A stretch of DNA of 64,000 bases from Occultella glacieicola (GCF_004353825.1 NZ_SMNA01000016.1:1-64000); one strand, 5' to 3'; shown: positions 1 to 64,000, counted from the first letter of the stretch. Program-made: numbers and translations. Notes: generated from the sequence alone by a model not told the origin.

Positions 1-888
1 GGCGGGGGTCGCGGCGCCCGTGCCGGCGGCGTCGGCCGCGAGGGCGCGCCCCAGGCCGAGGCTGAGCCCGCCGGCGCCGAGCACGAACCGTGGGCGGTGC
101 GTGCCGGCGTCCGCGGCTCGCCCGGCCGACGACGAGCCCACGATGGCGGCCCCGACCAGGTCGAGGTGGGCGTCCGTGAACGCGTCGAGTACCACGGCGG
201 CCGCTGCGGTGGTGGTGCCCGCCGCCTCGATGGCGCTAGCGAGCGCCGTGACCGGATCCGTCGCATGGGGCGCGTGCGCGTTCGCCACGGCGGGTGACCC
301 GGCGCCGGGGGCGACCGGCCCGCCCGACCCGCCCTGCGCCGTCGGGCCGTAACTGCGCCAGTCCACCGCGGCGATCGGCAGGGCCGTCTGCGCGCCGAGG
401 TGGCGCACCAGGTCCGACTCGGTGCTGGGGGTGACCGGGTGCGCGCTCATCGTGGGCTGGCGGTCGAGGCGGAACACCCGGTCGCCGTCGCGGGCGAAGT
501 GGTGCCCGAAGAACGTGTACCGGCCGAAGTCGGGCTGGGCGAACAGCACCGGGACGGCGCGGTCGCCGAAGACCTCGCGACCCAGCTCGAGGACGCGGCC
601 GAGGCTGCCAGTCACGGGGGAGGAGTCCGCCGTCGAACAGGCCTTGTACTGCACGATCGGGGCGCCGCGGCCGGCGAACCAGCGCAGTGCGGGGCCGACC
701 TCGGCGGCGAGCGCCTCAGTGGGCAGGGACCGAGCGACGCCGGCGATCCCGATCACGTCGTGGCCGCCCTCGAGCCGCTCGGCGGCGGCCACGGACGTGG
801 CGAGCACCCCGGTCAGCCCCGCCGCCCGCAGCTGCAGCAGCGCGTCCACCGATCCGGTGAAGTCGTCGCCGTAGAAGCCGAACCTCAT
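1..888 (-). CDS. Four-carbon acid-sugar kinase (DUF1537), OiaK-like; runs off the left edge
   Basis: Not in the ORF track. ATG at 888 overlaps the RLP stop (ATGA). Translates MRFGFYGDDFTGSVDALLQL...PIVQYKACSTADSS, the DDxTG and YKxCSTxDSS motifs of DUF1537. Confidence 0.88.
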   Translation of the reverse strand, partial: MRFGFYGDDFTGSVDALLQLRAAGLTGVLATSVAAAERLEGGHDVIGIAGVARSLPTEALAAEVGPALRWFAGRGAPIVQYKACSTADSSPVTGSLGRVLELGREVFGDRAVPVLFAQPDFGRYTFFGHHFARDGDRVFRLDRQPTMSAHPVTPSTESDLVRHLGAQTALPIAAVDWRSYGPTAQGGSGGPVAPGAGSPAVANAHAPHATDPVTALASAIEAAGTTTAAAAVVLDAFTDAHLDLVGAAIVGSSSAGRAADAGTHRPRFVLGAGGLSLGLGRALAADAAGTGAATPA

Positions 889-2132
889 CGGGGCGGCCCG
901 AACGCGGCTAGGGCCGCGGAAAGCTCCGGCACCGACTCCGCGCGCCGCTCGAGGGTCTCGCCGGCGAGCGCGGCGGACCACGCCTCGCGCATCGCGCGCA
1001 CCCCGGCCGCCGAGCCGCCCGGGTGGCCGTGGATGCCGCCTCCGGCGAGGACCAGCAGCCGGTCGGTGCCGACCCGGTCGTACGTGCGGGTGGCCAGGGC
1101 GGCGGTCTGTCCCGAGGAGAGCACCGGCACCGCCTCGTACCCGCCGAGCAGCGGGGTGCGGACGGCGGCGATCGAGGCGAGCACCTGCTCGTCGCTCTCG
1201 TAGAACTTGTTGCTCAGCCCGTTCGTGTGGACGTGGTCCGACCCGGCCAGGCGGGAGAGCTTCTGGAACACCATGAAGTCGATGCCCAGCTGCGGCGACC
1301 GCGAGTAGGCGCCGAACATGGTGCGGTGCCCGTGGATCGGGAGCTCGGAGTGGGCCCGGAGGTACTGCAGGCCGGCCAGACCGACGGTGTTCACGCAGAC
1401 CATCACGCAGGTGCCACCGGCGGCCTTGACGAGGTCGTGGTTCGCGGCCAGCCGGTCGATGTCGTCGGTGATGTTGAACGCGTACATCGGCATCCGGCCG
1501 TTGCGGTCCGCGGCCCGGTGCAGGGCGTCCGTGACCACCCGCACCCGCTCCGCCAGCGGCAGGTGCGTGGCGTTGCCCTGGAGCTCGTCGTCCTTGATGA
1601 AGTCGATGCCCGCGTCCGCGAGCTCGGTGACCAGCTCGGCGAGCTGCTGGGCGCTCAGCCCGATGCTCGGCTTGACGATGGTGCCCAGCAGCGGGCCGCG
1701 GTCACGACCGGCCAGGCGCACGGTGCCCTCCCAGCCGAAGGCCGGTCCCGGGTACCGCTGGGCGAACGCGGCGGGCAGGTCCAGGTCCACCAGGCGCAGC
1801 GCGCCGGCCTCCCGGATCTCGAACAGGTTCCCGGCGACGGCGGCGAGCAGGTTCGGGATCGAGGGCCCGAAGTTGTCCAGGGGGAACTCGATGCTCACCC
1901 GCGCCCGCTTCGCCCGGCTCCAGTCCCCGGAGGCGCCCGGCAGCGGTGGGCGCCCGCTCGGCGGCAGTTCCTCGATCCCGACCACCCGGGCCGCGAACCG
2001 GCGCTTGAGGTCCTCGGTCTCGCGGGCCACGGCGACGAACGTGCCGCTGGACTGCTCGCTCGCCATCACGGCGGCGGTCCGATCCAGGGGCAGTGCGGTC
2101 TCGATCTCGTAGACCGCGGTGACGACGCTCAT
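885..2132 (-). CDS. RuBisCO-like protein (form IV), OiaX/OiaT-like
   Basis: EQSSGTF, GNLFE, GTIVKPSIG, DFIKDDE, IHGHR, SSG and GGGIHGHPGG motifs; coupled to the DUF1537 kinase. Confidence 0.9.
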   Translation of the reverse strand: MSVVTAVYEIETALPLDRTAAVMASEQSSGTFVAVARETEDLKRRFAARVVGIEELPPSGRPPLPGASGDWSRAKRARVSIEFPLDNFGPSIPNLLAAVAGNLFEIREAGALRLVDLDLPAAFAQRYPGPAFGWEGTVRLAGRDRGPLLGTIVKPSIGLSAQQLAELVTELADAGIDFIKDDELQGNATHLPLAERVRVVTDALHRAADRNGRMPMYAFNITDDIDRLAANHDLVKAAGGTCVMVCVNTVGLAGLQYLRAHSELPIHGHRTMFGAYSRSPQLGIDFMVFQKLSRLAGSDHVHTNGLSNKFYESDEQVLASIAAVRTPLLGGYEAVPVLSSGQTAALATRTYDRVGTDRLLVLAGGGIHGHPGGSAAGVRAMREAWSAALAGETLERRAESVPELSAALAAFGPPR

Positions 2133-2214
2133 CCATGCTCCTTCGCGGCCGGCACGTGCCCCGGACTCGGCCTTCGCTCAAGCCTATGCAAGAATGACTG
2201 GACGTGCAAGCAGG

Positions 2215-3630
2215 TCAGCGCGGATCCCAGCCGCCGAGGAGATGTGCCGGGGTGCGGAACGGCGCCGCCTCGTCCGGATCGAGTGTGCGGGCCACGGCCG
2301 ACCGGCCGTCGACGTCGAGCGGGAGTCCGTCGAGCGTGCGGCTGCCGTGCTCGGCCAGGCGCAGCCGCCTCGTGTCCCATCGCCCGGTCGCGTCCGTGAG
2401 GACCCAGCCCTGCGGGGCGATGTGGGCGTCCATGCTGGCGTCGACGAACACCACCTGGCTCGGCGCGAACCGGGACAGCTCGACCCGGCTCAGATAGCAG
2501 CTGCCGTCCGGAACCGCTGGCGCCCTGGTCAGCCGGACGTTGACGAACGCCGCTCCCGGGCCGTCGTCGACGTTGCGGATCTGGGTGTAGTAGCCGGGGC
2601 CGAGGGCCTTGAGCTCGGTGTCCTCCACGACGATGCCGCCGGTGCCCCAGACGAAGTCCACGTCACCCTCGATGTAACTGTCGACGACGTAGCCGGCGCC
2701 CTGCAGGCGCAGCGTGTCCTGATGGCTGAGCAGCGAGACCCGGCGCAGCGTGATCCGCCTCCCGTTGCCGCGGAACGCCTCGGCCTGGCCGCCGCCGGCG
2801 GGGGTGCTGTTGTGGATCGTGAGGTTCTCCACGGTCACGTCGTCGGCATCGACCCCGACGACGGCCCGCCAGCAGTTGAACCGGTCGGAGCCCGGCAGCA
2901 CGCGTTTCGGGCAGCAGCTGATCTCGATCGGCAGCCCGCGCATCGCCGCGTCGCCGTTGAGGCGGTCGTTGTTCGGATAGGTGATCACGGTCCCGTTCCG
3001 GTCGCCGCCGCGCAGCGTGAGCCGCGGCTTGGTCGGCGGCACGTAGACGATCTCGCGGTAGGTCCCGGGTGCGATCCTGATCGTGACGTCGCGGTCGTTG
3101 CCCTCCGGCACGTGGTCGACGGCCCCCTGCACGGTGCAGAAGTCCTTGCCCCCGCTCGCGTCGACTTCCACCTGCGCCGTCCCGCGAGCGGGCGCCCGCT
3201 TGGTGTGCAGCCGCCAGCCGTCCTCGGCGCGGATGCCGCCGTGCCCCTGGACGAACCCGGCGTCCATCGTGACCACGAAGTCCGCGTCCTCCTCGAGGCC
3301 GCGGTGCAGGGTGAGGAGCACCTGCGTGCCCTCGGCGACGGCGGGAAGGTAGTGCCACAGGTGCAGCTCGCCGTGGTCGGTGCGGGCCGAGCCGATCGGA
3401 CGGCGCGCGCCCTCCGGATCGGCGAGGTCGATCGTGTCCACCACCGTGCCGTCCGTGCGGTGCACCTGAAGCCGGCCCCGTCGCCCGAGCGTCACCGGCC
3501 GGTCGAAGCTCAGGCGCAGCGGGGTGTCCACGCAGACCCCGGCTCCGCTCGGAGACACCCGGACGCCACCGCAGGTCCGCTCGTCGTCACGAGCGGTGAC
3601 CTCACGTGGGCTCAGCTCACGATGGCTCAT
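2215..3630 (-). CDS. Pectin methylesterase (CE8) with N-terminal Ig-like domain
   Basis: TVQGAVD, GTYRE, QAEA, QDTL, IEGDVDFVWG motifs; no obvious signal peptide. Confidence 0.85.
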   Translation of the reverse strand: MSHRELSPREVTARDDERTCGGVRVSPSGAGVCVDTPLRLSFDRPVTLGRRGRLQVHRTDGTVVDTIDLADPEGARRPIGSARTDHGELHLWHYLPAVAEGTQVLLTLHRGLEEDADFVVTMDAGFVQGHGGIRAEDGWRLHTKRAPARGTAQVEVDASGGKDFCTVQGAVDHVPEGNDRDVTIRIAPGTYREIVYVPPTKPRLTLRGGDRNGTVITYPNNDRLNGDAAMRGLPIEISCCPKRVLPGSDRFNCWRAVVGVDADDVTVENLTIHNSTPAGGGQAEAFRGNGRRITLRRVSLLSHQDTLRLQGAGYVVDSYIEGDVDFVWGTGGIVVEDTELKALGPGYYTQIRNVDDGPGAAFVNVRLTRAPAVPDGSCYLSRVELSRFAPSQVVFVDASMDAHIAPQGWVLTDATGRWDTRRLRLAEHGSRTLDGLPLDVDGRSAVARTLDPDEAAPFRTPAHLLGGWDPR

Positions 3631-3736
3631 CGTCGCGACGTTCGCGAGGTTCGGGCGACGACGAGCACGGGCACACTATACGCAGTTCGCGCTAGGCTGG
3701 CTGCGCAGATCGCGCAAATGGCTGAAGGGGACGGAC

Positions 3737-5062
3737 ATGATCGACTTCGACCCGCCGCTCTCGGGCGTCGTCGCCGCACGCTCGGCCGAGGTTCTGAGCC
3801 GGGTATCGGAGCCGGTGTTCGCCGACCGGGTCCTGGACGTCACCACGTTCGGGGCGGTCGGTGATGGCGTGAGCGACGCCGCGCCGGCGATCGCCGCGGC
3901 GGTGTCGGCCTGTTCGGCGGCCGGCGGTGGCCGCGTGCTCGTGCCGGCCGGGCGGTTCCGTACCGGGGCCGTGCATCTGCTCGACGACGTGGAACTGCAC
4001 CTGGCGTCCGGGGCGGTGCTGGCGTTCAGCCAGGACCCCGACGACTTCCTGCCGCCGGTCCGGACCCGCTACGAGGGCGTGGACTGCTTCAACTACTCGC
4101 CGCTCATCTACGCGATCGGTCGCCGGAACATCGCCGTGACCGGGGACGGCGTGATCGACGGTGGTGCCGACTCCCAGCACTGGTGGAACTGGGTCAAGGC
4201 GCCGGCGCCCGAGGAGGGGCCGGCGAAGCAGCGGCTCCTGGCCGCGGCGGCCGCCCGGGTGGCGGTCTCCGACCGGGTCTTCGGCGCGGGGGACAACCTG
4301 CGTCCGAACCTGCTCCAGTTCGTCGACTGCCGCAACGTCCTCATCTCCGGGGTCACGTTCCGCCGTTCGCCGATGTGGACCATCCACCCCCTCCGGTGCA
4401 CCAACGTCACGATCCGCGGCGTCCTGGTGGACAGCCGCGGGCCGAACAACGACGGGTGCAACCCGGAGTCCTCGCGGGACGTGCTGATCGAGGACTGCAC
4501 GTTCGACACCGGCGACGACTGCATCGCGATCAAGGCGGGCAAGGGCCCGGACGGGTGGCACCCGGGTGAGGCGACGGCGGGCGTGGTGATCCGGGACTGC
4601 CGGATGCGGGCCGGGCACGGCGGGATCACGGTGGGCAGCGAGACCAGTGGCGGCGTCTCGGACGTGGTGGCCTATCGCTGCCGGATGTCCAGCCCGGAGC
4701 TGGGTCGGGCCCTGCGGATCAAGTCCAACCCCGAGCGCGGCGGCTACATCCGGGACATCCTGTTCGCCGACATCGAGGTCGGCGAGGTCCGCCAGGCCGT
4801 GCTCGAGGTCGCCCTGGACTACGGCCGGGTGACCGCGGGGCCGCACCCACCGGACGTCCGGGGCATCGAGGTGCTCCGGGTCAGCGCGGAGTCCGCCGGG
4901 TGCGCGGTGCGGCTGATCGGGCTGCCGGATGCTCCGATCCGCCGGCTACGCCTGCGGGACTGCTCGTTCGGACGGCTCGCCGGGCCGGACGTCGTGCGCC
5001 ACGTGGTCGACTCCGACCTCGGCCCCGGCCGCGGTGAACCGGAGCAGTTGCCACAGCGGTAG
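3737..5062 (+). CDS. GH28 (exo)polygalacturonase
   Basis: FGAVGDG, SPMWTIH, NNDG, GDDCIAIK, GHGG, RIKS motifs. Start set at the ATG after a GAAGGGG RBS. Confidence 0.9.
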   Translation: MIDFDPPLSGVVAARSAEVLSRVSEPVFADRVLDVTTFGAVGDGVSDAAPAIAAAVSACSAAGGGRVLVPAGRFRTGAVHLLDDVELHLASGAVLAFSQDPDDFLPPVRTRYEGVDCFNYSPLIYAIGRRNIAVTGDGVIDGGADSQHWWNWVKAPAPEEGPAKQRLLAAAAARVAVSDRVFGAGDNLRPNLLQFVDCRNVLISGVTFRRSPMWTIHPLRCTNVTIRGVLVDSRGPNNDGCNPESSRDVLIEDCTFDTGDDCIAIKAGKGPDGWHPGEATAGVVIRDCRMRAGHGGITVGSETSGGVSDVVAYRCRMSSPELGRALRIKSNPERGGYIRDILFADIEVGEVRQAVLEVALDYGRVTAGPHPPDVRGIEVLRVSAESAGCAVRLIGLPDAPIRRLRLRDCSFGRLAGPDVVRHVVDSDLGPGRGEPEQLPQR

Positions 5063-7048
5063 CGCGATCACCCAGGACGGGTTCCAGGTGTTGCTGTGCC
5101 CACGGTCCTGCCAGTTCGTGACGAAGAACGCCTCGGCCTGCTCGCCGACCACGTCGAAGCCCCACTCGCCGGGGGTGGTGCACACCCCCTGCCCCATCGT
5201 GGCCATGATGGTGCGGGCCCACCGCTGCAGCCAGGCGTCGCCGGTCAGCCGGCCCAGGCGCCACAGATCGAAACTGGGGAAGAAGACGTCGAGGTGGTGG
5301 TTCTGCACGCTGACGCCGGGCCAGCCGATCGCGTTGAAGCCGGCCTCCCGCAGCGGTGCGCCACGATCGAACCGTGGGTTCCAGTGGTAGACCCAGGTCA
5401 GCAGCCACTCGGCCACCACTCGAGCACGCTCCAGGTACGTCCCGTCACCGGTCTGGTCGTAGAGCGTCATCAGGAGTTCGAAGTAGCTCATGCCGCCCTC
5501 CTTGTCCTCGCAGGCGGCGTCGAGGGTGGAGTGCGCGAACGGCCGGTCGAACGTCGCGGCGTGCAGCTCGTGGTAGCCGTCGGCCAGGGTGATCGCCCGG
5601 CCGAGCAGGTCCGGGCGCGCGCACACCTCGGCCGCCCTGGCCACCGCCCGGACCGCCGGGATCCCCGCCGACCAGGCCGGATCCGTGACCGGGTGGCCGT
5701 CGGCGGTCCAGCCGATCGGCACCAGCCCCGACGGCGCCGTCGCCGTCGTGATGAACTCGGCGGCCTCCTGCAGCGCCGTCGACCAGGCGGGCGGCACCGG
5801 TACCTGTCGGTCGCGCAGCAGGGTGATCAGGTCGGCCAGGTCGCAGATGGTCTCACCGTGCGCCCGGGCGGACACAAGCTCACGTCCCCGGCGACGCAGC
5901 CCCTGCCAGCGCCGGTCGTCGTGGACGTAGGAGTTGTAGCGCAGTCCCGGCACCGAGGTGCCCGACCCGCCCAGGTAGAACTCGCTGGCGGCACGTGCCC
6001 GCGCGACCCGGTCCGGCTCGCTGTTCTCGAGGCCGACCCAGGCGTCGCACCACGCCAGCCGCAGGCACTGCCCGGTCCAGCCGTAGAGGAAGTCGACGGC
6101 CGCGCGCCCGGGCCGCGCACGTGGCTCACCCCAGGCGGGGAACTTGAGGTACCCGGTCACCGGGCCGTCAGTGAAGGCACGGGCATCGAGCGCGGCGACC
6201 CGCAGGTCGAGGTGCCGGCGATCGTCGAGTGGTCCGGCGAACTCGCGCTCGCCGCCGTCGAACAGGTCCCGGCCGAGGCGCACCAGCTCGCGGAACCCCT
6301 GACCGGGGGCGGCCCGGCCGCGGGCGAGCAGGAACCGCTGGCGCACTGAGCCCCCCGGCGGCAGATCGCGATAGCCGTCGGCGGTCGCCGCGGTGCGGGC
6401 CTTGTGCACATACGTGACGTCCGGTTCGCCGTCGAACAGCGTGACACCGCTGAGCCCGAGCGCGCGGGTGCCGTCGACGGTGTCGCTGGCGACAGCGCCG
6501 AGTGAGCCGTACCGCACCCGCCCGCTCGCGTCCTCGTCCGGATCCGGCAGCGAGACCAGCGTCAGGGTCGCGCCCTGCGCGTCCTGCAGACAGACCGCCG
6601 GCACCGGCAGACGGTGCACCTCGGTGACGAACCCGCCCCGGCCCACGTGCGGAACCACCCGGTCGGGATCGGCCGACGGGTTGTCGTGATAGATCACCTG
6701 GGGCATCGTCACCCGGGCGGTCCCGGGTCCCGGTACCCGCAGCCCGACCACCACGTCGGCGATGAGGTCCCCGGTGTCGTTGCTCCAGGTCAGCTCGAGC
6801 GCGAGCCCCCGCTCGTCCAGCCGGGCGACGACCACGACCCGCACCGGTCCCACCAACCCCGACACCCGGACGATGTCATCGCCGGGGGACGGCTCGGCGC
6901 CGGTCAGCCCGGGGGTGCGCTCACGCCACGGCCGGCCCGTCGAGACGACCAGCATCTCGCTGAGCAGGTCCGGCCACGACGGGAGTTCGTGGGCCACGGC
7001 GTCCGGTGCTCCGATGACGAACCGGGCCAGGTCGAGCCCGGTCAGCAC
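4946..7048 (-). CDS. Uncharacterised 700-aa protein, possible (alpha/alpha)-barrel glycoside hydrolase
   Basis: Long ORF with coding-like bias in the minus-strand operon; aromatic/acidic C-terminal half (FLYGWTG, DAACEDKEGG, VSVQNHHLD). Confidence 0.7.
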   Translation of the reverse strand: MLTGLDLARFVIGAPDAVAHELPSWPDLLSEMLVVSTGRPWRERTPGLTGAEPSPGDDIVRVSGLVGPVRVVVVARLDERGLALELTWSNDTGDLIADVVVGLRVPGPGTARVTMPQVIYHDNPSADPDRVVPHVGRGGFVTEVHRLPVPAVCLQDAQGATLTLVSLPDPDEDASGRVRYGSLGAVASDTVDGTRALGLSGVTLFDGEPDVTYVHKARTAATADGYRDLPPGGSVRQRFLLARGRAAPGQGFRELVRLGRDLFDGGEREFAGPLDDRRHLDLRVAALDARAFTDGPVTGYLKFPAWGEPRARPGRAAVDFLYGWTGQCLRLAWCDAWVGLENSEPDRVARARAASEFYLGGSGTSVPGLRYNSYVHDDRRWQGLRRRGRELVSARAHGETICDLADLITLLRDRQVPVPPAWSTALQEAAEFITTATAPSGLVPIGWTADGHPVTDPAWSAGIPAVRAVARAAEVCARPDLLGRAITLADGYHELHAATFDRPFAHSTLDAACEDKEGGMSYFELLMTLYDQTGDGTYLERARVVAEWLLTWVYHWNPRFDRGAPLREAGFNAIGWPGVSVQNHHLDVFFPSFDLWRLGRLTGDAWLQRWARTIMATMGQGVCTTPGEWGFDVVGEQAEAFFVTNWQDRGHSNTWNPSWVIALPLWQLLRFTAAGAEVGVDHVAHDVRPGEPSERAVPQA

Positions 7049-7076
7049 CGGCTCGCCCCGGCCGCCGGCGAGGCCA

Positions 7077-8186
7077 TCACACCGCGTCCTCGGTGGTGTC
7101 CAGCGCCAGTCCGTCGTCCAGGTCCCCGGCGATCCAGTCGGGGTCCAGCCGGACGTGCTTGATCGTCTTGCGCAGGTAGGAGAAGGCGACGTTGAGGGTG
7201 CCGTCGGACGCCTGGATCATGGCCGGGTAGGAGTAGCCCACCGGGGCGTCCTTGTACTCGAGATCGGCCACCTGGAGGTTGCGCCGTCGCGGCCAGGTCC
7301 GCCCACCGTCCTCGGAGAGCGCGAGCGTGAGCGGTGTGCGGACCGCCTTCTTCCGCCAGCCGTCACCGGACGGCACGAACCGGAACTGGTCGCGCTCCAT
7401 GGTCGCGTCGTTGAACACCGCGGCGAGTCGGCCGTCGGCCAGGGCGAGGTGCTGCAGCGCGGAGTTGTTGTTCGGGAGGGCCGTGCGGACCGGCGGCGTC
7501 CACGTGCGACCGAGGTCGGCGGACTCCGAGGCGTAGGCCCGGTCGGCGGCACGGGAGCGGAACAGGCCGAGGAGGCTGCCGTCGGCCCGGGGGGCGATGC
7601 TCATCTGGACCCGGTGCCGGCTCCCTGGCACCTCGACCACCTCCCAGGTGTGTCCCTCGTCGGTGCTGCGGGCGACCACGCTGTACTCGCCGTCGGCGTC
7701 GACCTGGTAGGCCGGCAGCAGCCAGGTTCCGTCGGCCAGGAAGAGCGGTGGGTTGCGCAGGAAGAAGCCGGGTCCGGCGAACAGCGTCCGCGGCTCGGAC
7801 CAGCTCTGCCCGTCGTCGTCGGAGGTGCGCAGCAGGACGTGGGCGTCGGTGCGGTCGTGGGGCGTGTTGGAGGTGTGCAGCAGCCAGATCCGTCCACCCG
7901 GTGCGCGGAACAGGACCGGGTTCTGCTCGGACCGGTCCGGGTCCGCGGCGATCAGGCGCGGTCGGGACCACTCGGTGGCGCCGGCGGGCAGCCGGGCGAG
8001 CACCACGTTGGTCTCACGGTCGCCCTCCTGCGGGCCGTTGAACCAGGCGCAGAGCAGGTCGCCCCCGGTCGTCTCGGTCAGCGTCGCGGCGTGGCTGTCC
8101 ACGGGGTGCACCACAGGCAGGAAAGCCTCGGTCAGCTGCGGGTCGGCGGCGGACGGCGTGAGTCGCCCGGTCAGTCGCGGGTCCAT
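7077..8186 (-). CDS. Asp-box (BNR) sialidase-like beta-propeller protein
   Basis: Asp boxes [32 protein letters not shown] and a YSYP motif. Start at MDPRLTG after an AAGGA RBS. Confidence 0.85.
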
Positions 8187-8236
8187 GTCGGCGTCCTTCG
8201 GGTGATCAGTGGGCGGGGACGGTTCGGCGGCGGTCC

Positions 8237-9313
8237 TCATGCCACACCGAGCTCCTCGATCCCACGCAGGCCCAGCTCCTCGCTGAAGTGGCACGCCACC
8301 CGCCGCCCGGGCGAGACCTCACGCAGCGCCGGCACGCTGGTCGCGCACAGCTCCTGCGCGTAGGCGCACCGCGTGCGGAACGGGCAGCCCGAAGGGACGT
8401 CGGAGGGGTCGGCCACCTCGCCCTGGAGCACGATCCGTTCGCGACGCTTGGCGGCGTTCGGGTCGGGGTTGGGAACCGCGGACAGCAGGGCCTCGGTGTA
8501 GGGGTGCTGGGGCCGGCGGTACAGGTCGGCGGTCGGACCGGTCTCCACCACGTGACCCACGTACATCACCACGACCTCGTCGGCCATGTACTCGACCATG
8601 CCGAGGTCGTGGGAGATGAACAGGTAGGTCAGGTCCTCGTCCGCCTGGAGATCCTTCATCAGGTTGAGGATCTGCGCGCGGACGGAGACGTCGAGGGCGC
8701 TCACCGCCTCGTCGGCGACCACCAGCCGCGGGTCCAGGGCCAGGGCACGGGCCAGCCCCACCCGCTGCCGCTCGCCACCGCTGAACGCGTTCGGGTACCG
8801 GCGCAGGTACTCGGGTCGCAGGCCCACCCGGGCCAGCAGCGCGGCCACCCGGTCCTCGACCTCCGACTCCTTGACGACCTTGTTCACCCGCAGCGGCTCG
8901 CCGACGATGTCCGCCAGCGTCATCCGCGGGTTCAGCGAGGAGAACGGGTCCTGGAAGACCATCCGGATGTCCTGGCGGTACGGCTTCAGCTGGCGTTCGG
9001 TGAGCGGTGCCAGGTCGACGACCTCGCCGTCCGTCCTCCGGTACAGGATCTCGCCGGAGGTGGGCTCCTGGGCGCGGAGGATGCAGCGGCCCAGGGTGCT
9101 CTTGCCGCATCCGGACTCACCGACCAGCCCCACGGTCTGACCCTGCCTGATCTGCAGGTCGACGTGGTCCACCGCCTTGACCTGACCGACCGTGCGACCC
9201 CACAGCCCCTTCGTGATCGGGAAGTACTTGCTCAGTTGCCGGGTCTCGAGAAGCACGTCGGAGGTGTCCGTCCGGACGACCTCACTGTCGACGACGTCGG
9301 TGTCCTGGCTCAT
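8237..9313 (-). CDS. Oligopeptide/family-5 ABC transporter ATPase (OppF-like)
   Basis: [28 protein letters not shown] and GCPFRTRC motifs. Confidence 0.92.
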
Positions 9314-10440
9314 TTGTCCTCCTCGTACAGCACGCAGCGAACCTCGTGGCCCTGGTCGTCGCGGATCAACGGTGGTGGCGCGGTGTCGCACCGGCCCGGC
9401 TGGAACGAGTCGCAACGGTCGTGGAACGGGCAGCCGCTGGGACGGGCGAACGGGTGGGGCACCATGCCGCGCACGGGCGCGAGCCGGATGTCCCTGCCCT
9501 GCCCCAGCTTCGGGATCGAGCGCAGCAGTGCCCGGGTGTACGGGTGCCGGGGACTGCGGAAGATCTCGGCGAGATCGCCGCGCTCGACCACGTTGCCCAG
9601 GTACATCACGGCCACCGAGTCGGCGAGCTGGGCGGCCACCCCGAGGTCATGGGTGATCAGCATGATCGCCATGCCGCGCTCGTCACGAAGGGAGGCCAGC
9701 AGTTCCAGGATCTGCGCCTGGGTGGTCACGTCGAGGGCGGTCGTCGGTTCGTCGGCGATGAGGAGTTCAGGGTCGCAGGACAGGGCCATCGCGATCATCA
9801 CGCGCTGGCGCATGCCCCCGCTGAGTTCGAACGGGTAGGCGTCCACCCGCTTCTCGGGTGCGGCGATCCCCACCCGGCGCAGCAGGTCGATCGCTCTCTC
9901 CCGGGCGACGTCCTTGGGCATCGGCGCGTGGAGCTGGATCGCCTCGGTGATCTGGTCGCCCACCCGGTGCACGGCGGACAGGGACGTCATCGGCTCCTGG
10001 AACACCATGGCGATGCGCTTGCCGCGGACCGCCCGGATGATCGCCGGGTCGGCACCGATCAGGCCGACCATGCCCTCCGGAGCGACGGTCGTCTCGGCGG
10101 GCGTCTCGCGGCGCCGCCGCCGGCGGCGGGACCGCCCTCGCGCACGTTCGACCTCGGTCGAGGCCGGGCGGGGCACCCACACCTGACCGCCGACGATGCG
10201 GCCGGGGCGATCCACCAACTGCAGGATCGAGCGGGCCATCACGCTCTTGCCGCAGCCGGACTCGCCGACCACGGCCAGGGTCTCGCCGCGACGGATCGTC
10301 AGGTCGACGCCGTCGACGGCCGTGACGACGCCGTCCTCGAGCTGGAACTCGGTGCGCAGACCGGTCAGCTGGAGCACCGGCGGTGCGTCGGGATCCAGCC
10401 GGCGGCTGGTGGTCTGGTCACTTGTAGGGGTCTGCAGCAT
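9310..10440 (-). CDS. Oligopeptide/family-5 ABC transporter ATPase (OppD-like)
   Basis: [28 protein letters not shown] motifs. Confidence 0.92.
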
Positions 10441-11680
10441 CACGCAATCCATCTCCGACGAAGTTCATGGCCAGCACAGTGATGAAGATCGCCAGGCCCG
10501 GAAGCAGGAGCCACGGCGCCGTCTCGATCGTTCGGATGTTCTGGGCGTCCTGGAGGAGCACACCCCAGCTGACCGCAGGTGCTTGGAGGCCGAGCCCGAG
10601 GAAGCTCAGGGAGGTCTCGGCGAGGATCATCCCGGGGACGGCCATGGTGAGTGACGCGATCACGTGGCTGGAGAACGACGGCACCATGTGGCGGAAGATG
10701 ATCCGGGGTCTGCTGCACCCATCGAGGGTCGCGGCGGTGATGAAGTCCTCGGTCCGTAGCGAGAGGAACTTCCCTCTGACCTGTCTGGCCATGCCGGTCC
10801 AGCCGATCACCGACAAGATGGCGGTGATCGCGAAGTATCGTGCGAGTGGACCCCAGGACGCGGGTATCGCCGCCGAGAGGGCGAGCCACAGCGGCAGCGT
10901 GGGGATCGCCATCAGGAACTCGATGATCCGCTGGATCAGGGTGTCCGGCTTCCCGCCGTAGTAGCCCGAGATGCCGCCGAGGGCGATGCCGAGCACCAGG
11001 CTGATCGCGACTCCGACCAGCCCGATCGACAGCGACACCCGCGACCCGTAGAGGATCCGGCTCAGCGAGTCCCGCCCGGCCCGGTCCGCACCCCAGAGGT
11101 AGAACGGTCGGTCGGGGTCCTCGGGGCCGATGAGGTGGACGTCCATCGGGAAGAGGCCCCACATCTCGTAGGGCTCGCCGCTGACGAAGAACCCGACCGG
11201 GATGTAGCTGTCGGTGTCGATCTCGAACTCGTTGGCGAACGTCTCCGGGTTCTGCGTCACGGTGAAGTCGTGGACGTAGAGGCCGAGGCCCTCGCTGGGG
11301 TGGTAGATGTGCAGCGCCTGTGGTGGCGCGTAGGCGTAGTCGGGGTCCTGGGCCGTGGCGGTCGAGGGTGCCAGGACCTCCGCGAAGGCCATGATCAGGT
11401 AGATGGCCAGGACCACCCAGAGCGCGACGAAGGCGACCTTGTGCCGACGGAAGCGTCGCCAGACCAGTCGCCACTGCGACGCGGTGCCGCCCTGAGCCAG
11501 CGCGGCCCGGGCGAGTTCGGGTGTCGGGCCGGACTCGTCGTCGCCCCCGGGAGACGGGAGGGGAATCTCCATCCCCTCCTGGCTCATGGTGGCGCCCTCG
11601 AGCTCCAGCTCCGACGCGTCCCAGACGTCCGTGGACGTGCCCGAGGCGCCGGTGTCCCGACGTTCTGTCCTCTCCGTCAT
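10418..11680 (-). CDS. ABC transporter permease (OppC-like)
   Basis: [23 protein letters not shown] motifs and TM helices. Confidence 0.9.
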
Positions 11681-11682
11681 GT

Positions 11683-12681
11683 TCAGCTCTCCTGGTAGCG
11701 GCGTCGGATTCGGGGGTCCCACCAGGCGAGCGCGAGGTCGCTCAGGAGGGTTCCCACCACGGTCAGGGCACTGAGGATCAGGATGAAGCTGCCGACCAGG
11801 TACATGTCCTGGCTGAGTACGCCGCCGAACAGCAGCGGTCCTGTGGTGGGGAGGCTGAGGACGATCGAGATGATCGTCTCGCCGCTGATGAGTCCGGGAA
11901 GGAGCCAGCCGACCGTGCTGAAGAAGGGGCTCAGCGACATCCGGACCGGGTACTTGACCAGGAGCTTCCACTCGGAGAGGCCCTTGGCGCGGGCCGTGAT
12001 GACGTACGGCTTGTAGAGCTCGTCGAGGAGGTTCGCGCGGGTGACCCGGATCAGGCCCGCGGTGCCGGAGATGCCGATGATCAGGATCGGAAGCCAGAGG
12101 TGGGAGGCGAGGTCGAGGACCTTGCCGAGATTCCACGCGGCATCGACATACTCCGGCGAGAACAGACCACCGGCGCTCTGGTCGAAGTATCTGACGCCGA
12201 GCCAGAGGAAGACGAGTGCCAGGAGGAACTCCGGGATCGCCATGCCGACGAAGCCGAAGAACGTCGCGATGTAGTCGCCGGGGGAGTACTGCTTGACGGC
12301 GGAGTAGATGCCCACCGGGAAGGCGACGGCCCAGACGAACAACAGGGTGCTGACCGAAAGGAAGAACGACAGCGCCACGCGATCCCAGATCAACGTCGAG
12401 ACCGGCCGGTTGTACGCGAACGACTGGCCGAAGTCGCCGTGGAAGACGATGTTGCTGATCCAGTTCCAGTACTGCACGAGGAACGGGTCGTCGAGGCCGT
12501 AGCGAACCCGCAGAGCGGCCATCTGCTCGGGGGTGATGACCTGGCCGCGGGACTCCGCCTGCGCCACCAGCGTGGACACGTAGTCGCCGGGCGGCAGTTG
12601 AATGATCCAGAAGGTCACGAACGAGATCGCGACCAGCGTGATCACCATCAGGCCGATGCGCCTGAGTGTGTACTTACCCAT
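11683..12681 (-). CDS. ABC transporter permease (OppB-like)
   Basis: PPGD, YGLDDP, GDFGQS, ARAKGL, DPRIR motifs. Confidence 0.92.
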   Translation of the reverse strand: MGKYTLRRIGLMVITLVAISFVTFWIIQLPPGDYVSTLVAQAESRGQVITPEQMAALRVRYGLDDPFLVQYWNWISNIVFHGDFGQSFAYNRPVSTLIWDRVALSFFLSVSTLLFVWAVAFPVGIYSAVKQYSPGDYIATFFGFVGMAIPEFLLALVFLWLGVRYFDQSAGGLFSPEYVDAAWNLGKVLDLASHLWLPILIIGISGTAGLIRVTRANLLDELYKPYVITARAKGLSEWKLLVKYPVRMSLSPFFSTVGWLLPGLISGETIISIVLSLPTTGPLLFGGVLSQDMYLVGSFILILSALTVVGTLLSDLALAWWDPRIRRRYQES

Positions 12682-13028
12682 ACCGAGCTCCCCTTCAGTC
12701 CGTCTGGTCGCCGTCGGAGCGGGCTCGTCCGGCCGTGACGGTGGGTCCGGCCCCGCTGGGGGCGGGTCGTGGCGGTCGAGGCGATCCCGTCGTCGGGAGG
12801 GTCGGTGGTCGCGTGTCGTTGCGGCCGGACGGACAGCGCTTCATCGGGCTCCTTGCATATCTACCCACACGCTCGTGAACATGCGGCTTCGGTGATGCTA
12901 ACCGGTCATCGGGGCGATGCGCAACGCCTGGAGGCGACAAAATCGTCAAACGGCATGTTGATGGCATCCGCCAGGAGACTCGTGTTCCGCGCGAAATGCT
13001 CGTCGCCACGGCCGCGTCGATGACCAGC

Positions 13029-13038
13029 ATGGCATACC
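13029..13038. promoter_or_regulatory. Putative GntR operator (ATGGCATACC) upstream of the permease operon
   Basis: Matches the motif at 16959-16970 and 18068-18078; intergenic. Confidence 0.5.
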
Positions 13039-13127
13039 GCTGGCATGACGGTTGCGGGAACCTTGGCGGGGTCCCGCAGGCGCCCCTTCCAGCGGGTCAG
13101 CCGGTCCGGGTCCGGCGCCGGCGATCG

Positions 13128-15062
13128 TCAGGCGTCGACGGGCATCCAGATCCGCATGGCCTGCCGGTCCCGGTTCGCCCACTGGAAGTAGGGGACCGCC
13201 ACGGCGCGGACCGGCCGGGTGGACCAGGAGCGCGCACCGGAGTAGTAGGGCAGACCCTCGGTGGGTGCGTCGACGAGCTGCCGTGCGGGGACGCTCAGCG
13301 TGGTGGTGCGGCCGACGCCGGGCAGGTCGGTATGGCTGTCGGCCGTGATCGCCTGGAGGTCGGGAACGAGCTGGAGCCGTTCGACGTCGACGTCGCTGTC
13401 CTGGTCGACCTGCTCGAAGCAGTACACCAGCGGACCCCGCTCCAGGGCGAGGCAGCCGCGCAGCGCATCGATGCGCGGGTGGGGGCTGGTGAGGCGGGGG
13501 GGCATGTCGAACCCGAGCCGGATCTCGTCGCCCGGTCGCCAGACGCGACGGATCCGGAGGTAGCCGGAGTGGTTCGTCGTCTCCACCGGTGCACCGTTCA
13601 GGCGGATCTCAGGATCGGCGGTCCAGGACGGGACGCGCAGGGACAGGGTCCACTCGGCGTCCGGCGTCGCTTCCACCCGCACGCTCGTGCCGCCGTCCCA
13701 GGGCAACGTGGTGGCCACCGCCAGGTCCACGTCGCCGGCGCGCAGGCCGGCGCCCAGGACGGCGTCGGCGTACTGGTGCACGGTGATGCCGTCGGGGTCG
13801 GAGGAGCCGAGGTAGTGCTGCAGCGATGCCATCAGCCTGGTCACGTTCGGCGGGCAGCAGGCCGACCAGAACCATCCGTCCCGCCAGCGTGGGTCGCCGA
13901 TCGCCATGGCGTGGTCGGAGCGACGTTGCAGCGGATTCCCCTTGAAGAACTCGAGTCCGTCGAGCGAGACGGAGGCGGCGAACACGTTGTAGAGCGTGCG
14001 CTCGATCAGGTCGGCGTACCGTGCCTCGCCGGTGGCCAGCAGCAGCCGCCAGCTCCAGTGCACGCTGGCGACGGCCGCGCAGGTCTCGTTGTAGGACTGG
14101 TCCGGCGGCAGTTCGTACCCCTCCCCGAAGGCCTCCTTCAGCTGCCGTGACCCGTGGCCGCCGGTGAGCGCGGTGCGCGTGGCCACCATGTCCTCCCACC
14201 GGGCGACCGAGGCGTCCAGGAGCGAGCGGTCACCGGTCTCCAGGTAGACGTCGACGATCCCGGCCTCGAGATACATCGCACGGACGGCGTGGCCGGTCAG
14301 CACCGGCGCCTCCCGCACCCCGAACGCGTCCTGCTGGTAGAGCGGGCCGACGGCGTGCCGGCCGACCATGCCCTGCCCGCGGTCGTCGAGCAGTCGCTGC
14401 GCCAGCTCCAGGTACTCCGGTACCCCGAGGCAGCGGTACAGCTCCACGAGTGCCGTCTCCACGCCCGGGTGACCGTCCAGTTTCGGGAGCCGCTCGGTGA
14501 GGAAGACCTGGACGAGGTGGTCCGCCAGCCGGCGGGCGACCGGGACGAGGCGGTCGTCGCCGGTGCGGGCCAGCGCGGCCACCGCCTGGAACAGGTGTCC
14601 GGCGGTGTAGAGCTCGTGGCTGTTGTTGAGGTCCTGGTACCGCGCCTGCGGCCCGCGGACCTGGTAGGTGGAGTTCAGATAGCCGTCCTCGGCCTGGGCG
14701 GACGCGATCAGCCCCGATGCCGTGGTGACGAACTCCTCGAGCTCGGCGTCGTCGCCGCCGTCGACGAGTTCGTACGCGACCGTCTCGAGCATCTTGTAGA
14801 CGTCCGAGTCCATGTAGACCGGCCCCTGGTGGTCGGCGTCGAGCGCCTCACCGGCGGCCAGCCGCAGGTTGGTGAAGTTGCCGGCCTCGTCGAGCTTGCC
14901 GATGCCGAGCGGGATGCTGGCCGAGCGGTTGACCTGCTGCCAGTGCCGCCACAGCCCGCCGGTGAGGGCGGCGCTGCGGACCGGCCGCTGCACGGCCACC
15001 GCCTGCGGCGTCGGGACGATCGGTCCGCGGGCGGACGTCGTGGTGTTGATGGTCGTCATCAT
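13128..15062 (-). CDS. GH127 glycoside hydrolase (beta-L-arabinofuranosidase/aceric acid hydrolase family)
   Basis: DSDVYK, HELY, GHAVRAMYL, ETCA, CCPPN motifs. Confidence 0.92.
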   Translation of the reverse strand: MMTTINTTTSARGPIVPTPQAVAVQRPVRSAALTGGLWRHWQQVNRSASIPLGIGKLDEAGNFTNLRLAAGEALDADHQGPVYMDSDVYKMLETVAYELVDGGDDAELEEFVTTASGLIASAQAEDGYLNSTYQVRGPQARYQDLNNSHELYTAGHLFQAVAALARTGDDRLVPVARRLADHLVQVFLTERLPKLDGHPGVETALVELYRCLGVPEYLELAQRLLDDRGQGMVGRHAVGPLYQQDAFGVREAPVLTGHAVRAMYLEAGIVDVYLETGDRSLLDASVARWEDMVATRTALTGGHGSRQLKEAFGEGYELPPDQSYNETCAAVASVHWSWRLLLATGEARYADLIERTLYNVFAASVSLDGLEFFKGNPLQRRSDHAMAIGDPRWRDGWFWSACCPPNVTRLMASLQHYLGSSDPDGITVHQYADAVLGAGLRAGDVDLAVATTLPWDGGTSVRVEATPDAEWTLSLRVPSWTADPEIRLNGAPVETTNHSGYLRIRRVWRPGDEIRLGFDMPPRLTSPHPRIDALRGCLALERGPLVYCFEQVDQDSDVDVERLQLVPDLQAITADSHTDLPGVGRTTTLSVPARQLVDAPTEGLPYYSGARSWSTRPVRAVAVPYFQWANRDRQAMRIWMPVDA

Positions 15063-15080
15063 GGCTCCTCGGGGTGGGGA

Positions 15081-16163
15081 TCAGGATCGGCGGTCCAACT
15101 CGTGGGCGAGCATGGCGACCGCGTAGTCCGAGACCTTGTGCTCGCCGTGGGTGGGGTCGTCGATGACCTCCCAGTCCCCGCCCAGGGCGCCGGCGCGGTC
15201 GCGTACGGGCTGGGCGTAGCTGCGGTGACCGACCCCGGGGAAGCAGGACGGGTCGAACCGGTTCAGGATCTGCAGCTGACGTCGACCGGCGCCGGCCGCG
15301 CCGAGGAGGTAGAGGTCGAGATAGCCGGCGATGTCGTACAGGCCGGGAAGGCTCTCCCGTCGCTGCTCCCAGTCGCCGAAGTTCGGGTGTTCGGCCGGAT
15401 GGGGGCGCAGATAGAACGGCCACGTCCCGGCCACCTGGATGCTCAGCGTGACCCGGGGATCGATGGCCGCGTGCAGCACCGTGGTCCACGCGCCGCCCGA
15501 GAAACCGAAGGTCACGACGTCGGTCAGCGGCGCCGCCCGCGCGACGTGGTTGAGCAGCGCGAGCACGGGCTCGAGGAAGAACGTGGCGGTGCAGAAGTCC
15601 GGGCGTTCGTAGGCGCCGAACCGCTCGTGGCTGGCCGGGTCGGCCGGTGGCGGGGCGTCGGACGTGGGCAGGTCCATCACCGGTGCGTTCCACCCCTGCA
15701 GCGGCATGTCGACCGCCGCCACCCGGTAGCCGCGGTCGAGGAGCGTCTGCATCGCCGCGAGCCGCGGCCGGTGGTAGACGGGCTTGCCGGCGTTCCCGTG
15801 ACCGGCGAGGAAGAAGCCCAGCCGGCCCGGCTCGGGGCGGCGCGGGTGGACCAGATAACTGGTCGACGCCAGCCCGTGCGACATCGATGACGTGGCCCGG
15901 TCCACGCCGCCGTGGTCGAGCGGGTCCAGGTCGGCGATGGTGACGCCGGAGTTGATCGAGGGGGTGGCCGAGGGCAGGCCGGCTCCCTTCCACAGGTGGT
16001 CGATCAACCGTCGACGGCGGTCGGCCACGTCCTCGGTCGAGCGGACGGTGAGCAGTCGGTCGACATCGACCCCGACGGCCTCCGCGGGCATCGTTCGCCA
16101 GCCCGGGCCGCGGCTCGCCTCGATCGTGGCGTCCACCACCGGACGTGGCCGGGTCGCGGTCAC
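15081..16163 (-). CDS. Alpha/beta-hydrolase-fold protein, putative esterase
   Basis: GFSGG nucleophile elbow, candidate Asp (NRFD) and His (HGEH); GTG overlaps the GntR stop. Confidence 0.65.
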   Translation of the reverse strand: MTATRPRPVVDATIEASRGPGWRTMPAEAVGVDVDRLLTVRSTEDVADRRRRLIDHLWKGAGLPSATPSINSGVTIADLDPLDHGGVDRATSSMSHGLASTSYLVHPRRPEPGRLGFFLAGHGNAGKPVYHRPRLAAMQTLLDRGYRVAAVDMPLQGWNAPVMDLPTSDAPPPADPASHERFGAYERPDFCTATFFLEPVLALLNHVARAAPLTDVVTFGFSGGAWTTVLHAAIDPRVTLSIQVAGTWPFYLRPHPAEHPNFGDWEQRRESLPGLYDIAGYLDLYLLGAAGAGRRQLQILNRFDPSCFPGVGHRSYAQPVRDRAGALGGDWEVIDDPTHGEHKVSDYAVAMLAHELDRRS

Positions 16164-16882
16164 CGGGCGAAGCCACCGCCCACGGTGGGCTGCGGGCGGG
16201 ACAGGAAGACGATCGTCTGGTCACGGACCCGGAGGATGTGTGACTCGAGGGCCGCGCGGGCGCCGGGTCCGTCGCCGGCGTCGAGTGCCTCGACGATCTC
16301 GCGGTGCTCGACCACGGCGGCGTCCAGCCGGTCCCGGTTCATCGGCGCCTCCATCCCGGCGCGGGTGACGTGGATGCTCAGGTGCAGGTCGTCGTGCAGG
16401 GCGAGCAGCTTCGGGAAGCCGGACATCTCCACGAGCGTGCGGTGGAAGCGGCTGTCGTTCTCGCGGAAGGCGATGTACTGCGCCGGATCCTGGAGCGCGG
16501 CTTCGGCGAGCCGGCCCGCCTCGGCCACCAGATCGTGCAGGATCTGCGGGGCGGCCGGCCCCTCCTGCTCGGTGTACCGGCGCAGGCTGTGCGACTCGAT
16601 CATCACGCGGAGCTCGAACAACTCGTACAAGGAGGAGAGTGAGGGGACGGCCACGGTGAAACCCGCGGTGGCGTCGTAGGCGAGCAGGCCGCGTTCGTGC
16701 AGCCGGCCGACCGCGCTGCGCACCGGTGTGCGGCTCATCCCGAGTTTCCGGGCGAACTCCCGGATCGGGACCGTCTGCCCCGGCTGCGGGTGCTCCTCGG
16801 TCAGCCAGGTGACCAGCGCGTCGTGCGCGCGGTTCTCCAGGGTCTTCTCGCTGACCTGCTCCGGGGGTCGCGTCCCTGCCAT
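16160..16882 (-). CDS. GntR (FadR/FCD) transcriptional regulator
   Basis: wHTH MSRTPVRSA, FCD domain DSRFH...EHREIV. Confidence 0.9.
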   Translation of the reverse strand: MAGTRPPEQVSEKTLENRAHDALVTWLTEEHPQPGQTVPIREFARKLGMSRTPVRSAVGRLHERGLLAYDATAGFTVAVPSLSSLYELFELRVMIESHSLRRYTEQEGPAAPQILHDLVAEAGRLAEAALQDPAQYIAFRENDSRFHRTLVEMSGFPKLLALHDDLHLSIHVTRAGMEAPMNRDRLDAAVVEHREIVEALDAGDGPGARAALESHILRVRDQTIVFLSRPQPTVGGGFAR

Positions 16883-16958
16883 CGACGTTGCCACGTAGAT
16901 CCTCCCATCCGCACCGCGGAGCGATGCGCTCGAGCCCGCTGCTCGTTGCGGTCCGCCC

Positions 16959-16970
16959 ATGGTATGCCAT
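16959..16970. promoter_or_regulatory. Putative GntR operator ATGGTATGCCAT in the divergent promoter
   Basis: Near-perfect palindrome between gntR and the aldolase; recurs at 13029 and 18068. Confidence 0.6.
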
Positions 16971-17067
16971 TTGCGCCGTCCGTTCGGGCTCGTTCCTGCC
17001 GCGAGGGTCCTCGATCGCGGCCGACGGCATGGTCCGGCCTTGACAACATGCAGGTCGTCCCCGAAGG

Positions 17068-18051
17068 ATGACGTACATGCCACTGGCATTCACACCTTCC
17101 GAAGAAGCGTCCCCCCACCGACTGCACGGCGTGCTCCCGCCGGTCGTGCTCCCGATGACCCCGGACGGCGAGGTCGACTCGGCCTCGTTGGAGTCACACG
17201 TCAACCACCTGGTGGTCGCCGGTGTGCACGGGCTCTGGGCGAACGGCACCACCGGCGAGTTCTACTCCCTGGACGGGGAGGGCCGCGCCGAGGTGGTGCG
17301 GCTGTGCGTCAAGGCCGCCGCGGGACGGGTGCCGGTGGTGGCACACGTGGGTGACACCTCCACGAGTCTCGCGGTGCGGCATGCCCGCGAGGCGCTCGCC
17401 GCCGGGGCCGCGTTGGTCTCGGTCCTGCCGCCCTATTTCGTGGGATTCGGTCAGGACGAGCTGAAGGCCCACTATCGGGCCCTGGCGCACGCGATCGACG
17501 GCCCGGTCGTGGCCTACCACCTGCCCCAGTTCATCCCGGCCACCCTCTCGATCGGCTCGATCGTCGAGCTCGTCGCCGAGGGGGTGCTGTGCGGTGCGAA
17601 GGACAGCAGTTCGGACATGGTGTGGCTGCGTCGGCTGCAGCGCCGTCTGCGGGAGGCCGGCACCCCGCTTCCCTGCCTCACCGGTGGGTCCTCCGTCGCC
17701 GATCTCGGCTACCTGCTCGGCGCCGTCGGTTCGGTCGCCTCGACCGGCAACCTCACCCCACGCCACCTGGTGCGCCAGTACGCGGCGGCGCGAGCCGGCG
17801 ACTGGGACCTGGTCCTGGCCCTCCAGGACCAGAGCGAGGAACTGATCGAACTGCTGGCTCCCCCGGGGACCGTCGCGGCACCGGGACTGACCACGACCGT
17901 GTACAAGTACCTGCTCAGCGCCCTCGGCCGGATCGAGTCCGAGCACAGCGCGGCACCCCAGTCCCAACTGACGGCTCAGGATCGCCGGCACCTGGACGAA
18001 CGCGTGCTGCCAGTCATCGACCGCCTGGAGGGTCCCGGCGACCGCGCCTGA
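17068..18051 (+). CDS. Dihydrodipicolinate synthase/N-acetylneuraminate lyase family aldolase or dehydratase
   Basis: NGTTGEF, YHLP, AKDSS (Schiff-base Lys). Confidence 0.88.
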   Translation: MTYMPLAFTPSEEASPHRLHGVLPPVVLPMTPDGEVDSASLESHVNHLVVAGVHGLWANGTTGEFYSLDGEGRAEVVRLCVKAAAGRVPVVAHVGDTSTSLAVRHAREALAAGAALVSVLPPYFVGFGQDELKAHYRALAHAIDGPVVAYHLPQFIPATLSIGSIVELVAEGVLCGAKDSSSDMVWLRRLQRRLREAGTPLPCLTGGSSVADLGYLLGAVGSVASTGNLTPRHLVRQYAAARAGDWDLVLALQDQSEELIELLAPPGTVAAPGLTTTVYKYLLSALGRIESEHSAAPQSQLTAQDRRHLDERVLPVIDRLEGPGDRA

Positions 18052-18067
18052 ACCGGCTCCAGTCAAC

Positions 18068-18078
18068 TGGCATACCAT
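18068..18078. promoter_or_regulatory. Putative GntR operator TGGCATACCAT upstream of the solute-binding protein gene
   Basis: Reverse complement of the 16959 site; 20 bp before the start. Confidence 0.55.
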
Positions 18079-18098
18079 CCCCGATGAAGAGGAGAACA

Positions 18099-20117
18099 AT
18101 GATGTTGCCAAGCACCACACCGCAATCCCCCGCCCGGGACCGCCTCTGGTCGTCGGTGGTCAGTCGCCGTTCGGTCCTCCTGACCGGCGGTGGTCTGGCG
18201 GCCACCACCGCGCTGGCCGGCTGTTCCTTCTTCGACACCGACCCCGCCCAGAGTGGCGGCAACGGTGCGAGTGGCCCCAAGGGCAAGGAGGCGCCCTCGC
18301 TGGCGGCCCAGGTCGAGGCCGGAGAACTCCCACCGGTCGAGGAGCGGCTGCCGAGCACGCCCCTGGTGGTCGAGCCGCTGAACCAGGTCGGTCAGTACGG
18401 CGGGACCTGGCGCTCGGCGATGATCACCGAGGAGGACCGGACCTGGCTGGAACAGTCCATCGGGTACGAGCCGCTCGTGCGATGGATCCCGGGATGGACC
18501 GACCAGCCGGGGACCAGCGAGATCATCGCGAACCTGTGCGAGAGCTACGAGGAGCTCGACGAGGGTCGGGTCTTCCAGTTCACGCTGCGCGAGGGGATGC
18601 GGTGGTCGGACGGTGAGCCGCTCACCGACGAGGACTTCAGGTTCGCCTACGAGGACGTGAACGTCTACCCGGCCCTGCACCCCGGTGGCCTCTACTCGCT
18701 CTGGACGAACGTGAACGACCCCGAGAAGCCCGGCACGTTCGAGAGCGACGGCACCGTGATCCGGTACGTCTTCGACGACCCCAAGCCGGGATTCCTCGAG
18801 GAACTGGCCTCCGGCACCATGATGGTGCTGCCCCGGCACTACTTCGAGCAGTTCCACGAGAAGTACAACGAGGAGATCGCCGACCTGGTCGCCGAGGCGA
18901 GCCTGGACGACTGGGTGCAGCTGTGGGAGTCCAGGCTCGAGCCGTTCTCGAACGTGGACGCGCCGAGCCTGCACCCGTGGCGGCTGACCGCGGCGCTGGG
19001 CGACGGCAGCTACGTCACGGCCGAACGCAACCCGTACTACTGGAAGGTCGACCCGGACGGCAGCCAGCTGCCCTACATCGACGAGATCCGCTGCGAGATC
19101 CTGCAGGACATCGAGGTCGAGCTGCTGAAGATCACCAATGGTGAGCTGGACATGCAGATGCGCAACTTCGACACGATCCGGAACCTCCCGGTGGTCTCGG
19201 AGAACCAGGAGAGTGGCGACTACCGGATGTTCAGTGTCTCGCCGCAGGGCCCGAACGCGATGGTCATGGGCTTCAACCAGACCCTCGAGGACGAGCGGAA
19301 GCGGAAGATCTACTCGAACAAGGACTTCCGGGTCGGTCTCTCCCACGCGATCAACCGGCAGCGGATCATCGACACCATCTACGCCGGCCAGACGATGCCC
19401 TGGCAGTGCGCTCCGGTCGAGGGGCATCCCGCCTACGACGAGGAGTTCGGCACCCAGTTCACCGAGTACTCGGTGGACCTGGCGAACGAGGCCCTCGACC
19501 GGGCCGGCTACACCGAGCGGGACGGCAGCGGCATCCGGCTCGCCGAGGGGGCGCCGATCAGCATGACCGTGCTGGTGCCCTCGTCGATGCCCGACCATCT
19601 GGACGCCTTCGAGCTGATCAAGCAGGACTGGGAGGCGGTCGGCGTGGAGGCCAACGTCACCCCGTTGGCCGAGACGCTCTATTGGGAGCGCGTGGAAGCG
19701 AACCAGGCCGAGGTGTCCACGTGGACCGCCGGCGGGTTCGAGATCCGCGCGACCCAGGGGTCGAACCACTACTTCGTGCCCTCGAACCCGCGGGGCTCGT
19801 CCCGCTACGGCCACACCTGGGCGCTCTGGTACCGGGGGGAGTCCGACGTCGAGCCACCCGCGGTGATCCAGGAGCAACTCGCTCTGTTCGACGAGATGCG
19901 GAGCACGTACGACGCGGACGACGCGGTCGAGCTGGCCCGGCAGGTCCTGGAGATCGCGAAGGACCAGTTCTTCTACATCGGAATCTGCACCCAGCCGGAC
20001 GGCTACGGGATCGTGCGGAACAACCTGGAGACCAACGTGCCGGACGAGATCCCGGGTGACGTCGGATTCCAGCCGCCTGGCCCGACCAACCCGGAGCAGT
20101 ACTTCTTCACGGCCTGA
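18099..20117 (+). CDS. Family-5 ABC solute-binding lipoprotein (carbohydrate-type), Tat signal
   Basis: SRRSVL Tat motif, LAGC lipobox, LPPVEERLP, YGGTWR, RNPYYWKVD, QLPYID; GAGGAG RBS. Confidence 0.92.
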   Translation: MMLPSTTPQSPARDRLWSSVVSRRSVLLTGGGLAATTALAGCSFFDTDPAQSGGNGASGPKGKEAPSLAAQVEAGELPPVEERLPSTPLVVEPLNQVGQYGGTWRSAMITEEDRTWLEQSIGYEPLVRWIPGWTDQPGTSEIIANLCESYEELDEGRVFQFTLREGMRWSDGEPLTDEDFRFAYEDVNVYPALHPGGLYSLWTNVNDPEKPGTFESDGTVIRYVFDDPKPGFLEELASGTMMVLPRHYFEQFHEKYNEEIADLVAEASLDDWVQLWESRLEPFSNVDAPSLHPWRLTAALGDGSYVTAERNPYYWKVDPDGSQLPYIDEIRCEILQDIEVELLKITNGELDMQMRNFDTIRNLPVVSENQESGDYRMFSVSPQGPNAMVMGFNQTLEDERKRKIYSNKDFRVGLSHAINRQRIIDTIYAGQTMPWQCAPVEGHPAYDEEFGTQFTEYSVDLANEALDRAGYTERDGSGIRLAEGAPISMTVLVPSSMPDHLDAFELIKQDWEAVGVEANVTPLAETLYWERVEANQAEVSTWTAGGFEIRATQGSNHYFVPSNPRGSSRYGHTWALWYRGESDVEPPAVIQEQLALFDEMRSTYDADDAVELARQVLEIAKDQFFYIGICTQPDGYGIVRNNLETNVPDEIPGDVGFQPPGPTNPEQYFFTA

Positions 20118-20216
20118 GCGGTCCGGCTCACGGAGCCGGAACTGCCCGGTCATGCCCGACGGCGTCACGCGGCTCGATCCGCGCGGCGCCGTCGGCGTCG
20201 GTACCGGTGGGCGCCC

Positions 20217-20257
20217 GGCCGCGGGCGGTCGGCCGAACGGTCCGGCCGCCCGCGGCC
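20217..20257. terminator. GC-rich hairpin between convergent genes
   Basis: GGCCGCGGGCGGTCGG (20217-20232) pairs with CCGGCCGCCCGCGGCC (20242-20257). A second hairpin lies at 20122-20140. Confidence 0.55.
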
Positions 20258-20268
20258 CGGCGAGGGTC

Positions 20269-20303
20269 GGCATGTGCCGGCATGTGCCGGCATGTGCCGG
20301 CAT
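20269..20303. repeat. Tandem 10-bp repeat (GGCATGTGCC)x3.5
   Basis: Read directly from the sequence, just downstream of the pdxA2 stop. Confidence 0.8.
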
Positions 20304-20308
20304 GGCGG

Positions 20309-21337
20309 TCAGGCGGGACGGCTCGGTGCGTGACCGGCCAGCGCCGCCGCCTGCCGTAGTGCTTCGGCCATGCTGGCCGTGGTGACCCGGCCGGTACCGG
20401 CGATATCGAACGCGGTGCCGTGGTCCACCGACGTCCGGATCACCGGCAGGCCCACCGTGATGTTCACGCCGTCGTCGATGCCGAGCACCTTCACCGGACC
20501 GTGGCCCTGGTCGTGGTACATGGCCACGATGAGGTCGAAGTCGCCGCGGCCGGCCAGGAAGAACGCCGTGTCGGCCGGCAGCGGCCCATGCACGTCGTGG
20601 CCCAGGGCGACCAGTTCGTCGATGGCCGGCTGGATCTTCTCGGCCTCCTCCCCGTAGCCGAACAACCCGTCCTCGCCGGCGTGCGGATTGATCGCGCACA
20701 CCCCGACGCGGGGTCGGGTCAGACCGGCGCGTTCGAGCGCCTCGATGCCGCGCTCGACCGTCCGGCGCACCAACGGCGGATCGATCCGAGCGATCGCATC
20801 GATGAGGCCCAGGTGCGTCGTCACGTGGATGACCCGGAGCCGCGGGGTGCTCAGCATCATGGACACCTCGGGCACCCCGGTCAGGTGCGCGAGGAGTTCG
20901 GTGTGCCCGGGGAAGCGGTGGCCGGCGGCGTGCAGCGCGGCCTTGTTCAGCGGCGCGGTCGCGATGGCCGCCACGTCCTGGCTCACGGCGTAGCCGGCGG
21001 CCCGCTCGACGTAGGCGTACGCCGCATCACCGGCGATCGGGCTGACCTGGCCGAACGGAAGGTCCTCGGGCAGTTCGCCCACCTGGATCACGTCGACACG
21101 GGTCGTCGTGGGGTCGGCTTCGGCCGGCCGGTCGATCTCGTGCATGGTGGCCGGCACTCGCATGAGCGTCGCCGCCCGGGTCATTCGTGGCAGGTCGCCG
21201 ATCAGCACGGGCCGGCACGCCGCGAGCACCTCCGGGTCGGTCAGGGCGGCGGCACAGACCTCGGGCCCGACGCCCGCCGGATCTCCCATCGTCACGGCGA
21301 CGACGGGACGGGAGGGCGCGCGATCGGTGGGCTCCAC
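20309..21337 (-). CDS. pdxA: PdxA-family D-threonate/erythronate 4-phosphate dehydrogenase (PdxA2-type)
   Basis: TMGDPAGVGPE, TAPLNK, GHTE, NPHAGE, MYHDQGH, RTSVDHGTAFDIAG; adjacent to a DUF1537 kinase. Confidence 0.92.
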   Translation of the reverse strand: MEPTDRAPSRPVVAVTMGDPAGVGPEVCAAALTDPEVLAACRPVLIGDLPRMTRAATLMRVPATMHEIDRPAEADPTTTRVDVIQVGELPEDLPFGQVSPIAGDAAYAYVERAAGYAVSQDVAAIATAPLNKAALHAAGHRFPGHTELLAHLTGVPEVSMMLSTPRLRVIHVTTHLGLIDAIARIDPPLVRRTVERGIEALERAGLTRPRVGVCAINPHAGEDGLFGYGEEAEKIQPAIDELVALGHDVHGPLPADTAFFLAGRGDFDLIVAMYHDQGHGPVKVLGIDDGVNITVGLPVIRTSVDHGTAFDIAGTGRVTTASMAEALRQAAALAGHAPSRPA

Positions 21338-21401
21338 GGTGGGTTCCTTCTCTGGTTCTGGGATCGGGATCGGGGTCGGGTGGTCGGGGTGGTCGGGGTG
21401 G

Positions 21402-22613
21402 TCAGGACCTGGCACGCGCCGAGGTGGCCCCGAGCAGGTCGAGGAGGTCGAGCAGGAGACGGGGCTCGCCGTAGCTGCCGGGTTTGGTCCAGACCGTGCG
21501 GCCGTCCGGCGCGCACAGGCGGGCGACCGCGGCGACGGTGGAGGGAAGGGTCCGGAGGTCGCGCAGGCCGAGCCGGTCCAGGACCAGCCGGGCGGTGTGG
21601 CCGCCGCTGAGCAGCAGGGCGACATCGGGCGCGGCACCGGCCAGCGTGGCCGCACAGGCGGCGGCCAAGGAGTCCATGCTCGCTCGATCCCGGGGCGCGG
21701 ACGCCGCGGCGGTCGGGAGGGTGAGCGCGACGTGTCCTCCCCGCGCGAGCGTGGACCGAGCCCGGTGCACGGCCGAGTCGCGGCCGCCGCCGTCGGCCGG
21801 CACTGCGATCCGGATGGCCCGGTGCCGGGCCTCGAGGGCGTCGAACTGGGCGTGGCTGACCGGCTCGGTGGTGCCGAGCACGGCGAGGAGCGTGCGCACG
21901 GCGGCCGGCGCCCTCGTTCCGACCGCGTGCGTGGCCGTGCCGTCGCCCGGTGCGGCCGGGTCCGGGGTGCGCAGCAGGCCGGCGAGGAACGGTGCCGATC
22001 CGGCGAACGTCGCGTGCGGGATCCCGACGCAGGCGAGAGCGAGTCGCTCCAGGTCCGCCGGGGTTGCGACGTCCGCGGTGATCAGGAGCGGGCCGTCGGC
22101 CCGGGCAAGGGCGGGGAGCCGGCGGTAGTCGGCTCGGCCGAGGTGTCGGTGCGGCAGACCGGAGCCGAGCCGGGCGAGGTCGACCGACTCGGTGGAGCCG
22201 TCGACGTGCCACCCGTCCACGGTCACACGCCCGAGCCCTGGGTTGGCGGGGCACAGCACGACCGGACGCCCGGACCCCAGCAGCGCGTCGAGGTAGACCC
22301 GGACCGGGCCGCGCAGCCTCGAGTCCAGCTTCACGAACACGGTCGCGGTCGGATCGACCCCGGCCGCCAGTGCGGTCATGGCATGGAGCACGTCGGCGTC
22401 CGCGTCGTGGCGCAGGTCGAGATCCCAGACGGTGTCGACGTCCCCGGCCGTGCCGTTCGCTCCGTCGGTGTCGCCGGTCCTGACCGTCCCGACTGTGCCC
22501 GGCCCGGGCCGGCCGAGGCGAACGCGCACGTCCCGACCGCTCCAGTCCTGCCAGAGTCGTGCGAACTCCGCCGCGCCGGTGAGATCGTCGGCCCAGACGT
22601 GTGCGGGCCTCAC
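21402..22613 (-). CDS. Four-carbon acid-sugar kinase (DUF1537), DtnK/DenK-like
   Basis: ADDLTGA, KLDSRLRG, CPANP, SGGHTA, TKPGSYG; GTGA overlap with the DeoR stop. Confidence 0.85.
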   Translation of the reverse strand: MRPAHVWADDLTGAAEFARLWQDWSGRDVRVRLGRPGPGTVGTVRTGDTDGANGTAGDVDTVWDLDLRHDADADVLHAMTALAAGVDPTATVFVKLDSRLRGPVRVYLDALLGSGRPVVLCPANPGLGRVTVDGWHVDGSTESVDLARLGSGLPHRHLGRADYRRLPALARADGPLLITADVATPADLERLALACVGIPHATFAGSAPFLAGLLRTPDPAAPGDGTATHAVGTRAPAAVRTLLAVLGTTEPVSHAQFDALEARHRAIRIAVPADGGGRDSAVHRARSTLARGGHVALTLPTAAASAPRDRASMDSLAAACAATLAGAAPDVALLLSGGHTARLVLDRLGLRDLRTLPSTVAAVARLCAPDGRTVWTKPGSYGEPRLLLDLLDLLGATSARARS

Positions 22614-23404
22614 GCCTCGGCCCGCTGTGCCACGGGCCGGATGACGACGTCCCGGCCGGTCCGGCGGAACGCGTCCAGGAACTCGGGATCCGCGCCGTCG
22701 TCGGTGACCAGCGTCCACGGTTCGTCGATCCGGGCCCAACTGTGGAACGGTGCGTGCCCGAGCTTCGCCGAGTGCGCGAGGACGTAGATCCGACGGGACC
22801 GGCGAGCCATCAGCTCCTTGAGGCGGGTCTGGTCCGGCTCCGCCTCGCAGAGGGACCCGTCGGCGCCGACCCCGTCGGTGCCGAGGAACAGCCGATCGAA
22901 GGTGAGCCGTTCCAGCGCCAGTTCCGTCAGCGGCCCGACGAACGCCGCCGAGAGGTCCCTGAGCCGGCCGCCGAGGCAGGTCAGCGCGAGCTCCGGTCGG
23001 GTCCGCAGCAGGCTGATCACCGGGACGCTCGCGGTGGTCACGGCGAGGCCCTCCAGGGCGGGCAGGCGGCGAGCCAGCAGGGCGACGGTGGAGCCGGCAT
23101 CGAGCAGGATCGACTCGCCCGGACGGACCTGCTCCGCCGCCCAGCCGGCGATGGCGGCCTTGGCGTCGAAACTCTCGTGCTCGCGCTGGAGCAACGACGT
23201 CTCCACGTGCTCGCCGGGCGCGATGGCGCCGCCGTAGGTCCGGGCCAGCTGGCCGGACCGGCTCAGTTGCGCGAGGTCGCGGCGGATCGTGGAGGCGGTC
23301 ACCCCGAACCGGGCCGCGAGGTCATCCACGCTCGCCAGACCCATCTCTGAGGCGCGCGCGACGATCTCGCCGCGGCGACGCTCCGCCTTGCTCACCATCA
23401 TCAT
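22610..23404 (-). CDS. DeoR/GlpR transcriptional regulator
   Basis: VTASTIRRDL, RTYGGA, LDAGST motifs. Confidence 0.93.
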   Translation of the reverse strand: MMMVSKAERRRGEIVARASEMGLASVDDLAARFGVTASTIRRDLAQLSRSGQLARTYGGAIAPGEHVETSLLQREHESFDAKAAIAGWAAEQVRPGESILLDAGSTVALLARRLPALEGLAVTTASVPVISLLRTRPELALTCLGGRLRDLSAAFVGPLTELALERLTFDRLFLGTDGVGADGSLCEAEPDQTRLKELMARRSRRIYVLAHSAKLGHAPFHSWARIDEPWTLVTDDGADPEFLDAFRRTGRDVVIRPVAQRAEA

Positions 23405-23502
23405 CGCCCTCCCGTCCGTCCTCCCATGCTACCCACGAGCGGCGCGTTTCGTGCTACGTTGACTGCGCGTTCTGCGCAATACATTCCCCCGAGGGAGAGC
23501 TG

Positions 23503-24474
23503 ATGAACGACCTGAGGACCGAGTCGGGGCCGGTGCCGGTGCGCCTGATCCTGGGCACGATGTCGTTCGGGGACACCGTCGACGAGCCAACGGCCGCCCG
23601 GATCATCGAGACCGCGATCGAGGCCGGGATCGGCGAACTGGACACCGCGAACACCTACGCGGGCGGTGCGAGCGAGCAGATCGTCGGCCGGGCCCTGCGA
23701 GCCAATCCCGCCGACGGCGTGGTCGTCTCCTCCAAGGTCGGCATGCAGCCGCCCCGGGACGGCGCCGGGCCACTCGCCCACGAGGCGGTCGTGGCCGCAG
23801 CACGCACCAGCGTCGAGCGGCTGGGCCGGCCGCTGGACACGTTGTACCTGCACCAGCCGGACCGCAGCACCTCGCTGACGGAGACCATCGGTGGCGTGTC
23901 CGAGGTGCTCGAACTCGGGCTGGCCAGGCGCTTCGGCCTCTCGAACCACTCCGCGTGGGAGACGGTCGAGGTACAGGAACTGTGCCGCCGGCAGCGGGCC
24001 CCGGAGCCGCGGCGCGCACAGCAGCTCTACAACGCGCTCGCGCGGCGCCTCGAGGTCGAGTTCCTTCCCTTCGCGGTGGCTCGCGGCGTGGAGACGGTCA
24101 TCTACAACCCGCTGGCCGGAGGGCTGCTCACCGGGCGCCACACGATCGCCGAGGAGCCGGGGCAGGGGCGGTTCGGATCCTCCGCCGTGGCGCAGATGTA
24201 CCGCCGCCGGTACTGGACCCCGGAGCAGTTCCAGGCGCTCGATGCGCTCCGTGAGATCGCCGACAGCGCCGCGATCGGCCTCACCGAGCTCTCCCTGCGG
24301 TGGCTGCTCGGGGTGGGCGGGGTGGAGGCGATCCTCGTCGGGGGATCCTCCCCGGGCCAGATCCGCGCCAACGTCGCGGCGCTCGGCCACGGGCCGCTCG
24401 AGGCGGAACTGCGGCTGCGCGTCGACGCCGCCACCGCGCCGCTCCTGGCGAGCGCGCCGCACTACGCGCGCTGA
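23503..24474 (+). CDS. Aldo/keto reductase
   Basis: LGTMSFG, DTANTY, SSK, YLHQPD, YNPLAGGLL. Confidence 0.92.
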   Translation: MNDLRTESGPVPVRLILGTMSFGDTVDEPTAARIIETAIEAGIGELDTANTYAGGASEQIVGRALRANPADGVVVSSKVGMQPPRDGAGPLAHEAVVAAARTSVERLGRPLDTLYLHQPDRSTSLTETIGGVSEVLELGLARRFGLSNHSAWETVEVQELCRRQRAPEPRRAQQLYNALARRLEVEFLPFAVARGVETVIYNPLAGGLLTGRHTIAEEPGQGRFGSSAVAQMYRRRYWTPEQFQALDALREIADSAAIGLTELSLRWLLGVGGVEAILVGGSSPGQIRANVAALGHGPLEAELRLRVDAATAPLLASAPHYAR

Positions 24475-24510
24475 CCGCGCCGACTCGGGGTAGAAGTCAC
24501 CTGCCGGAGC

Positions 24511-24530
24511 CTCAGTTCGGTCTCACCCGG
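24511..24530 (+). repeat. 20-bp direct repeat CTCAGTTCGGTCTCACCCGG, second copy at 26574-26593 inside the lacI-family gene
   Basis: Exact match read by eye. Confidence 0.85.
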
Positions 24531-25545
24531 CGCGTGGCTTGCCCATGGTTTCGAGATCGAGGTCACCAGTGAACCTGATGGGGGATGCGGCCGCGGCATC
24601 GACGGCGCCCGTCCCGAGCCTGACCTCGATCGCAGCCCACCCGCCGTCGGTGAGTTCAATGATCGCGTCGACTTCGCGGCCGTTGGAGTCGCGGAAGTGT
24701 GTCACTCGACCGCTGCTTGCCTGTGCGTACACCCGGAGATCGCGGATGGCGAGGGACTCGAACAGGAATCCGAGGGTGTTGAGGTCTTCCCTCAGCGAGT
24801 CGGGGGTGGCGTCCAGTGCCGCTGCCGCCAGCGACGGATCGGCCAAGTGCCGTTTGGGCGCCTTGCGCCGGCGCGCCGAGGAGCGGAGCGACGCCGACCA
24901 CGCGGGTTGGTCCTCCGTGATCATCAGCCGCTCGAGAGCGCCGAGGTGCCCCATGGTCGTCTCGCGGGTCGTGGTGAGGTCGCTGCCCGCAACATCTCTG
25001 GTCAGTGCGGTGACGGAGACTCGGACGCCACGTTCCGAGCGAGCGAACGCAGCAATCGCCGGACCTTGACAGGGTCGCGGCTGTATCCAGCCACGCGTGA
25101 GAGGTCCGCGTCCACGAGCAGGTCGAGGTAGTCGGTTGCGTACGTGCGTGCGTCCTCAATGGGGAGTCCGATCGACATCGGCCATCCGCCGCGGACGATG
25201 AGTTCTGCGATCCGGTGTCCGGTCGTCTGCGACTGCGGGGCGCGGGAGACGCCGCCCCCGAGCACGTCGCGAAGGCTGACCGCGCCCGTCGAGTCACCGG
25301 ACTCCCACAGCGACATCGTCCGTATTCGCATCCGTGAGACCCGTCCCGCTCCAGTGTGTCGACGCGCATCGTCGCGAGGCACCGAGGAGCCAGTCAGGAT
25401 GAACTGGCCGGGTCTACCACGTGCGTCGACCCGGCGACGTAGGTGATTCCACGTGTTCGGTTGTTCCTGCCACTCATCGAGGAGTCGGGGCGGGTCGCCT
25501 TCCAGGAGCAACGAGGGGTCGACCGCGATCGCTGCCTCTTCATAT
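24523..25545 (-). pseudogene. Decayed AAA_14/DUF4143 ATP-binding protein
   Basis: LLDEWQ, FILTGSS, HTGAGR, GGWP in one frame; LFESLAIRDL, FRDSNGREVD, AIEV in another. Frameshift near 25020. No N-terminal Walker A, and the C-terminus is truncated. Confidence 0.82.
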
Positions 25546-25712
25546 CCACAATCTGCAGGCAGATCAGCCGACAGTGTGCAACATCGCGAGCCGACACCGT
25601 GCAGACGGAACTGCGTGCCCAGACCGGCGCCATCGTGACCCGGTCGGTGGTCTCTGGTCGAGGCGTCGGTAGGCTCGAGGGCGTCACACCGACCTGAACG
25701 GAGGGTGCGCCG

Positions 25713-26741
25713 GTGGCCGTCACCATGAGCGACGTCGCGAAACTTGCCGGCGTCTCGGTGAAGACCGTCTCGAACGTGGTCAACGACTACCCCTACATCC
25801 GCGAGGGCACCCGGGCCCGCGTGCTGGACTCGATCCAGAAGCTCGGCTACCAGCTCAACACCACCGCCCGCGGGCTGCGCACCGGGCGTACCGGTCTGAT
25901 CGGACTCGCGGTGCCCGAGCTCAAGCTCCCGTACTTCGCCGAGCTCGCAGACTCCGTGATCGCCGAGGCCGAGCAGGTGGGGCTCACCGTGCTGATCGAG
26001 CAGACGAACAGCGACCGGGAACGCGAGATCGCCGTGCTGCGAGACCCGCGCCGCCGGCTCGTGGACGGTCTGATCTTCTCCCCTCTGGCCCTGGGCCAGG
26101 ACGACCGGCACCTGCTCGAGGTCGACTTTCCCCTCGTCGTTCTCGGGGAACGGATCTTCGCCGCGGCGGCCGATCACGTCACGATGCAGAACGTGGACGC
26201 CGCGCGCGCCGCTACCGAGCACCTGCTCGGCCTGGGCCGGCGCCGGATCGCGATGGTGGGTGGACACCGGGGGGAACGGATCGGGTCCGCGGCGCTGCGG
26301 GAGGCCGGCTATGCCGAGGCGCTCGAGGCCGCCGGGATCGGCGTGGACCCCGGCCTGATCGGGGAGTCCGGCCTGTGGCACCGCGAGACCGGGGCAGCCG
26401 CGATCGCGACGATGCTCGACTCCGGCACCGTCCCCGACGCCGTCTTCGCGCTCAACGACGCGCTCGCCATCGGCGTACTGCGCGAGCTCCTCTCCCGCGG
26501 GATCCGGGTGCCACAGGACGTCGCCGTGATCGGCTTCGACGACGTCGAGGACGCCCGCTTCGCCTATCCGAGTCTCAGTTCGGTCTCACCCGGGCGGGCA
26601 CAGATCGCCCGCTCCGCCGTCGGTCTGCTGCACCGCCGGATCGTCGAGCGGACCGCTCCGGCCGAACACGAGACCATCACGGCCGAGTTCGAGGTGGTGC
26701 CCCGGGAGTCGACCCTCGGGTTGCCGGCCCGGCCGGCCTGA
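25713..26741 (+). CDS. LacI-family transcriptional regulator
   Basis: TMSDVAKLAGVSVKTVSNV HTH, ARGLRTG, VIGFDD. Confidence 0.95.
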   Translation: MAVTMSDVAKLAGVSVKTVSNVVNDYPYIREGTRARVLDSIQKLGYQLNTTARGLRTGRTGLIGLAVPELKLPYFAELADSVIAEAEQVGLTVLIEQTNSDREREIAVLRDPRRRLVDGLIFSPLALGQDDRHLLEVDFPLVVLGERIFAAAADHVTMQNVDAARAATEHLLGLGRRRIAMVGGHRGERIGSAALREAGYAEALEAAGIGVDPGLIGESGLWHRETGAAAIATMLDSGTVPDAVFALNDALAIGVLRELLSRGIRVPQDVAVIGFDDVEDARFAYPSLSSVSPGRAQIARSAVGLLHRRIVERTAPAEHETITAEFEVVPRESTLGLPARPA

Positions 26742-26746
26742 CGTCC

Positions 26747-29122
26747 TCAGCCGGCGGCCAGTGCGGCCACCTCCTCGGCGGTCAGCGCCGTGGTGTGCAG
26801 TTCGAGCTCGTCCACCGCGCCCGCGAACGGGGTGTCCCACCAGTTCACCCCGAGCGCGAAGGCGCCCGACGTGGTGGTGAACACGTCCGGGAACCCGGTG
26901 CCGGCGAACGCCTCGACGCCGTCCACGTAGACGGTCAGCGCGCCGTCGTCCACGGTCAGGGCCAGGTGGGTCCACTCGCCGACCGGGATCTGCTGACCGG
27001 CGGACGCGTCGTACCAGGCGTTGCCTGACCAGACCATGGTGTCCCCGCCCACGCCGTCGTGCCCCTGCGGCAGCAGGCTCACCCAGCTGTTCGGGTCCCG
27101 GGCGCCGAAGAACGCCGTCGTGTAGGGGGTGAGGGCGTCCGGCCGCAGCCACAGGCTCACCGAGTACGTCGGCCCGATGATCAGCCCGTCCGGGAGCCGT
27201 ACGCCGGCGGTGCCGTCGAGTTGCAACGCCTGCCCGCTGACGCCCTCGGTGTAGCCGACGGCGCCACCGGTGGTGTCGATGCGGGTGCCGGTGGGCTGCC
27301 CGTCGGCGACGCGGCCCTGCGCCTCGGCGAGGTCGCCGTCGAAGTCGTAACGCGCCACCAGGCCGCCGACCACCTTCTCGGAGACGACGACGGCGAACGT
27401 CGCCGTCGCGGTCAGCTCGCCCTGGGCCAGGGTCGCCGTGAGCGTGACGTGAGCATCGCCGTCGCCGGGTTCGGGCCGGACCACCTCCCCGCTGGCGGAG
27501 ACCACGGCCTCCTCGGAGCTGGCCCACTCGATGGTGACGCCGCGGGTGCCGACGGTGGGCAGGTCCAGGTCGGCGATGACGCCGGAGGTGTCGCCGAGAT
27601 CCAGATCGGCGAGCACGGCGTCGAGCGCCTGCTGATCGGTCAGCGGGGCGAGCCGGCTTCCCCAGAGTGACACTCCGCCGTCGGAGGAGACGGTGAAGGT
27701 GACCACCCAGGAAGCCGACTGCGGCTCCCACTGGCGCACGAACACGCCCATGTACTCCTCGCCGTCGATGGTCAGGCGGGCCCGGTCGCGCCCCTGCAGC
27801 AGGTGCCAGCGGCCCTCGACGGCGCCGCTGATCTCGCCGTTGCGGTGCAGCTCGATGGTGCTCGCCTCATGGAGGTCGGCGGAGATCTCCTTGCCGTGGT
27901 CGATGAACGCGTACTCGCCGACCACGTCCGGGCGGCGCAGGATGTCGTCCTCGCCGTCCGGTGCGTAGCGGTACGGCGCCACCACCGGCCAGCCATGTTC
28001 GTTCATGAACATCTGGTGGGTGCGGAGCTGGTGGAACTCACCCTGACCGGGGAAGCGGGTGTGGAAGATGAGGAACTGCTCGCGGGTCTGCGGGTCGTAG
28101 TAGGTCGTGTTGTGCCCGGGCGAGACGTACCCGACGCCGGGCTCCTCGCCCGGGTCGCCGACCGCGTGGCCGAACAGGTGACTCCCCATCAGCTTGACGC
28201 CGAACGGCTCGATCGAGGCGTCGTCGAACAGCGGTAGGGCCGGGTCCGAGCGCACCTCGGACATCGGATTGCCCTCGGCGTCGACGTAGGGACCGTCCGG
28301 GTCCGCCGACCGTGCCACGCGCATGTTGTAGCCGCCGTCCGAACCGAGACCGCCGAAGGACGTGAACAGGTAGTAGTACGCCGTCTCGGGGTTGTACATG
28401 ATCGTCGGCCCCTCGATCCGGCTGTGGTTGCCGCCCATCAGGTGCTCGCCGTAGCCCTGGCCGGGCACCGGCAGCCCGCTCTCGCGGTCCATCTCGAGGA
28501 TGAAGATGCCGCCCGAGTACGAGCCGTAGACCATCCAGAGGTTGCCCTCGGCGTCGAAGAACGTGTCCGGGTCCACCACGTTCGGGTGCACGCGCGCGTC
28601 GTAGATCGTGCCGTCCTCGCTCGGCTCGTCCCACATGCCCGAGCGCAGGATGATGCCCAGGTCCTCGTAGGGTCCGTCGACCGAGTCGGCGACGGCGACG
28701 CCCATGGCCGAGCGCGGCGAGTCGCCCTTGCAGGCGTTGTAGTACATGTAGAAGCGGCCGTCCTCGAGTTGGATCACGTCCGCCGCCCAGAGCGTGTCCG
28801 TCTGGGCCCACTCGAACGTCTCGGCGAGCTCGGCGCGCACGTCCTCGAACAGCGGATTGTCCGCGTTCGCGCCGTCGGCGACCAGTTCCCAGTTCATCAG
28901 GTCGTCGGAGCGGGCGGCGGCCAGGTGCGAGCCGAACACCCAGAACTCCCCGTCGGCCGTCACCAGCGACGGGTCGTGCACCGAGGCGTCGGTGAACTCC
29001 GGTGGCTCGGTGGGTGCCGGCGCCGGTGGACGGGCCGCCGCTGCGGCCGGGACCAGCGCGACGAGAGCGGCGCAGATCAGGGCGAGGAGGGGACGGACGG
29101 ACATGGCGCTCCCGGTGTTCAA
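26747..29122 (-). CDS. Secreted GH43 endo-1,5-alpha-L-arabinanase with GH43_C, Ig-like and LamG domains
   Basis: Signal peptide, SVHDPS, WAADV, NVVDP, YGSYSGG, IEGP, SPGHN, and C-terminal LamG (WTHLALT, FAGAVDE). Start may be 29104. Confidence 0.9.
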   Translation of the reverse strand: MNTGSAMSVRPLLALICAALVALVPAAAAARPPAPAPTEPPEFTDASVHDPSLVTADGEFWVFGSHLAAARSDDLMNWELVADGANADNPLFEDVRAELAETFEWAQTDTLWAADVIQLEDGRFYMYYNACKGDSPRSAMGVAVADSVDGPYEDLGIILRSGMWDEPSEDGTIYDARVHPNVVDPDTFFDAEGNLWMVYGSYSGGIFILEMDRESGLPVPGQGYGEHLMGGNHSRIEGPTIMYNPETAYYYLFTSFGGLGSDGGYNMRVARSADPDGPYVDAEGNPMSEVRSDPALPLFDDASIEPFGVKLMGSHLFGHAVGDPGEEPGVGYVSPGHNTTYYDPQTREQFLIFHTRFPGQGEFHQLRTHQMFMNEHGWPVVAPYRYAPDGEDDILRRPDVVGEYAFIDHGKEISADLHEASTIELHRNGEISGAVEGRWHLLQGRDRARLTIDGEEYMGVFVRQWEPQSASWVVTFTVSSDGGVSLWGSRLAPLTDQQALDAVLADLDLGDTSGVIADLDLPTVGTRGVTIEWASSEEAVVSASGEVVRPEPGDGDAHVTLTATLAQGELTATATFAVVVSEKVVGGLVARYDFDGDLAEAQGRVADGQPTGTRIDTTGGAVGYTEGVSGQALQLDGTAGVRLPDGLIIGPTYSVSLWLRPDALTPYTTAFFGARDPNSWVSLLPQGHDGVGGDTMVWSGNAWYDASAGQQIPVGEWTHLALTVDDGALTVYVDGVEAFAGTGFPDVFTTTSGAFALGVNWWDTPFAGAVDELELHTTALTAEEVAALAAG

Positions 29123-29221
29123 CGCTGGACTCAGGGTTCGGTGCTCTGGCCGTCGGCGACCGGTCCGACCGGCCGGGCGATGCCGGCCACGACACCGACA
29201 ACGTCACGCTAGCCCGCCTTC

Positions 29222-29233
29222 TACATCGATGTA
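29222..29233. promoter_or_regulatory. LacI-type operator TACATCGATGTA
   Basis: Perfect 12-bp palindrome with central CG, about 100 bp upstream of the GH43 gene; a LacI gene lies on the far side of GH43. Confidence 0.65.
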
Positions 29234-29381
29234 AAGAGGCGACGACCGTAACTGCCGCCGTCAACCTGCTCCTGTTCGCAGCGACGACGGACGTGACGCA
29301 GACCTCGCAACCACACGACGGCGCCAGCGACCCCGGGTGAACTCGGCCTGCGCGCCCGCGCCGGGTACTGAGGCCGGAGGC

Positions 29382-30692
29382 TCAGGCAGGCCGTCCCGCC
29401 GTCGTTGCTGCCCCGCGCTGTGGCGTGCGCCGGATGCCCCGGCGCAGTGGGTCGAACTGCGTCATCACGGCCGGGGTCGCCTCGCCGGTGATCTGATCGG
29501 CGAGCAGGCGTCCGGTGAGCGGGCCGAGGGCGATGCCCCACATCCCGTGCCCGCCGGCGACGTACACCCGCGGGGAGCGGGTGCGGCCGACGAGGGGCAA
29601 CCCGTCTGCGGTGCACGGCCGGGAGCCGACCCACTCCTCGGAGCGCACCTCCCAGTCGATGCCGGTGAGCATCGGCCGGGCAGCTTCGACGATCGCCGTG
29701 ATCCGGCGATCGTCCCGGGTTGCGTCCGGGCGGCGGAACTCCATCATCCCGGCCACTCGGAACCGGCCCTGCAACGGCGTGCAGGCGACCCTCTGCACGG
29801 GAAGGTAGACGGGGCGCTCCGGCAGCCGGTCCGGGCGGACCGTGAAGCTGTAGCCACGGCCGGCCTGCACGATCGCGCGCACTCCGAACGGTCGGGCGAG
29901 GGAGTTCAGGCGGGCGCCGGAGGCGATCACGACGGCGTCGACCGAGTGGGAGGAGCCGTTGCGGTCGAGTACGTGCACACCCGTGCGGCCATCGTCGAGG
30001 ATCGCGTCGACGTCGAACCCGGAGATGATCGCGCCGCCGCGGGCTCGGACCGAGTCGGCGAGCGAGTGCACGAACCTTGGCGGGTCGATGAACCGCTGCC
30101 CTTCGATTGTGATCGCGGCGCCAACGCCCTCGCCGAGTACCGGCTCGACGGCCCGTGCCTGGTCCCCGGTCAGGAACGCGTGATCGATCGGGGCGCCGTG
30201 CTCGCCGGCGTAGCGGAACTCCTTCGCGATGACCCGGGTGTCCGCCTCGGAGGCGAAGGCCGCCAGGAACGGCTCTGCGGTGCGGATCGGCTCCGCCACA
30301 CCGCCGTCGGACAGTTCGTCGTAGGAGCCCAGGGCGAGCTTGTTCAGTTCGGCGAACACGGCCATCGACGACTCCCAGCGCTTCCTGGTGCAGTGCGCGG
30401 CGAAGGTGATCAGGAACTGAAGCAGCCGGGGGTCGGCCGACGGCGGCACGTACACCGGTGAGGCCGGGTCGAAGACCGCGCGAATGCCGTATCGAAGGAG
30501 GGCGGGCTCCGGGAGCGGCAGGGTCAGCGCGGGAGCGAGCCAACCGGCGTTGCCCCAGGAGGCGTCCGCGGCCACACCGATCCGGTCGACCACGGTCACG
30601 CCGACGCCGTGCCGCTGCAGGTGCCAGGCCGTGGAGAGCCCGACGGCGCCCGCTCCGACGACAACGATGTGCTCCGGTCGTGTGCTGGTCAC
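29382..30692 (-). CDS. FAD-dependent D-amino acid dehydrogenase (DadA-like)
   Basis: GAGAVG, ASWGNAG, GRGYS, GSRPCTADGLP, GHGMWG. Confidence 0.9.
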   Translation of the reverse strand: MTSTRPEHIVVVGAGAVGLSTAWHLQRHGVGVTVVDRIGVAADASWGNAGWLAPALTLPLPEPALLRYGIRAVFDPASPVYVPPSADPRLLQFLITFAAHCTRKRWESSMAVFAELNKLALGSYDELSDGGVAEPIRTAEPFLAAFASEADTRVIAKEFRYAGEHGAPIDHAFLTGDQARAVEPVLGEGVGAAITIEGQRFIDPPRFVHSLADSVRARGGAIISGFDVDAILDDGRTGVHVLDRNGSSHSVDAVVIASGARLNSLARPFGVRAIVQAGRGYSFTVRPDRLPERPVYLPVQRVACTPLQGRFRVAGMMEFRRPDATRDDRRITAIVEAARPMLTGIDWEVRSEEWVGSRPCTADGLPLVGRTRSPRVYVAGGHGMWGIALGPLTGRLLADQITGEATPAVMTQFDPLRRGIRRTPQRGAATTAGRPA

Positions 30693-30828
30693 GGTCGCCG
30701 ACCGCCTCTCGAGTGGGTGGGTCGGAGTCCACCGTGACGCAACCAGGGCGGCCCGCGGGATAGCCGGGCGGCCAGCGTTCTGGGCTGCTGGCGGTGCGAT
30801 CGCACAGGTGGTCGGGATGGTCCGGGAC

Positions 30829-31998
30829 TCAGTCCGAGGGCGGTGGTCCGAGGGTCGCCAGGGCGAGTTGCAGCATTAGGACGAGCCGGGTGTCGGTGTC
30901 GGTCAGATCGACGCCGCACCTGTCGACGGCGCGGCGGAGCCGGTTCCGCAGCGTGTTCGGGTGGACGTGCAACTCGGCGGCCGCCGCTGCGACGTCGCCG
31001 CCATGCGCGAGATGGGCCCGCGCGGTCGTGACGAGTTCGCTGCCGTTGGTCCGGTCGTGCTCCAGGAGCCGGGCCAGCGGTGTGATCTCCGCGACGTCGC
31101 CCAGGAGACCCTCGGTCTGGAGTGCGACGATGTCGGCGAGCACGTCGTCGATGGGGGCCACCACGCCGGGCGTCCGTCGGCGGCGGAGTACCCGCAGCGC
31201 GCGGACCGCGTCCTGGTGCGAGTGGTGGGCCTCGCCGGGGGAGGCCACCCGGCGGCCGATGGCGATGACCACGTGGTCCCGGACCCGTGCCGTGGTGGCG
31301 AACATGCTGAGGACCCGGGCGACCGCCTCGTCCGGGCCGGCGAGCACGGTGCAGACGGTGGCGTCCAGTTCTGCGGTCAGTGCCCGCACACCCCGTGCCT
31401 CGAGGTGGATCGCAAGCGCCCCGGCGAGGCCCGCGGGCAGATCCGAGCCGGTGCTCGGCGCGGCCAGGGCGACCGTGACCGGGCCCGCCAGGCCCAGTTC
31501 GACGGCAACCTCGAAGGCCTCCGGGCCGCCGTCGAGGATGGCGCGAACCTGCCGCGACCGCAATCGGCCGTGCCGGTCGCTCCGGGCTCGATGGGCCAGG
31601 ATCAGCCGGGCCACCTGAGGGACGGCGGCCATGAGCGTTTGCCCCTCAGCCTCGCCGAGTCGTTCCGATCGTGCCGCCCAGATCGACCCGATGAGGGTGC
31701 CTTCGTCGCTGTGCACGGCGACCACCGCCCGGGTGACGCTGCCCTCACCGAGGTCGGCGTAAACCACCCCGGACTCGCGCCGGAGACGGTCGAACACGCC
31801 GGCCTCGGTGAGGATCGTCCGGTATCGACCGGGCACCTGACGGGCGAGGATCGTGTCGACCCGGATGTCGTCGACGGATTGGGCGTCGGCGGAGTACGCG
31901 AGGACCGTGGAGCGCTCGTCCTCGATGGTCACAGGCGCGTCGATGGACCCGGCGAGCGACTCGGCGGCCTCGAACAGGTCGTCTCCGAGGGTCTCCAT
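30829..31998 (-). CDS. PucR/CdaR-family regulator
   Basis: C-terminal HTH LHVHPNTLRNRL; N-terminal APVTIED...LAYS. Confidence 0.88.
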   Translation of the reverse strand: METLGDDLFEAAESLAGSIDAPVTIEDERSTVLAYSADAQSVDDIRVDTILARQVPGRYRTILTEAGVFDRLRRESGVVYADLGEGSVTRAVVAVHSDEGTLIGSIWAARSERLGEAEGQTLMAAVPQVARLILAHRARSDRHGRLRSRQVRAILDGGPEAFEVAVELGLAGPVTVALAAPSTGSDLPAGLAGALAIHLEARGVRALTAELDATVCTVLAGPDEAVARVLSMFATTARVRDHVVIAIGRRVASPGEAHHSHQDAVRALRVLRRRRTPGVVAPIDDVLADIVALQTEGLLGDVAEITPLARLLEHDRTNGSELVTTARAHLAHGGDVAAAAAELHVHPNTLRNRLRRAVDRCGVDLTDTDTRLVLMLQLALATLGPPPSD

Positions 31999-32092
31999 GA
32001 CGAGACTCTAGGGCCTTCGCACGCCCCACCGGTGACGAAGGACGAGAACCGCACGGACGCGTCAACCGCAGTTCCGGTACCCTTCCAGACAG

Positions 32093-32104
32093 ATTGTCGA
32101 CAAT
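32093..32104. promoter_or_regulatory. Operator ATTGTCGACAAT (island regulon)
   Basis: Perfect palindrome in the pucR/M20 divergent spacer. Confidence 0.75.
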
Positions 32105-32158
32105 AGATCGAGGTCGGCGTGGATTCCGGCCGACGCCCTGTCGGACGACGAAGGGAGC

Positions 32159-33457
32159 GTGGACGTGACGGACCTGGTGGCGCTGAGGCGCCAGTTGCAC
32201 CGTCGTCCGGAACTCGGCTTCATGGAGATCGAAACGGCCGTCGCGGTGATCGTTGAGATCGGTGCCGTCGCCGACGAGGTGACCTTCGGTGCCTCGGTTT
32301 GCGACCTGACCGGTGTCGCCGGCCTGCCCGCTCCGGCCGACCTCGCGTCCGCACGGGCACGGGCCTTCGCCCGTGGCGTCGCGCCCGGCCTGGTGGAGGA
32401 ACTCGGTCACGGGGCGACCGGCATCGTGGCCACGGTCAAGGGCGACCGGCCGGGGCAGGTCACGGCGCTCCGATTCGACATGGACGCACTGCCGGTGCAC
32501 GAGGCGGATGGCGGCGAGCATCGGCCGACTCGGGTGGGCTTCGCCTCGGAGATCCCCGGCCTCATGCACGCCTGCGGGCACGACGGACATGTTGCCGTCG
32601 GTGTCGAACTGGTTCGGCGACTGGCCGCGGATCGGGACTTCGCGGGCGAGGTCCGCGCGGTGTTCCAGCCTGCTGAGGAGGGGGTCCGCGGAGCCCACGC
32701 CATGGTCGCGGCGGGAGCCGTCGACGGTGTCGACGTGATGCTCGGGATGCATCTGGGGATCGGGCTGCCCGTGGGTACGGTGGCGGCGGCCGCCGCCGGC
32801 GTCCTCGCCACCGAGAAGTGGCGGATCGTCCTCACCGGCCGTGCGGCGCACGCCGCCCTCGCGCCCGCCGAGGGGCGCAACGCGCTCCTGGGCGCCGCAG
32901 CCGCCGTGACCGCGCTGCATGCCCTGCCCCCGGAGGCAGGCGTGGTGACTCGGGTCAACGTGGGCCGACTCGTGGCTGGCACGGCCGCGAACGTCGTGCC
33001 CGAGAGTGCGATCCTCGAGTGCGAGGTACGTGCCGACGACGACGGCGCGCTCAGGCGGCTCGCGGATAGTGCCCGGCACATCGTGGCCGGTGCGGCAGCC
33101 ATGTATGAGCTCGAGGTGGCTTTCGAGGTCACCGGAACCTCCGCCGTCGCAGTCTGCGACACGGACGTGACCGAGGCGATGGCTCGGGCCGCTGCCAGGG
33201 TGCCGGGCATCGAGCATGCCCTTGCCGCAGCCACCATGACGGCCTCCGACGACGTCACCCTGATGATGTCCCACGTGCAGGGGAACGGCGGACGGGCCAC
33301 CTTGACCGTCGTCGGGGCCTCAAGCCCCGCACCGCACCACCACCCCCGGTTCGACGTGGACGAGCGGGCGCTTCCGCTCGCGGTCGCGTGGCTCGAGGCC
33401 GCTATCCGCACGGGATTCAGGGTTCCCCCAGTTGTGACGTCACAGGTACGATCCTGA
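32159..33457 (+). CDS. M20D amidohydrolase (AbgA-like)
   Basis: LHRRPE, RFDMDALP, MHACGHDGH, QPAEEG, HHHPRFD. Confidence 0.9.
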   Translation: MDVTDLVALRRQLHRRPELGFMEIETAVAVIVEIGAVADEVTFGASVCDLTGVAGLPAPADLASARARAFARGVAPGLVEELGHGATGIVATVKGDRPGQVTALRFDMDALPVHEADGGEHRPTRVGFASEIPGLMHACGHDGHVAVGVELVRRLAADRDFAGEVRAVFQPAEEGVRGAHAMVAAGAVDGVDVMLGMHLGIGLPVGTVAAAAAGVLATEKWRIVLTGRAAHAALAPAEGRNALLGAAAAVTALHALPPEAGVVTRVNVGRLVAGTAANVVPESAILECEVRADDDGALRRLADSARHIVAGAAAMYELEVAFEVTGTSAVAVCDTDVTEAMARAAARVPGIEHALAAATMTASDDVTLMMSHVQGNGGRATLTVVGASSPAPHHHPRFDVDERALPLAVAWLEAAIRTGFRVPPVVTSQVRS

Positions 33458-33478
33458 TATGTCAGGCCCGGTAGACAC

Positions 33479-34183
33479 ATGGCTCATCTGAGCGCGACGA
33501 GTGCGACCGTCGAGGCCTACGCGCGCCTCAAGAACATGATCCTGACGAACGAGCTCTCCCCCGGCGTGGAGTTGCGTGAGGGGGGCCTCGCCGACGCGAC
33601 CGGCTACGGCCGGACTCCGGTCCGGGAGGCCCTGCAGCGGCTGGTCCACGAGGGGTTCGTCGAGGTGCGCCCACGGCAGGGGTACCGGGTCCGCCAGCTC
33701 TCCGTTGCCGGGGTCCGGGACCTGTTCGAGATGCGCCTCATCCTCGAGCCGGCTGCCGTCCAGCTCGCCATCGAGCGTGCCACGGACGCGGAGCTGGCCA
33801 CCCTCAGTGCACTTGCACACGCGACCTATGGCGTCGACCGGCCGAGCTACGAGCAGTTCCTAATCGACAATCGTGAGATCCATGTACGGATCGCCGAGGT
33901 GTCCGGCAACGCCCGGCTCGCGGACTCGCTGCGGATCCTCCTCGAGGAGATGCAGCGGCTCTACTTCGTCACGCTGGGCTCGCGCGCCGCCGTCGGTGAG
34001 CAGTTGCACGAGCACCACGACCTGTTCGACGCGATGGTCGAGCGGGCCGCCGCCACGGCACGGGGCCTGGTGGTCGACCAGATCGAGTCGAGTCGGCGGC
34101 AGGTCATCGACGCACTGCTGGGGGGTGCGGCGGGCTTGTCCCCGGGAGTCGACCAACTGATCCTGTTCGGTTCGAGTCGTTGA
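33479..34183 (+). CDS. GntR (FCD) regulator
   Basis: GRTPVREAL HTH, FCD domain. Confidence 0.92.
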   Translation: MAHLSATSATVEAYARLKNMILTNELSPGVELREGGLADATGYGRTPVREALQRLVHEGFVEVRPRQGYRVRQLSVAGVRDLFEMRLILEPAAVQLAIERATDAELATLSALAHATYGVDRPSYEQFLIDNREIHVRIAEVSGNARLADSLRILLEEMQRLYFVTLGSRAAVGEQLHEHHDLFDAMVERAAATARGLVVDQIESSRRQVIDALLGGAAGLSPGVDQLILFGSSR

Positions 34184-34204
34184 CTGAGCGCCCCGCGCGG
34201 AACG

Positions 34205-34237
34205 ATTGTTGACAATTTCGAGCTCATTGTCGACAAT
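34205..34237 (+). promoter_or_regulatory. Tandem operators coinciding with a TTGACA-N17-GACAAT promoter
   Basis: ATTGTTGACAAT (34205-34216) and ATTGTCGACAAT (34226-34237), 21-bp period. Confidence 0.8.
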
Positions 34238-34339
34238 CGGGAGCACGTGTCGGCGGCCCATGGCCCGAGGGTAGGAGACCCGGATGTCACCCACGTCGAA
34301 GCCGGGGACCACCCCGGAGCGCTCCGCGGCGGGTGGGCG

Positions 34340-35407
34340 ATGACCTCGGCCCGTGTCGCTGCCATCCCGGGCGACGGGATCGGGACCGAGGTGATGGACT
34401 CGGCTAAGGCGGTCCTCGCCCGCCTGCTCCCGCTGACGGGCGACAACATCGCCTGGACGGACCTGGACTGGTCCTGTGAGCGCTACCTCACGGAGGGCGC
34501 ACTGATGCCCGACGACGGCCTGGGCCTCCTACGGGAGCACGACGCGGTCCTGCTCGGTGCGGTCGGCTGGCCCGGCGTACCGGACCACGTCTCGCTGTGG
34601 GGCTTACTGATTCCGATCCGGCGCATGTTCCAGCAGTACGTGAACCTGCGCCCGGTACGCGTCATGGAAGGTGTGCCGTCACCGCTGCGGCCCGACCTGG
34701 CGGAGGGCGTCGACCTGCTCATCGTGCGCGAGAACTCTGAGGGGGAGTACTCCGAGATCGGCGGGCGGTTCGGAGCCGGCACTCCGGTCGAGTCGGCGTT
34801 CCAGCAGAGCGTGTTCACGCGCACCGGCGTCGAGCGCATCGCTCGCTTCGCCGCGGAGCGGGCCGAGCGGCGTCGTGGACGGATCGTCGCCGCGACGAAG
34901 TCCAACGGGATCATCCACACCATGCCGTTCTGGGACGAGGTGGTGGCCGAGACGACGGCGCACTACAGCGTCGAGACGACCTTCGAGCACATCGATGCGC
35001 TTGCGGCCAAGCTCGTGCTCCACCCGGCCCGCTACGACGTGGTGCTCGGCAGCAATCTCTTCGGTGACATCCTCAGTGATCTGGCCGCCGGAGTCTGCGG
35101 GAGCATCGGAATCGCACCGTCGGCCAACGTCGACCCCACCGGCACCTACCCGTCCATGTTCGAGCCGGTGCACGGATCCGCACCGGACATCGCCGGCCGT
35201 GGGATCGCCAACCCCGTGGGCATGCTCTGGTCCACCGTGATGATGCTCGAGCATCTCGGCGCGGCGCGGGCCGCCGGCCTCCTGATGGAGGCCATCGCGG
35301 AGACCCTGCGGGACCCGGCTACCCGGACCGCAGACATCGGCGGCACCGCCGACACCGCCGCGGTGACCGACGCGGTGATATCGCACGTGACCCGGAGTGC
35401 CGCATGA
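34340..35407 (+). CDS. Tartrate dehydrogenase/decarboxylase (D-malate dehydrogenase family)
   Basis: IPGDGIG, VPDHVSLWGLLIPIRR, RENSEGEY, TKSNG, SNLFGDILSD, EPVHGSAPDIAG. Confidence 0.92.
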   Translation: MTSARVAAIPGDGIGTEVMDSAKAVLARLLPLTGDNIAWTDLDWSCERYLTEGALMPDDGLGLLREHDAVLLGAVGWPGVPDHVSLWGLLIPIRRMFQQYVNLRPVRVMEGVPSPLRPDLAEGVDLLIVRENSEGEYSEIGGRFGAGTPVESAFQQSVFTRTGVERIARFAAERAERRRGRIVAATKSNGIIHTMPFWDEVVAETTAHYSVETTFEHIDALAAKLVLHPARYDVVLGSNLFGDILSDLAAGVCGSIGIAPSANVDPTGTYPSMFEPVHGSAPDIAGRGIANPVGMLWSTVMMLEHLGAARAAGLLMEAIAETLRDPATRTADIGGTADTAAVTDAVISHVTRSAA

Positions 35408-36552
35408 GCAACGACGCGGAGGTCGCCGTCGTCGGCCTCGGCACGGTCGGGAGCATGGCGCTATGGCGACTGGCCGAACGGGGCGTGCCGGTGCACGGCT
35501 ATGAACGGTTCGGTATCGCCAACACCCGCGGCGCCTCCGGTGGGCAGACGCGCAGGTTCGCGGCCGCGAGCCAGTCCGAGCCCTTCAAGACCCCACTGGC
35601 TCTCGCTGCGCTCGAGCTGTGGCGTGCGCTCGAGGAGACGACTGGGCAGTCTCTGCTTACGCTCACCGGCGGGATGATCCTCGGCCCCCGCGACACCCCG
35701 GCCCTGGTCAACGCCATCCGGTCCATGCAGGACAACGCCCTCCCGCATGAGGTTCTGGACGCCGACGAACTGCACGCCAGGTTCCCCGAGCACCTCATCC
35801 GAGCCGGCGACACCGCGCTCGTAGACGGGTCGACCGGGTTCCTCCGCCCCGAGCGCAGCATCCTGAGTGCCGTCGGCGCGGCTCGCGCGCGTGGCGCGAA
35901 GGTGCACGACCACACCAGGGTCCTCGCGGTCGAACCGGACGGCGATCGCGTCTGCGTGCGCACGGCGGACGGCGTCCGACGATACGGCCGCGTGGTGGTG
36001 GCCCCCGGCGCCTGGGCACCGCAACTGCTCGGCGATCTGGGGCCCGAGATCACACCGCGACGGCTGACTCAGGCCTGGTACCTGCCGAGGGACGTCACCC
36101 GGTACCGCGCCGACGTCTTCGGGGTGTTCGAGCGGGTCGGCGACGTCCGGGCCTACGGCTTCCCCTCCGTGGACGGCGCGACCGTGAAGGTCGGTGTCTG
36201 GACGCGTCCGCACCCGGTGGTCGAGGATCTCGAGCGACTCGACCAGTGGGTCGCGCAGGCCTGGATCGACGAGATCCGGGAGGTCATCGCCACCTACCTG
36301 CCCGGCCTTCATCCGGACCCGACCAACCTCTCGACCCACATCGAGGGGTACAGCCCGGACCAGCTTCCAGTGGTGGGGCCGTCACCGATCTCGGAGCGCG
36401 TGCTGATCGGCGCCGGCTTCTCCGGCGGCGGATTCAAGTTCGCTCCCGTGATGGGCGAGATACTCGCCGATTATGCCCTCACCGGTGCCACGACGAGGGA
36501 TCTCAGGTTCCTGCGTCCGGACCGGTTCGCCTCAGCGGAGCCCAGGGCATGA
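35404..36552 (+). CDS. Monomeric sarcosine/N-methyltryptophan oxidase-like FAD oxidase (SolA-like)
   Basis: GLGTVGS, GASGGQTR, GFLRPE, GFSGGGFK. Confidence 0.88.
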   Translation: MSNDAEVAVVGLGTVGSMALWRLAERGVPVHGYERFGIANTRGASGGQTRRFAAASQSEPFKTPLALAALELWRALEETTGQSLLTLTGGMILGPRDTPALVNAIRSMQDNALPHEVLDADELHARFPEHLIRAGDTALVDGSTGFLRPERSILSAVGAARARGAKVHDHTRVLAVEPDGDRVCVRTADGVRRYGRVVVAPGAWAPQLLGDLGPEITPRRLTQAWYLPRDVTRYRADVFGVFERVGDVRAYGFPSVDGATVKVGVWTRPHPVVEDLERLDQWVAQAWIDEIREVIATYLPGLHPDPTNLSTHIEGYSPDQLPVVGPSPISERVLIGAGFSGGGFKFAPVMGEILADYALTGATTRDLRFLRPDRFASAEPRA

Positions 36553-36574
36553 GACAAACGGAGAGGGTGACCTG

Positions 36575-37309
36575 GTGACCGGCCCGGAGTCCACCCCGTC
36601 GGCCACCGATCGGGTGGCGCTGGTCACCGGCGGCAACCGCGGCATCGGGTTCGAGATCGCCCGGCAGCTCGGGGCCGCGGGGCTCCGGGTCGCTTTGGGC
36701 TGCCGCCGGCCCGCCGATGCCGCCGACCGGGTAACAGCCCTGCGGGACGCCGGCACGGAGGCCACCGCCGTCGAACTCGACGTGATCGCGCCGGGTAGCC
36801 CTGGACGAGCCGTCGCCACCGTCATGGAGGTCTACGGCCGTCTGGACGTGCTCGTGAACAACGCCGGGATCGCGATCGACGCATGGCCGAGCCACCGCCC
36901 GTCCGAGCCCGACCTGGACCGGGTCCGCACCACCATCGAGACGAACCTGTTCGGGGCCTGGGCGTGTGTGGGGGCGGCGGTACCGGCGATGCGCGCGAAT
37001 CGCTACGGCCGGATCGTCAACCTCTCGAGCACGATGGCCTCCATCGAGCTGACCGACGATCCGAGGTCCCCGGCCTACCGGGTCTCCAAGTCCGCCCTGA
37101 ACATGCTCACGGTGGTCGTCGCCGAGGATCTGCGGGCGGACGGCATCCTCGTCAACGCGGCCTCGCCCGGCTACACCCGCTCCGACATGAGTCCGAAGGC
37201 GACGCGACCGGTCGAGGACGGGGCGGACACGCCCGTGTGGCTGGCGACCCTTCCGAACGACGGCCCGACCGGCGGGTTCTTCTACGAGCGCGAGCCGCTG
37301 CCGTGGTGA
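36575..37309 (+). CDS. Short-chain dehydrogenase/reductase
   Basis: TGGNRGIG, NNAG, YRVSK. Confidence 0.92.
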   Translation: MTGPESTPSATDRVALVTGGNRGIGFEIARQLGAAGLRVALGCRRPADAADRVTALRDAGTEATAVELDVIAPGSPGRAVATVMEVYGRLDVLVNNAGIAIDAWPSHRPSEPDLDRVRTTIETNLFGAWACVGAAVPAMRANRYGRIVNLSSTMASIELTDDPRSPAYRVSKSALNMLTVVVAEDLRADGILVNAASPGYTRSDMSPKATRPVEDGADTPVWLATLPNDGPTGGFFYEREPLPW

Positions 37310-38388
37310 GGGTTCCGGACGGTATCGAGACCCCGAGCCTGTTCATCGACCTCGATCGGGTCGAAGCCAACATTGCGCGGATGCAGGCGACGATCTCGGC
37401 CCGCGGGGTGAACGTCCGACCCCACGTGAAGACGCACAAGTCCGTGCGGATCGGCCGGATGCAGATCGAGGCCGGGGCCTACGGGATCACGGCTGCCAGC
37501 GTGGGTGAGGCCGAGGTGTTCGCCGGGGCCGGCTTCGACGACATCCTGATCGCGTTCCCGGTCTGGGCCGACGCACCGCGAGCGGCCCGGATCCGTGCCC
37601 TGCACGAGCGCACCACGCTCTCGATCGGCGTCGACTCCGAGGAGGCCGCGTCCCAGCTCGCGGCCGCGGTGCGCGGGGCGGCCCACCCGCTCGACGTGTT
37701 CATCGAGCTGGACTGCGGTGCGCGCCGCTCGGGGATCCCGGCCGAGTCGGCGGGTGACCTCGCGGTCGCGTGCGCCCGGCTCGGTCTGAACGTCCGAGGA
37801 GTGTTCGCCTATGCGGGCCACGGTAGCCGGTCGCGAGAGGCCCGCCTGAGCGCCTCGGAAGACGAGGTGGCAGCGGTGCGGATCGCGACCGAGCGGATCG
37901 CTGCCCGCGGCCTGGACATCGAGGTCCTCAGCGCGGGCACCACGCCGACCGCCGGACTTTCAGCCCGCGCCCCCGTCACCGAGGTACGGCCGGGGGAGTA
38001 CGTGTTCGGGGACGTCAACAACGTGCTCCTCGGAAGCTGCTCCCTCGACGACGTCGCGCTGCACCTCGCCGGCACGGTCGTCAGCACGGCGGTGCCCGGT
38101 CAGGTGGTGCTGGATGTCGGGTCCAAGGCCCTCGGCCGCGAGGGATCGCCCGAGCGTGGCTACGGCTGGGTGCCGGGGGTACCGGGCAGCTTCCTGCGGC
38201 TGCTCAACGAACACCACGCGTTCCTGACCGTGCCGCCCGAGGTGCCCCGCCCCGCCGTCGGGGATGTCCTGGCGATCGTGCCGAACCACGTCTGCCCGCC
38301 GGTGAACCTATTCGATGAGTACGCGGTCGTCCGGGCCGGGGTGGTCGTCGACACCTGGCCCGTGGACGCCCGCGGTCACCTCACCTGA
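37306..38388 (+). CDS. PLP-dependent D-threonine aldolase/DSD1-like (alanine-racemase fold)
   Basis: ETPSLFID, RPHVKTHK, RSG, EVRPGEY, NEHH, PNHVC. Confidence 0.88.
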   Translation: MRVPDGIETPSLFIDLDRVEANIARMQATISARGVNVRPHVKTHKSVRIGRMQIEAGAYGITAASVGEAEVFAGAGFDDILIAFPVWADAPRAARIRALHERTTLSIGVDSEEAASQLAAAVRGAAHPLDVFIELDCGARRSGIPAESAGDLAVACARLGLNVRGVFAYAGHGSRSREARLSASEDEVAAVRIATERIAARGLDIEVLSAGTTPTAGLSARAPVTEVRPGEYVFGDVNNVLLGSCSLDDVALHLAGTVVSTAVPGQVVLDVGSKALGREGSPERGYGWVPGVPGSFLRLLNEHHAFLTVPPEVPRPAVGDVLAIVPNHVCPPVNLFDEYAVVRAGVVVDTWPVDARGHLT

Positions 38389-39739
38389 GTCCGGTCACAA
38401 GGGCGCGCATACACGCCAGCAGGCCCGGGCCGTCCGCGGTGAGCATCCGGGCGTGGATCGGCTCCGACCCGCGGCCGCAGCAGTCGAGGAACTTCCGGCG
38501 CCGCTGCTCGTCGGAAAAAGGATCGTCGACGTTGCCGCGGGGGAGGACTCGGACGTGCTCCAGGGTCCGGCCGTCGCGCAGGTGGACCCGGACGTGATGG
38601 GGCGGCCGGTCCGCCGAGAACCCGGGCGGGAGATCGGAGTCGTCCCAGGCGCACAGGATGACCTCGATCTGTTCGGGCTCGCGGACCTCGGTCCGGTACT
38701 CCTGCACCCGTGCCTCGGTGAAGTCCGCGAGCGCGAGCGTCGACCGACGCAGGAAGGTCCGCACGCAGTACTCCATCGAGAACCGAGCCTCGAGGGCGTT
38801 GCTCGGCTCGCGGTATGGCAGACTCCCGAGCCCGGCAGGTCCGATCGTCGCCTCGACACCGGTGACCTCGCTCGCGGTGAATCCGGTCGCCTCCACCAGG
38901 TCGGCGATCGCGTCCAGGACGAGGTGCGTCGACCCGCAGCTCGGGTACTGCTTGGGGAGTACGCCCGGTCGTTCCACGGCCAAGGTATCGGTGAGCCATT
39001 CGGAGCCGTCCGTCCCGTCCCCGCGGCCGGTCAGCGCCACGAACCCCTGCGGACCCTCCAGAGCGCGTGGGTGAGCGGAGACGCCGGCGACGGCGAGCAG
39101 GCCCGCCTCCACTGCTCCCCTGGCGGCAAGGCCGGCGTGCAGCGCCTTCATCGGCGTGCCGAACTGGGCCTTCGTGCCACCGGCGAAACTTACGGCGATC
39201 CCCAGAGCACGCCCGACGGCGTCGGCGGACCCGTCACAGAGGTGGGCCACCGCGGCCGCGGTGCCGATACAGCCGACAGTGGAGGTGCCGTGCCAACCCC
39301 AGACGTAGTGCCCGTAGCCCACCAGCGCCCCGACGTACGCCTGAGCCTGCAGACCCACGACGTAGGACTCGAGGAGGCGGTCCGCCCTGCCCGGCTCTGC
39401 CTCGGCCACGGCCAGCAGGGCGGGGACCAGGACAGCCGACGCGTGGCTCATCCCGGGGGTGAAGTTGTCGTCGAAGTCCGCCGCGTGGGCGGCTGTGGCG
39501 TTCACGGAGGCCGCGGCCGCCGGAGGCCCGGACGCGCCGGTCACCATCGTGCTCGGACCGGTGGCACCGGGCGAGGTCAGCACCTGTTCGGCCGACCGGG
39601 TACTGGCGTCGTCGGCCCCGAGGACCAGGCAGGCGACGGTGTCGATGATCGCATCCCGGGCAAGCCGCTCCTGCGCAGCCGTCAGGCGTGGCTGGAGCGC
39701 AGCCCACGTGCCGAACGCCTCGGCAGGCGTGCCCGTCAT
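38381..39739 (-). CDS. MmgE/PrpD family protein
   Basis: AAHAADFDD, HASAVLVP, GWHGT, KALHAG, KQYPSCGSTH. Confidence 0.9.
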   Translation of the reverse strand: MTGTPAEAFGTWAALQPRLTAAQERLARDAIIDTVACLVLGADDASTRSAEQVLTSPGATGPSTMVTGASGPPAAAASVNATAAHAADFDDNFTPGMSHASAVLVPALLAVAEAEPGRADRLLESYVVGLQAQAYVGALVGYGHYVWGWHGTSTVGCIGTAAAVAHLCDGSADAVGRALGIAVSFAGGTKAQFGTPMKALHAGLAARGAVEAGLLAVAGVSAHPRALEGPQGFVALTGRGDGTDGSEWLTDTLAVERPGVLPKQYPSCGSTHLVLDAIADLVEATGFTASEVTGVEATIGPAGLGSLPYREPSNALEARFSMEYCVRTFLRRSTLALADFTEARVQEYRTEVREPEQIEVILCAWDDSDLPPGFSADRPPHHVRVHLRDGRTLEHVRVLPRGNVDDPFSDEQRRRKFLDCCGRGSEPIHARMLTADGPGLLACMRALVTGLR

Positions 39740-39761
39740 CGCGGGTCTTCGTCGATCGGGT

Positions 39762-41261
39762 TCAGGCGTAGAGACCGGGCACCGACAGGTACTTGAGTTC
39801 CTGGTACTCGAGCAGACCCTCGGGTCCCCCTTCGCGGCCGAGACCGGACTGCTTGATGCCGCCGAAGGGTGCTGCGACGTTCGAGATCAGGCCGCGGTTG
39901 ATGCCGACCATCCCGGACTCGAGGCTGCCCGCCACCCGCCGGGCGCGGTCGACGTCCTGCGTCATCACGTACGCGGCCAACCCGTGCTCGGTGTCGTTCG
40001 CGATGCGCACGGCGGCGTCCTCGTCGGTGAATCGGTGGATCGAGACGACCGGGCCGAAGACCTCCTCGGACATGATCGCCGCGTCCAGCGGGACGTGATC
40101 GAGCACGATGGGGGCGAAATAGGTGCCTTGGGGGTCATCGGGCATGGGGGCCTGATCGATGACGACGGCGCCGCGCGCCACCGCATCATCGACGAGCCGG
40201 GTGGCCTTGGCGACCGCACGATCGTCGATGAGGGGGCCGAGGTCGACTCCATCGTCGAGTCCGGGGCCGACGCGCACGGCCGCCATCCGCTCACCGATCC
40301 GGCGGGCGAAGTCGTCGGCGATGCCGTCCTGGACCAGGAACCGGTTGGCCGCCACGCAGGACTGGCCGCCCAGGCGCATCTTGGCGATCATCGCCTGGTC
40401 GATGGTCACGTCGAGATCCGCGTCGTCGAAGACCAGGAACGGGGCGTTGCCGCCGAGTTCCATCGAGGTGCGCAGGACGCGGCGGCCGGCCTGTTCCAGG
40501 AGGAGCCTGCCCACCGGGGTGGACCCCGTGAACGAGAGCTTGCGCAGCCGGGGGTCCTCGATCAGCCGGGAGCAGACCCCGGCGGCATCTGTCGTGGTGA
40601 AGACGTTGACCACCCCGGCCGGGGCGCCGGCCTCCCGGACGATCGCGGCGAACGCGAGCGTGACCAGCGGAGTCAGGTCTGCGGGCTTGACCACGACGGT
40701 GCATCCGGCAGCGATCGCGGGGGAGACCTTGCGGGCCACCATCGCGAGCGGCACGTTCCAGGGGGTGATCAACAGGCACGGCCCGACGGGCTCGGTCACT
40801 GTGATGAAGTGGGACTGGCCGTCCGGTGCTGGAGTGCTGCGACCGCCGGGGCGGACGGCCTCCTCGGCGAACCAGCGGACGAAGTCCGCCGCGTAGTCGA
40901 CCTCGCCGCGGGCCTCGGTCAGCGTCTTGCCGACCTCGAGGGTGATCAGTGTGGCAAGCACCTCGCGCCGCTCCCGCATGAGTTCGAAGGCTCGGCGCAG
41001 GACGTCGGCGCGCCGGCGCGGGGCCGATCGGGCCCAGGACGGCCCGGCCGCCACCGCGGCGTCCAGCGCCGCCAGCCCGTCATCGATGCCGCAGTCGGCG
41101 ACCTGCGCGAGCGCAGCGCCCGTCGCCGGATCGGTGACGGTGAAGGTGCGGCCGGATGCTGGCTCGCGCCAGGATCCGGCGAGGTAGCCGGAGGGCACCG
41201 CGCTCAGCGCGGCCGACATGGCCGAGTCGTCCCGGCCCGGGGCGGTGGCGATGCTGGACAT
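39762..41261 (-). CDS. gabD: NAD(P)-dependent succinate-semialdehyde dehydrogenase (GabD-like)
   Basis: ITPWN, FTGST, MELGGNAP, GQSCVAANR, EEVFGP, PFGGIKQSG. Confidence 0.85.
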   Translation of the reverse strand: MSSIATAPGRDDSAMSAALSAVPSGYLAGSWREPASGRTFTVTDPATGAALAQVADCGIDDGLAALDAAVAAGPSWARSAPRRRADVLRRAFELMRERREVLATLITLEVGKTLTEARGEVDYAADFVRWFAEEAVRPGGRSTPAPDGQSHFITVTEPVGPCLLITPWNVPLAMVARKVSPAIAAGCTVVVKPADLTPLVTLAFAAIVREAGAPAGVVNVFTTTDAAGVCSRLIEDPRLRKLSFTGSTPVGRLLLEQAGRRVLRTSMELGGNAPFLVFDDADLDVTIDQAMIAKMRLGGQSCVAANRFLVQDGIADDFARRIGERMAAVRVGPGLDDGVDLGPLIDDRAVAKATRLVDDAVARGAVVIDQAPMPDDPQGTYFAPIVLDHVPLDAAIMSEEVFGPVVSIHRFTDEDAAVRIANDTEHGLAAYVMTQDVDRARRVAGSLESGMVGINRGLISNVAAPFGGIKQSGLGREGGPEGLLEYQELKYLSVPGLYA

Positions 41262-41262
41262 G

Positions 41263-42516
41263 TCAACCGATCCTTTCGATCGAGACGAGATGCTCACCGA
41301 TGTCGGCGATCGCCGTCGTGAGTTCGTGCGCCGTTACCACGAACGGTGGGCAGACGTGCAGGGTGTTGTTCGTGATCAGGCGGGTCAGCACTCCGGAGTC
41401 GCGGACCGCACGCACGACCTCGCCGCCGTCCAACTCGGGCACCAGCTGGATGCCCGCCATCAGACCGACGGACCGGACGTCTGCGACGAGTGGCGAGGTC
41501 GCCAGGTCATTCAGCGCGGTCTCCAGGACCGGTTCGAGTTCGCGCACCCGCTGCAGGAGCTGCTCCTCCTCGAGGATGTCGAGGTTCGCCATGGCGACGG
41601 CGCAGACGGTGGCGTGACCCGAATACGTGAGCCCGTGCCGGAACATCGGTGCGTCGTCGCCCAGGAAGAACGGCTCCGCGAGGTGCGGAGCGATCGCGAC
41701 GGCCCCGAGCGGGAGATAGCCCGAGGTGACCCCCTTCGCCATCGTGATCATGTCCGGCTCGATGCCCCAGCGCTCGCAGGCGAACATCGCGCCGGTGCGG
41801 CCGAATCCGGTGATGACCTCATCGGCGACGAGCAGGATCTTGTGGCGGCGGGTCAGTTCCCGCAGGCCCTGAAGATAGCCGGTCGAGGGTGGGAAGACGC
41901 CGCCGGTGCCGACCACGGGCTCGACCACGAGGGCGGCGATGTTCTCGGGACCGATCTCGAGAATGATCCGTTCGGTCTCGGTCAGGTCGTCCCGGGGGAC
42001 GCGAGCGGTCTCGGGGATGAGCGAGTCGGAGCCGTAGCCGTCCCGGTTGAACCCGAGGCCGGCGATCGACGTGCCGAAGCCGTGCAGCCCGTGGTAGCCG
42101 GTGTCCCGGCTGAGGATGACGGTCCTCGCCGGCTCGCCGACGGTCTGCCAGTACCGGCGCGCGAGCTTGCAGGCGGTGTCGATGGAGTCGGAGCCCCCGG
42201 AGGTGAAGAAGATGGTCGCGGACTCGATCGGGACCAGGTCCGAGAGGCGGTCTGCCAGGTCGAGCGCGGGGCGCGTCGCGTGTGCGCCGAAGAGGTGGTA
42301 CGTCTCGAGCGTGGACATCTGTTCGGCTGCGACGTGGGCGAGGCGCTCGCGACCGTGTCCGATGTTCGCGTGCCACAGACCGGCGGGGAGGTCCAGCAGG
42401 CGTTGGCCGTCCTCGGTGGTGACCCAGGCGCCGTCGCCCGATGCGATGACGAGTCGGTCGCGCGAGGCGCTCGGCATGTGGGTCTGGGGGTGCCACAGGG
42501 TGCCGATCGTGGACAT
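41263..42516 (-). CDS. Class-III PLP aminotransferase
   Basis: LWHPQT, TSGGS, GYHG, DEVITGFGRTG, AKGVTSGY, HGLTYSGH. Confidence 0.92.
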   Translation of the reverse strand: MSTIGTLWHPQTHMPSASRDRLVIASGDGAWVTTEDGQRLLDLPAGLWHANIGHGRERLAHVAAEQMSTLETYHLFGAHATRPALDLADRLSDLVPIESATIFFTSGGSDSIDTACKLARRYWQTVGEPARTVILSRDTGYHGLHGFGTSIAGLGFNRDGYGSDSLIPETARVPRDDLTETERIILEIGPENIAALVVEPVVGTGGVFPPSTGYLQGLRELTRRHKILLVADEVITGFGRTGAMFACERWGIEPDMITMAKGVTSGYLPLGAVAIAPHLAEPFFLGDDAPMFRHGLTYSGHATVCAVAMANLDILEEEQLLQRVRELEPVLETALNDLATSPLVADVRSVGLMAGIQLVPELDGGEVVRAVRDSGVLTRLITNNTLHVCPPFVVTAHELTTAIADIGEHLVSIERIG

Positions 42517-42595
42517 GTTCTCTCCTCGTTCAGGTCGGTGCAGGCAGCGGACGCGTCGCGGTGGGCCCCCGGAGGAACCCACCGCGGCGTCGGCT

Positions 42596-43036
42596 TCAGG
42601 AGACGGGAGTCAGCGCGCTCTCGACGGAGAACTCGTCGATCACTTCGGCGTGGATGTGGAGCATCCGGGCGAGCAGGCCGTTGCCCCGGGTGAATGCCAG
42701 GGGGAGCTCGCCACCCGCCGCGACGGCCTTCTTGGTGCCGTCGAAGAACGCCGGGCCCTGGTCCGGGCGGCCGTCGGATTTGTCGTCGGGGTAGAGCGGG
42801 TTGATCGTGTTCTCGATCTTGGGCCAGAGGGCCCGGGCCGCCTCCGTGGACTCGAACTCGAGGGCGAGCACGAGCGTGTTGTCGAGGAGTTCACCGGCTG
42901 ACTCCTGAAGAACGTAACCGCCGAGGTAACCGGGGTGGCCGTCGAGCTCGCGGAGCCAGGAGCCGAGGTAGTGCCGGGCCTCCTCGGCGCGGTTCGGCTC
43001 GGCCACGAAGATGAACAGGTCACGGCGCTTCGTCAT
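42596..43036 (-). CDS. Hypothetical protein, possible dimeric alpha/beta-barrel (ABM-like)
   Basis: GAAGGA RBS, operon position, HPGYLGG...EFESTEAA pattern. Confidence 0.7.
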   Translation of the reverse strand: MTKRRDLFIFVAEPNRAEEARHYLGSWLRELDGHPGYLGGYVLQESAGELLDNTLVLALEFESTEAARALWPKIENTINPLYPDDKSDGRPDQGPAFFDGTKKAVAAGGELPLAFTRGNGLLARMLHIHAEVIDEFSVESALTPVS

Positions 43037-43133
43037 GAGTTTCCTTCTCTCTCTTGTCCGGTCACGATGCCCTGCAGAGCTGCGGTGGATCGCCGGTGCG
43101 GGCCGAATGGGCGGCCCGCACCGGCGGGTCTGG

Positions 43134-44522
<1,389 letters not shown>

Positions 44523-44527
44523 GTCGT

Positions 44528-44571
44528 ACGTTACAAGCGGCTGGAAGGGTAGTCAAGTAATTGTCGACAAT
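44528..44571 (-). promoter_or_regulatory. Promoter TTGACT-N17-TAACGT with adjacent operator ATTGTCGACAAT
   Basis: -35 at 44556-44551, -10 at 44533-44528, operator at 44560-44571; another copy at 44642-44653. Confidence 0.7.
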
Positions 44572-44662
44572 CATTTCCGGATGGTCTAAATCCCTCGCAC
44601 GTATGTGGTTCGTGCCTGGTTAGGCAAGGCGAACCTGTCACTGTGTCGACAATATTGCCGCG

Positions 44663-45811
44663 CTAGGGCGCACCGCCGGTGGTGAGGCTGCGCTTCGGAT
44701 CGAACCGGGACAATTGCCACGGCGACTGCCCGTGCGCGACGAGATCGGCGATCCATTCGCCGGTGACCGGTGACGACTTGTAACCGGCCCCGGAGAACCC
44801 GCAGGCGGCGATGACCTGCGGGCTGTCGGGCAGCCGTCCCACGAACGGGTGCCCGTCCACGGAGTAGCCCTCCGGCTGGGCGGCCACCGCCACAGGCGTC
44901 GGGTGCAGGCCCGGGAAGAACCGCGCGATCACTGCGCTGAAGTCGGCCAGGCGTTCGGCCGTGACCTCGGGGTAGCGGCCCTTCATGTCTGCGATCGGGG
45001 GGTGTGGATCCGTTGAGATCCCGATCTTGACCGTCGCGCCGTCGATCGTGGGGAACCCGTAGCATTTGACGTCGCCGACGCGCTCGAAAACCGCGAACGC
45101 GGGCGCCCGGTACCGCGAGATGTCCCTGGGGGCATACCAGGCTTGCGGGTTCAGGCGGGGGATGATCGTCGGCCGCCGGTAAGGCAGCAGGTGCTCGGCC
45201 CACGCGCCCGGTGCGATCACCGCCCACCGGAACCGCAGGCGTTCGTCACCGGTCTCGACGATGACGCCCCGGTCCTCGGGATGGACTGCCGTGACGGGTG
45301 TGTACTCGCGGATCACCGCACCGCCACGGCGGGCGGCGTCGGCCGCGGCGAGAATGCCCAGTTCCGGGCGCAGGTACCCCGTCAGCTCGTCCCAGACGCC
45401 GAGGTCGCAGTCGCGCACGAGATGCTGAGGAAAGCGTGCCCTGAGTGCGTCCGGCTCGAGCAGGTCGTGGCGGATACCCTCTTCCTCGGCCGTTCGGATC
45501 AGCCGGACCAGATCGGGTGTGTCCGCCGGGCCGAGGATGATGCCGCCCGTCCTGACGTACAACTGATGGCCGGAGGTGCGCTCGAGATCGCGCCACAGCG
45601 TGCGGCTGTACGTCAGGGTGGGCGTCAGCTCGGGTGCCGCGAGGCTGAACGGGGCGATCCGTCTGGTCTGGCCCGCGGACGCACCCCGGTGGTTCGGCAC
45701 ACCGAACTGCTCGAACGCATGCACGCTCAGGCCCCGCTCGGTCAGGCGCCAAGCGGTCATGCTCCCGACCGCTCCAACCCCGATGACGGCGACGTCGGCC
45801 TCGTAGGTCAC
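44663..45811 (-). CDS. Second SolA-like FAD oxidase (paralogue of 35404-36552)
   Basis: GVGAVGS, GASAGQTR, GYLRPE, VFERVGDV (shared with the paralogue), GFSGAGYK. Confidence 0.88.
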   Translation of the reverse strand: MTYEADVAVIGVGAVGSMTAWRLTERGLSVHAFEQFGVPNHRGASAGQTRRIAPFSLAAPELTPTLTYSRTLWRDLERTSGHQLYVRTGGIILGPADTPDLVRLIRTAEEEGIRHDLLEPDALRARFPQHLVRDCDLGVWDELTGYLRPELGILAAADAARRGGAVIREYTPVTAVHPEDRGVIVETGDERLRFRWAVIAPGAWAEHLLPYRRPTIIPRLNPQAWYAPRDISRYRAPAFAVFERVGDVKCYGFPTIDGATVKIGISTDPHPPIADMKGRYPEVTAERLADFSAVIARFFPGLHPTPVAVAAQPEGYSVDGHPFVGRLPDSPQVIAACGFSGAGYKSSPVTGEWIADLVAHGQSPWQLSRFDPKRSLTTGGAP

Positions 45812-45833
45812 GGTGAGTTCTCCCTTGATCGGG

Positions 45834-47003
45834 CTACTGATATCCGGAGATACGCACCGGTTCGGCCGCCGCAGGAGTGCTCGTGGACCTGCTGCGGAAC
45901 CGTGTCGGGCGAAAGTCGGCCAGATCGGGAGCGTCGGTGCCGTCGACGATCTCCTCCCGTGCCAGTCGCCCGAGCAGTGGGGCGAGGGTCACTCCGCTGT
46001 GCGTCGCGATCGTGTAGAGCCGCCGGTCGTCGTCGACGAAGCCGGCTACGGTCAGACGGTCCTCCGGGAGGACGCGCCAGCCCACCACGAGGCTCTCGAG
46101 GCGACCTCCGGCCGCGTCGCGAAGGGCTCCCGCCAACTCGGCCAGCAGTTCTCTCGCAACGGTGCCATCGAGCGGAGGAGTCGACGCGGGGTCGGCGTCC
46201 GCGTCGAGCCTCGGCGCCTGCAGCAAGATGCGACCGCCACCGTGGGGCCGCAGGTTGAGCGACGGTGTTGTGACAAGCCGGTCGAGGGACACCGCGAGCG
46301 GGCTCGTGACGCCCAGGAACCCTACCGGCGAGCTGCCCGGCCCGGTGTACGGCTGCAACGGAATGTGCGCGCCGGCGCTCTTCATCAGTGCCTCGGTCCA
46401 CCGGCCGACGCAGACGATCGCGCCATCTGCCTCGATCCATTCTCCGTCGGCCAACCTCACGCGGACGCCGCCGGGCCGAGGGTTGACCTCCGTGACCGCG
46501 CAGGGATACCGGACCCTCCCGCCGTGCCCGCGGAGGTCGGCGATCATGCGCGCGATCATGGTGAGCGGGTAGCAGTGCCCCTCAGTGGGGAAGTACGTGA
46601 CGCCCTCCACCCCCTCGGGGAGGATGAGGCCGGGCTCGAGGGCCAGGGCTTCGGTCCGGGTCAGGACCTCGACCGGATAATCCTCGCGTTCGACCTCGGC
46701 CCGCACGACCGCGAGCGCCTCGTCCTCGGCGCCCGGATGTGCCCAGCGGAGGTGGCCCCGGCGGCTCCACCACGGGGCGCCGTCGCCCGCGAAGCGGTCG
46801 TGCTCCGCCATCGCCATGGCGTTCAGGCGCCGGTAGGCCTCTGGGCGTTTCTGGCTCGAGTTGACCCAGGCGAAGGACGTGCCGCTGGTGCCTGCGCCCG
46901 GATGCTGTGCCTCCAAGAGGGTCACCTCCACGCCCGCGGCGGCTAGTTCGCGGGCGGCGGCCGCCCCGAGAACGCCCGCTCCGATCACGATCCAGTGCGG
47001 CAC
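45834..47003 (-). CDS. FAD-dependent oxidoreductase (DAO family)
   Basis: GAGVLG, GTSGTSFAWVN, THSGVTLAP. Confidence 0.88.
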   Translation of the reverse strand: MPHWIVIGAGVLGAAAARELAAAGVEVTLLEAQHPGAGTSGTSFAWVNSSQKRPEAYRRLNAMAMAEHDRFAGDGAPWWSRRGHLRWAHPGAEDEALAVVRAEVEREDYPVEVLTRTEALALEPGLILPEGVEGVTYFPTEGHCYPLTMIARMIADLRGHGGRVRYPCAVTEVNPRPGGVRVRLADGEWIEADGAIVCVGRWTEALMKSAGAHIPLQPYTGPGSSPVGFLGVTSPLAVSLDRLVTTPSLNLRPHGGGRILLQAPRLDADADPASTPPLDGTVARELLAELAGALRDAAGGRLESLVVGWRVLPEDRLTVAGFVDDDRRLYTIATHSGVTLAPLLGRLAREEIVDGTDAPDLADFRPTRFRSRSTSTPAAAEPVRISGYQ

Positions 47004-47060
47004 GGCGCAACCTCCAGGTCGAACGGTCAGATGATCGGCGCGAACGGGCGGTCGACGCCG

Positions 47061-47606
47061 TCAGGGGCTGAGGGTCAACTCGCCGAACTCGTAGAACATG
47101 GCGTTGGTCGGGCCGTCGGTGTCGTCCACGACCAGCTGGGCGCCCATCGCCGTCCAGAATGGAACGGCGCCGGGGGAATGAAGGAACGTGTGCAGCACGA
47201 CCTTGTCGTAGTGCCCCTCCGCCTGGGCCCGTTCGAGAACCGCCCGAACGATGGCCTTGGCGATGCCGCGTCGGCGGGCCTCGCGCAGGACGTAGACGCG
47301 GACGACCTGCCCCACACGTGGGTTGTCATAGGCCTCGATGAGGTGCCGCGGGCTCGTGTCGCCCTTGAGTTTGCCGCCGCGGATGCCGCCGGTCGCGATG
47401 ATCCTCCCGGTCGCGTCGTCTACGGCGACCAGCATGAATGGGCCGACCGGCCGCACGTAGGTGTCGACCAGGAAGTCGATGTCGTCGTGGATCGTCGGGT
47501 CGTACTCGGACTGGAAGTCCTCCCGCACCGACCGCATCATCACATGGGCCGCGCCCGCGATGTCGTCCTCGGCGTCGGAGACCTCGCGGATCGTGAAATC
47601 TGACAT
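47061..47606 (-). CDS. GNAT acetyltransferase
   Basis: RVYV...ARRRGIA motif A, AVPFW; GGGAGG RBS. Confidence 0.85.
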   Translation of the reverse strand: MSDFTIREVSDAEDDIAGAAHVMMRSVREDFQSEYDPTIHDDIDFLVDTYVRPVGPFMLVAVDDATGRIIATGGIRGGKLKGDTSPRHLIEAYDNPRVGQVVRVYVLREARRRGIAKAIVRAVLERAQAEGHYDKVVLHTFLHSPGAVPFWTAMGAQLVVDDTDGPTNAMFYEFGELTLSP

Positions 47607-47699
47607 TGCAGTTCCTCCCGGTCGGTGTGACGGACATGTCCGCGCGTGATACCGCCAGGTCGCGGGTGGGGTGCCAGATCGACGCGACCTTGCGCCTCG

Positions 47700-47744
47700 A
47701 CCGTAGCGAGCGACTTCTCGTCGTGTCAACAGGTTGTCGACAAT
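47700..47744 (-). promoter_or_regulatory. Promoter TTGACA-N18-TACGGT with operator GTTGTCGACAAT
   Basis: -35 at 47729-47724, -10 at 47705-47700, operator at 47733-47744. Confidence 0.7.
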
Positions 47745-47949
47745 GTATCGATGCGGGTCGTGAGCCGGCCCGGGCGGCGAGCGTGCGGCCGGCGGGCTGG
47801 CGGCGAATGGCGCCAGTACCTCAACGGCTGTTCGCGAGAATGAGAGGAATCTGGCTGATCGCGGACGGACGTCGAAACTCGGAACGACTGCAGATTGTGT
47901 GACGCGCTGCTCGCCGGAAGCGTGTCGACGTATCGGACCCGGGTGCCTA

Positions 47950-47983
47950 ACTGTTGACAATTAAGTCCGAGGCTGCCTAGCCT
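47950..47983 (+). promoter_or_regulatory. Promoter TTGACA-N18-TAGCCT with operator ACTGTTGACAAT over the -35
   Basis: Read directly; upstream of the HAD-oxidase-ABC operon. Confidence 0.7.
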
Positions 47984-48083
47984 TCTGGCACGCCCTTGGC
48001 CGACTGGCCTGAATCGGGCGGGTACTCCGAGAAGCGGGTCTCCCGTCGGCGATGACGGACGAACGACTGGAGAGAGGGAATCC

Positions 48084-48758
48084 ATGGACCTGACCGGCTA
48101 CACACCGCGGTACATCACGTTCGACTGCTACGGAACTCTGACGAACTTCCAGATGTCCGAGGCCGTACGCCCCCTGGTCGCGGACGTGCTGGATCCCGAC
48201 GACGTCGCGAGCTTCAACAAGGACTTTCGCGCGTACCGCATCGACGAGGTGCTCGGCGCCTACAAGCCGTACAGGCAGGTACTGAGGGACTCCTGGCAGC
48301 GAGTCTGCAACCGGTGGAAGATCCAGTTCAGGGCCGACGACGTCGAAGCGATCATCCAGGCGGTGGGCTCCTGGGGTCCGCACCCCGACGTGCCCGACGC
48401 GCTGACGAAGCTCGCCGAGGCATACCCGCTGGTCATCCTCTCCAACGCGGAGGACAAGATGCTCGAGAACAACGTGGCGCAGCTCGGCGTCGACTTCCAC
48501 CGGGTATTCACGGCTGAACAGGTCGGCGCCTACAAGCCCCGCTACGCGGGTTTCGAGTACATGCTCGATCAGCTCGACTGCGGCCGTCACGAGATCCTGC
48601 ACGTGACCTCGCACATCTGGTACGACATCATCCCGTGCCACGAGCTGCGGATCACGAACAAGGTGTACGTCAACCGCGGATACGACCCGTCCACGCCGTT
48701 CTACGAGTATGCCGAGACCACCGACCTCGCCGGCCTTCCACCGCTGCTCGGTCTCTGA
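48084..48758 (+). CDS. HAD-superfamily hydrolase (haloacid dehalogenase type II-like)
   Basis: FDCYGTL, ILSNA, YKP, YD motifs. Confidence 0.9.
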   Translation: MDLTGYTPRYITFDCYGTLTNFQMSEAVRPLVADVLDPDDVASFNKDFRAYRIDEVLGAYKPYRQVLRDSWQRVCNRWKIQFRADDVEAIIQAVGSWGPHPDVPDALTKLAEAYPLVILSNAEDKMLENNVAQLGVDFHRVFTAEQVGAYKPRYAGFEYMLDQLDCGRHEILHVTSHIWYDIIPCHELRITNKVYVNRGYDPSTPFYEYAETTDLAGLPPLLGL

Positions 48759-48786
48759 CCGGCTCACTGACGGAAAGGGTCGGTCG

Positions 48787-50064
48787 ATGAAGCTGACCTC
48801 CTACTGGCTAGACACCGCCACCCCGGCCGGCGACTTCCGGCGCAGCGAACTCCCAAAGCGGGTGGACGTCGCGGTGGTCGGGGCCGGCCTGACCGGGCTC
48901 TCGACAGCACTGCACCTGGCACGCGACGGTGCGTCCGTCGCACTTCTCGAGGCGAGGACGGTCGGCTGGGGCGCATCCGGTCGCAACGGGGGCATGGCCA
49001 CCACTGGCCTCGCGGTCGGGTACGGGACCGCGGCGCGTCGTTACGGTCGCCCGCGAGCGGCCGCCATGTTCGCGGCGTACAACGACGCCATCGACACCGT
49101 CGAGAAACTGGTCGCCGATGAGGGGATCGACTGCAACTTCGAGCGGGTCGGGAAGCTGACGTTGGCAGCGAAGACGTCCCATTACGAGGGGTTCGGACGC
49201 ACCGCTGAGATGCTCGCCGAGGATGTCGGTCAGGAGCTGATGCTGGTCCCGGCGTCGGAACTGCGCAAAGAGATCGGCAGCGACTTCTACCGCGGTGGCA
49301 TGGTGGATCCACTCGGTGCGGGCGTCCATGTCGGCAAGCTGGTCGCCGGGCTGGCGCGGGCGGGTTCTCGTGCCGGCGTCTCGATCCATGAGGCGTGTGA
49401 GGTGTACGAACTTCGGCGCCTCAACGGGCGGCGGTACGACGTGCTGACGTCGCGTGGCACGATCAGGGCCGACCGGGTCGTCGTCGGCACGAGCGGATAT
49501 TCCGGCCGGATGCTTCCTTGGCTGCAGCGACGGCTGGTGCCCATTGGCAGCTTCGTCCTCGTCACCGAGCCCCTGGCCGATGAGGTTGTCGACGGTCTGC
49601 TGCCGCAGCGCCGGGTCGCCGCGGATACCAACCGCGTGTGCCTGTACTTCAGGCTCACACCGGACAAGCGCTTGTTGTTCGGCGGCCGGGCGCGATTCTC
49701 GGCCAGCGACAGGGACGCTGACCTCACGAGCGGTCGGATCCTGCATCGCCAGCTCCTGCAGGTCTTTCCGCAGCTGACGAACACGCGGATCGACTACTGC
49801 TGGGGGGGGCTGGTGGACATGTCCCTGGACCAGATGGTGCATGCCGGCGAGCGTGATGGGGTCCTCTACTCCGTCGGATACAGCGGCCACGGAGTCCAGA
49901 TGGCGACGCACATGGGCAAGGTGATGGCGCAGATGGCGAACGGTGTCGGTTCGGCGAACCCGTGGCGTGACCTCAGGTTCCCGCCGGTTCCGGGGTATTT
50001 CGGTACCCCGTGGTTCCTGCCGCCGGCCGGGGTTCTCTTCAAGTTCCTCGACAGAGTGAGTTGA
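48787..50064 (+). CDS. FAD-dependent amine oxidoreductase (PuuB/OrdL-like)
   Basis: SYWLDT, GAGLTGLS, GASGRNGG, LLFGG, GYSGHGV. Confidence 0.9.
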   Translation: MKLTSYWLDTATPAGDFRRSELPKRVDVAVVGAGLTGLSTALHLARDGASVALLEARTVGWGASGRNGGMATTGLAVGYGTAARRYGRPRAAAMFAAYNDAIDTVEKLVADEGIDCNFERVGKLTLAAKTSHYEGFGRTAEMLAEDVGQELMLVPASELRKEIGSDFYRGGMVDPLGAGVHVGKLVAGLARAGSRAGVSIHEACEVYELRRLNGRRYDVLTSRGTIRADRVVVGTSGYSGRMLPWLQRRLVPIGSFVLVTEPLADEVVDGLLPQRRVAADTNRVCLYFRLTPDKRLLFGGRARFSASDRDADLTSGRILHRQLLQVFPQLTNTRIDYCWGGLVDMSLDQMVHAGERDGVLYSVGYSGHGVQMATHMGKVMAQMANGVGSANPWRDLRFPPVPGYFGTPWFLPPAGVLFKFLDRVS

Positions 50065-50112
50065 TACGTACGAGTGTGATCACGGTGCCCGACTACAGAC
50101 GAGGAGACGGAC

Positions 50113-51057
50113 ATGCTCTACCTCTTGCGACGCGTCGTCGTCCTGTTGACGACGCTGCTGCTTGTTTCGTTCCTCGTGTTCATGCTTCCGTACCTGACGC
50201 CGGGAGACCCGGCACGAAAGATCCTTCGGGCCAGGACCGGCGATCTCGACCTCGATCCCGAGACGGTCGAGCGATTGCGCATCGAGTACGGCCTCGACCT
50301 CCCGATCATGCAGCAGTACTGGAACTGGCTGAAGGACGCGCTCGGGGGCGACATCGGTATCTCCTATACCAGCGGGCGTCCGGTCGCCGGGATGCTCGGA
50401 TCGGCATTGGCGAACACAGCGACGCTCGCGATCTCGGCTCTGCTGTTCGCGCTGGTGGTCGCACTGATCCTCGGGACGATCGCAGCCGTCAAGCGGGGTA
50501 AGCCGGCGGACAGCGTGATCACCACGATCACACAGGGTTTCGTGGCGATCCCCGAGTACTGGATGGGGCCGCTCCTGGTCCTCGTGTTCGCACTGAACAT
50601 GGGGGTGCTTCCATCGGCAGGCTGGAAAGGGCCGCTTTGGATGATCCTGCCGTGCCTGACCCTCGCGCTGCGACCGATGAGCTACTTCACCCAGGTCACC
50701 AGAGCCTCGATGGTGGACGTCCTCGAATCGCCGCACATCACGGCAGCCCGAAGCAGGGGGCTGAGTTTTGGCGAGACCATGCTCAAACATGGCGTTCGGA
50801 ACGCCCTGCTGCCGGTCGTGACGCTGTTCTCGGTCTGGCTTGCCGGACTGCTCGGTGGTTCGGTGGTGGTCGAGGTCATCTTCGCCATCCCCGGGATGGG
50901 CCGGATGCTCTACCAGGCGATTACGAACGGTGACGTACCGATCATCCAGGCGAGCGTGGTGTGCGTGGTCGGTCTCACGGTCATCATCACGACCGCCACG
51001 GACGCGTTGTACCGACTGATCAACCCGACCGTGAGGACGAGCCATGGCACTCGTTGA
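50113..51057 (+). CDS. Family-5 (Ni/peptide/opine) ABC permease
   Basis: PGDPA, YGLDLP, GDIGISY, ARSRGL, FAIPGMG. Confidence 0.92.
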   Translation: MLYLLRRVVVLLTTLLLVSFLVFMLPYLTPGDPARKILRARTGDLDLDPETVERLRIEYGLDLPIMQQYWNWLKDALGGDIGISYTSGRPVAGMLGSALANTATLAISALLFALVVALILGTIAAVKRGKPADSVITTITQGFVAIPEYWMGPLLVLVFALNMGVLPSAGWKGPLWMILPCLTLALRPMSYFTQVTRASMVDVLESPHITAARSRGLSFGETMLKHGVRNALLPVVTLFSVWLAGLLGGSVVVEVIFAIPGMGRMLYQAITNGDVPIIQASVVCVVGLTVIITTATDALYRLINPTVRTSHGTR

Positions 51058-51946
51058 CAATCCCGCCTCGGAGGCACTGGACGGCACCGCTCGCGTCATC
51101 CCGATGCGTGGTTCCGCCGCGGTCCGCGGGTGGGAGCACCTGCGGACCTGGCCGACCAGCCTCCGCGTCGGCGTCGCACTGTTCCTGACGATCGCCGTGC
51201 TGCTCGTGCTCACGCCGTGGATCGCGCCCTACGACCCCGCCGCCCAGGATCTGGAGAACCGCCTCGCCGCGGGCTCACCTGCGCATCTCCTCGGCACCGA
51301 CCATCTCGGTCGCGACGTGCTCTCCCGGCTGCTCTGGGGCGGGCGGTACTCGGTCTCCATCGCCGCCGTCACCTTGGTCCTGTGCTCGGTGTTCGGCACG
51401 GTGCTCGGGCTGCTGTGCGCCCGGATCGGGGGCGCATTCGACGAGCTCGTCATGCGACTGACGGATGTCGCACTCGCCTTTCCCGAGATGGTAATCGCGA
51501 TGTTCCTGGTCGCGATCCTTGGACCGAGCTACGGCACGCTCATCCTCGCCCTGGTGCTGACGGGCTGGACCCCGTTCGCCCGCCTCGCCCGAGGACTGGC
51601 CCTCGAGATCAACTCGCGGGACTTCGTGGAGGCGGCGGAGGCTCTTGGCATGTCGCGTCGGTTCATCGTCTTCCGGCACCTGCTGCCGAACGCGCTGAGC
51701 CCGTTGCTCGCACACGCCGCCCTTCGGTTCGGACACAAGCTCATTGCGGTCGGCGCGCTGTCCTATCTCGGACTTGGCGTCCAGCCGCCGGACTCGGACT
51801 GGGGTTCGATGCTCGCCGACGGCCAGCCCTACATGACCCGCCTCGCCGGCCTCGTGGTCTACCCAGGCCTCGCGATCTTCATCACCGCGCTCGCCGTGAC
51901 GCTCATCGGGCAGGGGATCAACACCCGTAGGAACAGGCAGGGATGA
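51044..51946 (+). CDS. Family-5 ABC permease
   Basis: PYDP, LGTDHLGRD, LSYLGLG, DWG. Confidence 0.92.
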   Translation: MALVDNPASEALDGTARVIPMRGSAAVRGWEHLRTWPTSLRVGVALFLTIAVLLVLTPWIAPYDPAAQDLENRLAAGSPAHLLGTDHLGRDVLSRLLWGGRYSVSIAAVTLVLCSVFGTVLGLLCARIGGAFDELVMRLTDVALAFPEMVIAMFLVAILGPSYGTLILALVLTGWTPFARLARGLALEINSRDFVEAAEALGMSRRFIVFRHLLPNALSPLLAHAALRFGHKLIAVGALSYLGLGVQPPDSDWGSMLADGQPYMTRLAGLVVYPGLAIFITALAVTLIGQGINTRRNRQG

Positions 51947-51953
51947 GGGCATC

Positions 51954-52703
51954 ATGAGTGACTCGATCACGGCAAAGGGGAGAACCATGGCAGCAAAGGA
52001 AAGTGGCACGCCGAAGGTGCGCAAGCGCACGTTGTCTTCCGTCGTCACATCACAGATGCGCCAGCGGATCGTCGATGGGACCTTTCCGCCAGGCTCGCAA
52101 CTGAACGAGGTCGAGCTGGCCCGACGCTTCGCCACGAGTCGCGGCCCGGTCCGGGAGGGCATGCAACGGCTGGTCCAGGAAGGCTTGCTCGTCAGCGAGC
52201 CGCATCGGGGCATGTTCGTGCCGCTCCTGGACGAGAGTGACATCGCGGACCTCTACTACGCACGGGCAGCCGTGGAGCGGGCAGCGATGCTCCGGCTGGT
52301 GGACCAGGGCGTGACCGCTGCGACCGTGGCCAATCTCGAGCAGGCGCTTGGTGAGATGGCGGCCGCGATCGAACGGGAGGATTGGGGCGCCGTGGCCACC
52401 TCCGACCTCCGCTTCCACGAGCTCATCGTGGATGCCTCGGGAAGTCCGCGACTGAGCAGGATGTACGCCGCCCTCGCGGGCGAGAGCAGGCTCGCCATCA
52501 ACATCTTGGTCGGCAGCTACGACGGTCGGACTGACTACCTCGAGGAGCACGCCAAGATCTTCGAGCTCCTCGTGGCCGGGAATCGCTCCGGACTCCTCGG
52601 GGAACTCAGCCGGCACCTGCAGACCGGGCAGGACACCGCGACCAAGAACAGCCGGGGTGCTGTCGCGGACTCCGCCGCAGCAGTTCGAGACACGACGACC
52701 TGA
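51954..52703 (+). CDS. GntR (FCD) regulator inside the ABC operon
   Basis: TSRGPVREG HTH, DLRFH...EH FCD. Confidence 0.92.
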   Translation: MSDSITAKGRTMAAKESGTPKVRKRTLSSVVTSQMRQRIVDGTFPPGSQLNEVELARRFATSRGPVREGMQRLVQEGLLVSEPHRGMFVPLLDESDIADLYYARAAVERAAMLRLVDQGVTAATVANLEQALGEMAAAIEREDWGAVATSDLRFHELIVDASGSPRLSRMYAALAGESRLAINILVGSYDGRTDYLEEHAKIFELLVAGNRSGLLGELSRHLQTGQDTATKNSRGAVADSAAAVRDTTT

Positions 52704-52726
52704 GACACCACTGCATCGGAGGAGCC

Positions 52727-53719
52727 ATGCCCGATCAACTCGAGATCGACAACCTCACCGTCTCGTTCGGTGCCGAGGGTGCGCCACCGGTCCTGGACGG
52801 AGTCTCGCTCGGTGTCGCGAAGGGCGAGGTGCTGGCGATCGTCGGCGAGTCGGGCTCCGGCAAGAGCATGACCGCTATGTCGGTCATGAAGCTGCTACCG
52901 CGCGGCGCCAGGATGAAGGCGGGCGGGATCCGATTCGATGGCGTTGACATCCTCGGCGCGGACGAGCGAACGATGAACCGGATCCGGGGCGACCGGGTCA
53001 GCATGCTCTTCCAGCAGCCGAAACGGATGCTCGATCCGACGGCGACGGTCGGTCGTCAGGTGGCCGAACCCCTGCGGCGATACGCGGGACTGAGTCGGCA
53101 CAAGGCGGCCGATCGAGTCATCGAACTCCTATCCGACGTGGGCATCGCCGAGCCGGAACGTCGAGCGAAGGCGTACGCCCACCAACTCTCCGGCGGGATC
53201 GCCCAGCGGGTCATGATCGCGATGGCCCTGGCCGGTGAGCCCGAGTTGCTGATCGCCGACGAGCCGACGACGGCACTGGACGTCACGGTCGAGGTGCAGG
53301 TGCTCCGGCTGATCGCGACCAAGCGCGCGGAGCTCGGGATGTCGGTTCTGTTCATCTCGCACGACCTCGGTGTGGTCTCCTCGCTCGCGGACCGGATCGC
53401 GGTGATGTACGCCGGCCGGATCGTCGAGGTCGGCACCACGGACCAGATCCTCCGGCAGCCACAGCACCCGTACACCCGGTCGCTCATCAAGTGCGCGACC
53501 CTCGCCCGGGAGCTCGACGGCTCGCTGTTCGTCATCCCCGGCGACGTGAGCTCGGCGCGGTCGATCACCAAGGGATGCCGGTTCATGCCGCGATGCCCCG
53601 TGGTCGAGGAGGCGCACCTGCACGACTCCTGTGACGCCGAGGAGCCGCCACTGTCCGGCTGCGCGAACGGCCAGGTCAGCCGGTGCTGGGCCACCATCGA
53701 GACACGGAGGTCGGCGTGA
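52727..53719 (+). CDS. Family-5 ABC ATPase
   Basis: [24 protein letters not shown]. Confidence 0.92.
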   Translation: MPDQLEIDNLTVSFGAEGAPPVLDGVSLGVAKGEVLAIVGESGSGKSMTAMSVMKLLPRGARMKAGGIRFDGVDILGADERTMNRIRGDRVSMLFQQPKRMLDPTATVGRQVAEPLRRYAGLSRHKAADRVIELLSDVGIAEPERRAKAYAHQLSGGIAQRVMIAMALAGEPELLIADEPTTALDVTVEVQVLRLIATKRAELGMSVLFISHDLGVVSSLADRIAVMYAGRIVEVGTTDQILRQPQHPYTRSLIKCATLARELDGSLFVIPGDVSSARSITKGCRFMPRCPVVEEAHLHDSCDAEEPPLSGCANGQVSRCWATIETRRSA

Positions 53720-54762
53720 GCACGCAAGTGGTCGGACAACGGACGGCCGCCGAGTCCGGGCACCACGACATGGTGGTCCTCGACAACGTCGTCAAGTACT
53801 TCACGTTGTCCCGGACATCCCTGTTCCACGCCCCCGATGCCGTCCACTCGGTCGACGGTGTTTCCCTTCGGATCGAGGCGGGTGGGGTGCTCGGCCTGGT
53901 CGGTGAGTCCGGATCGGGCAAGAGCACCCTCGCGCGCGTGATCCTGACCCTGCTACGGAGTACCTCGGGCACTGTGACCATCGACGGCGTCGATGTCACC
54001 AACCTCTCCCAGGGGGCGATGCGCCGTGTCCGTCGCACGGCCCAGATGGTTTTCCAGGATCCGCACGCCGCGATGGATCCACGCATGACGATCGGCGAGA
54101 GCATGACGTCGGTGCTGACCCAGCACGGCGTGGGAACGCGTGCCGAGCGCCGGGACCGAGTCTCGCTGGCGCTGAGTGAGGTCGGTCTCGACGACAGTTA
54201 CATCGACCGCTACCCCGGGGAGTGCTCGGGTGGCCAACTGCAGCGCGTCGGGATCGCTCGAGCGCTCCTGCTCGACCCGAAGGTGCTGATCTGTGACGAG
54301 CCGACCTCGGCCCTGGACGCCTCGGTCCAGGCACGCGTCCTGAACCTCCTCGACCGGATCAAGGACGAGCGTGAACTCACGATGATCATGATCTCCCATG
54401 ACCTGCGTGTGGTTCGCCATGTCGCGGACCGGGTCGCGGTCATGTACCTCGGGCAGATCGTGGAGGTTGCCGACCGCGAGAAGCTCTTCACCGGGGCCAG
54501 CCACCCCTACACGATCGCTCTGCTCGCGGCAGGCCTGGAGTCGGGACGGCGGCACGAGGCCACGGTGGTCGCAGCCGGTGAGCCACCGTCGCCGATCCAT
54601 CCGCCGGCCGGTTGCCGGTTCAACACCCGCTGCCCGCTCGCAACCGACCGGTGCCGGGAGGAGATGCCGGAGCTCCGCGAAGTCGGAGCCGACCACGAGG
54701 TGCGCTGCCACCGGTGGGAAGAGGCTCGCGGGTTGCTGTGCGCCGACGAGACGGCACCATGA
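53716..54762 (+). CDS. Family-5 ABC ATPase
   Basis: GESGSGKS, CSGGQLQR, DEPTSALD, GCRFNTRC. Confidence 0.92.
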   Translation: MSTQVVGQRTAAESGHHDMVVLDNVVKYFTLSRTSLFHAPDAVHSVDGVSLRIEAGGVLGLVGESGSGKSTLARVILTLLRSTSGTVTIDGVDVTNLSQGAMRRVRRTAQMVFQDPHAAMDPRMTIGESMTSVLTQHGVGTRAERRDRVSLALSEVGLDDSYIDRYPGECSGGQLQRVGIARALLLDPKVLICDEPTSALDASVQARVLNLLDRIKDERELTMIMISHDLRVVRHVADRVAVMYLGQIVEVADREKLFTGASHPYTIALLAAGLESGRRHEATVVAAGEPPSPIHPPAGCRFNTRCPLATDRCREEMPELREVGADHEVRCHRWEEARGLLCADETAP

Positions 54763-56234
54763 CCACGGCTCCCGTCCTGGTGCCGAGGCGCCAGGTCTGG
54801 ACCCCGCCGGGCGGCGCCTTCTGGGCCGGTGTGTGGCAGCCGGTCGGACGGCCGCTGGAGGTGCGTGATCCGGAGGACGGTGCGCTGGTCGGTGTGGTGA
54901 CGGACTCAACCGCTGCCGACGTCGCCGTCGCCGTGGATCACCTAGCCGCCCGCTGGGACCGGGTCGCCTGGCCGTTGTGGGCGCGACGTGCCGCTCTCGA
55001 GGAGACCGCCACCCGACTGACCGACCTCACGGAGACCTTCGTGAACCTGATCTCCACGGAGGGATGCAAGACGATCGCGGAGGCGCGCACGGAGGTGGCG
55101 CGCGCCGTCGAGACCCTGCATACGTCCGCCCGCGCCACGGCTGAGCTCGAAGGCGCGACCGTGCCCTTCCAGGACACCCGCCGCGGAGCGGGCTGGACAG
55201 GCTGGTACTCCAGGGAGCCGGTCGGTCTGGTCGCGGCGATCACACCGTTCAACGACCCGCTGAACCTCGTCGCGCACAAGCTCGGCCCGGCTCTGATCGC
55301 GGGCAACGGTGTGATACTCAAGCCGGCGCAGAGCACGCCGTTGACCGCTCTGGCGCTCGTGCAGATCCTCGTTGAGTCCGGCGTGCCTGGCGAGCGGCTT
55401 GCGGTGCTGGCTGGTCACCAGGCAGGTCCCGCGCTGGTGGCCGACCCGCGCATCGACGTCGTCTCGTTCACCGGCGGACCGGCAACCGCCGATCGGATCG
55501 CCGCCGGTGGCCGGGCCCGGCGCCTACTCATGGAACTCGGTGGCAACAACGCGCTGATCGCCTGTGCCGATGCTGACCCGGCGCGCGTCGCCGACGCGAT
55601 CGTCGGCGGGGCGTTCGGCACCGCGGGCCAGAGCTGCCTATCAGTGCAGCGTGCGTTCGTCGCGGACGCCATCTTCCCGGAAGTTCTCGAGCGGGTCGTC
55701 TCCGGCGCCCGGCGCGTCGTTGCCGGCAGCAAGAGGGATCCACACTCGGACATCGGACCGCTGATCACGACGGCGGAAGCGGTGCGAGTCCAGGCGTGGG
55801 TCGTGGAGGCTGTAGCGGGCGGGGCCGTGGTCCGTACCGGTGGGACCCGATCCGGGGCGTTCGTGACGCCCACCGTGCTCACGGACGTTCCGGTCGACGC
55901 GAGGATTCGTCGCGAGGAGGTGTTTGGCCCGATCGTCATGCTCGAGCCGTTCGACACCCTCGCTGACGCGATCGATTCGGCCAACGCTGTCGACACCGGG
56001 CTGCAGGCGGGGGTCTTCACGCGAGATATCGACACCGCGTTGACCGTCGCGCGGCGCCTGCGGGTGGGCGCGGTGATGATCAATGAGAGCTCGGACTTCC
56101 GCATCGACGCGATGCCGTTCGGCGGTTTCAAGCGGTCCGGCATCGGCCGGGAGGGCATCGCCGAGATGATCCGCGAACTGACCGAACCGAAGATCGTTGC
56201 AATCCGGGCGCCCGCGCCCGATCAGGAGAGTTGA
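54759..56234 (+). CDS. Aldehyde dehydrogenase
   Basis: ITPFN, FTGG, MELGGN, GQSC, EEVFGP, MPFGGFK. Confidence 0.92.
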   Translation: MTTAPVLVPRRQVWTPPGGAFWAGVWQPVGRPLEVRDPEDGALVGVVTDSTAADVAVAVDHLAARWDRVAWPLWARRAALEETATRLTDLTETFVNLISTEGCKTIAEARTEVARAVETLHTSARATAELEGATVPFQDTRRGAGWTGWYSREPVGLVAAITPFNDPLNLVAHKLGPALIAGNGVILKPAQSTPLTALALVQILVESGVPGERLAVLAGHQAGPALVADPRIDVVSFTGGPATADRIAAGGRARRLLMELGGNNALIACADADPARVADAIVGGAFGTAGQSCLSVQRAFVADAIFPEVLERVVSGARRVVAGSKRDPHSDIGPLITTAEAVRVQAWVVEAVAGGAVVRTGGTRSGAFVTPTVLTDVPVDARIRREEVFGPIVMLEPFDTLADAIDSANAVDTGLQAGVFTRDIDTALTVARRLRVGAVMINESSDFRIDAMPFGGFKRSGIGREGIAEMIRELTEPKIVAIRAPAPDQES

Positions 56235-56244
56235 GGAATACCTG

Positions 56245-57255
56245 GTGGACACCCATGGCGGGCACGATCACGGTCCCGCGGATCACGATGATGACGAGCA
56301 TGGCCGGGTGGGAGCCGGCCGGTCGAAACATGGCCATGGTCACGGGCACAACCACAGCCACGGGATGACCGCCACCGGGCGCCACCGCAAGCGTCTGATC
56401 GCCGTCCTGTGCATCACGGGATCGGTCATGGTCGCCCAGGCGGTCGGGGCCTGGATCTCCGGCTCGCTCGCGCTGCTCGCCGACGCAGGGCACATGCTGA
56501 CGGACTCGGCGGGCCTGGCGATCGCCCTGGTTGCGGCGTCGCTGGCCATGCGGCCGGCCACCGACGCGCGTACGTATGGCTGGCAGCGGGCCGAGGTGCT
56601 CGCGGCGCTCGCGAACGCGACGATTCTGTGTGCGGTAGGCGTCCTGGTCATCCGCGAAGCCTTCCTCCGCTGGAACACCGAACCCGAGATTCAGGGCGGC
56701 CTCATGCTCTGGGTCGCAGTCGGCGGGGCCGTCGCGAACGCCGTCTCGTTGATCATCCTGCTGCGAGCGAGCGGCGAGTCCCTGAACATGCGCGGGGCCT
56801 ACCTCGAGGTTCTCGGCGACCTGCTCGGCTCGATCGCCGTCATCGTCGCGGCCATCGTGATCCTGACGACAGGGTGGCTGCGCGCCGATGCGTTGGCCTC
56901 GTTCGCGATCGGGGTCCTGATCCTGCCCAGGGCGGTGTCACTGCTGCGGGACGTCGCCAGGGTCCTGATGGAGGCGACGCCGCAGGGAGTCGATCTCAGT
57001 GAGGTCAGGTCGCACATGGAGGCCCTGCCCGGCGTCGAGGAGGTGCACGATCTGCACGTCTGGACGATCACGTCGGGCGTCCCGGTGCTTTCGGCGCACG
57101 TGGTCCTCGACAGCGCCGAGGTAGATCGCGAGCTCGAGTGTGCGGCCCTGGACAGTCTGGCGGACTGCCTCCGCGGCCACTTCGACGTGGACCACTGCAC
57201 GTTCCAGATCGAGCCGCAGGGGCACGCCCACCATGAGCATGCACTGCATGCGTGA
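56245..57255 (+). CDS. CDF Zn/Co/Cd exporter (CzcD/ZitB-like)
   Basis: His-rich ends, ADAGHMLTD, TYGWQRAE, AYLEVLGD, VHDLHVW, HCTFQIE. Confidence 0.92.
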   Translation: MDTHGGHDHGPADHDDDEHGRVGAGRSKHGHGHGHNHSHGMTATGRHRKRLIAVLCITGSVMVAQAVGAWISGSLALLADAGHMLTDSAGLAIALVAASLAMRPATDARTYGWQRAEVLAALANATILCAVGVLVIREAFLRWNTEPEIQGGLMLWVAVGGAVANAVSLIILLRASGESLNMRGAYLEVLGDLLGSIAVIVAAIVILTTGWLRADALASFAIGVLILPRAVSLLRDVARVLMEATPQGVDLSEVRSHMEALPGVEEVHDLHVWTITSGVPVLSAHVVLDSAEVDRELECAALDSLADCLRGHFDVDHCTFQIEPQGHAHHEHALHA

Positions 57256-57311
57256 GTTCGCGGCCGGCGCCCGAGATGCGGTCCGGACGCCTCGCTCCGA
57301 CTTGCCGGCGC

Positions 57312-57328
57312 ATACCCCCTAGGGGTAT
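57312..57328. promoter_or_regulatory. CsoR-type operator ATACCCC-CTA-GGGGTAT
   Basis: Palindrome with C/G tracts, 55 bp upstream of copZ. Confidence 0.7.
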
Positions 57329-57383
57329 CGTGATCCACGATGACATACATCCAAGCCGTATGTCCGAGCGAGAGGGAGATCTG

Positions 57384-57593
57384 ATGTCGACTGCCGTATT
57401 CGAGGTGACGGGTCTGCACTGCAGCAGCTGTGCCGGGAAGGTGTCGAGCGCCGTCAACACGGTCGACGGCGTCACGGGGGTGGAGCTCGACCTCGCCACC
57501 GGTCGGCTCTCGGTCACGTCCGGGGCGCCGATCGACGACAGCGCCATTGTGGCCGTGGTCACCGAGGCCGGCTACCAGGTCGCGCCCGCCTGA
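57384..57593 (+). CDS. copZ: Heavy-metal-associated (HMA) copper chaperone
   Basis: GLHCSSC and EAGY motifs, 69 aa, GAGGGAG RBS. Confidence 0.85.
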   Translation: MSTAVFEVTGLHCSSCAGKVSSAVNTVDGVTGVELDLATGRLSVTSGAPIDDSAIVAVVTEAGYQVAPA

Positions 57594-58863
57594 GCACGCC
57601 CGCGCCCGGCGCGCCGTGCGGGCCGGAGCAGGACGCGCCCGTGGTCAGAGGGGACTGTTGCCGGAGCGAGCGTGACTCGACCGCGGGGTGCCGCAGCCGA
57701 CGCTCCAGCGCGGTGCCGACGCTCACGCCCGCCACGGCGAGGCCGCACGTCACGAGCGTCGCCTCGGGGCCGAAGGTCGCGATCACCGCGCCACCCGCGA
57801 TCAGTCCGACAGCCAGTGTGGATTCAAGCACCACGGCCTGCCCGGTGAACGCGGCGCGTCGCTCGGCGCCCTGGCTGCCGCGCGAGAGTTCGGTCACGGT
57901 CGCGGTGGCGCCGAACGCCATGAATACCCCGCCGCAGGCCGAGACGACCGAGACCGCCAGGTAGGACGAGGTCCCAACCGCGCCGAGGCCGGCGAAGCAC
58001 AGGCCCAGACCGACGAATGACACCAGCATCGTCGCGTAGAGCGGCAGTCGGCGGACGGCAGCCACGGCGACGCCGGCACCGACGATGGTGCCCAGCCCGT
58101 AGCCGCCGTTGGCTGCGGTCAGCAGGAGCCCCGGCTCCCCGGTCGCGTCGCCCATCACGACCAGTCCGAGGCTGAAGGAGAACCAGAGCAGGCTCAGCGT
58201 CCCCCGCATGATCAGTCCGCGGACCAGATCCGGCTGCCTCCGGATCACCGCGAGGATGCTCCGGCCGACGCTCTTCGGCTCGTGGCGCATCGGCGAGTAC
58301 GGCACGAGGAGCAGGGCCACGGCCGCTGTGCCGAGCGCGGCGGCCTCCAGCCACAACAGCGGTGCGGCCCCGACGAACTGCACGCCGAGGGCGCCGAGGG
58401 TCGGGCCCAGTGCCACCGTGATGCGCCGGGTGAGCTCGCGCGTCGCCATCATCCGGACCGATCCGCCAGGTGATATCGCGTCGGCGAAGTCGGCCAGCAG
58501 ACTGTCCTGGCCGGGGCCGCCGAGCGCGGCAGCGGCACCGACGACCAGTCCGCTTGCGGCGAGTGACCAGAGTTCGAGTTCGCCGACGAGCATACTCACG
58601 GGAACGATCAGCACGCCGAGCGCCTGGACCAGGACAACGAGGGCCAGGGCCCGTCCGCCGTCGATCCGCCTCCGTAGCGCCCGGGCCCACCAGGGTGACG
58701 TCAGCATCGGGATGCCGATCATGCCGCCCACGAGTCCCGTGGCAGCCACGGAGCCCGTGCCCTGAAGGGCCACCAACGGCAGGGCGAGTGCCGAGACGCG
58801 CGCGCCGATCTCGGTCAGGAAGGACGTCGCCAGGATCGTGACGGCTGCCGTTGTATGCCTCAT
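57559..58863 (-). CDS. MFS transporter
   Basis: About 12 hydrophobic segments; divergent from LysR. Confidence 0.8.
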   Translation of the reverse strand: MRHTTAAVTILATSFLTEIGARVSALALPLVALQGTGSVAATGLVGGMIGIPMLTSPWWARALRRRIDGGRALALVVLVQALGVLIVPVSMLVGELELWSLAASGLVVGAAAALGGPGQDSLLADFADAISPGGSVRMMATRELTRRITVALGPTLGALGVQFVGAAPLLWLEAAALGTAAVALLLVPYSPMRHEPKSVGRSILAVIRRQPDLVRGLIMRGTLSLLWFSFSLGLVVMGDATGEPGLLLTAANGGYGLGTIVGAGVAVAAVRRLPLYATMLVSFVGLGLCFAGLGAVGTSSYLAVSVVSACGGVFMAFGATATVTELSRGSQGAERRAAFTGQAVVLESTLAVGLIAGGAVIATFGPEATLVTCGLAVAGVSVGTALERRLRHPAVESRSLRQQSPLTTGASCSGPHGAPGAGVLRRARPGSRPR

Positions 58864-58923
58864 CGTCCACGATCATGCTGCGTAGTTCCCTGCCGCGGTA
58901 GCCATCGGACTGCACCGATCGGT

Positions 58924-58940
58924 CATAGGCTGGATCTATG
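58924..58940. promoter_or_regulatory. LysR box CATAG-N7-CTATG over the lysR start
   Basis: T-N11-A dyad in the MFS/LysR divergent spacer. Confidence 0.6.
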
Positions 58941-59834
58941 AGGGAGTTCCTGTCGATCGATGACCTGCGGTTGGTCCGGGAGGTAGCTCGTCGGGGTTCG
59001 GTCGGGGCGGCCGCCGCCCGTCTCGGCGTCAGTCAGCCGACCGCGAGCCAGCGGCTCGCGGCACTCGAGCGTCGAAGCGGCCTGCGGCTGTTCCAACGTG
59101 ACACCACGGGTGCCAGACCGACGCTCGCCGGCCGCGAGCTCGCGGACCAGGCCGATCGGATCCTCGGCTCGATCGACTCCCTCCCGGAACTGATGCGGGC
59201 GACGGAGGGGCGGTCCTCACGCACGATCGGGACAGTTGCCTCGTTGGCGGCGGTGCTCTACCCCGCCCTCGAACTGCTTCTCCCGGAACTAGCCGTCCAC
59301 CAGGTGACCGATCACGGACCGGCTCTGGTCGATGCCGTCGCCGACGGCTCGATGGACGCGGCCTTCATCGGCGTCCCGATGCAGACCGCGCTGCCGGCTG
59401 GCCTGTCCGTCACGGTCTTCCACCGCGACGACCTCAGCATCCTCCGACCTGCCGACGCGGCGTCGCTCGGCACCGGACGCCAGCCGTACGCGGGACGGAC
59501 GGTCTTCGCCTACACCTACGACCCTGCTCTGCACGAGTCGCTCAGCACGATCGCCGCACTCGGTGGCCGGCCCCGACGGGCCGCGACCGCCGAGACAGCG
59601 GTGACCCTGGCCCGGGTCCGGGGGGAACTCGCCTTGCTCCCGGCCAGTCTCGCCCACCGGAACCTGCGCGGACTCGATGAGGTCCTGCCAGCGCCGCGGC
59701 GCCGTCGTGTGCAACTCGCGATGGTGACGCGTCGCCCAGGGCCGCAGGCCCTGGTCGAGGTGCTGCCGGAGCTCGGCGAGGTGCTGAAGCACCCACACCT
59801 ACCGGATCCGCCGACTGCGGCCGTGCCGGTATGA
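58938..59834 (+). CDS. LysR-family regulator
   Basis: GSVGAAAARLGVSQPTASQRLAALE, LFQR, PTLAG. Confidence 0.9.
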   Translation: MREFLSIDDLRLVREVARRGSVGAAAARLGVSQPTASQRLAALERRSGLRLFQRDTTGARPTLAGRELADQADRILGSIDSLPELMRATEGRSSRTIGTVASLAAVLYPALELLLPELAVHQVTDHGPALVDAVADGSMDAAFIGVPMQTALPAGLSVTVFHRDDLSILRPADAASLGTGRQPYAGRTVFAYTYDPALHESLSTIAALGGRPRRAATAETAVTLARVRGELALLPASLAHRNLRGLDEVLPAPRRRRVQLAMVTRRPGPQALVEVLPELGEVLKHPHLPDPPTAAVPV

Positions 59835-59896
59835 GAGAACCGCGCGCACGGATCAGGGGTGCTACCGGCGTGCTGGCGGTGCGTCGGCGAACCCGG

Positions 59897-60286
59897 CTAC
59901 GCACCGCCCTTGCGGTACGCGATCTTCTTGGAGACGAGTCCGTCACGGAACTCGTAGAAGTCCGCGCCGTGGACGGTGCTGGTGGTGCCGTCCTCGGCCG
60001 TCGAGGTTGAGGTCCACTCGGAGAAACCACGGTTGCCGATCGTGAACCGCTCGCCGTAGACGTGGTTCGCATGGCCGGGTTGACCAACGCCCATCTCGAT
60101 CAGCGCAGCCCGGATCTCGTCGTGACCGACGTATCGCCTTCCCCATGGCTCGGGGCCGAAGGACGCCTCGTAGAGACCGTCCGCGGTCATACCGGTGACG
60201 ATCCCTTCGACGTCCCCGTCGGACCAGGCCTGTTGGTATCGGCCGAAGTCCTCGTCGTTGACCTCACCCTGTGGGTTCTCGGGCAT
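59897..60286 (-). CDS. NTF2/SnoaL-like protein
   Basis: AWSDGD, GHDEIR, GADFYEFRDG; AAGGAG RBS. Confidence 0.85.
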   Translation of the reverse strand: MPENPQGEVNDEDFGRYQQAWSDGDVEGIVTGMTADGLYEASFGPEPWGRRYVGHDEIRAALIEMGVGQPGHANHVYGERFTIGNRGFSEWTSTSTAEDGTTSTVHGADFYEFRDGLVSKKIAYRKGGA

Positions 60287-60335
60287 GTGCTCCTTCTCCT
60301 TCGTCGGTGTTCGTGCAGGTAGGGATGTGAGGGGA

Positions 60336-61004
60336 TCAGACGCCGAGGATCCGGACGACCTCGTCGAGCGAAGCGACGTCGTAGTGGTGGTAGAAGGGGG
60401 CCGCGGGCTCCCACCCGCGGTTGAGGTACACGGTGTTCTTGACGCCGAGGTCGGTCGCCGGCTGGAGGTCGTAGCGTGGGCTGGAGGAGACGTGCATGAC
60501 CTCCTCGGGCAAGCAGCCGAGCTGGGCGAACATGTACTCGAACGCCTGCAGGCGAGGCTTGTAGGCCTGAGCCTGCTCGGCGGAGAACGCCCGGTGGAAC
60601 GGTGCGCCGAGTTTCTCCACGTTCCGGCCGATCTGGCTGTCCGCGGCGTTCGAGAGGATCACCAAGGGAAACCTGCTGGCGAGTTTCGCAAGCGGAACGG
60701 GGATGTCCGGGTGTGGGCCCCAGTTCGGGATGTCGCCGAAGATGGCGGACGAGTGCTCCGGTAGGTAGGGCGCACCGGTCCTACGGCAGGTCCGCTGGTA
60801 GGCGCGGTCGATCACCACGTCGTACGGGCGCCAGTCGCCCATGACCTCGTCCATGCGGTAATAGCTGAACACCTCGAGGAATTTGCCGATGAGGTCCGGT
60901 CCGATGATGTCCTTCGTCACGTCCTTGGTAATCGTACTCATCTGGAAGTCGGTCAACGTGCCGTACATGTCGAAGGTGATGAACTTGGGCTCCGGCGTGT
61001 TCAT
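60336..61004 (-). CDS. Second HAD type II-like hydrolase (paralogue of 48084-48758)
   Basis: FDMYGTL, WGPHPD, PLVILSNA, AYKPR. Confidence 0.9.
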   Translation of the reverse strand: MNTPEPKFITFDMYGTLTDFQMSTITKDVTKDIIGPDLIGKFLEVFSYYRMDEVMGDWRPYDVVIDRAYQRTCRRTGAPYLPEHSSAIFGDIPNWGPHPDIPVPLAKLASRFPLVILSNAADSQIGRNVEKLGAPFHRAFSAEQAQAYKPRLQAFEYMFAQLGCLPEEVMHVSSSPRYDLQPATDLGVKNTVYLNRGWEPAAPFYHHYDVASLDEVVRILGV

Positions 61005-61083
61005 CTCAAGGCTCCGAATCGTGACATTTCGATGTGCGTGGGTGCGGTGCGGTCCAGCAAGGCAATGCTCCGATCGGAGTGAG

Positions 61084-61123
61084 GACGGCATGCCCGACAT
61101 TCGACTCGGCCGAGCATGCCGTC
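61084..61123 (-). terminator. Intercistronic stem-loop after the solute-binding protein gene
   Basis: GACGGCATGC/GCATGCCGTC inverted repeat, extendable to about 15 bp with G-U pairs on the minus strand. Confidence 0.55.
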
Positions 61124-61161
61124 ACATTGTTTGACTGTCGGTGGGAGTTCTCCGGGTCGAT

Positions 61162-62724
61162 CTATTCGGAGATCGACAGGGCCGTCGTGAACACGTATTG
61201 GTCGAGTAGGTTCGGTACGAATCCCTCGACGGCGTTGGTGTGGGCGTAGGTTGCGGTTTCGTGCACGATGTAGACGGTGACAGCATGCTCCTGCAGATAG
61301 GTGGCGATGTCGGCGTAGGCTGCGTATCGCTCCTCGTCGTCAAAGGTGCTGGCGGCGTCCGCGATCATCGTGTCGACCTCGGGATCACAGAACTGCGAGA
61401 TGTTGAACCCGCCCTCGCAGGTGTAGTCGGAACTCAGCATGCCGCCCGGGTCAGGCAGATCGGTCAGGGCGTTGCGGGAGAGGAGGGTGGCGCCATAGTC
61501 GCCGGCGAGGAGGTTTGCCTCGATGGCGGCGTAGTCCGGCGTGGTGATCGAGACCGTGATGCCGATCTCCGCAAGTTGGGACTGGATGACCGCTGCCAGG
61601 TTCGCGAACTCGGGCCGGCTGGTGTAGGCGATGAGTTCGAAGTCGAGGGAGGCCGGGTCGATGCCGGCGTCCTCGAGGATCGCGGTCGCGGCGGCGGGGT
61701 CGCCGCCGAGGGCGCCGGCGCCTTCGGGGGCCCAGGGTGCCGACGGCGCGAACGGGCCGACGGCGGGGGTCGCCGCGCTCTCGTAGACGGAGCCGGCGAT
61801 CGCCTCCAGGTCGAGGGCGGCCTGCACGGCCAGTCGTGCGGCCTCGTCGGCGAACGGGCCGGTCTCGGTGTTGAAGTACAACCCTGTGGTCCGAGCGGTC
61901 TCGTTGGTGGAGACGGTCACGTCCGGGTTCGGCTCGAGCAGGGCGATGTCGGTCACCGGCACTGACGAGGCGATGTCCACCTCGCCCGTCTCGAGCTGGG
62001 TCGTCCGGGTCGCGCCGTCGGGCAGGATCGAGATCGTGCCGCCGGTCAGAGCGACCTCGCCGCCCCAATAGTTCTCGTTGCGGATGATCTCCAGACCCGT
62101 GTCGTAGTTGACGTCGACGATCTCGAACGGCCCGGTGCAGGTGCCCACCACGTCGATCTGTGCGCCTGTGAATGCCGCCTCCGCAAGGATCCCGGCCGAG
62201 GGTGTGCTCAGCCGCAGAGGCAGCAGAGGATCCGGGACCGGCGTGGTGACCAGTACCGTCCCGTCCTCGCCGGCCTCGATGGCGGTCACCGTCGAGGGGT
62301 TGAACGACCGGGCTGCGGTGTCCGACTCGAGGGTGTGGGTCAGCGCGTTGGCGACTGCCTCGGGTGTCAGGTCGGTGCCATCCTGGAACTGAACACCCTC
62401 GCGGATCGTGAACGACCAGGTCAGATCGTCGACCTGTGACCACTCGGTGGCGAGGGACGGTTCCAGCTCGCCCGACTCGGTGTAACGGGCGAGCGGTTCG
62501 AGACAGCCGGCGCGGGTGAGGATGAAGGCATCGTCGGTGCCCAGCGCGAAGCTGGCGTCGATGGTCAGCCACTCTGCGAGGGTGATGTGGCCGCCGGCGT
62601 CGCCGCCGGAGCCGCCGGGCTCGTCTCCTCCGGTTCCACCACCGGAACCATCGTCGAAACTACATGCGCCGAGCGCCAGCGTGACAGCGACTATGCCGCT
62701 GAGGCGGGGAATCGAACGTCTCAT
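61162..62724 (-). CDS. Family-5 ABC solute-binding lipoprotein (NikA/DppA-like)
   Basis: LGAC lipobox, PSLATEW, FQDGTDLT, GTCTGPF, NENYWG. Confidence 0.9.
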   Translation of the reverse strand: MRRSIPRLSGIVAVTLALGACSFDDGSGGGTGGDEPGGSGGDAGGHITLAEWLTIDASFALGTDDAFILTRAGCLEPLARYTESGELEPSLATEWSQVDDLTWSFTIREGVQFQDGTDLTPEAVANALTHTLESDTAARSFNPSTVTAIEAGEDGTVLVTTPVPDPLLPLRLSTPSAGILAEAAFTGAQIDVVGTCTGPFEIVDVNYDTGLEIIRNENYWGGEVALTGGTISILPDGATRTTQLETGEVDIASSVPVTDIALLEPNPDVTVSTNETARTTGLYFNTETGPFADEAARLAVQAALDLEAIAGSVYESAATPAVGPFAPSAPWAPEGAGALGGDPAAATAILEDAGIDPASLDFELIAYTSRPEFANLAAVIQSQLAEIGITVSITTPDYAAIEANLLAGDYGATLLSRNALTDLPDPGGMLSSDYTCEGGFNISQFCDPEVDTMIADAASTFDDEERYAAYADIATYLQEHAVTVYIVHETATYAHTNAVEGFVPNLLDQYVFTTALSISE

Positions 62725-63029
62725 CGAAGGTGCTCCTGTCGTATCTGGAAACGGCTCACCGTGAAGCCGCGAGTCATCAACTTGGTGGTCATACGGTCAC
62801 GCCCGGTGACGGAGCGTTGTCCGCCAGTCCACGAAATTGTGCTACAGGTGCCTGTCGACGGGTGAGGTGCTTCAGTTGATTACCATTCCGACCGACAGAA
62901 TGCTCACTGGAGTCCTGGTGCCTCTCGTACTGATAACGACATTGTTACAAACTCGGTCCGGTCCTCCGAGTAACCTGCACCAGGACGAATCTCAAAGGTG
63001 TGAACGGTTCCCCCTATCGAATCCTGCTG

Positions 63030-63299
63030 CTATTGCGCCAGGGTGGCGATCACCTCCTCGGTTCCGATCCGGCCCGGTCGAGGAGGGGCGAAAATGCCGG
63101 CCCTGCGCACCACGTCGGGAGGTGCGTCCGCGTCCGCCACCGGATCCAGCGGGGACGCCGAGGAACCGGGGGCCGGCACAGCCTTGCTGTAGCGGACAGA
63201 TCGCGCCGCCGCCGACGACATCCGCGGCGCGGCTCCTGGGTCCGCGCGCCTCGGTCGGTCCGGGCGCAGGCGGATCACGTGCGGGTTGCCCTCGCTCAT
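63030..63299 (-). CDS. Small hypothetical ORF or gene remnant (89 aa)
   Basis: GGGAGG RBS before the ATG at 63299, just downstream of an operator-overlapped promoter; low-complexity product. Confidence 0.3.
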   Translation of the reverse strand: MSEGNPHVIRLRPDRPRRADPGAAPRMSSAAARSVRYSKAVPAPGSSASPLDPVADADAPPDVVRRAGIFAPPRPGRIGTEEVIATLAQ

Positions 63300-63331
63300 A
63301 TCGCCTCCCTTCGGGGTGGGGCCGTGGCTAG

Positions 63332-63364
63332 ATTGTCGACAACTTGGCACGCGTTGTCAACAGT
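63332..63364 (-). promoter_or_regulatory. Tandem operators coinciding with a TTGACA-N17-GACAAT promoter
   Basis: ATTGTCGACAAC (63332-63343) and GTTGTCAACAGT (63353-63364), 21-bp period; third copy ATTGTTGACAAG at 63457-63468. Confidence 0.75.
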
Positions 63365-63484
63365 GCCAACACATCAGAAACTGGAGATCGGCTCCTTTAG
63401 TGCCGTATCCAGTGCAGGAGAGCGACAGGTTGGCCGCCTACGGGGATCGTGGACCGATTGTTGACAAGCGTTCGCAATCCGACT

Positions 63485-64000
63485 TCAGGCCCGGGAGGAC
63501 TGCTCCGCCGCCGCATGGTGCCGCCCGATCGGGAGCATCAGCGGCTTGCCGGAGACCGGATCCGGGATGACCCGGGAGTCGAGCCCGAACACGGTCCGCA
63601 CGGTCTCGTCGGTGAGCACCTCGCCGGGCTCGCCGACGGCGTGCACCCGCCCGTCGGCCATGGCGATCAGGTGGTCGGCGTACCGGGCGGCCAGGTTCAG
63701 GTCGTGCAGCACCATCACGATCGTGGTGCCGCGGTCGGCGTTCAGGTCGGTGAGCAGGTCGAGCACCTCGATCTGGTGGCTCACGTCCAGGAACGTGGTC
63801 GGCTCGTCCAGGAGCAGCACGTCGGTCTGCTGGGCCAGGGCCATCGCGATCCAGACCCGCTGGCGCTGACCGCCGGAGAGCTCGTCGACCGCGCGCTCGG
63901 CGAGGTCCGCCGTCGCCGTGGCGTCCAGGGCGTCCGCGACCGCCGCGTCGTCGTCGGCGGACCAGCGGGACAGCAGACCCTGGTGCGGGTGCCGGCCCCG
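63485..64000 (-). CDS. Iron-siderophore ABC ATPase (FepC/FhuC-like), 3' part; start is beyond the window
   Basis: GRHPHQ, ELSGGQRQRVWIAMALAQ, LDEPTTFLD, VLHDLNLAARYAD. Confidence 0.92.
   Translation of the reverse strand, partial: RGRHPHQGLLSRWSADDDAAVADALDATATADLAERAVDELSGGQRQRVWIAMALAQQTDVLLLDEPTTFLDVSHQIEVLDLLTDLNADRGTTIVMVLHDLNLAARYADHLIAMADGRVHAVGEPGEVLTDETVRTVFGLDSRVIPDPVSGKPLMLPIGRHHAAAEQSSRA

Follow-up and report, generated by a model that had tools for sequence, protein, structure and literature searches.

Gene content of the island

In the 64-kb stretch of Occultella glacieicola DNA that we analysed (the window; NZ_SMNA01000016.1), the gene content of an island at 29382 to 62724 was confirmed by ORF calling and profile searches, and all genes named in the first-pass annotation, among them five DAO-family FAD oxidoreductases (DAO1 to DAO5), were found in place (Table 1). 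That annotation had passed over two HAD type II hydrolases, a GNAT, an ABM-like protein, a SnoaL-like protein and an SDR, as well as two GntR/FCD regulators, a PucR and a LysR regulator and an MFS transporter. The island type is present in O. glacieicola and dozens of other bacteria, which were compared as sets of 80 SBP (solute-binding lipoprotein) loci, 104 related loci, and 50 core, 35 transporter-only and 40 paralogous SBP loci; by genome, 44 carry the SBP clade with the catabolic core and 31 are transporter-only.

Table 1. Features of the island and its edges (fractions: SBP loci out of 80, related loci out of 104)
Feature	Position	Strand	Remarks
DAO1, D-amino-acid-dehydrogenase-like FAD oxidoreductase	29382-30692	-	0/104
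PucR-family regulator	30829-31998	-	0/104
Operator ATTGTCGACAAT	32093-32104		upstream of M20-GntR1 unit
M20 amidohydrolase	32159-33457	+	TIGR01891 above cut-off, DoeB2 model below; 7/80
GntR/FCD regulator 1	33479-34183	+	
Two operator copies	34205-34237		overlap promoter-like site before TDH
Tartrate/D-malate dehydrogenase (TDH), decarboxylating	34340-35407	+	TIGR02089 475 bits, cut-off 470; 16/80
DAO2, SolA/monomeric sarcosine oxidase-like	35404-36552	+	NF008425 above cut-off; 9/80
Short-chain dehydrogenase (SDR)	36575-37309	+	accessory; 3/80
Fold-type-III PLP enzyme, D-threonine aldolase/D-threo-3-hydroxyaspartate dehydratase family	37306-38388	+	start overlaps SDR stop (GTGA); 9/80
MmgE/PrpD protein	38381-39739	-	best PDB match IDS epimerase 2HP3, E 5e-50
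SSADH-like aldehyde dehydrogenase	39762-41261	-	26/80
Class III (omega) aminotransferase	41263-42516	-	
ABM-like protein (antibiotic biosynthesis monooxygenase fold), 146 aa	42596-43036	-	Atlas feature matches 0.97 (probably own cluster) and 0.92 (to PF03992); 7/80
15-bp GC hairpin, no U tail	43091-43126	-	3' of CDF1 stop
CDF1 metal exporter	43134-44462	-	TIGR01297 above cut-off; site-A motifs HNxxH/HxxxD
CDF1 promoter-like site	44528-44571	-	operator 44571-44560, 3 nt later TTGACT-17 nt-TAACGT
IdeR/DtxR-like box	44620-44638		upstream of CDF1; 4 mismatches to what we take to be the IdeR/DtxR consensus; one of 13 such genome sites
Second operator copy upstream of CDF1	44642-44653		
DAO3, second SolA-like oxidase	44663-45811	-	48% identical to DAO2
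DAO4, FAD oxidoreductase	45834-47003	-	best PDB match 7FGP, E 2e-48
GNAT acetyltransferase	47061-47606	-	directly after CDF1 in relatives; 8/80
Two operator copies	47733-47744, 47950-47961		divergent GNAT/HAD1 promoter region
HAD1, type II	48084-48758	+	sister clade of L-azetidine-2-carboxylate (AZC) hydrolase; 40/80
DAO5, core FAD oxidoreductase	48787-50064	+	34/80
Two ABC permeases, Nik/Opp type	50113-51057, 51044-51946	+	orthologs in 65/80 and 64/80
GntR/FCD regulator 2	51954-52703	+	within ABC operon; 26/80
Two ABC ATPases	52727-53719, 53716-54762	+	
ALDH2	54759-56234	+	22/80
CDF2 exporter, ZitB/CzcD-like	56245-57255	+	motifs HxxxD/ExxxD
Palindrome before copZ	57312-57328		also precedes P-type ATPases elsewhere in genome
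CopZ-like HMA chaperone	57384-57593	+	128 nt downstream of CDF2
MFS transporter	57559-58863	-	accessory; with LysR, 1/104
LysR regulator	58938-59834	+	divergent from MFS; accessory; with MFS, 1/104
SnoaL-like protein	59897-60286	-	adjoins SBP-HAD2 pair in G872
HAD2, type II	60336-61004	-	HAD1 paralog (44-47%)
Family-5 solute-binding lipoprotein (SBP)	61162-62724	-	distinct clade
Operator copies	63332-63468		600-750 nt upstream of SBP; overlap promoter-like site

Operator and metal exporters

The regulon operator proposed in the first-pass annotation is real: TTGTCGACAA, with at most one mismatch, occurs in eight copies as opposed to 0.76 expected, all of them between 32094 and 63467, and GntR/FCD regulator 2 is a candidate for the repressor that binds it. 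CDF1, whose N-terminus is His-rich (35 His within the first 160 aa) and for which an in-frame GTG at 44522 offers an alternative start, had been described as heading a catabolic operon behind this operator. The operator and a promoter-like site are indeed there, but a hairpin, possibly a terminator or processing site, lies here between CDF1 and the gene after it; none like it was found in the CDF1-GNAT gaps of relatives. CDF2 does close the ABC-ALDH operon, starting 10 nt after the ALDH2 stop.

A neighbourhood survey addressed whether homologous clusters usually lack the CDFs, a test that the link to metal efflux withstood. A CDF was found in at least 30 of the 44 core genomes, and an exporter (a CDF, P-type ATPase, VIT1 or NicO gene within 10 kb) in 38 of them, compared to 1/31 transporter-only genomes; none was found in the remaining 6/44. 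Counted by locus, an exporter lay within about 10 kb in 40/50 core and 2/35 transporter-only loci, and in 1/40 (BLAST) or 2/40 (HMM) paralogous SBP loci. Three CDF clades, a P-type ATPase, VIT1 and NicO have been recruited in different lineages (the 13 alphaproteobacterial-type loci are a single lineage), and in five loci a CDF gene is inserted between the ABC ATPase and aspartase genes, with stops and starts overlapping or near-touching. The operator stands directly upstream of 9/13 VIT1 and 10/35 CDF genes (800 kb of controls hold 6 sites) and never upstream of P-type ATPase (0/22) or NicO (0/13) genes. Where the core occurs without this SBP clade, as in G959, G911 and G1054, and in six Streptomyces-like loci and three rhizobial plasmid regions, no exporter was found nearby.

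The importer and its iron-boxed relatives

The SBP and permeases have their closest structures and profiles among Nik/Cnt metallophore importers (S. aureus NikA 4XKR, B. halodurans 3T66, CntA). No solved structure shares more than 29% identity with the SBP, and while NikA ranks first, AapF, GbpA, DppA and AgaA are only a few Z units away. Unlike in those systems, the SBP scores below every equivalog cut-off (Opp5A_nikA 250 of 600 bits, CntA 77 of 800), no synthase gene is present, and the importer would feed catabolism and efflux instead of metal supply. The clade conserves R139, R171, R278, R370, R417, D422 and four Cys, an arginine-rich set that would fit a polycarboxylate ligand.

Regulation of this clade follows its genomic context: an IdeR-like box was found at 27/35 transporter-only loci, 2/50 core loci and 0/40 controls, whereas the GntR operator shows the reverse pattern (1/35, 27/50 and 0/40, respectively). 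The IdeR-boxed standalone importers belong to one Micrococcaceae lineage and thus count as one event; their SBPs are nested within the clade (support 97) and keep the five conserved arginines, while deviating at five conserved positions. Since the standalone importer lies behind an iron box, it probably takes up an iron chelate.

HAD hydrolases and a proposed route

The HADs are the most informative genes of the island. The top six structural matches of HAD1 are all AZC hydrolases, one of them, by its title, trapped with (2R)-4-amino-2-hydroxybutanoate. The relationship is distant (25–28% structural identity): HAD1 and HAD2 form a separate clade in which two motifs of the true hydrolase are changed (DWE to NFQ and AESLYHD to TSHIWYD), and rhizobial HAD-IA neighbours match AZC hydrolase better than HAD1 does (E 1e-40). 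The clade occurs in 364 plasmid records, chiefly from rhizobia, Ralstonia and Burkholderia. Because their closest structures are AZC hydrolases, the HADs point to nicotianamine or mugineic acids and would favour these over iminodisuccinate (IDS); ring opening of an N-substituted azetidine is the predicted HAD1 reaction. The AZC pathway (Pseudomonas A2C, PDB 3SMV/8YWO; 8HP5-8HP7; Aspergillus AzhA, PMC8016842), in which hydrolysis is followed by a GABA route, shares with the island the HAD fold with an aligned Asp nucleophile and, as far as it has been described there, a downstream transaminase and semialdehyde dehydrogenase with a GNAT nearby; a family-5 importer, several amine oxidases and metal exporters do not figure in these descriptions.

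The genes present, their operators and synteny, and the contrast in regulation are what the sequences show; from these we infer substrates and reactions as follows. The importer of the GntR-operator regulon likely takes up a metal-loaded aminopolycarboxylate, with nicotianamine or a phytosiderophore of the mugineic-acid type as the best candidates, which would be broken down for carbon and nitrogen, the freed metal leaving via the CDF exporters of the same operons. HAD1 and HAD2 would open the azetidine ring with inversion, like AZC hydrolase, possibly on an N-substituted ring. DAO5, a predicted C-N-cleaving amine oxidase, and the SolA-like oxidases (DAO2, with sarcosine oxidases as best PDB matches, is a putative secondary-amine oxidase) would cleave secondary amines, yielding aspartate semialdehyde, (R)-2-hydroxy-4-aminobutyrate or diaminobutyrate, and (R)-malic semialdehyde. 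The aminotransferase, acting on the predicted substrates 2-hydroxy-4-aminobutyrate or diaminobutyrate, and the SSADH-like enzyme, predicted to convert malic semialdehyde, would lead to D-malate, and TDH on to pyruvate. ALDH2 is predicted to turn aspartate semialdehyde into aspartate, for deamination by the aspartase of many homologous clusters (in R. opacus B4, the ALDH2 homologue is followed by ArsR and aspartate ammonia-lyase). M20, a predicted N-acetyl-amino-acid deacetylase, and its partner GNAT may act as a cycle of acetyl protection and release; 3-hydroxyaspartate derived from hydroxylated mugineic acids would be a substrate for the PLP enzyme.

Lower pathways of ectoine (Doe) and putrescine (Puu) degradation lead through a deacetylase, a class III transaminase and semialdehyde dehydrogenases to aspartate or succinate; the island shares these enzymes but adds the HAD, D-malate dehydrogenase and exporters, and neither ectoine hydrolase nor gamma-glutamylation enzymes are found among its ORFs. 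EDTA/NTA catabolism employs the Emo monooxygenase, iminodiacetate oxidase and the family-5 Epp importer, and has in common with the island family-5 aminopolycarboxylate import and flavin-dependent C-N cleavage. As opposed to it, the island ORFs include no luciferase-like monooxygenase or flavin reductase, and iminodiacetate oxidase is absent among the PDB matches listed for DAO2, DAO4 and DAO5. EDTA importers carry the free chelator, and we know of no exporter co-regulated with them.

Alternative substrates and roles

We consider metal-chelate catabolism coupled to efflux likely, and nicotianamine or a mugineic-acid-type chelator in particular an even bet. Chelate import with metal export is well supported because the core is accompanied by exporters from four unrelated families, CDF and VIT1 genes lie behind the operator or within operons, and the standalone importer is IdeR-boxed. 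The central idea of the first-pass annotation, import of a metal-bound N-chelator that is eaten and its metal exported, thus finds good support in comparative evidence, whereas its supporting arguments from MmgE, DAO1 and copZ need correcting. If true, the island would supply candidate genes for a process in soil that, according to a 2021 paper, had no known genes. No nicotianamine synthase was found in 5/5 genomes tested, so there is no sign that such a chelator is self-made. Induction of a rhizobial relative in alfalfa, a non-grass, and not in sugar beet counts against the nicotianamine/mugineic reading; in P. fluorescens SBW25, a run of like-named genes was not induced, trending down, with phytosiderophores over 2-fold higher, according to supplementary data (PMC7786132).

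The same logic could serve another aminocarboxylate metallophore, be it a staphylopine/pseudopaline-like opine, an aspergillomarasmine-like fungal product or IDS/EDDS, with the HADs acting on another activated C2-N or C2-O bond. This is possible though doubtful. All exporter and IdeR evidence is equally compatible with it, the closest structure to MmgE is IDS epimerase, and DAO4 resembles 7FGP, which we take to be a flavin opine dehydrogenase; on two plasmids, clade SBPs adjoin (2Fe-2S)/FAD oxidoreductase sets and an ornithine cyclodeaminase-family gene, and a recurring submodule of PLP enzyme, RidA and SDR would also suit an aminoacrylate-forming breakdown. However, MmgE/PrpD occurs in 0/104 related loci and lacks a close ortholog in five island-bearing genomes; by these comparisons it is specific to the O. 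glacieicola copy and does not travel with the island. Neither the C-N lyase of IDS/EDDS degradation nor EDTA monooxygenase was found among the island ORFs, nor was any histidine-catabolic gene. The most constant companion is the AZC-hydrolase-like HAD (40/80 loci), the (R) product of which suits the D-malate dehydrogenase.

A non-chelating amine (a polyamine derivative, an N-alkyl amino acid or free azetidine-2-carboxylate), the exporters being neighbours from mobile metal-resistance regions, is an unlikely substrate: hitchhiking accounts neither for exporters behind the catabolic operator or translationally coupled within operons, nor for four exporter families recurring exclusively alongside a co-regulated SBP of this clade, nor for the IdeR box of the same clade when alone. 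It draws on the likeness of GNAT, deacetylase, omega-aminotransferase, SSADH and DAO5-type oxidase to polyamine/GABA routes, on the exporter-free Streptomyces-like cores, whose PotD-like or family-3 SBPs fit small amines or amino acids, and on AapF, fourth by Z, with its non-metal ligand. Moreover, the CDF1 clade often occurs alone (65/301 phylum genomes), three plasmid loci sit in generally metal-rich regions near cue, cop and chromate genes, and contig C20 bears a second operator-bearing aminotransferase/SSADH cluster with no exporter among the genes scanned. Somewhat less likely still is a role mainly in metal acquisition, in which the chelate is cut to free the metal, its use as carbon and nitrogen source is a by-product and exporters only buffer overshoot. 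The IdeR-boxed Micrococcaceae form, the alphaproteobacterial-type loci, where the HAD is the sole companion within 10 kb of an importer surrounded by CDF, P-type ATPase, HMA and NicO genes, and IdeR-like boxes at 7/13 VIT1 genes and upstream of CDF1 here agree with such a role. In core loci, however, the GntR operator is frequent at the SBP promoter (27/50) and the iron box rare (2/50), metal release needs no complete lower pathway down to pyruvate and fumarate, and exporters work opposite to acquisition.

Genes at the island edges

The leftmost oxidase, DAO1, had been counted as an island member; it is absent from the related loci, its orthologs (54–65%) are located away from the island in 3/5 island genomes, and it probably forms a unit of its own under PucR control, bordering the island, the PucR regulator probably going with it, outside the island. 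CopZ does follow CDF2, as annotated, but apparently not as part of a shared unit: the palindrome in front of copZ, presumably of CsoR type, suggests that this gene is likely part of a copper regulon and not of the island regulon.

Gene content and regulation of the island

Pfam and NCBIfam scans recovered every gene that the first-pass annotation had listed for the island, and added two type II HAD hydrolases, GNAT, ABM-like, SnoaL and SDR proteins, two GntR/FCD regulators, PucR, LysR and MFS. The island has a GC content of 69%, compared with 71% for the 5.34-Mb genome (the window being positions 1-64000 of its contig C7), and carries the palindrome TTGTCGACAA in eight copies at ≤1 mismatch (0.76 expected), all within 32094-63467 and located ahead of M20, the tartrate/D-malate dehydrogenase (TDH), CDF1, GNAT/HAD1 and the solute-binding protein (SBP). 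This operator is presumably bound by a GntR/FCD protein, the candidate regulator. No Rfam match was obtained in 28000-64000, and neither a tRNA nor a flanking repeat marking an integration site was found. Close orthologs of the SBP were absent from three same-genus genomes and present once (47%) among 40 relatives, HAD1 matched in 6 of 401 genomes of the class and the FAD oxidoreductase DAO5 in 8 of 401 of the order (own genome included in each), so the distribution of the island is patchy. DAO1 and PucR each occur at 0 of 104 related loci, and DAO1 orthologs lie elsewhere in three of five genomes, which led us to reject both as regulon members.

Two further operator copies (C20:465853 and 470018) lie in a second cluster of the same genome, encoding GntR, an arylmalonate-decarboxylase-family protein, a 2-hydroxyacid dehydrogenase, DUF3830, a class III aminotransferase and SSADH. 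As this aminotransferase is 70% identical to the type seen in Nocardioides-like island loci, the cluster may, on sequence grounds, be a second part of the regulon. The left half of the window encodes pectinesterase, a BNR-repeat protein, GH127, a DHDPS-family enzyme, a PdxA-family protein with DeoR, GH43 and a second Opp-type ABC system, a gene content that suggests a plant-associated diet.

Features of the window and of compared loci (L, locus; G, genome, G000 being the own genome; C, contig)
Feature	Coordinates (strand)	Remark
Plant-cell-wall and acid-sugar genes	885-29122	Left half of the window
RuBisCO-like protein	885-2132	
TDH	34340-35407 (+)	
MmgE/PrpD	38381-39739 (-)	
CDF1	43134-44462 (-)	Metal exporter
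CDF1 N-terminus	44462-43980	35 histidines in the first 160 residues, with HD repeat
IdeR-like box	44620	One, upstream of CDF1
DAO3-DAO4-GNAT	44663-47606	Between CDF1 and HAD1, where relatives have an SBP gene
HAD1	48084-48758 (+)	
DAO5	48787-50064 (+)	
ABC permeases and ATPases	50113-54762 (+)	
ALDH2	54759-56234 (+)	
CDF2	56245-57255 (+)	Metal exporter
copZ	57384-57593 (+)	
HAD2	60336-61004 (-)	
SBP	61162-62724 (-)	Sole SBP of the island; copy beside HAD2 and SnoaL, like the second SBP of G872
Candidate ORF	63030-63350	106 codons, between SBP and its operators; no Pfam match
Iron-siderophore ABC importer, siderophore-interacting protein	63485-64000 (L017:3485-8790 = C7:63485-68790)	Adjoin the island's right end; each with IdeR-like box
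Second operator-bearing cluster	G000:C20:463580-471571 (L098:7580-15571)	
Clade importer alone	L014 (G033:C10:50613-55580)	No island enzyme within ~40 kb except one distant SDR
aphA15	L107:977-1330	Predicted aminoglycoside phosphotransferase gene beside the Phyllobacterium plasmid cluster
PALP-family enzyme	L112:16626-17642	Adjoins the Streptomyces-like core; taken by us to resemble ACC deaminase

Metal exporters accompany the catabolic core

An alignment of 40 SBP orthologs yielded 149 loci, of which the best 80 (with up to 10 kb on each side) were compared together with five plasmid loci. Loci with any of HAD, DAO5, TDH or ALDH2 were classed as core loci, blind to exporters, an exporter being a CDF, P-type ATPase, VIT1 or NicO. 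Across these best 80 of 149 loci and five plasmid loci, an exporter was present at 40 of 50 core loci compared to 2 of 35 others, counts for which the queries were built from the counted loci themselves and in which kin are not independent. Grouped into genomes by record title, the same set gave 38 of 44 for the core (at least 30 of 44 with a CDF) and 1 of 31 for the transporter-only genomes. The metal-efflux link proposed by the first-pass annotation survives this comparison, which would have spoken against it had homologous clusters usually lacked the CDFs. At 40 control loci around paralogous family-5 SBPs, chosen by rank and contig room, an exporter was present at one by BLAST or two by HMM. 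Distant CDF and P-type ATPase genes of the own genome were also recovered by the exporter HMMs.

The exporters themselves differ. Rhodococcus and Nonomuraea loci carry a CDF1-type exporter, Nocardioides and Microlunatus loci a CDF2-type one with VIT1, two Arthrobacter loci VIT1, alphaproteobacterial MAGs a third CDF clade with P-type ATPase, HMA and NicO, and Microvirga and Phyllobacterium loci P-type ATPases. The recurrence of exporters is convergent across lineages. The CDF1 clade count (65 of 301 genomes) includes one genome flagged as unpublished (G546), on which no other claim rests. Exceptions to the pairing of core and exporter were Kribbella, Actinophytocola, Aminobacter, one MAG and one truncated contig. 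In the alphaproteobacterial-type lineage (L045, L048, L053-L056, L059-L062, L064, L071 and L082), P-type ATPase-HMA-CDF runs divergently from SBP-HAD-ABC-GntR-DUF1007-NicO. No oxidase lies within 10 kb, and HAD is separated from the permeases by an insert that varies and in some cases contains PIN-domain genes.

Additional loci were found via HAD1 and DAO5 anchors, that is, independently of the SBP; four places in G716, G756 and G1044 were loci already counted and were left out, and one place in G1044 lay at a contig edge. Both the clade SBP (the distinct ortholog clade of the window's SBP) and exporters were present in genomes G872 and G104, the former being nearly syntenic with the window (CDFs 75% and 73%). 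Among loci without the clade SBP, no exporter was found within 40 kb in G959 and G911, in G1054 with its full core, or in the central 20 kb of six Streptomyces-like loci (one flank had a distant P-type ATPase); three of these six have PotD-like or family-3 SBPs beside the core. Nor do three rhizobial plasmid regions show an exporter in their gene tables, which are incomplete. Since exporters are present with the clade SBP and none was found without it, the exporter follows the co-regulated clade SBP and not the enzymes. Locus L096 fits this rule: the SBP beside its core is of the IdeR type, and there is no exporter.

Predicted co-regulation of the exporters

Scored with a matrix built from the window's nine operator sites, VIT1 genes had an operator close to their start in 9 of 13 cases and CDF genes in 10 of 35, mainly those of the CDF1 type. 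No site was scored at 22 P-type ATPase or 13 NicO genes, and 800 kb of controls contained six. A CDF2-type gene can do without its own operator: at five loci (L018, L020, L028, L036 and L041) it is set between the ABC ATPase and aspartase, and the stops and starts overlap or nearly touch. At L027 and L047 a CDF is followed directly by HAD. In the window, the operator lies 3 nt ahead of a TTGACT-17-TAACGT site at CDF1, and CDF2 starts 10 nt past ALDH2. A 15-bp hairpin 3' of CDF1, absent from the relatives folded, counts against simple read-through. The copZ gene has a palindrome of its own that also occurs at P-type ATPase loci of contigs C20 and C21, so copZ is likely copper-responsive and was rejected as a regulon member.

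Both window exporters carry the Cation_efflux and ZT_dimer domains and the site-A residues in TM2 and TM5 that define the CDF class. CDF1 has a variant site A (HNxxH/HxxxD) that is kept in its orthologs; every CDF1 ortholog with HARAD in TM5 also has HNxxH in TM2. Part of the Rhodococcus jostii cluster is present in a phyllosphere metatranscriptome (X1) as a contig of 1,796 nt at depth 130 that runs from the end of CDF1 through GNAT and the ABM-like gene into the start of the aminotransferase; it was not counted as evidence, because contigs cannot show a transcript and, with 29 of 30 bins covered, DNA is a possible source.

A probably iron-regulated form of the same importer

The SBP belongs to family 5 (PF00496, E 5e-73, with permeases and ATPases) and scores below the equivalog cut-offs for Opp5A_nikA (250/600), NikA (148/393) and CntA (77/800). 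Its AlphaFold model, compared with Foldseek and VIA-align, matched S. aureus NikA best (Z 41.2, rmsd 3.2, 461 aligned, 24%), but as the non-metal binder AapF is near it (Z 39.1), structure does not decide the ligand. Promoters gave an independent clue. Using what we take to be the 19-bp IdeR/DtxR consensus, a box was found ahead of the SBP at 27 of 35 transporter-only loci at ≤5 mismatches (25 of 35 at ≤4), compared to 2 of 50 core loci and none of the 40 controls. For the GntR operator the pattern was reversed (1 of 35, 27 of 50 and 0 of 40, respectively; best 80 of 149 loci plus five plasmid loci throughout). The scan did not reach the promoter of the lone importer at L014. In the own genome it returned 13 sites, including those ahead of a FecB-type SBP and a siderophore-interacting gene; in relatives, IdeR-like boxes were found at 7 of 13 VIT1 genes and 0 of 35 CDF genes. 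IdeR represses iron uptake and activates storage genes, according to an extract of PMC11672702. Such a box ahead of transporter-only clade SBPs indicates that the SBP family carries an iron chelate.

In a FastTree tree, used for clade grouping only, the boxed SBPs (28 rows, nearly all from Micrococcaceae) fall into a single clade within the SBP family, and the IdeR form is one evolutionary event. They retain R139, R171, R278, R370, R417, D422 and four cysteines and are changed at D65, R71, Y367, S416 and H488; the ligand may have shifted in this clade. In 16 loci of L063-L097 (Arthrobacter, Kocuria and kin), the boxed operon ends in an MFS gene and is a candidate iron-chelate uptake system in its own right.

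HAD hydrolases and predicted route

HAD is the most constant enzyme partner among the best 80 of 149 SBP loci (40/80), followed by DAO5 (34/80), SSADH (26/80), class III aminotransferase (23/80), ALDH2 (22/80) and TDH (16/80). Both window HADs pass the model for type II L-2-haloacid dehalogenases (TIGR01428, 161 and 148 bits for a cut-off of 125). Dehalogenation was nonetheless rejected as their role, since the best PDB matches of HAD1 are hydrolases of L-azetidine-2-carboxylate (AZC; E about 1e-24) whereas true dehalogenases score 1e-9 to 1e-4. Akin to these matches, the HAD1 model (pLDDT 95) retrieved AZC hydrolases at Foldseek ranks 1-6 (TM 0.79-0.81), and HAD1 D13 aligned to AZC hydrolase D12, the motif-I Asp nucleophile. 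The product trapped in one AZC hydrolase structure is, from its title (8HP7), (2R)-4-amino-2-hydroxybutanoate. Fold, nucleophile and closest structures are thus common to HAD1 and AZC hydrolase, but the motif residues are not: DWE after motif I is replaced by NFQ in HAD1 and DFQ in HAD2, and motif IV ESLYHD by TSHIWYD and SSSPRYD. HAD1 and HAD2 are not AZC-hydrolase orthologs, given these two motif differences and the better match of characterised AZC hydrolase to rhizobial HAD-IA genes from related clusters. The differences are read here as a shift to N-substituted azetidines as candidate substrates, but could mark a different substrate class. Up to four HAD paralogs occur per cluster (L109-L110 in G104, L027, L033, and L182-L183 in G1054), each subclade (grouped by an unfinished quick tree) with its own partners: DAO5 and ABC genes; an APH-type kinase, aminotransferase and ROK-family protein; or RidA, a PLP enzyme, SDR and another oxidase.

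Azetidine-2-carboxylate is the head group of nicotianamine and the mugineic acids. Transamination and oxidation of (2R)-4-amino-2-hydroxybutanoate would give (R)-malate, a substrate of tartrate/D-malate dehydrogenase, and the other nicotianamine and mugineic-acid units would yield aspartate semialdehyde or malic semialdehyde on oxidative C-N cleavage. TDH passes TIGR02089 (475 for a cut-off of 470) and falls below NF006048 (468/501), aspartase recurs in seven loci, and DAO5 and ALDH2 have no close solved relative. The island's PLP enzyme is about as near to D-threonine aldolase as to D-threo-3-hydroxyaspartate dehydratase, which would fit the middle unit of mugineic acid with its hydroxyl group, and the tetronate genes that flank the core in two alphaproteobacteria would suit ring-hydroxylated phytosiderophores. 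AZC assimilation by a GABA-type route is described in extracts of PMC8016842 and bioRxiv 10.64898/2026.09.25.754441. In the open-licence literature, neither a structural paper on AZC hydrolase nor one on 7FGP, the best PDB match of DAO4, was found.

Comparison with known chelator and amine pathways

The first-pass annotation had likened the island to iminodisuccinate (IDS) and EDTA degradation. As in IDS/EDDS degradation, an MmgE/PrpD-family epimerase is present, with IDS epimerase 2HP3 as best PDB match (E 5e-50; B. subtilis IRG1 next, 5e-48). However, the aspartase/fumarase-superfamily C-N lyase of that pathway was not found (no Lyase_1 among the island ORFs scanned, the nearest aspartase-like gene lying on contig C16), and MmgE/PrpD occurs at 0 of 104 related loci, with matches of 31-35% or none in five island-bearing genomes; MmgE as a link to IDS is lost, and IDS was rejected as default substrate. 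EDTA clusters share the family-5 importer, but their FMNH2-dependent monooxygenase and flavin reductase were not among the 38 ORFs scanned, and iminodiacetate oxidase was not among the matches listed in PDB searches with DAO2, DAO4 and DAO5. Given the missing lyase and monooxygenase and the lack of MmgE conservation, the two analogies hold for how the island works, not for what it is.

A self-made metallophore, as in Cnt systems, was rejected, a nicotianamine-synthase-like gene (PF03059) being found in 0 of 5 genomes including the own (positive control, 1 of 14). Unlike Puu polyamine catabolism, the island has no gamma-glutamyl ligase/hydrolase or Pot-type importer among its ORFs, and PotD-like SBPs appear only in Streptomyces-like relatives. 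The island works like EDTA- and IDS-degrading clusters and borrows AZC-hydrolase-like chemistry, but belongs to none of these systems.

A candidate pathway for plant metal chelators

The island is real and is conserved in both Actinomycetota and Alphaproteobacteria. The literature searched does not describe it: in open-licence papers, no nicotianamine or phytosiderophore catabolic cluster was found, in agreement with the earlier statement that no pathway of this composition was known. Catabolism of an imported metal chelate coupled to metal efflux is its likely function. For a substrate of the nicotianamine or mugineic-acid type the chances are roughly even. More tentatively, and with the balance slightly against it, the island would be the missing bacterial pathway for degradation of nicotianamine and grass phytosiderophores: one importer family would serve two lifestyles, iron piracy (under IdeR, with the importer on its own) and chelator eating (under the GntR operator, where the importer is joined by azetidine-opening hydrolases, amine oxidases and a D-malate route), the eating form having repeatedly recruited unrelated exporters to dump the metal, with paralogous HAD submodules for differently hydroxylated phytosiderophores.

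Nicotianamine catabolism may already have been reported from Agrobacterium; in that case part of the enzyme core is known, which leaves the efflux coupling and the IdeR form as the new elements. Microbial breakdown limits the soil lifetime of phytosiderophore action, and the island offers an operator, candidate genes and hosts that are culturable and non-pathogenic (Rhodococcus opacus B4, R. jostii, Nonomuraea, Nocardioides and Arthrobacter). Whatever the chelator, no catabolic regulon that co-induces metal efflux was found in the literature searched, and the switch of one importer family between IdeR and GntR control is a clean natural experiment in which metal is either nutrient or waste. 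The reading, if true, would also give a function to a large family annotated as type II haloacid dehalogenases in plant-associated bacteria.

Published expression data

An extract of a 2021 study (PMC7786132) describes the taxa and genes for phytosiderophore metabolism as currently unknown and reports phytosiderophore degradation by P. fluorescens SBW25. In its gene table, the run PFLU_RS19725-19825 comprises GABA transaminase, tartrate dehydrogenase, SSADH, deacetylase, FAD oxidoreductases, ABC genes, haloacid dehalogenase type II, cupin, a DSD1-family enzyme, acetyltransferase and ALDH, the same composition as the island when compared by gene names alone. In that table, iron deprivation brought no induction of the run (SSADH log2 -1.13, adjusted P 0.099), a result that counts mildly against the phytosiderophore reading. 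From gene order, pRL120609-10 is inferred to be locus L103, whose SBP is 23% identical to that of the window. According to an extract of PMC3333776, these genes rose only in the rhizosphere of alfalfa, by 6.4- and 7.7-fold, with the adjacent dehalogenase up 4.5-fold (P 0.096), an induction that supports a plant-derived substrate and is neutral on which.
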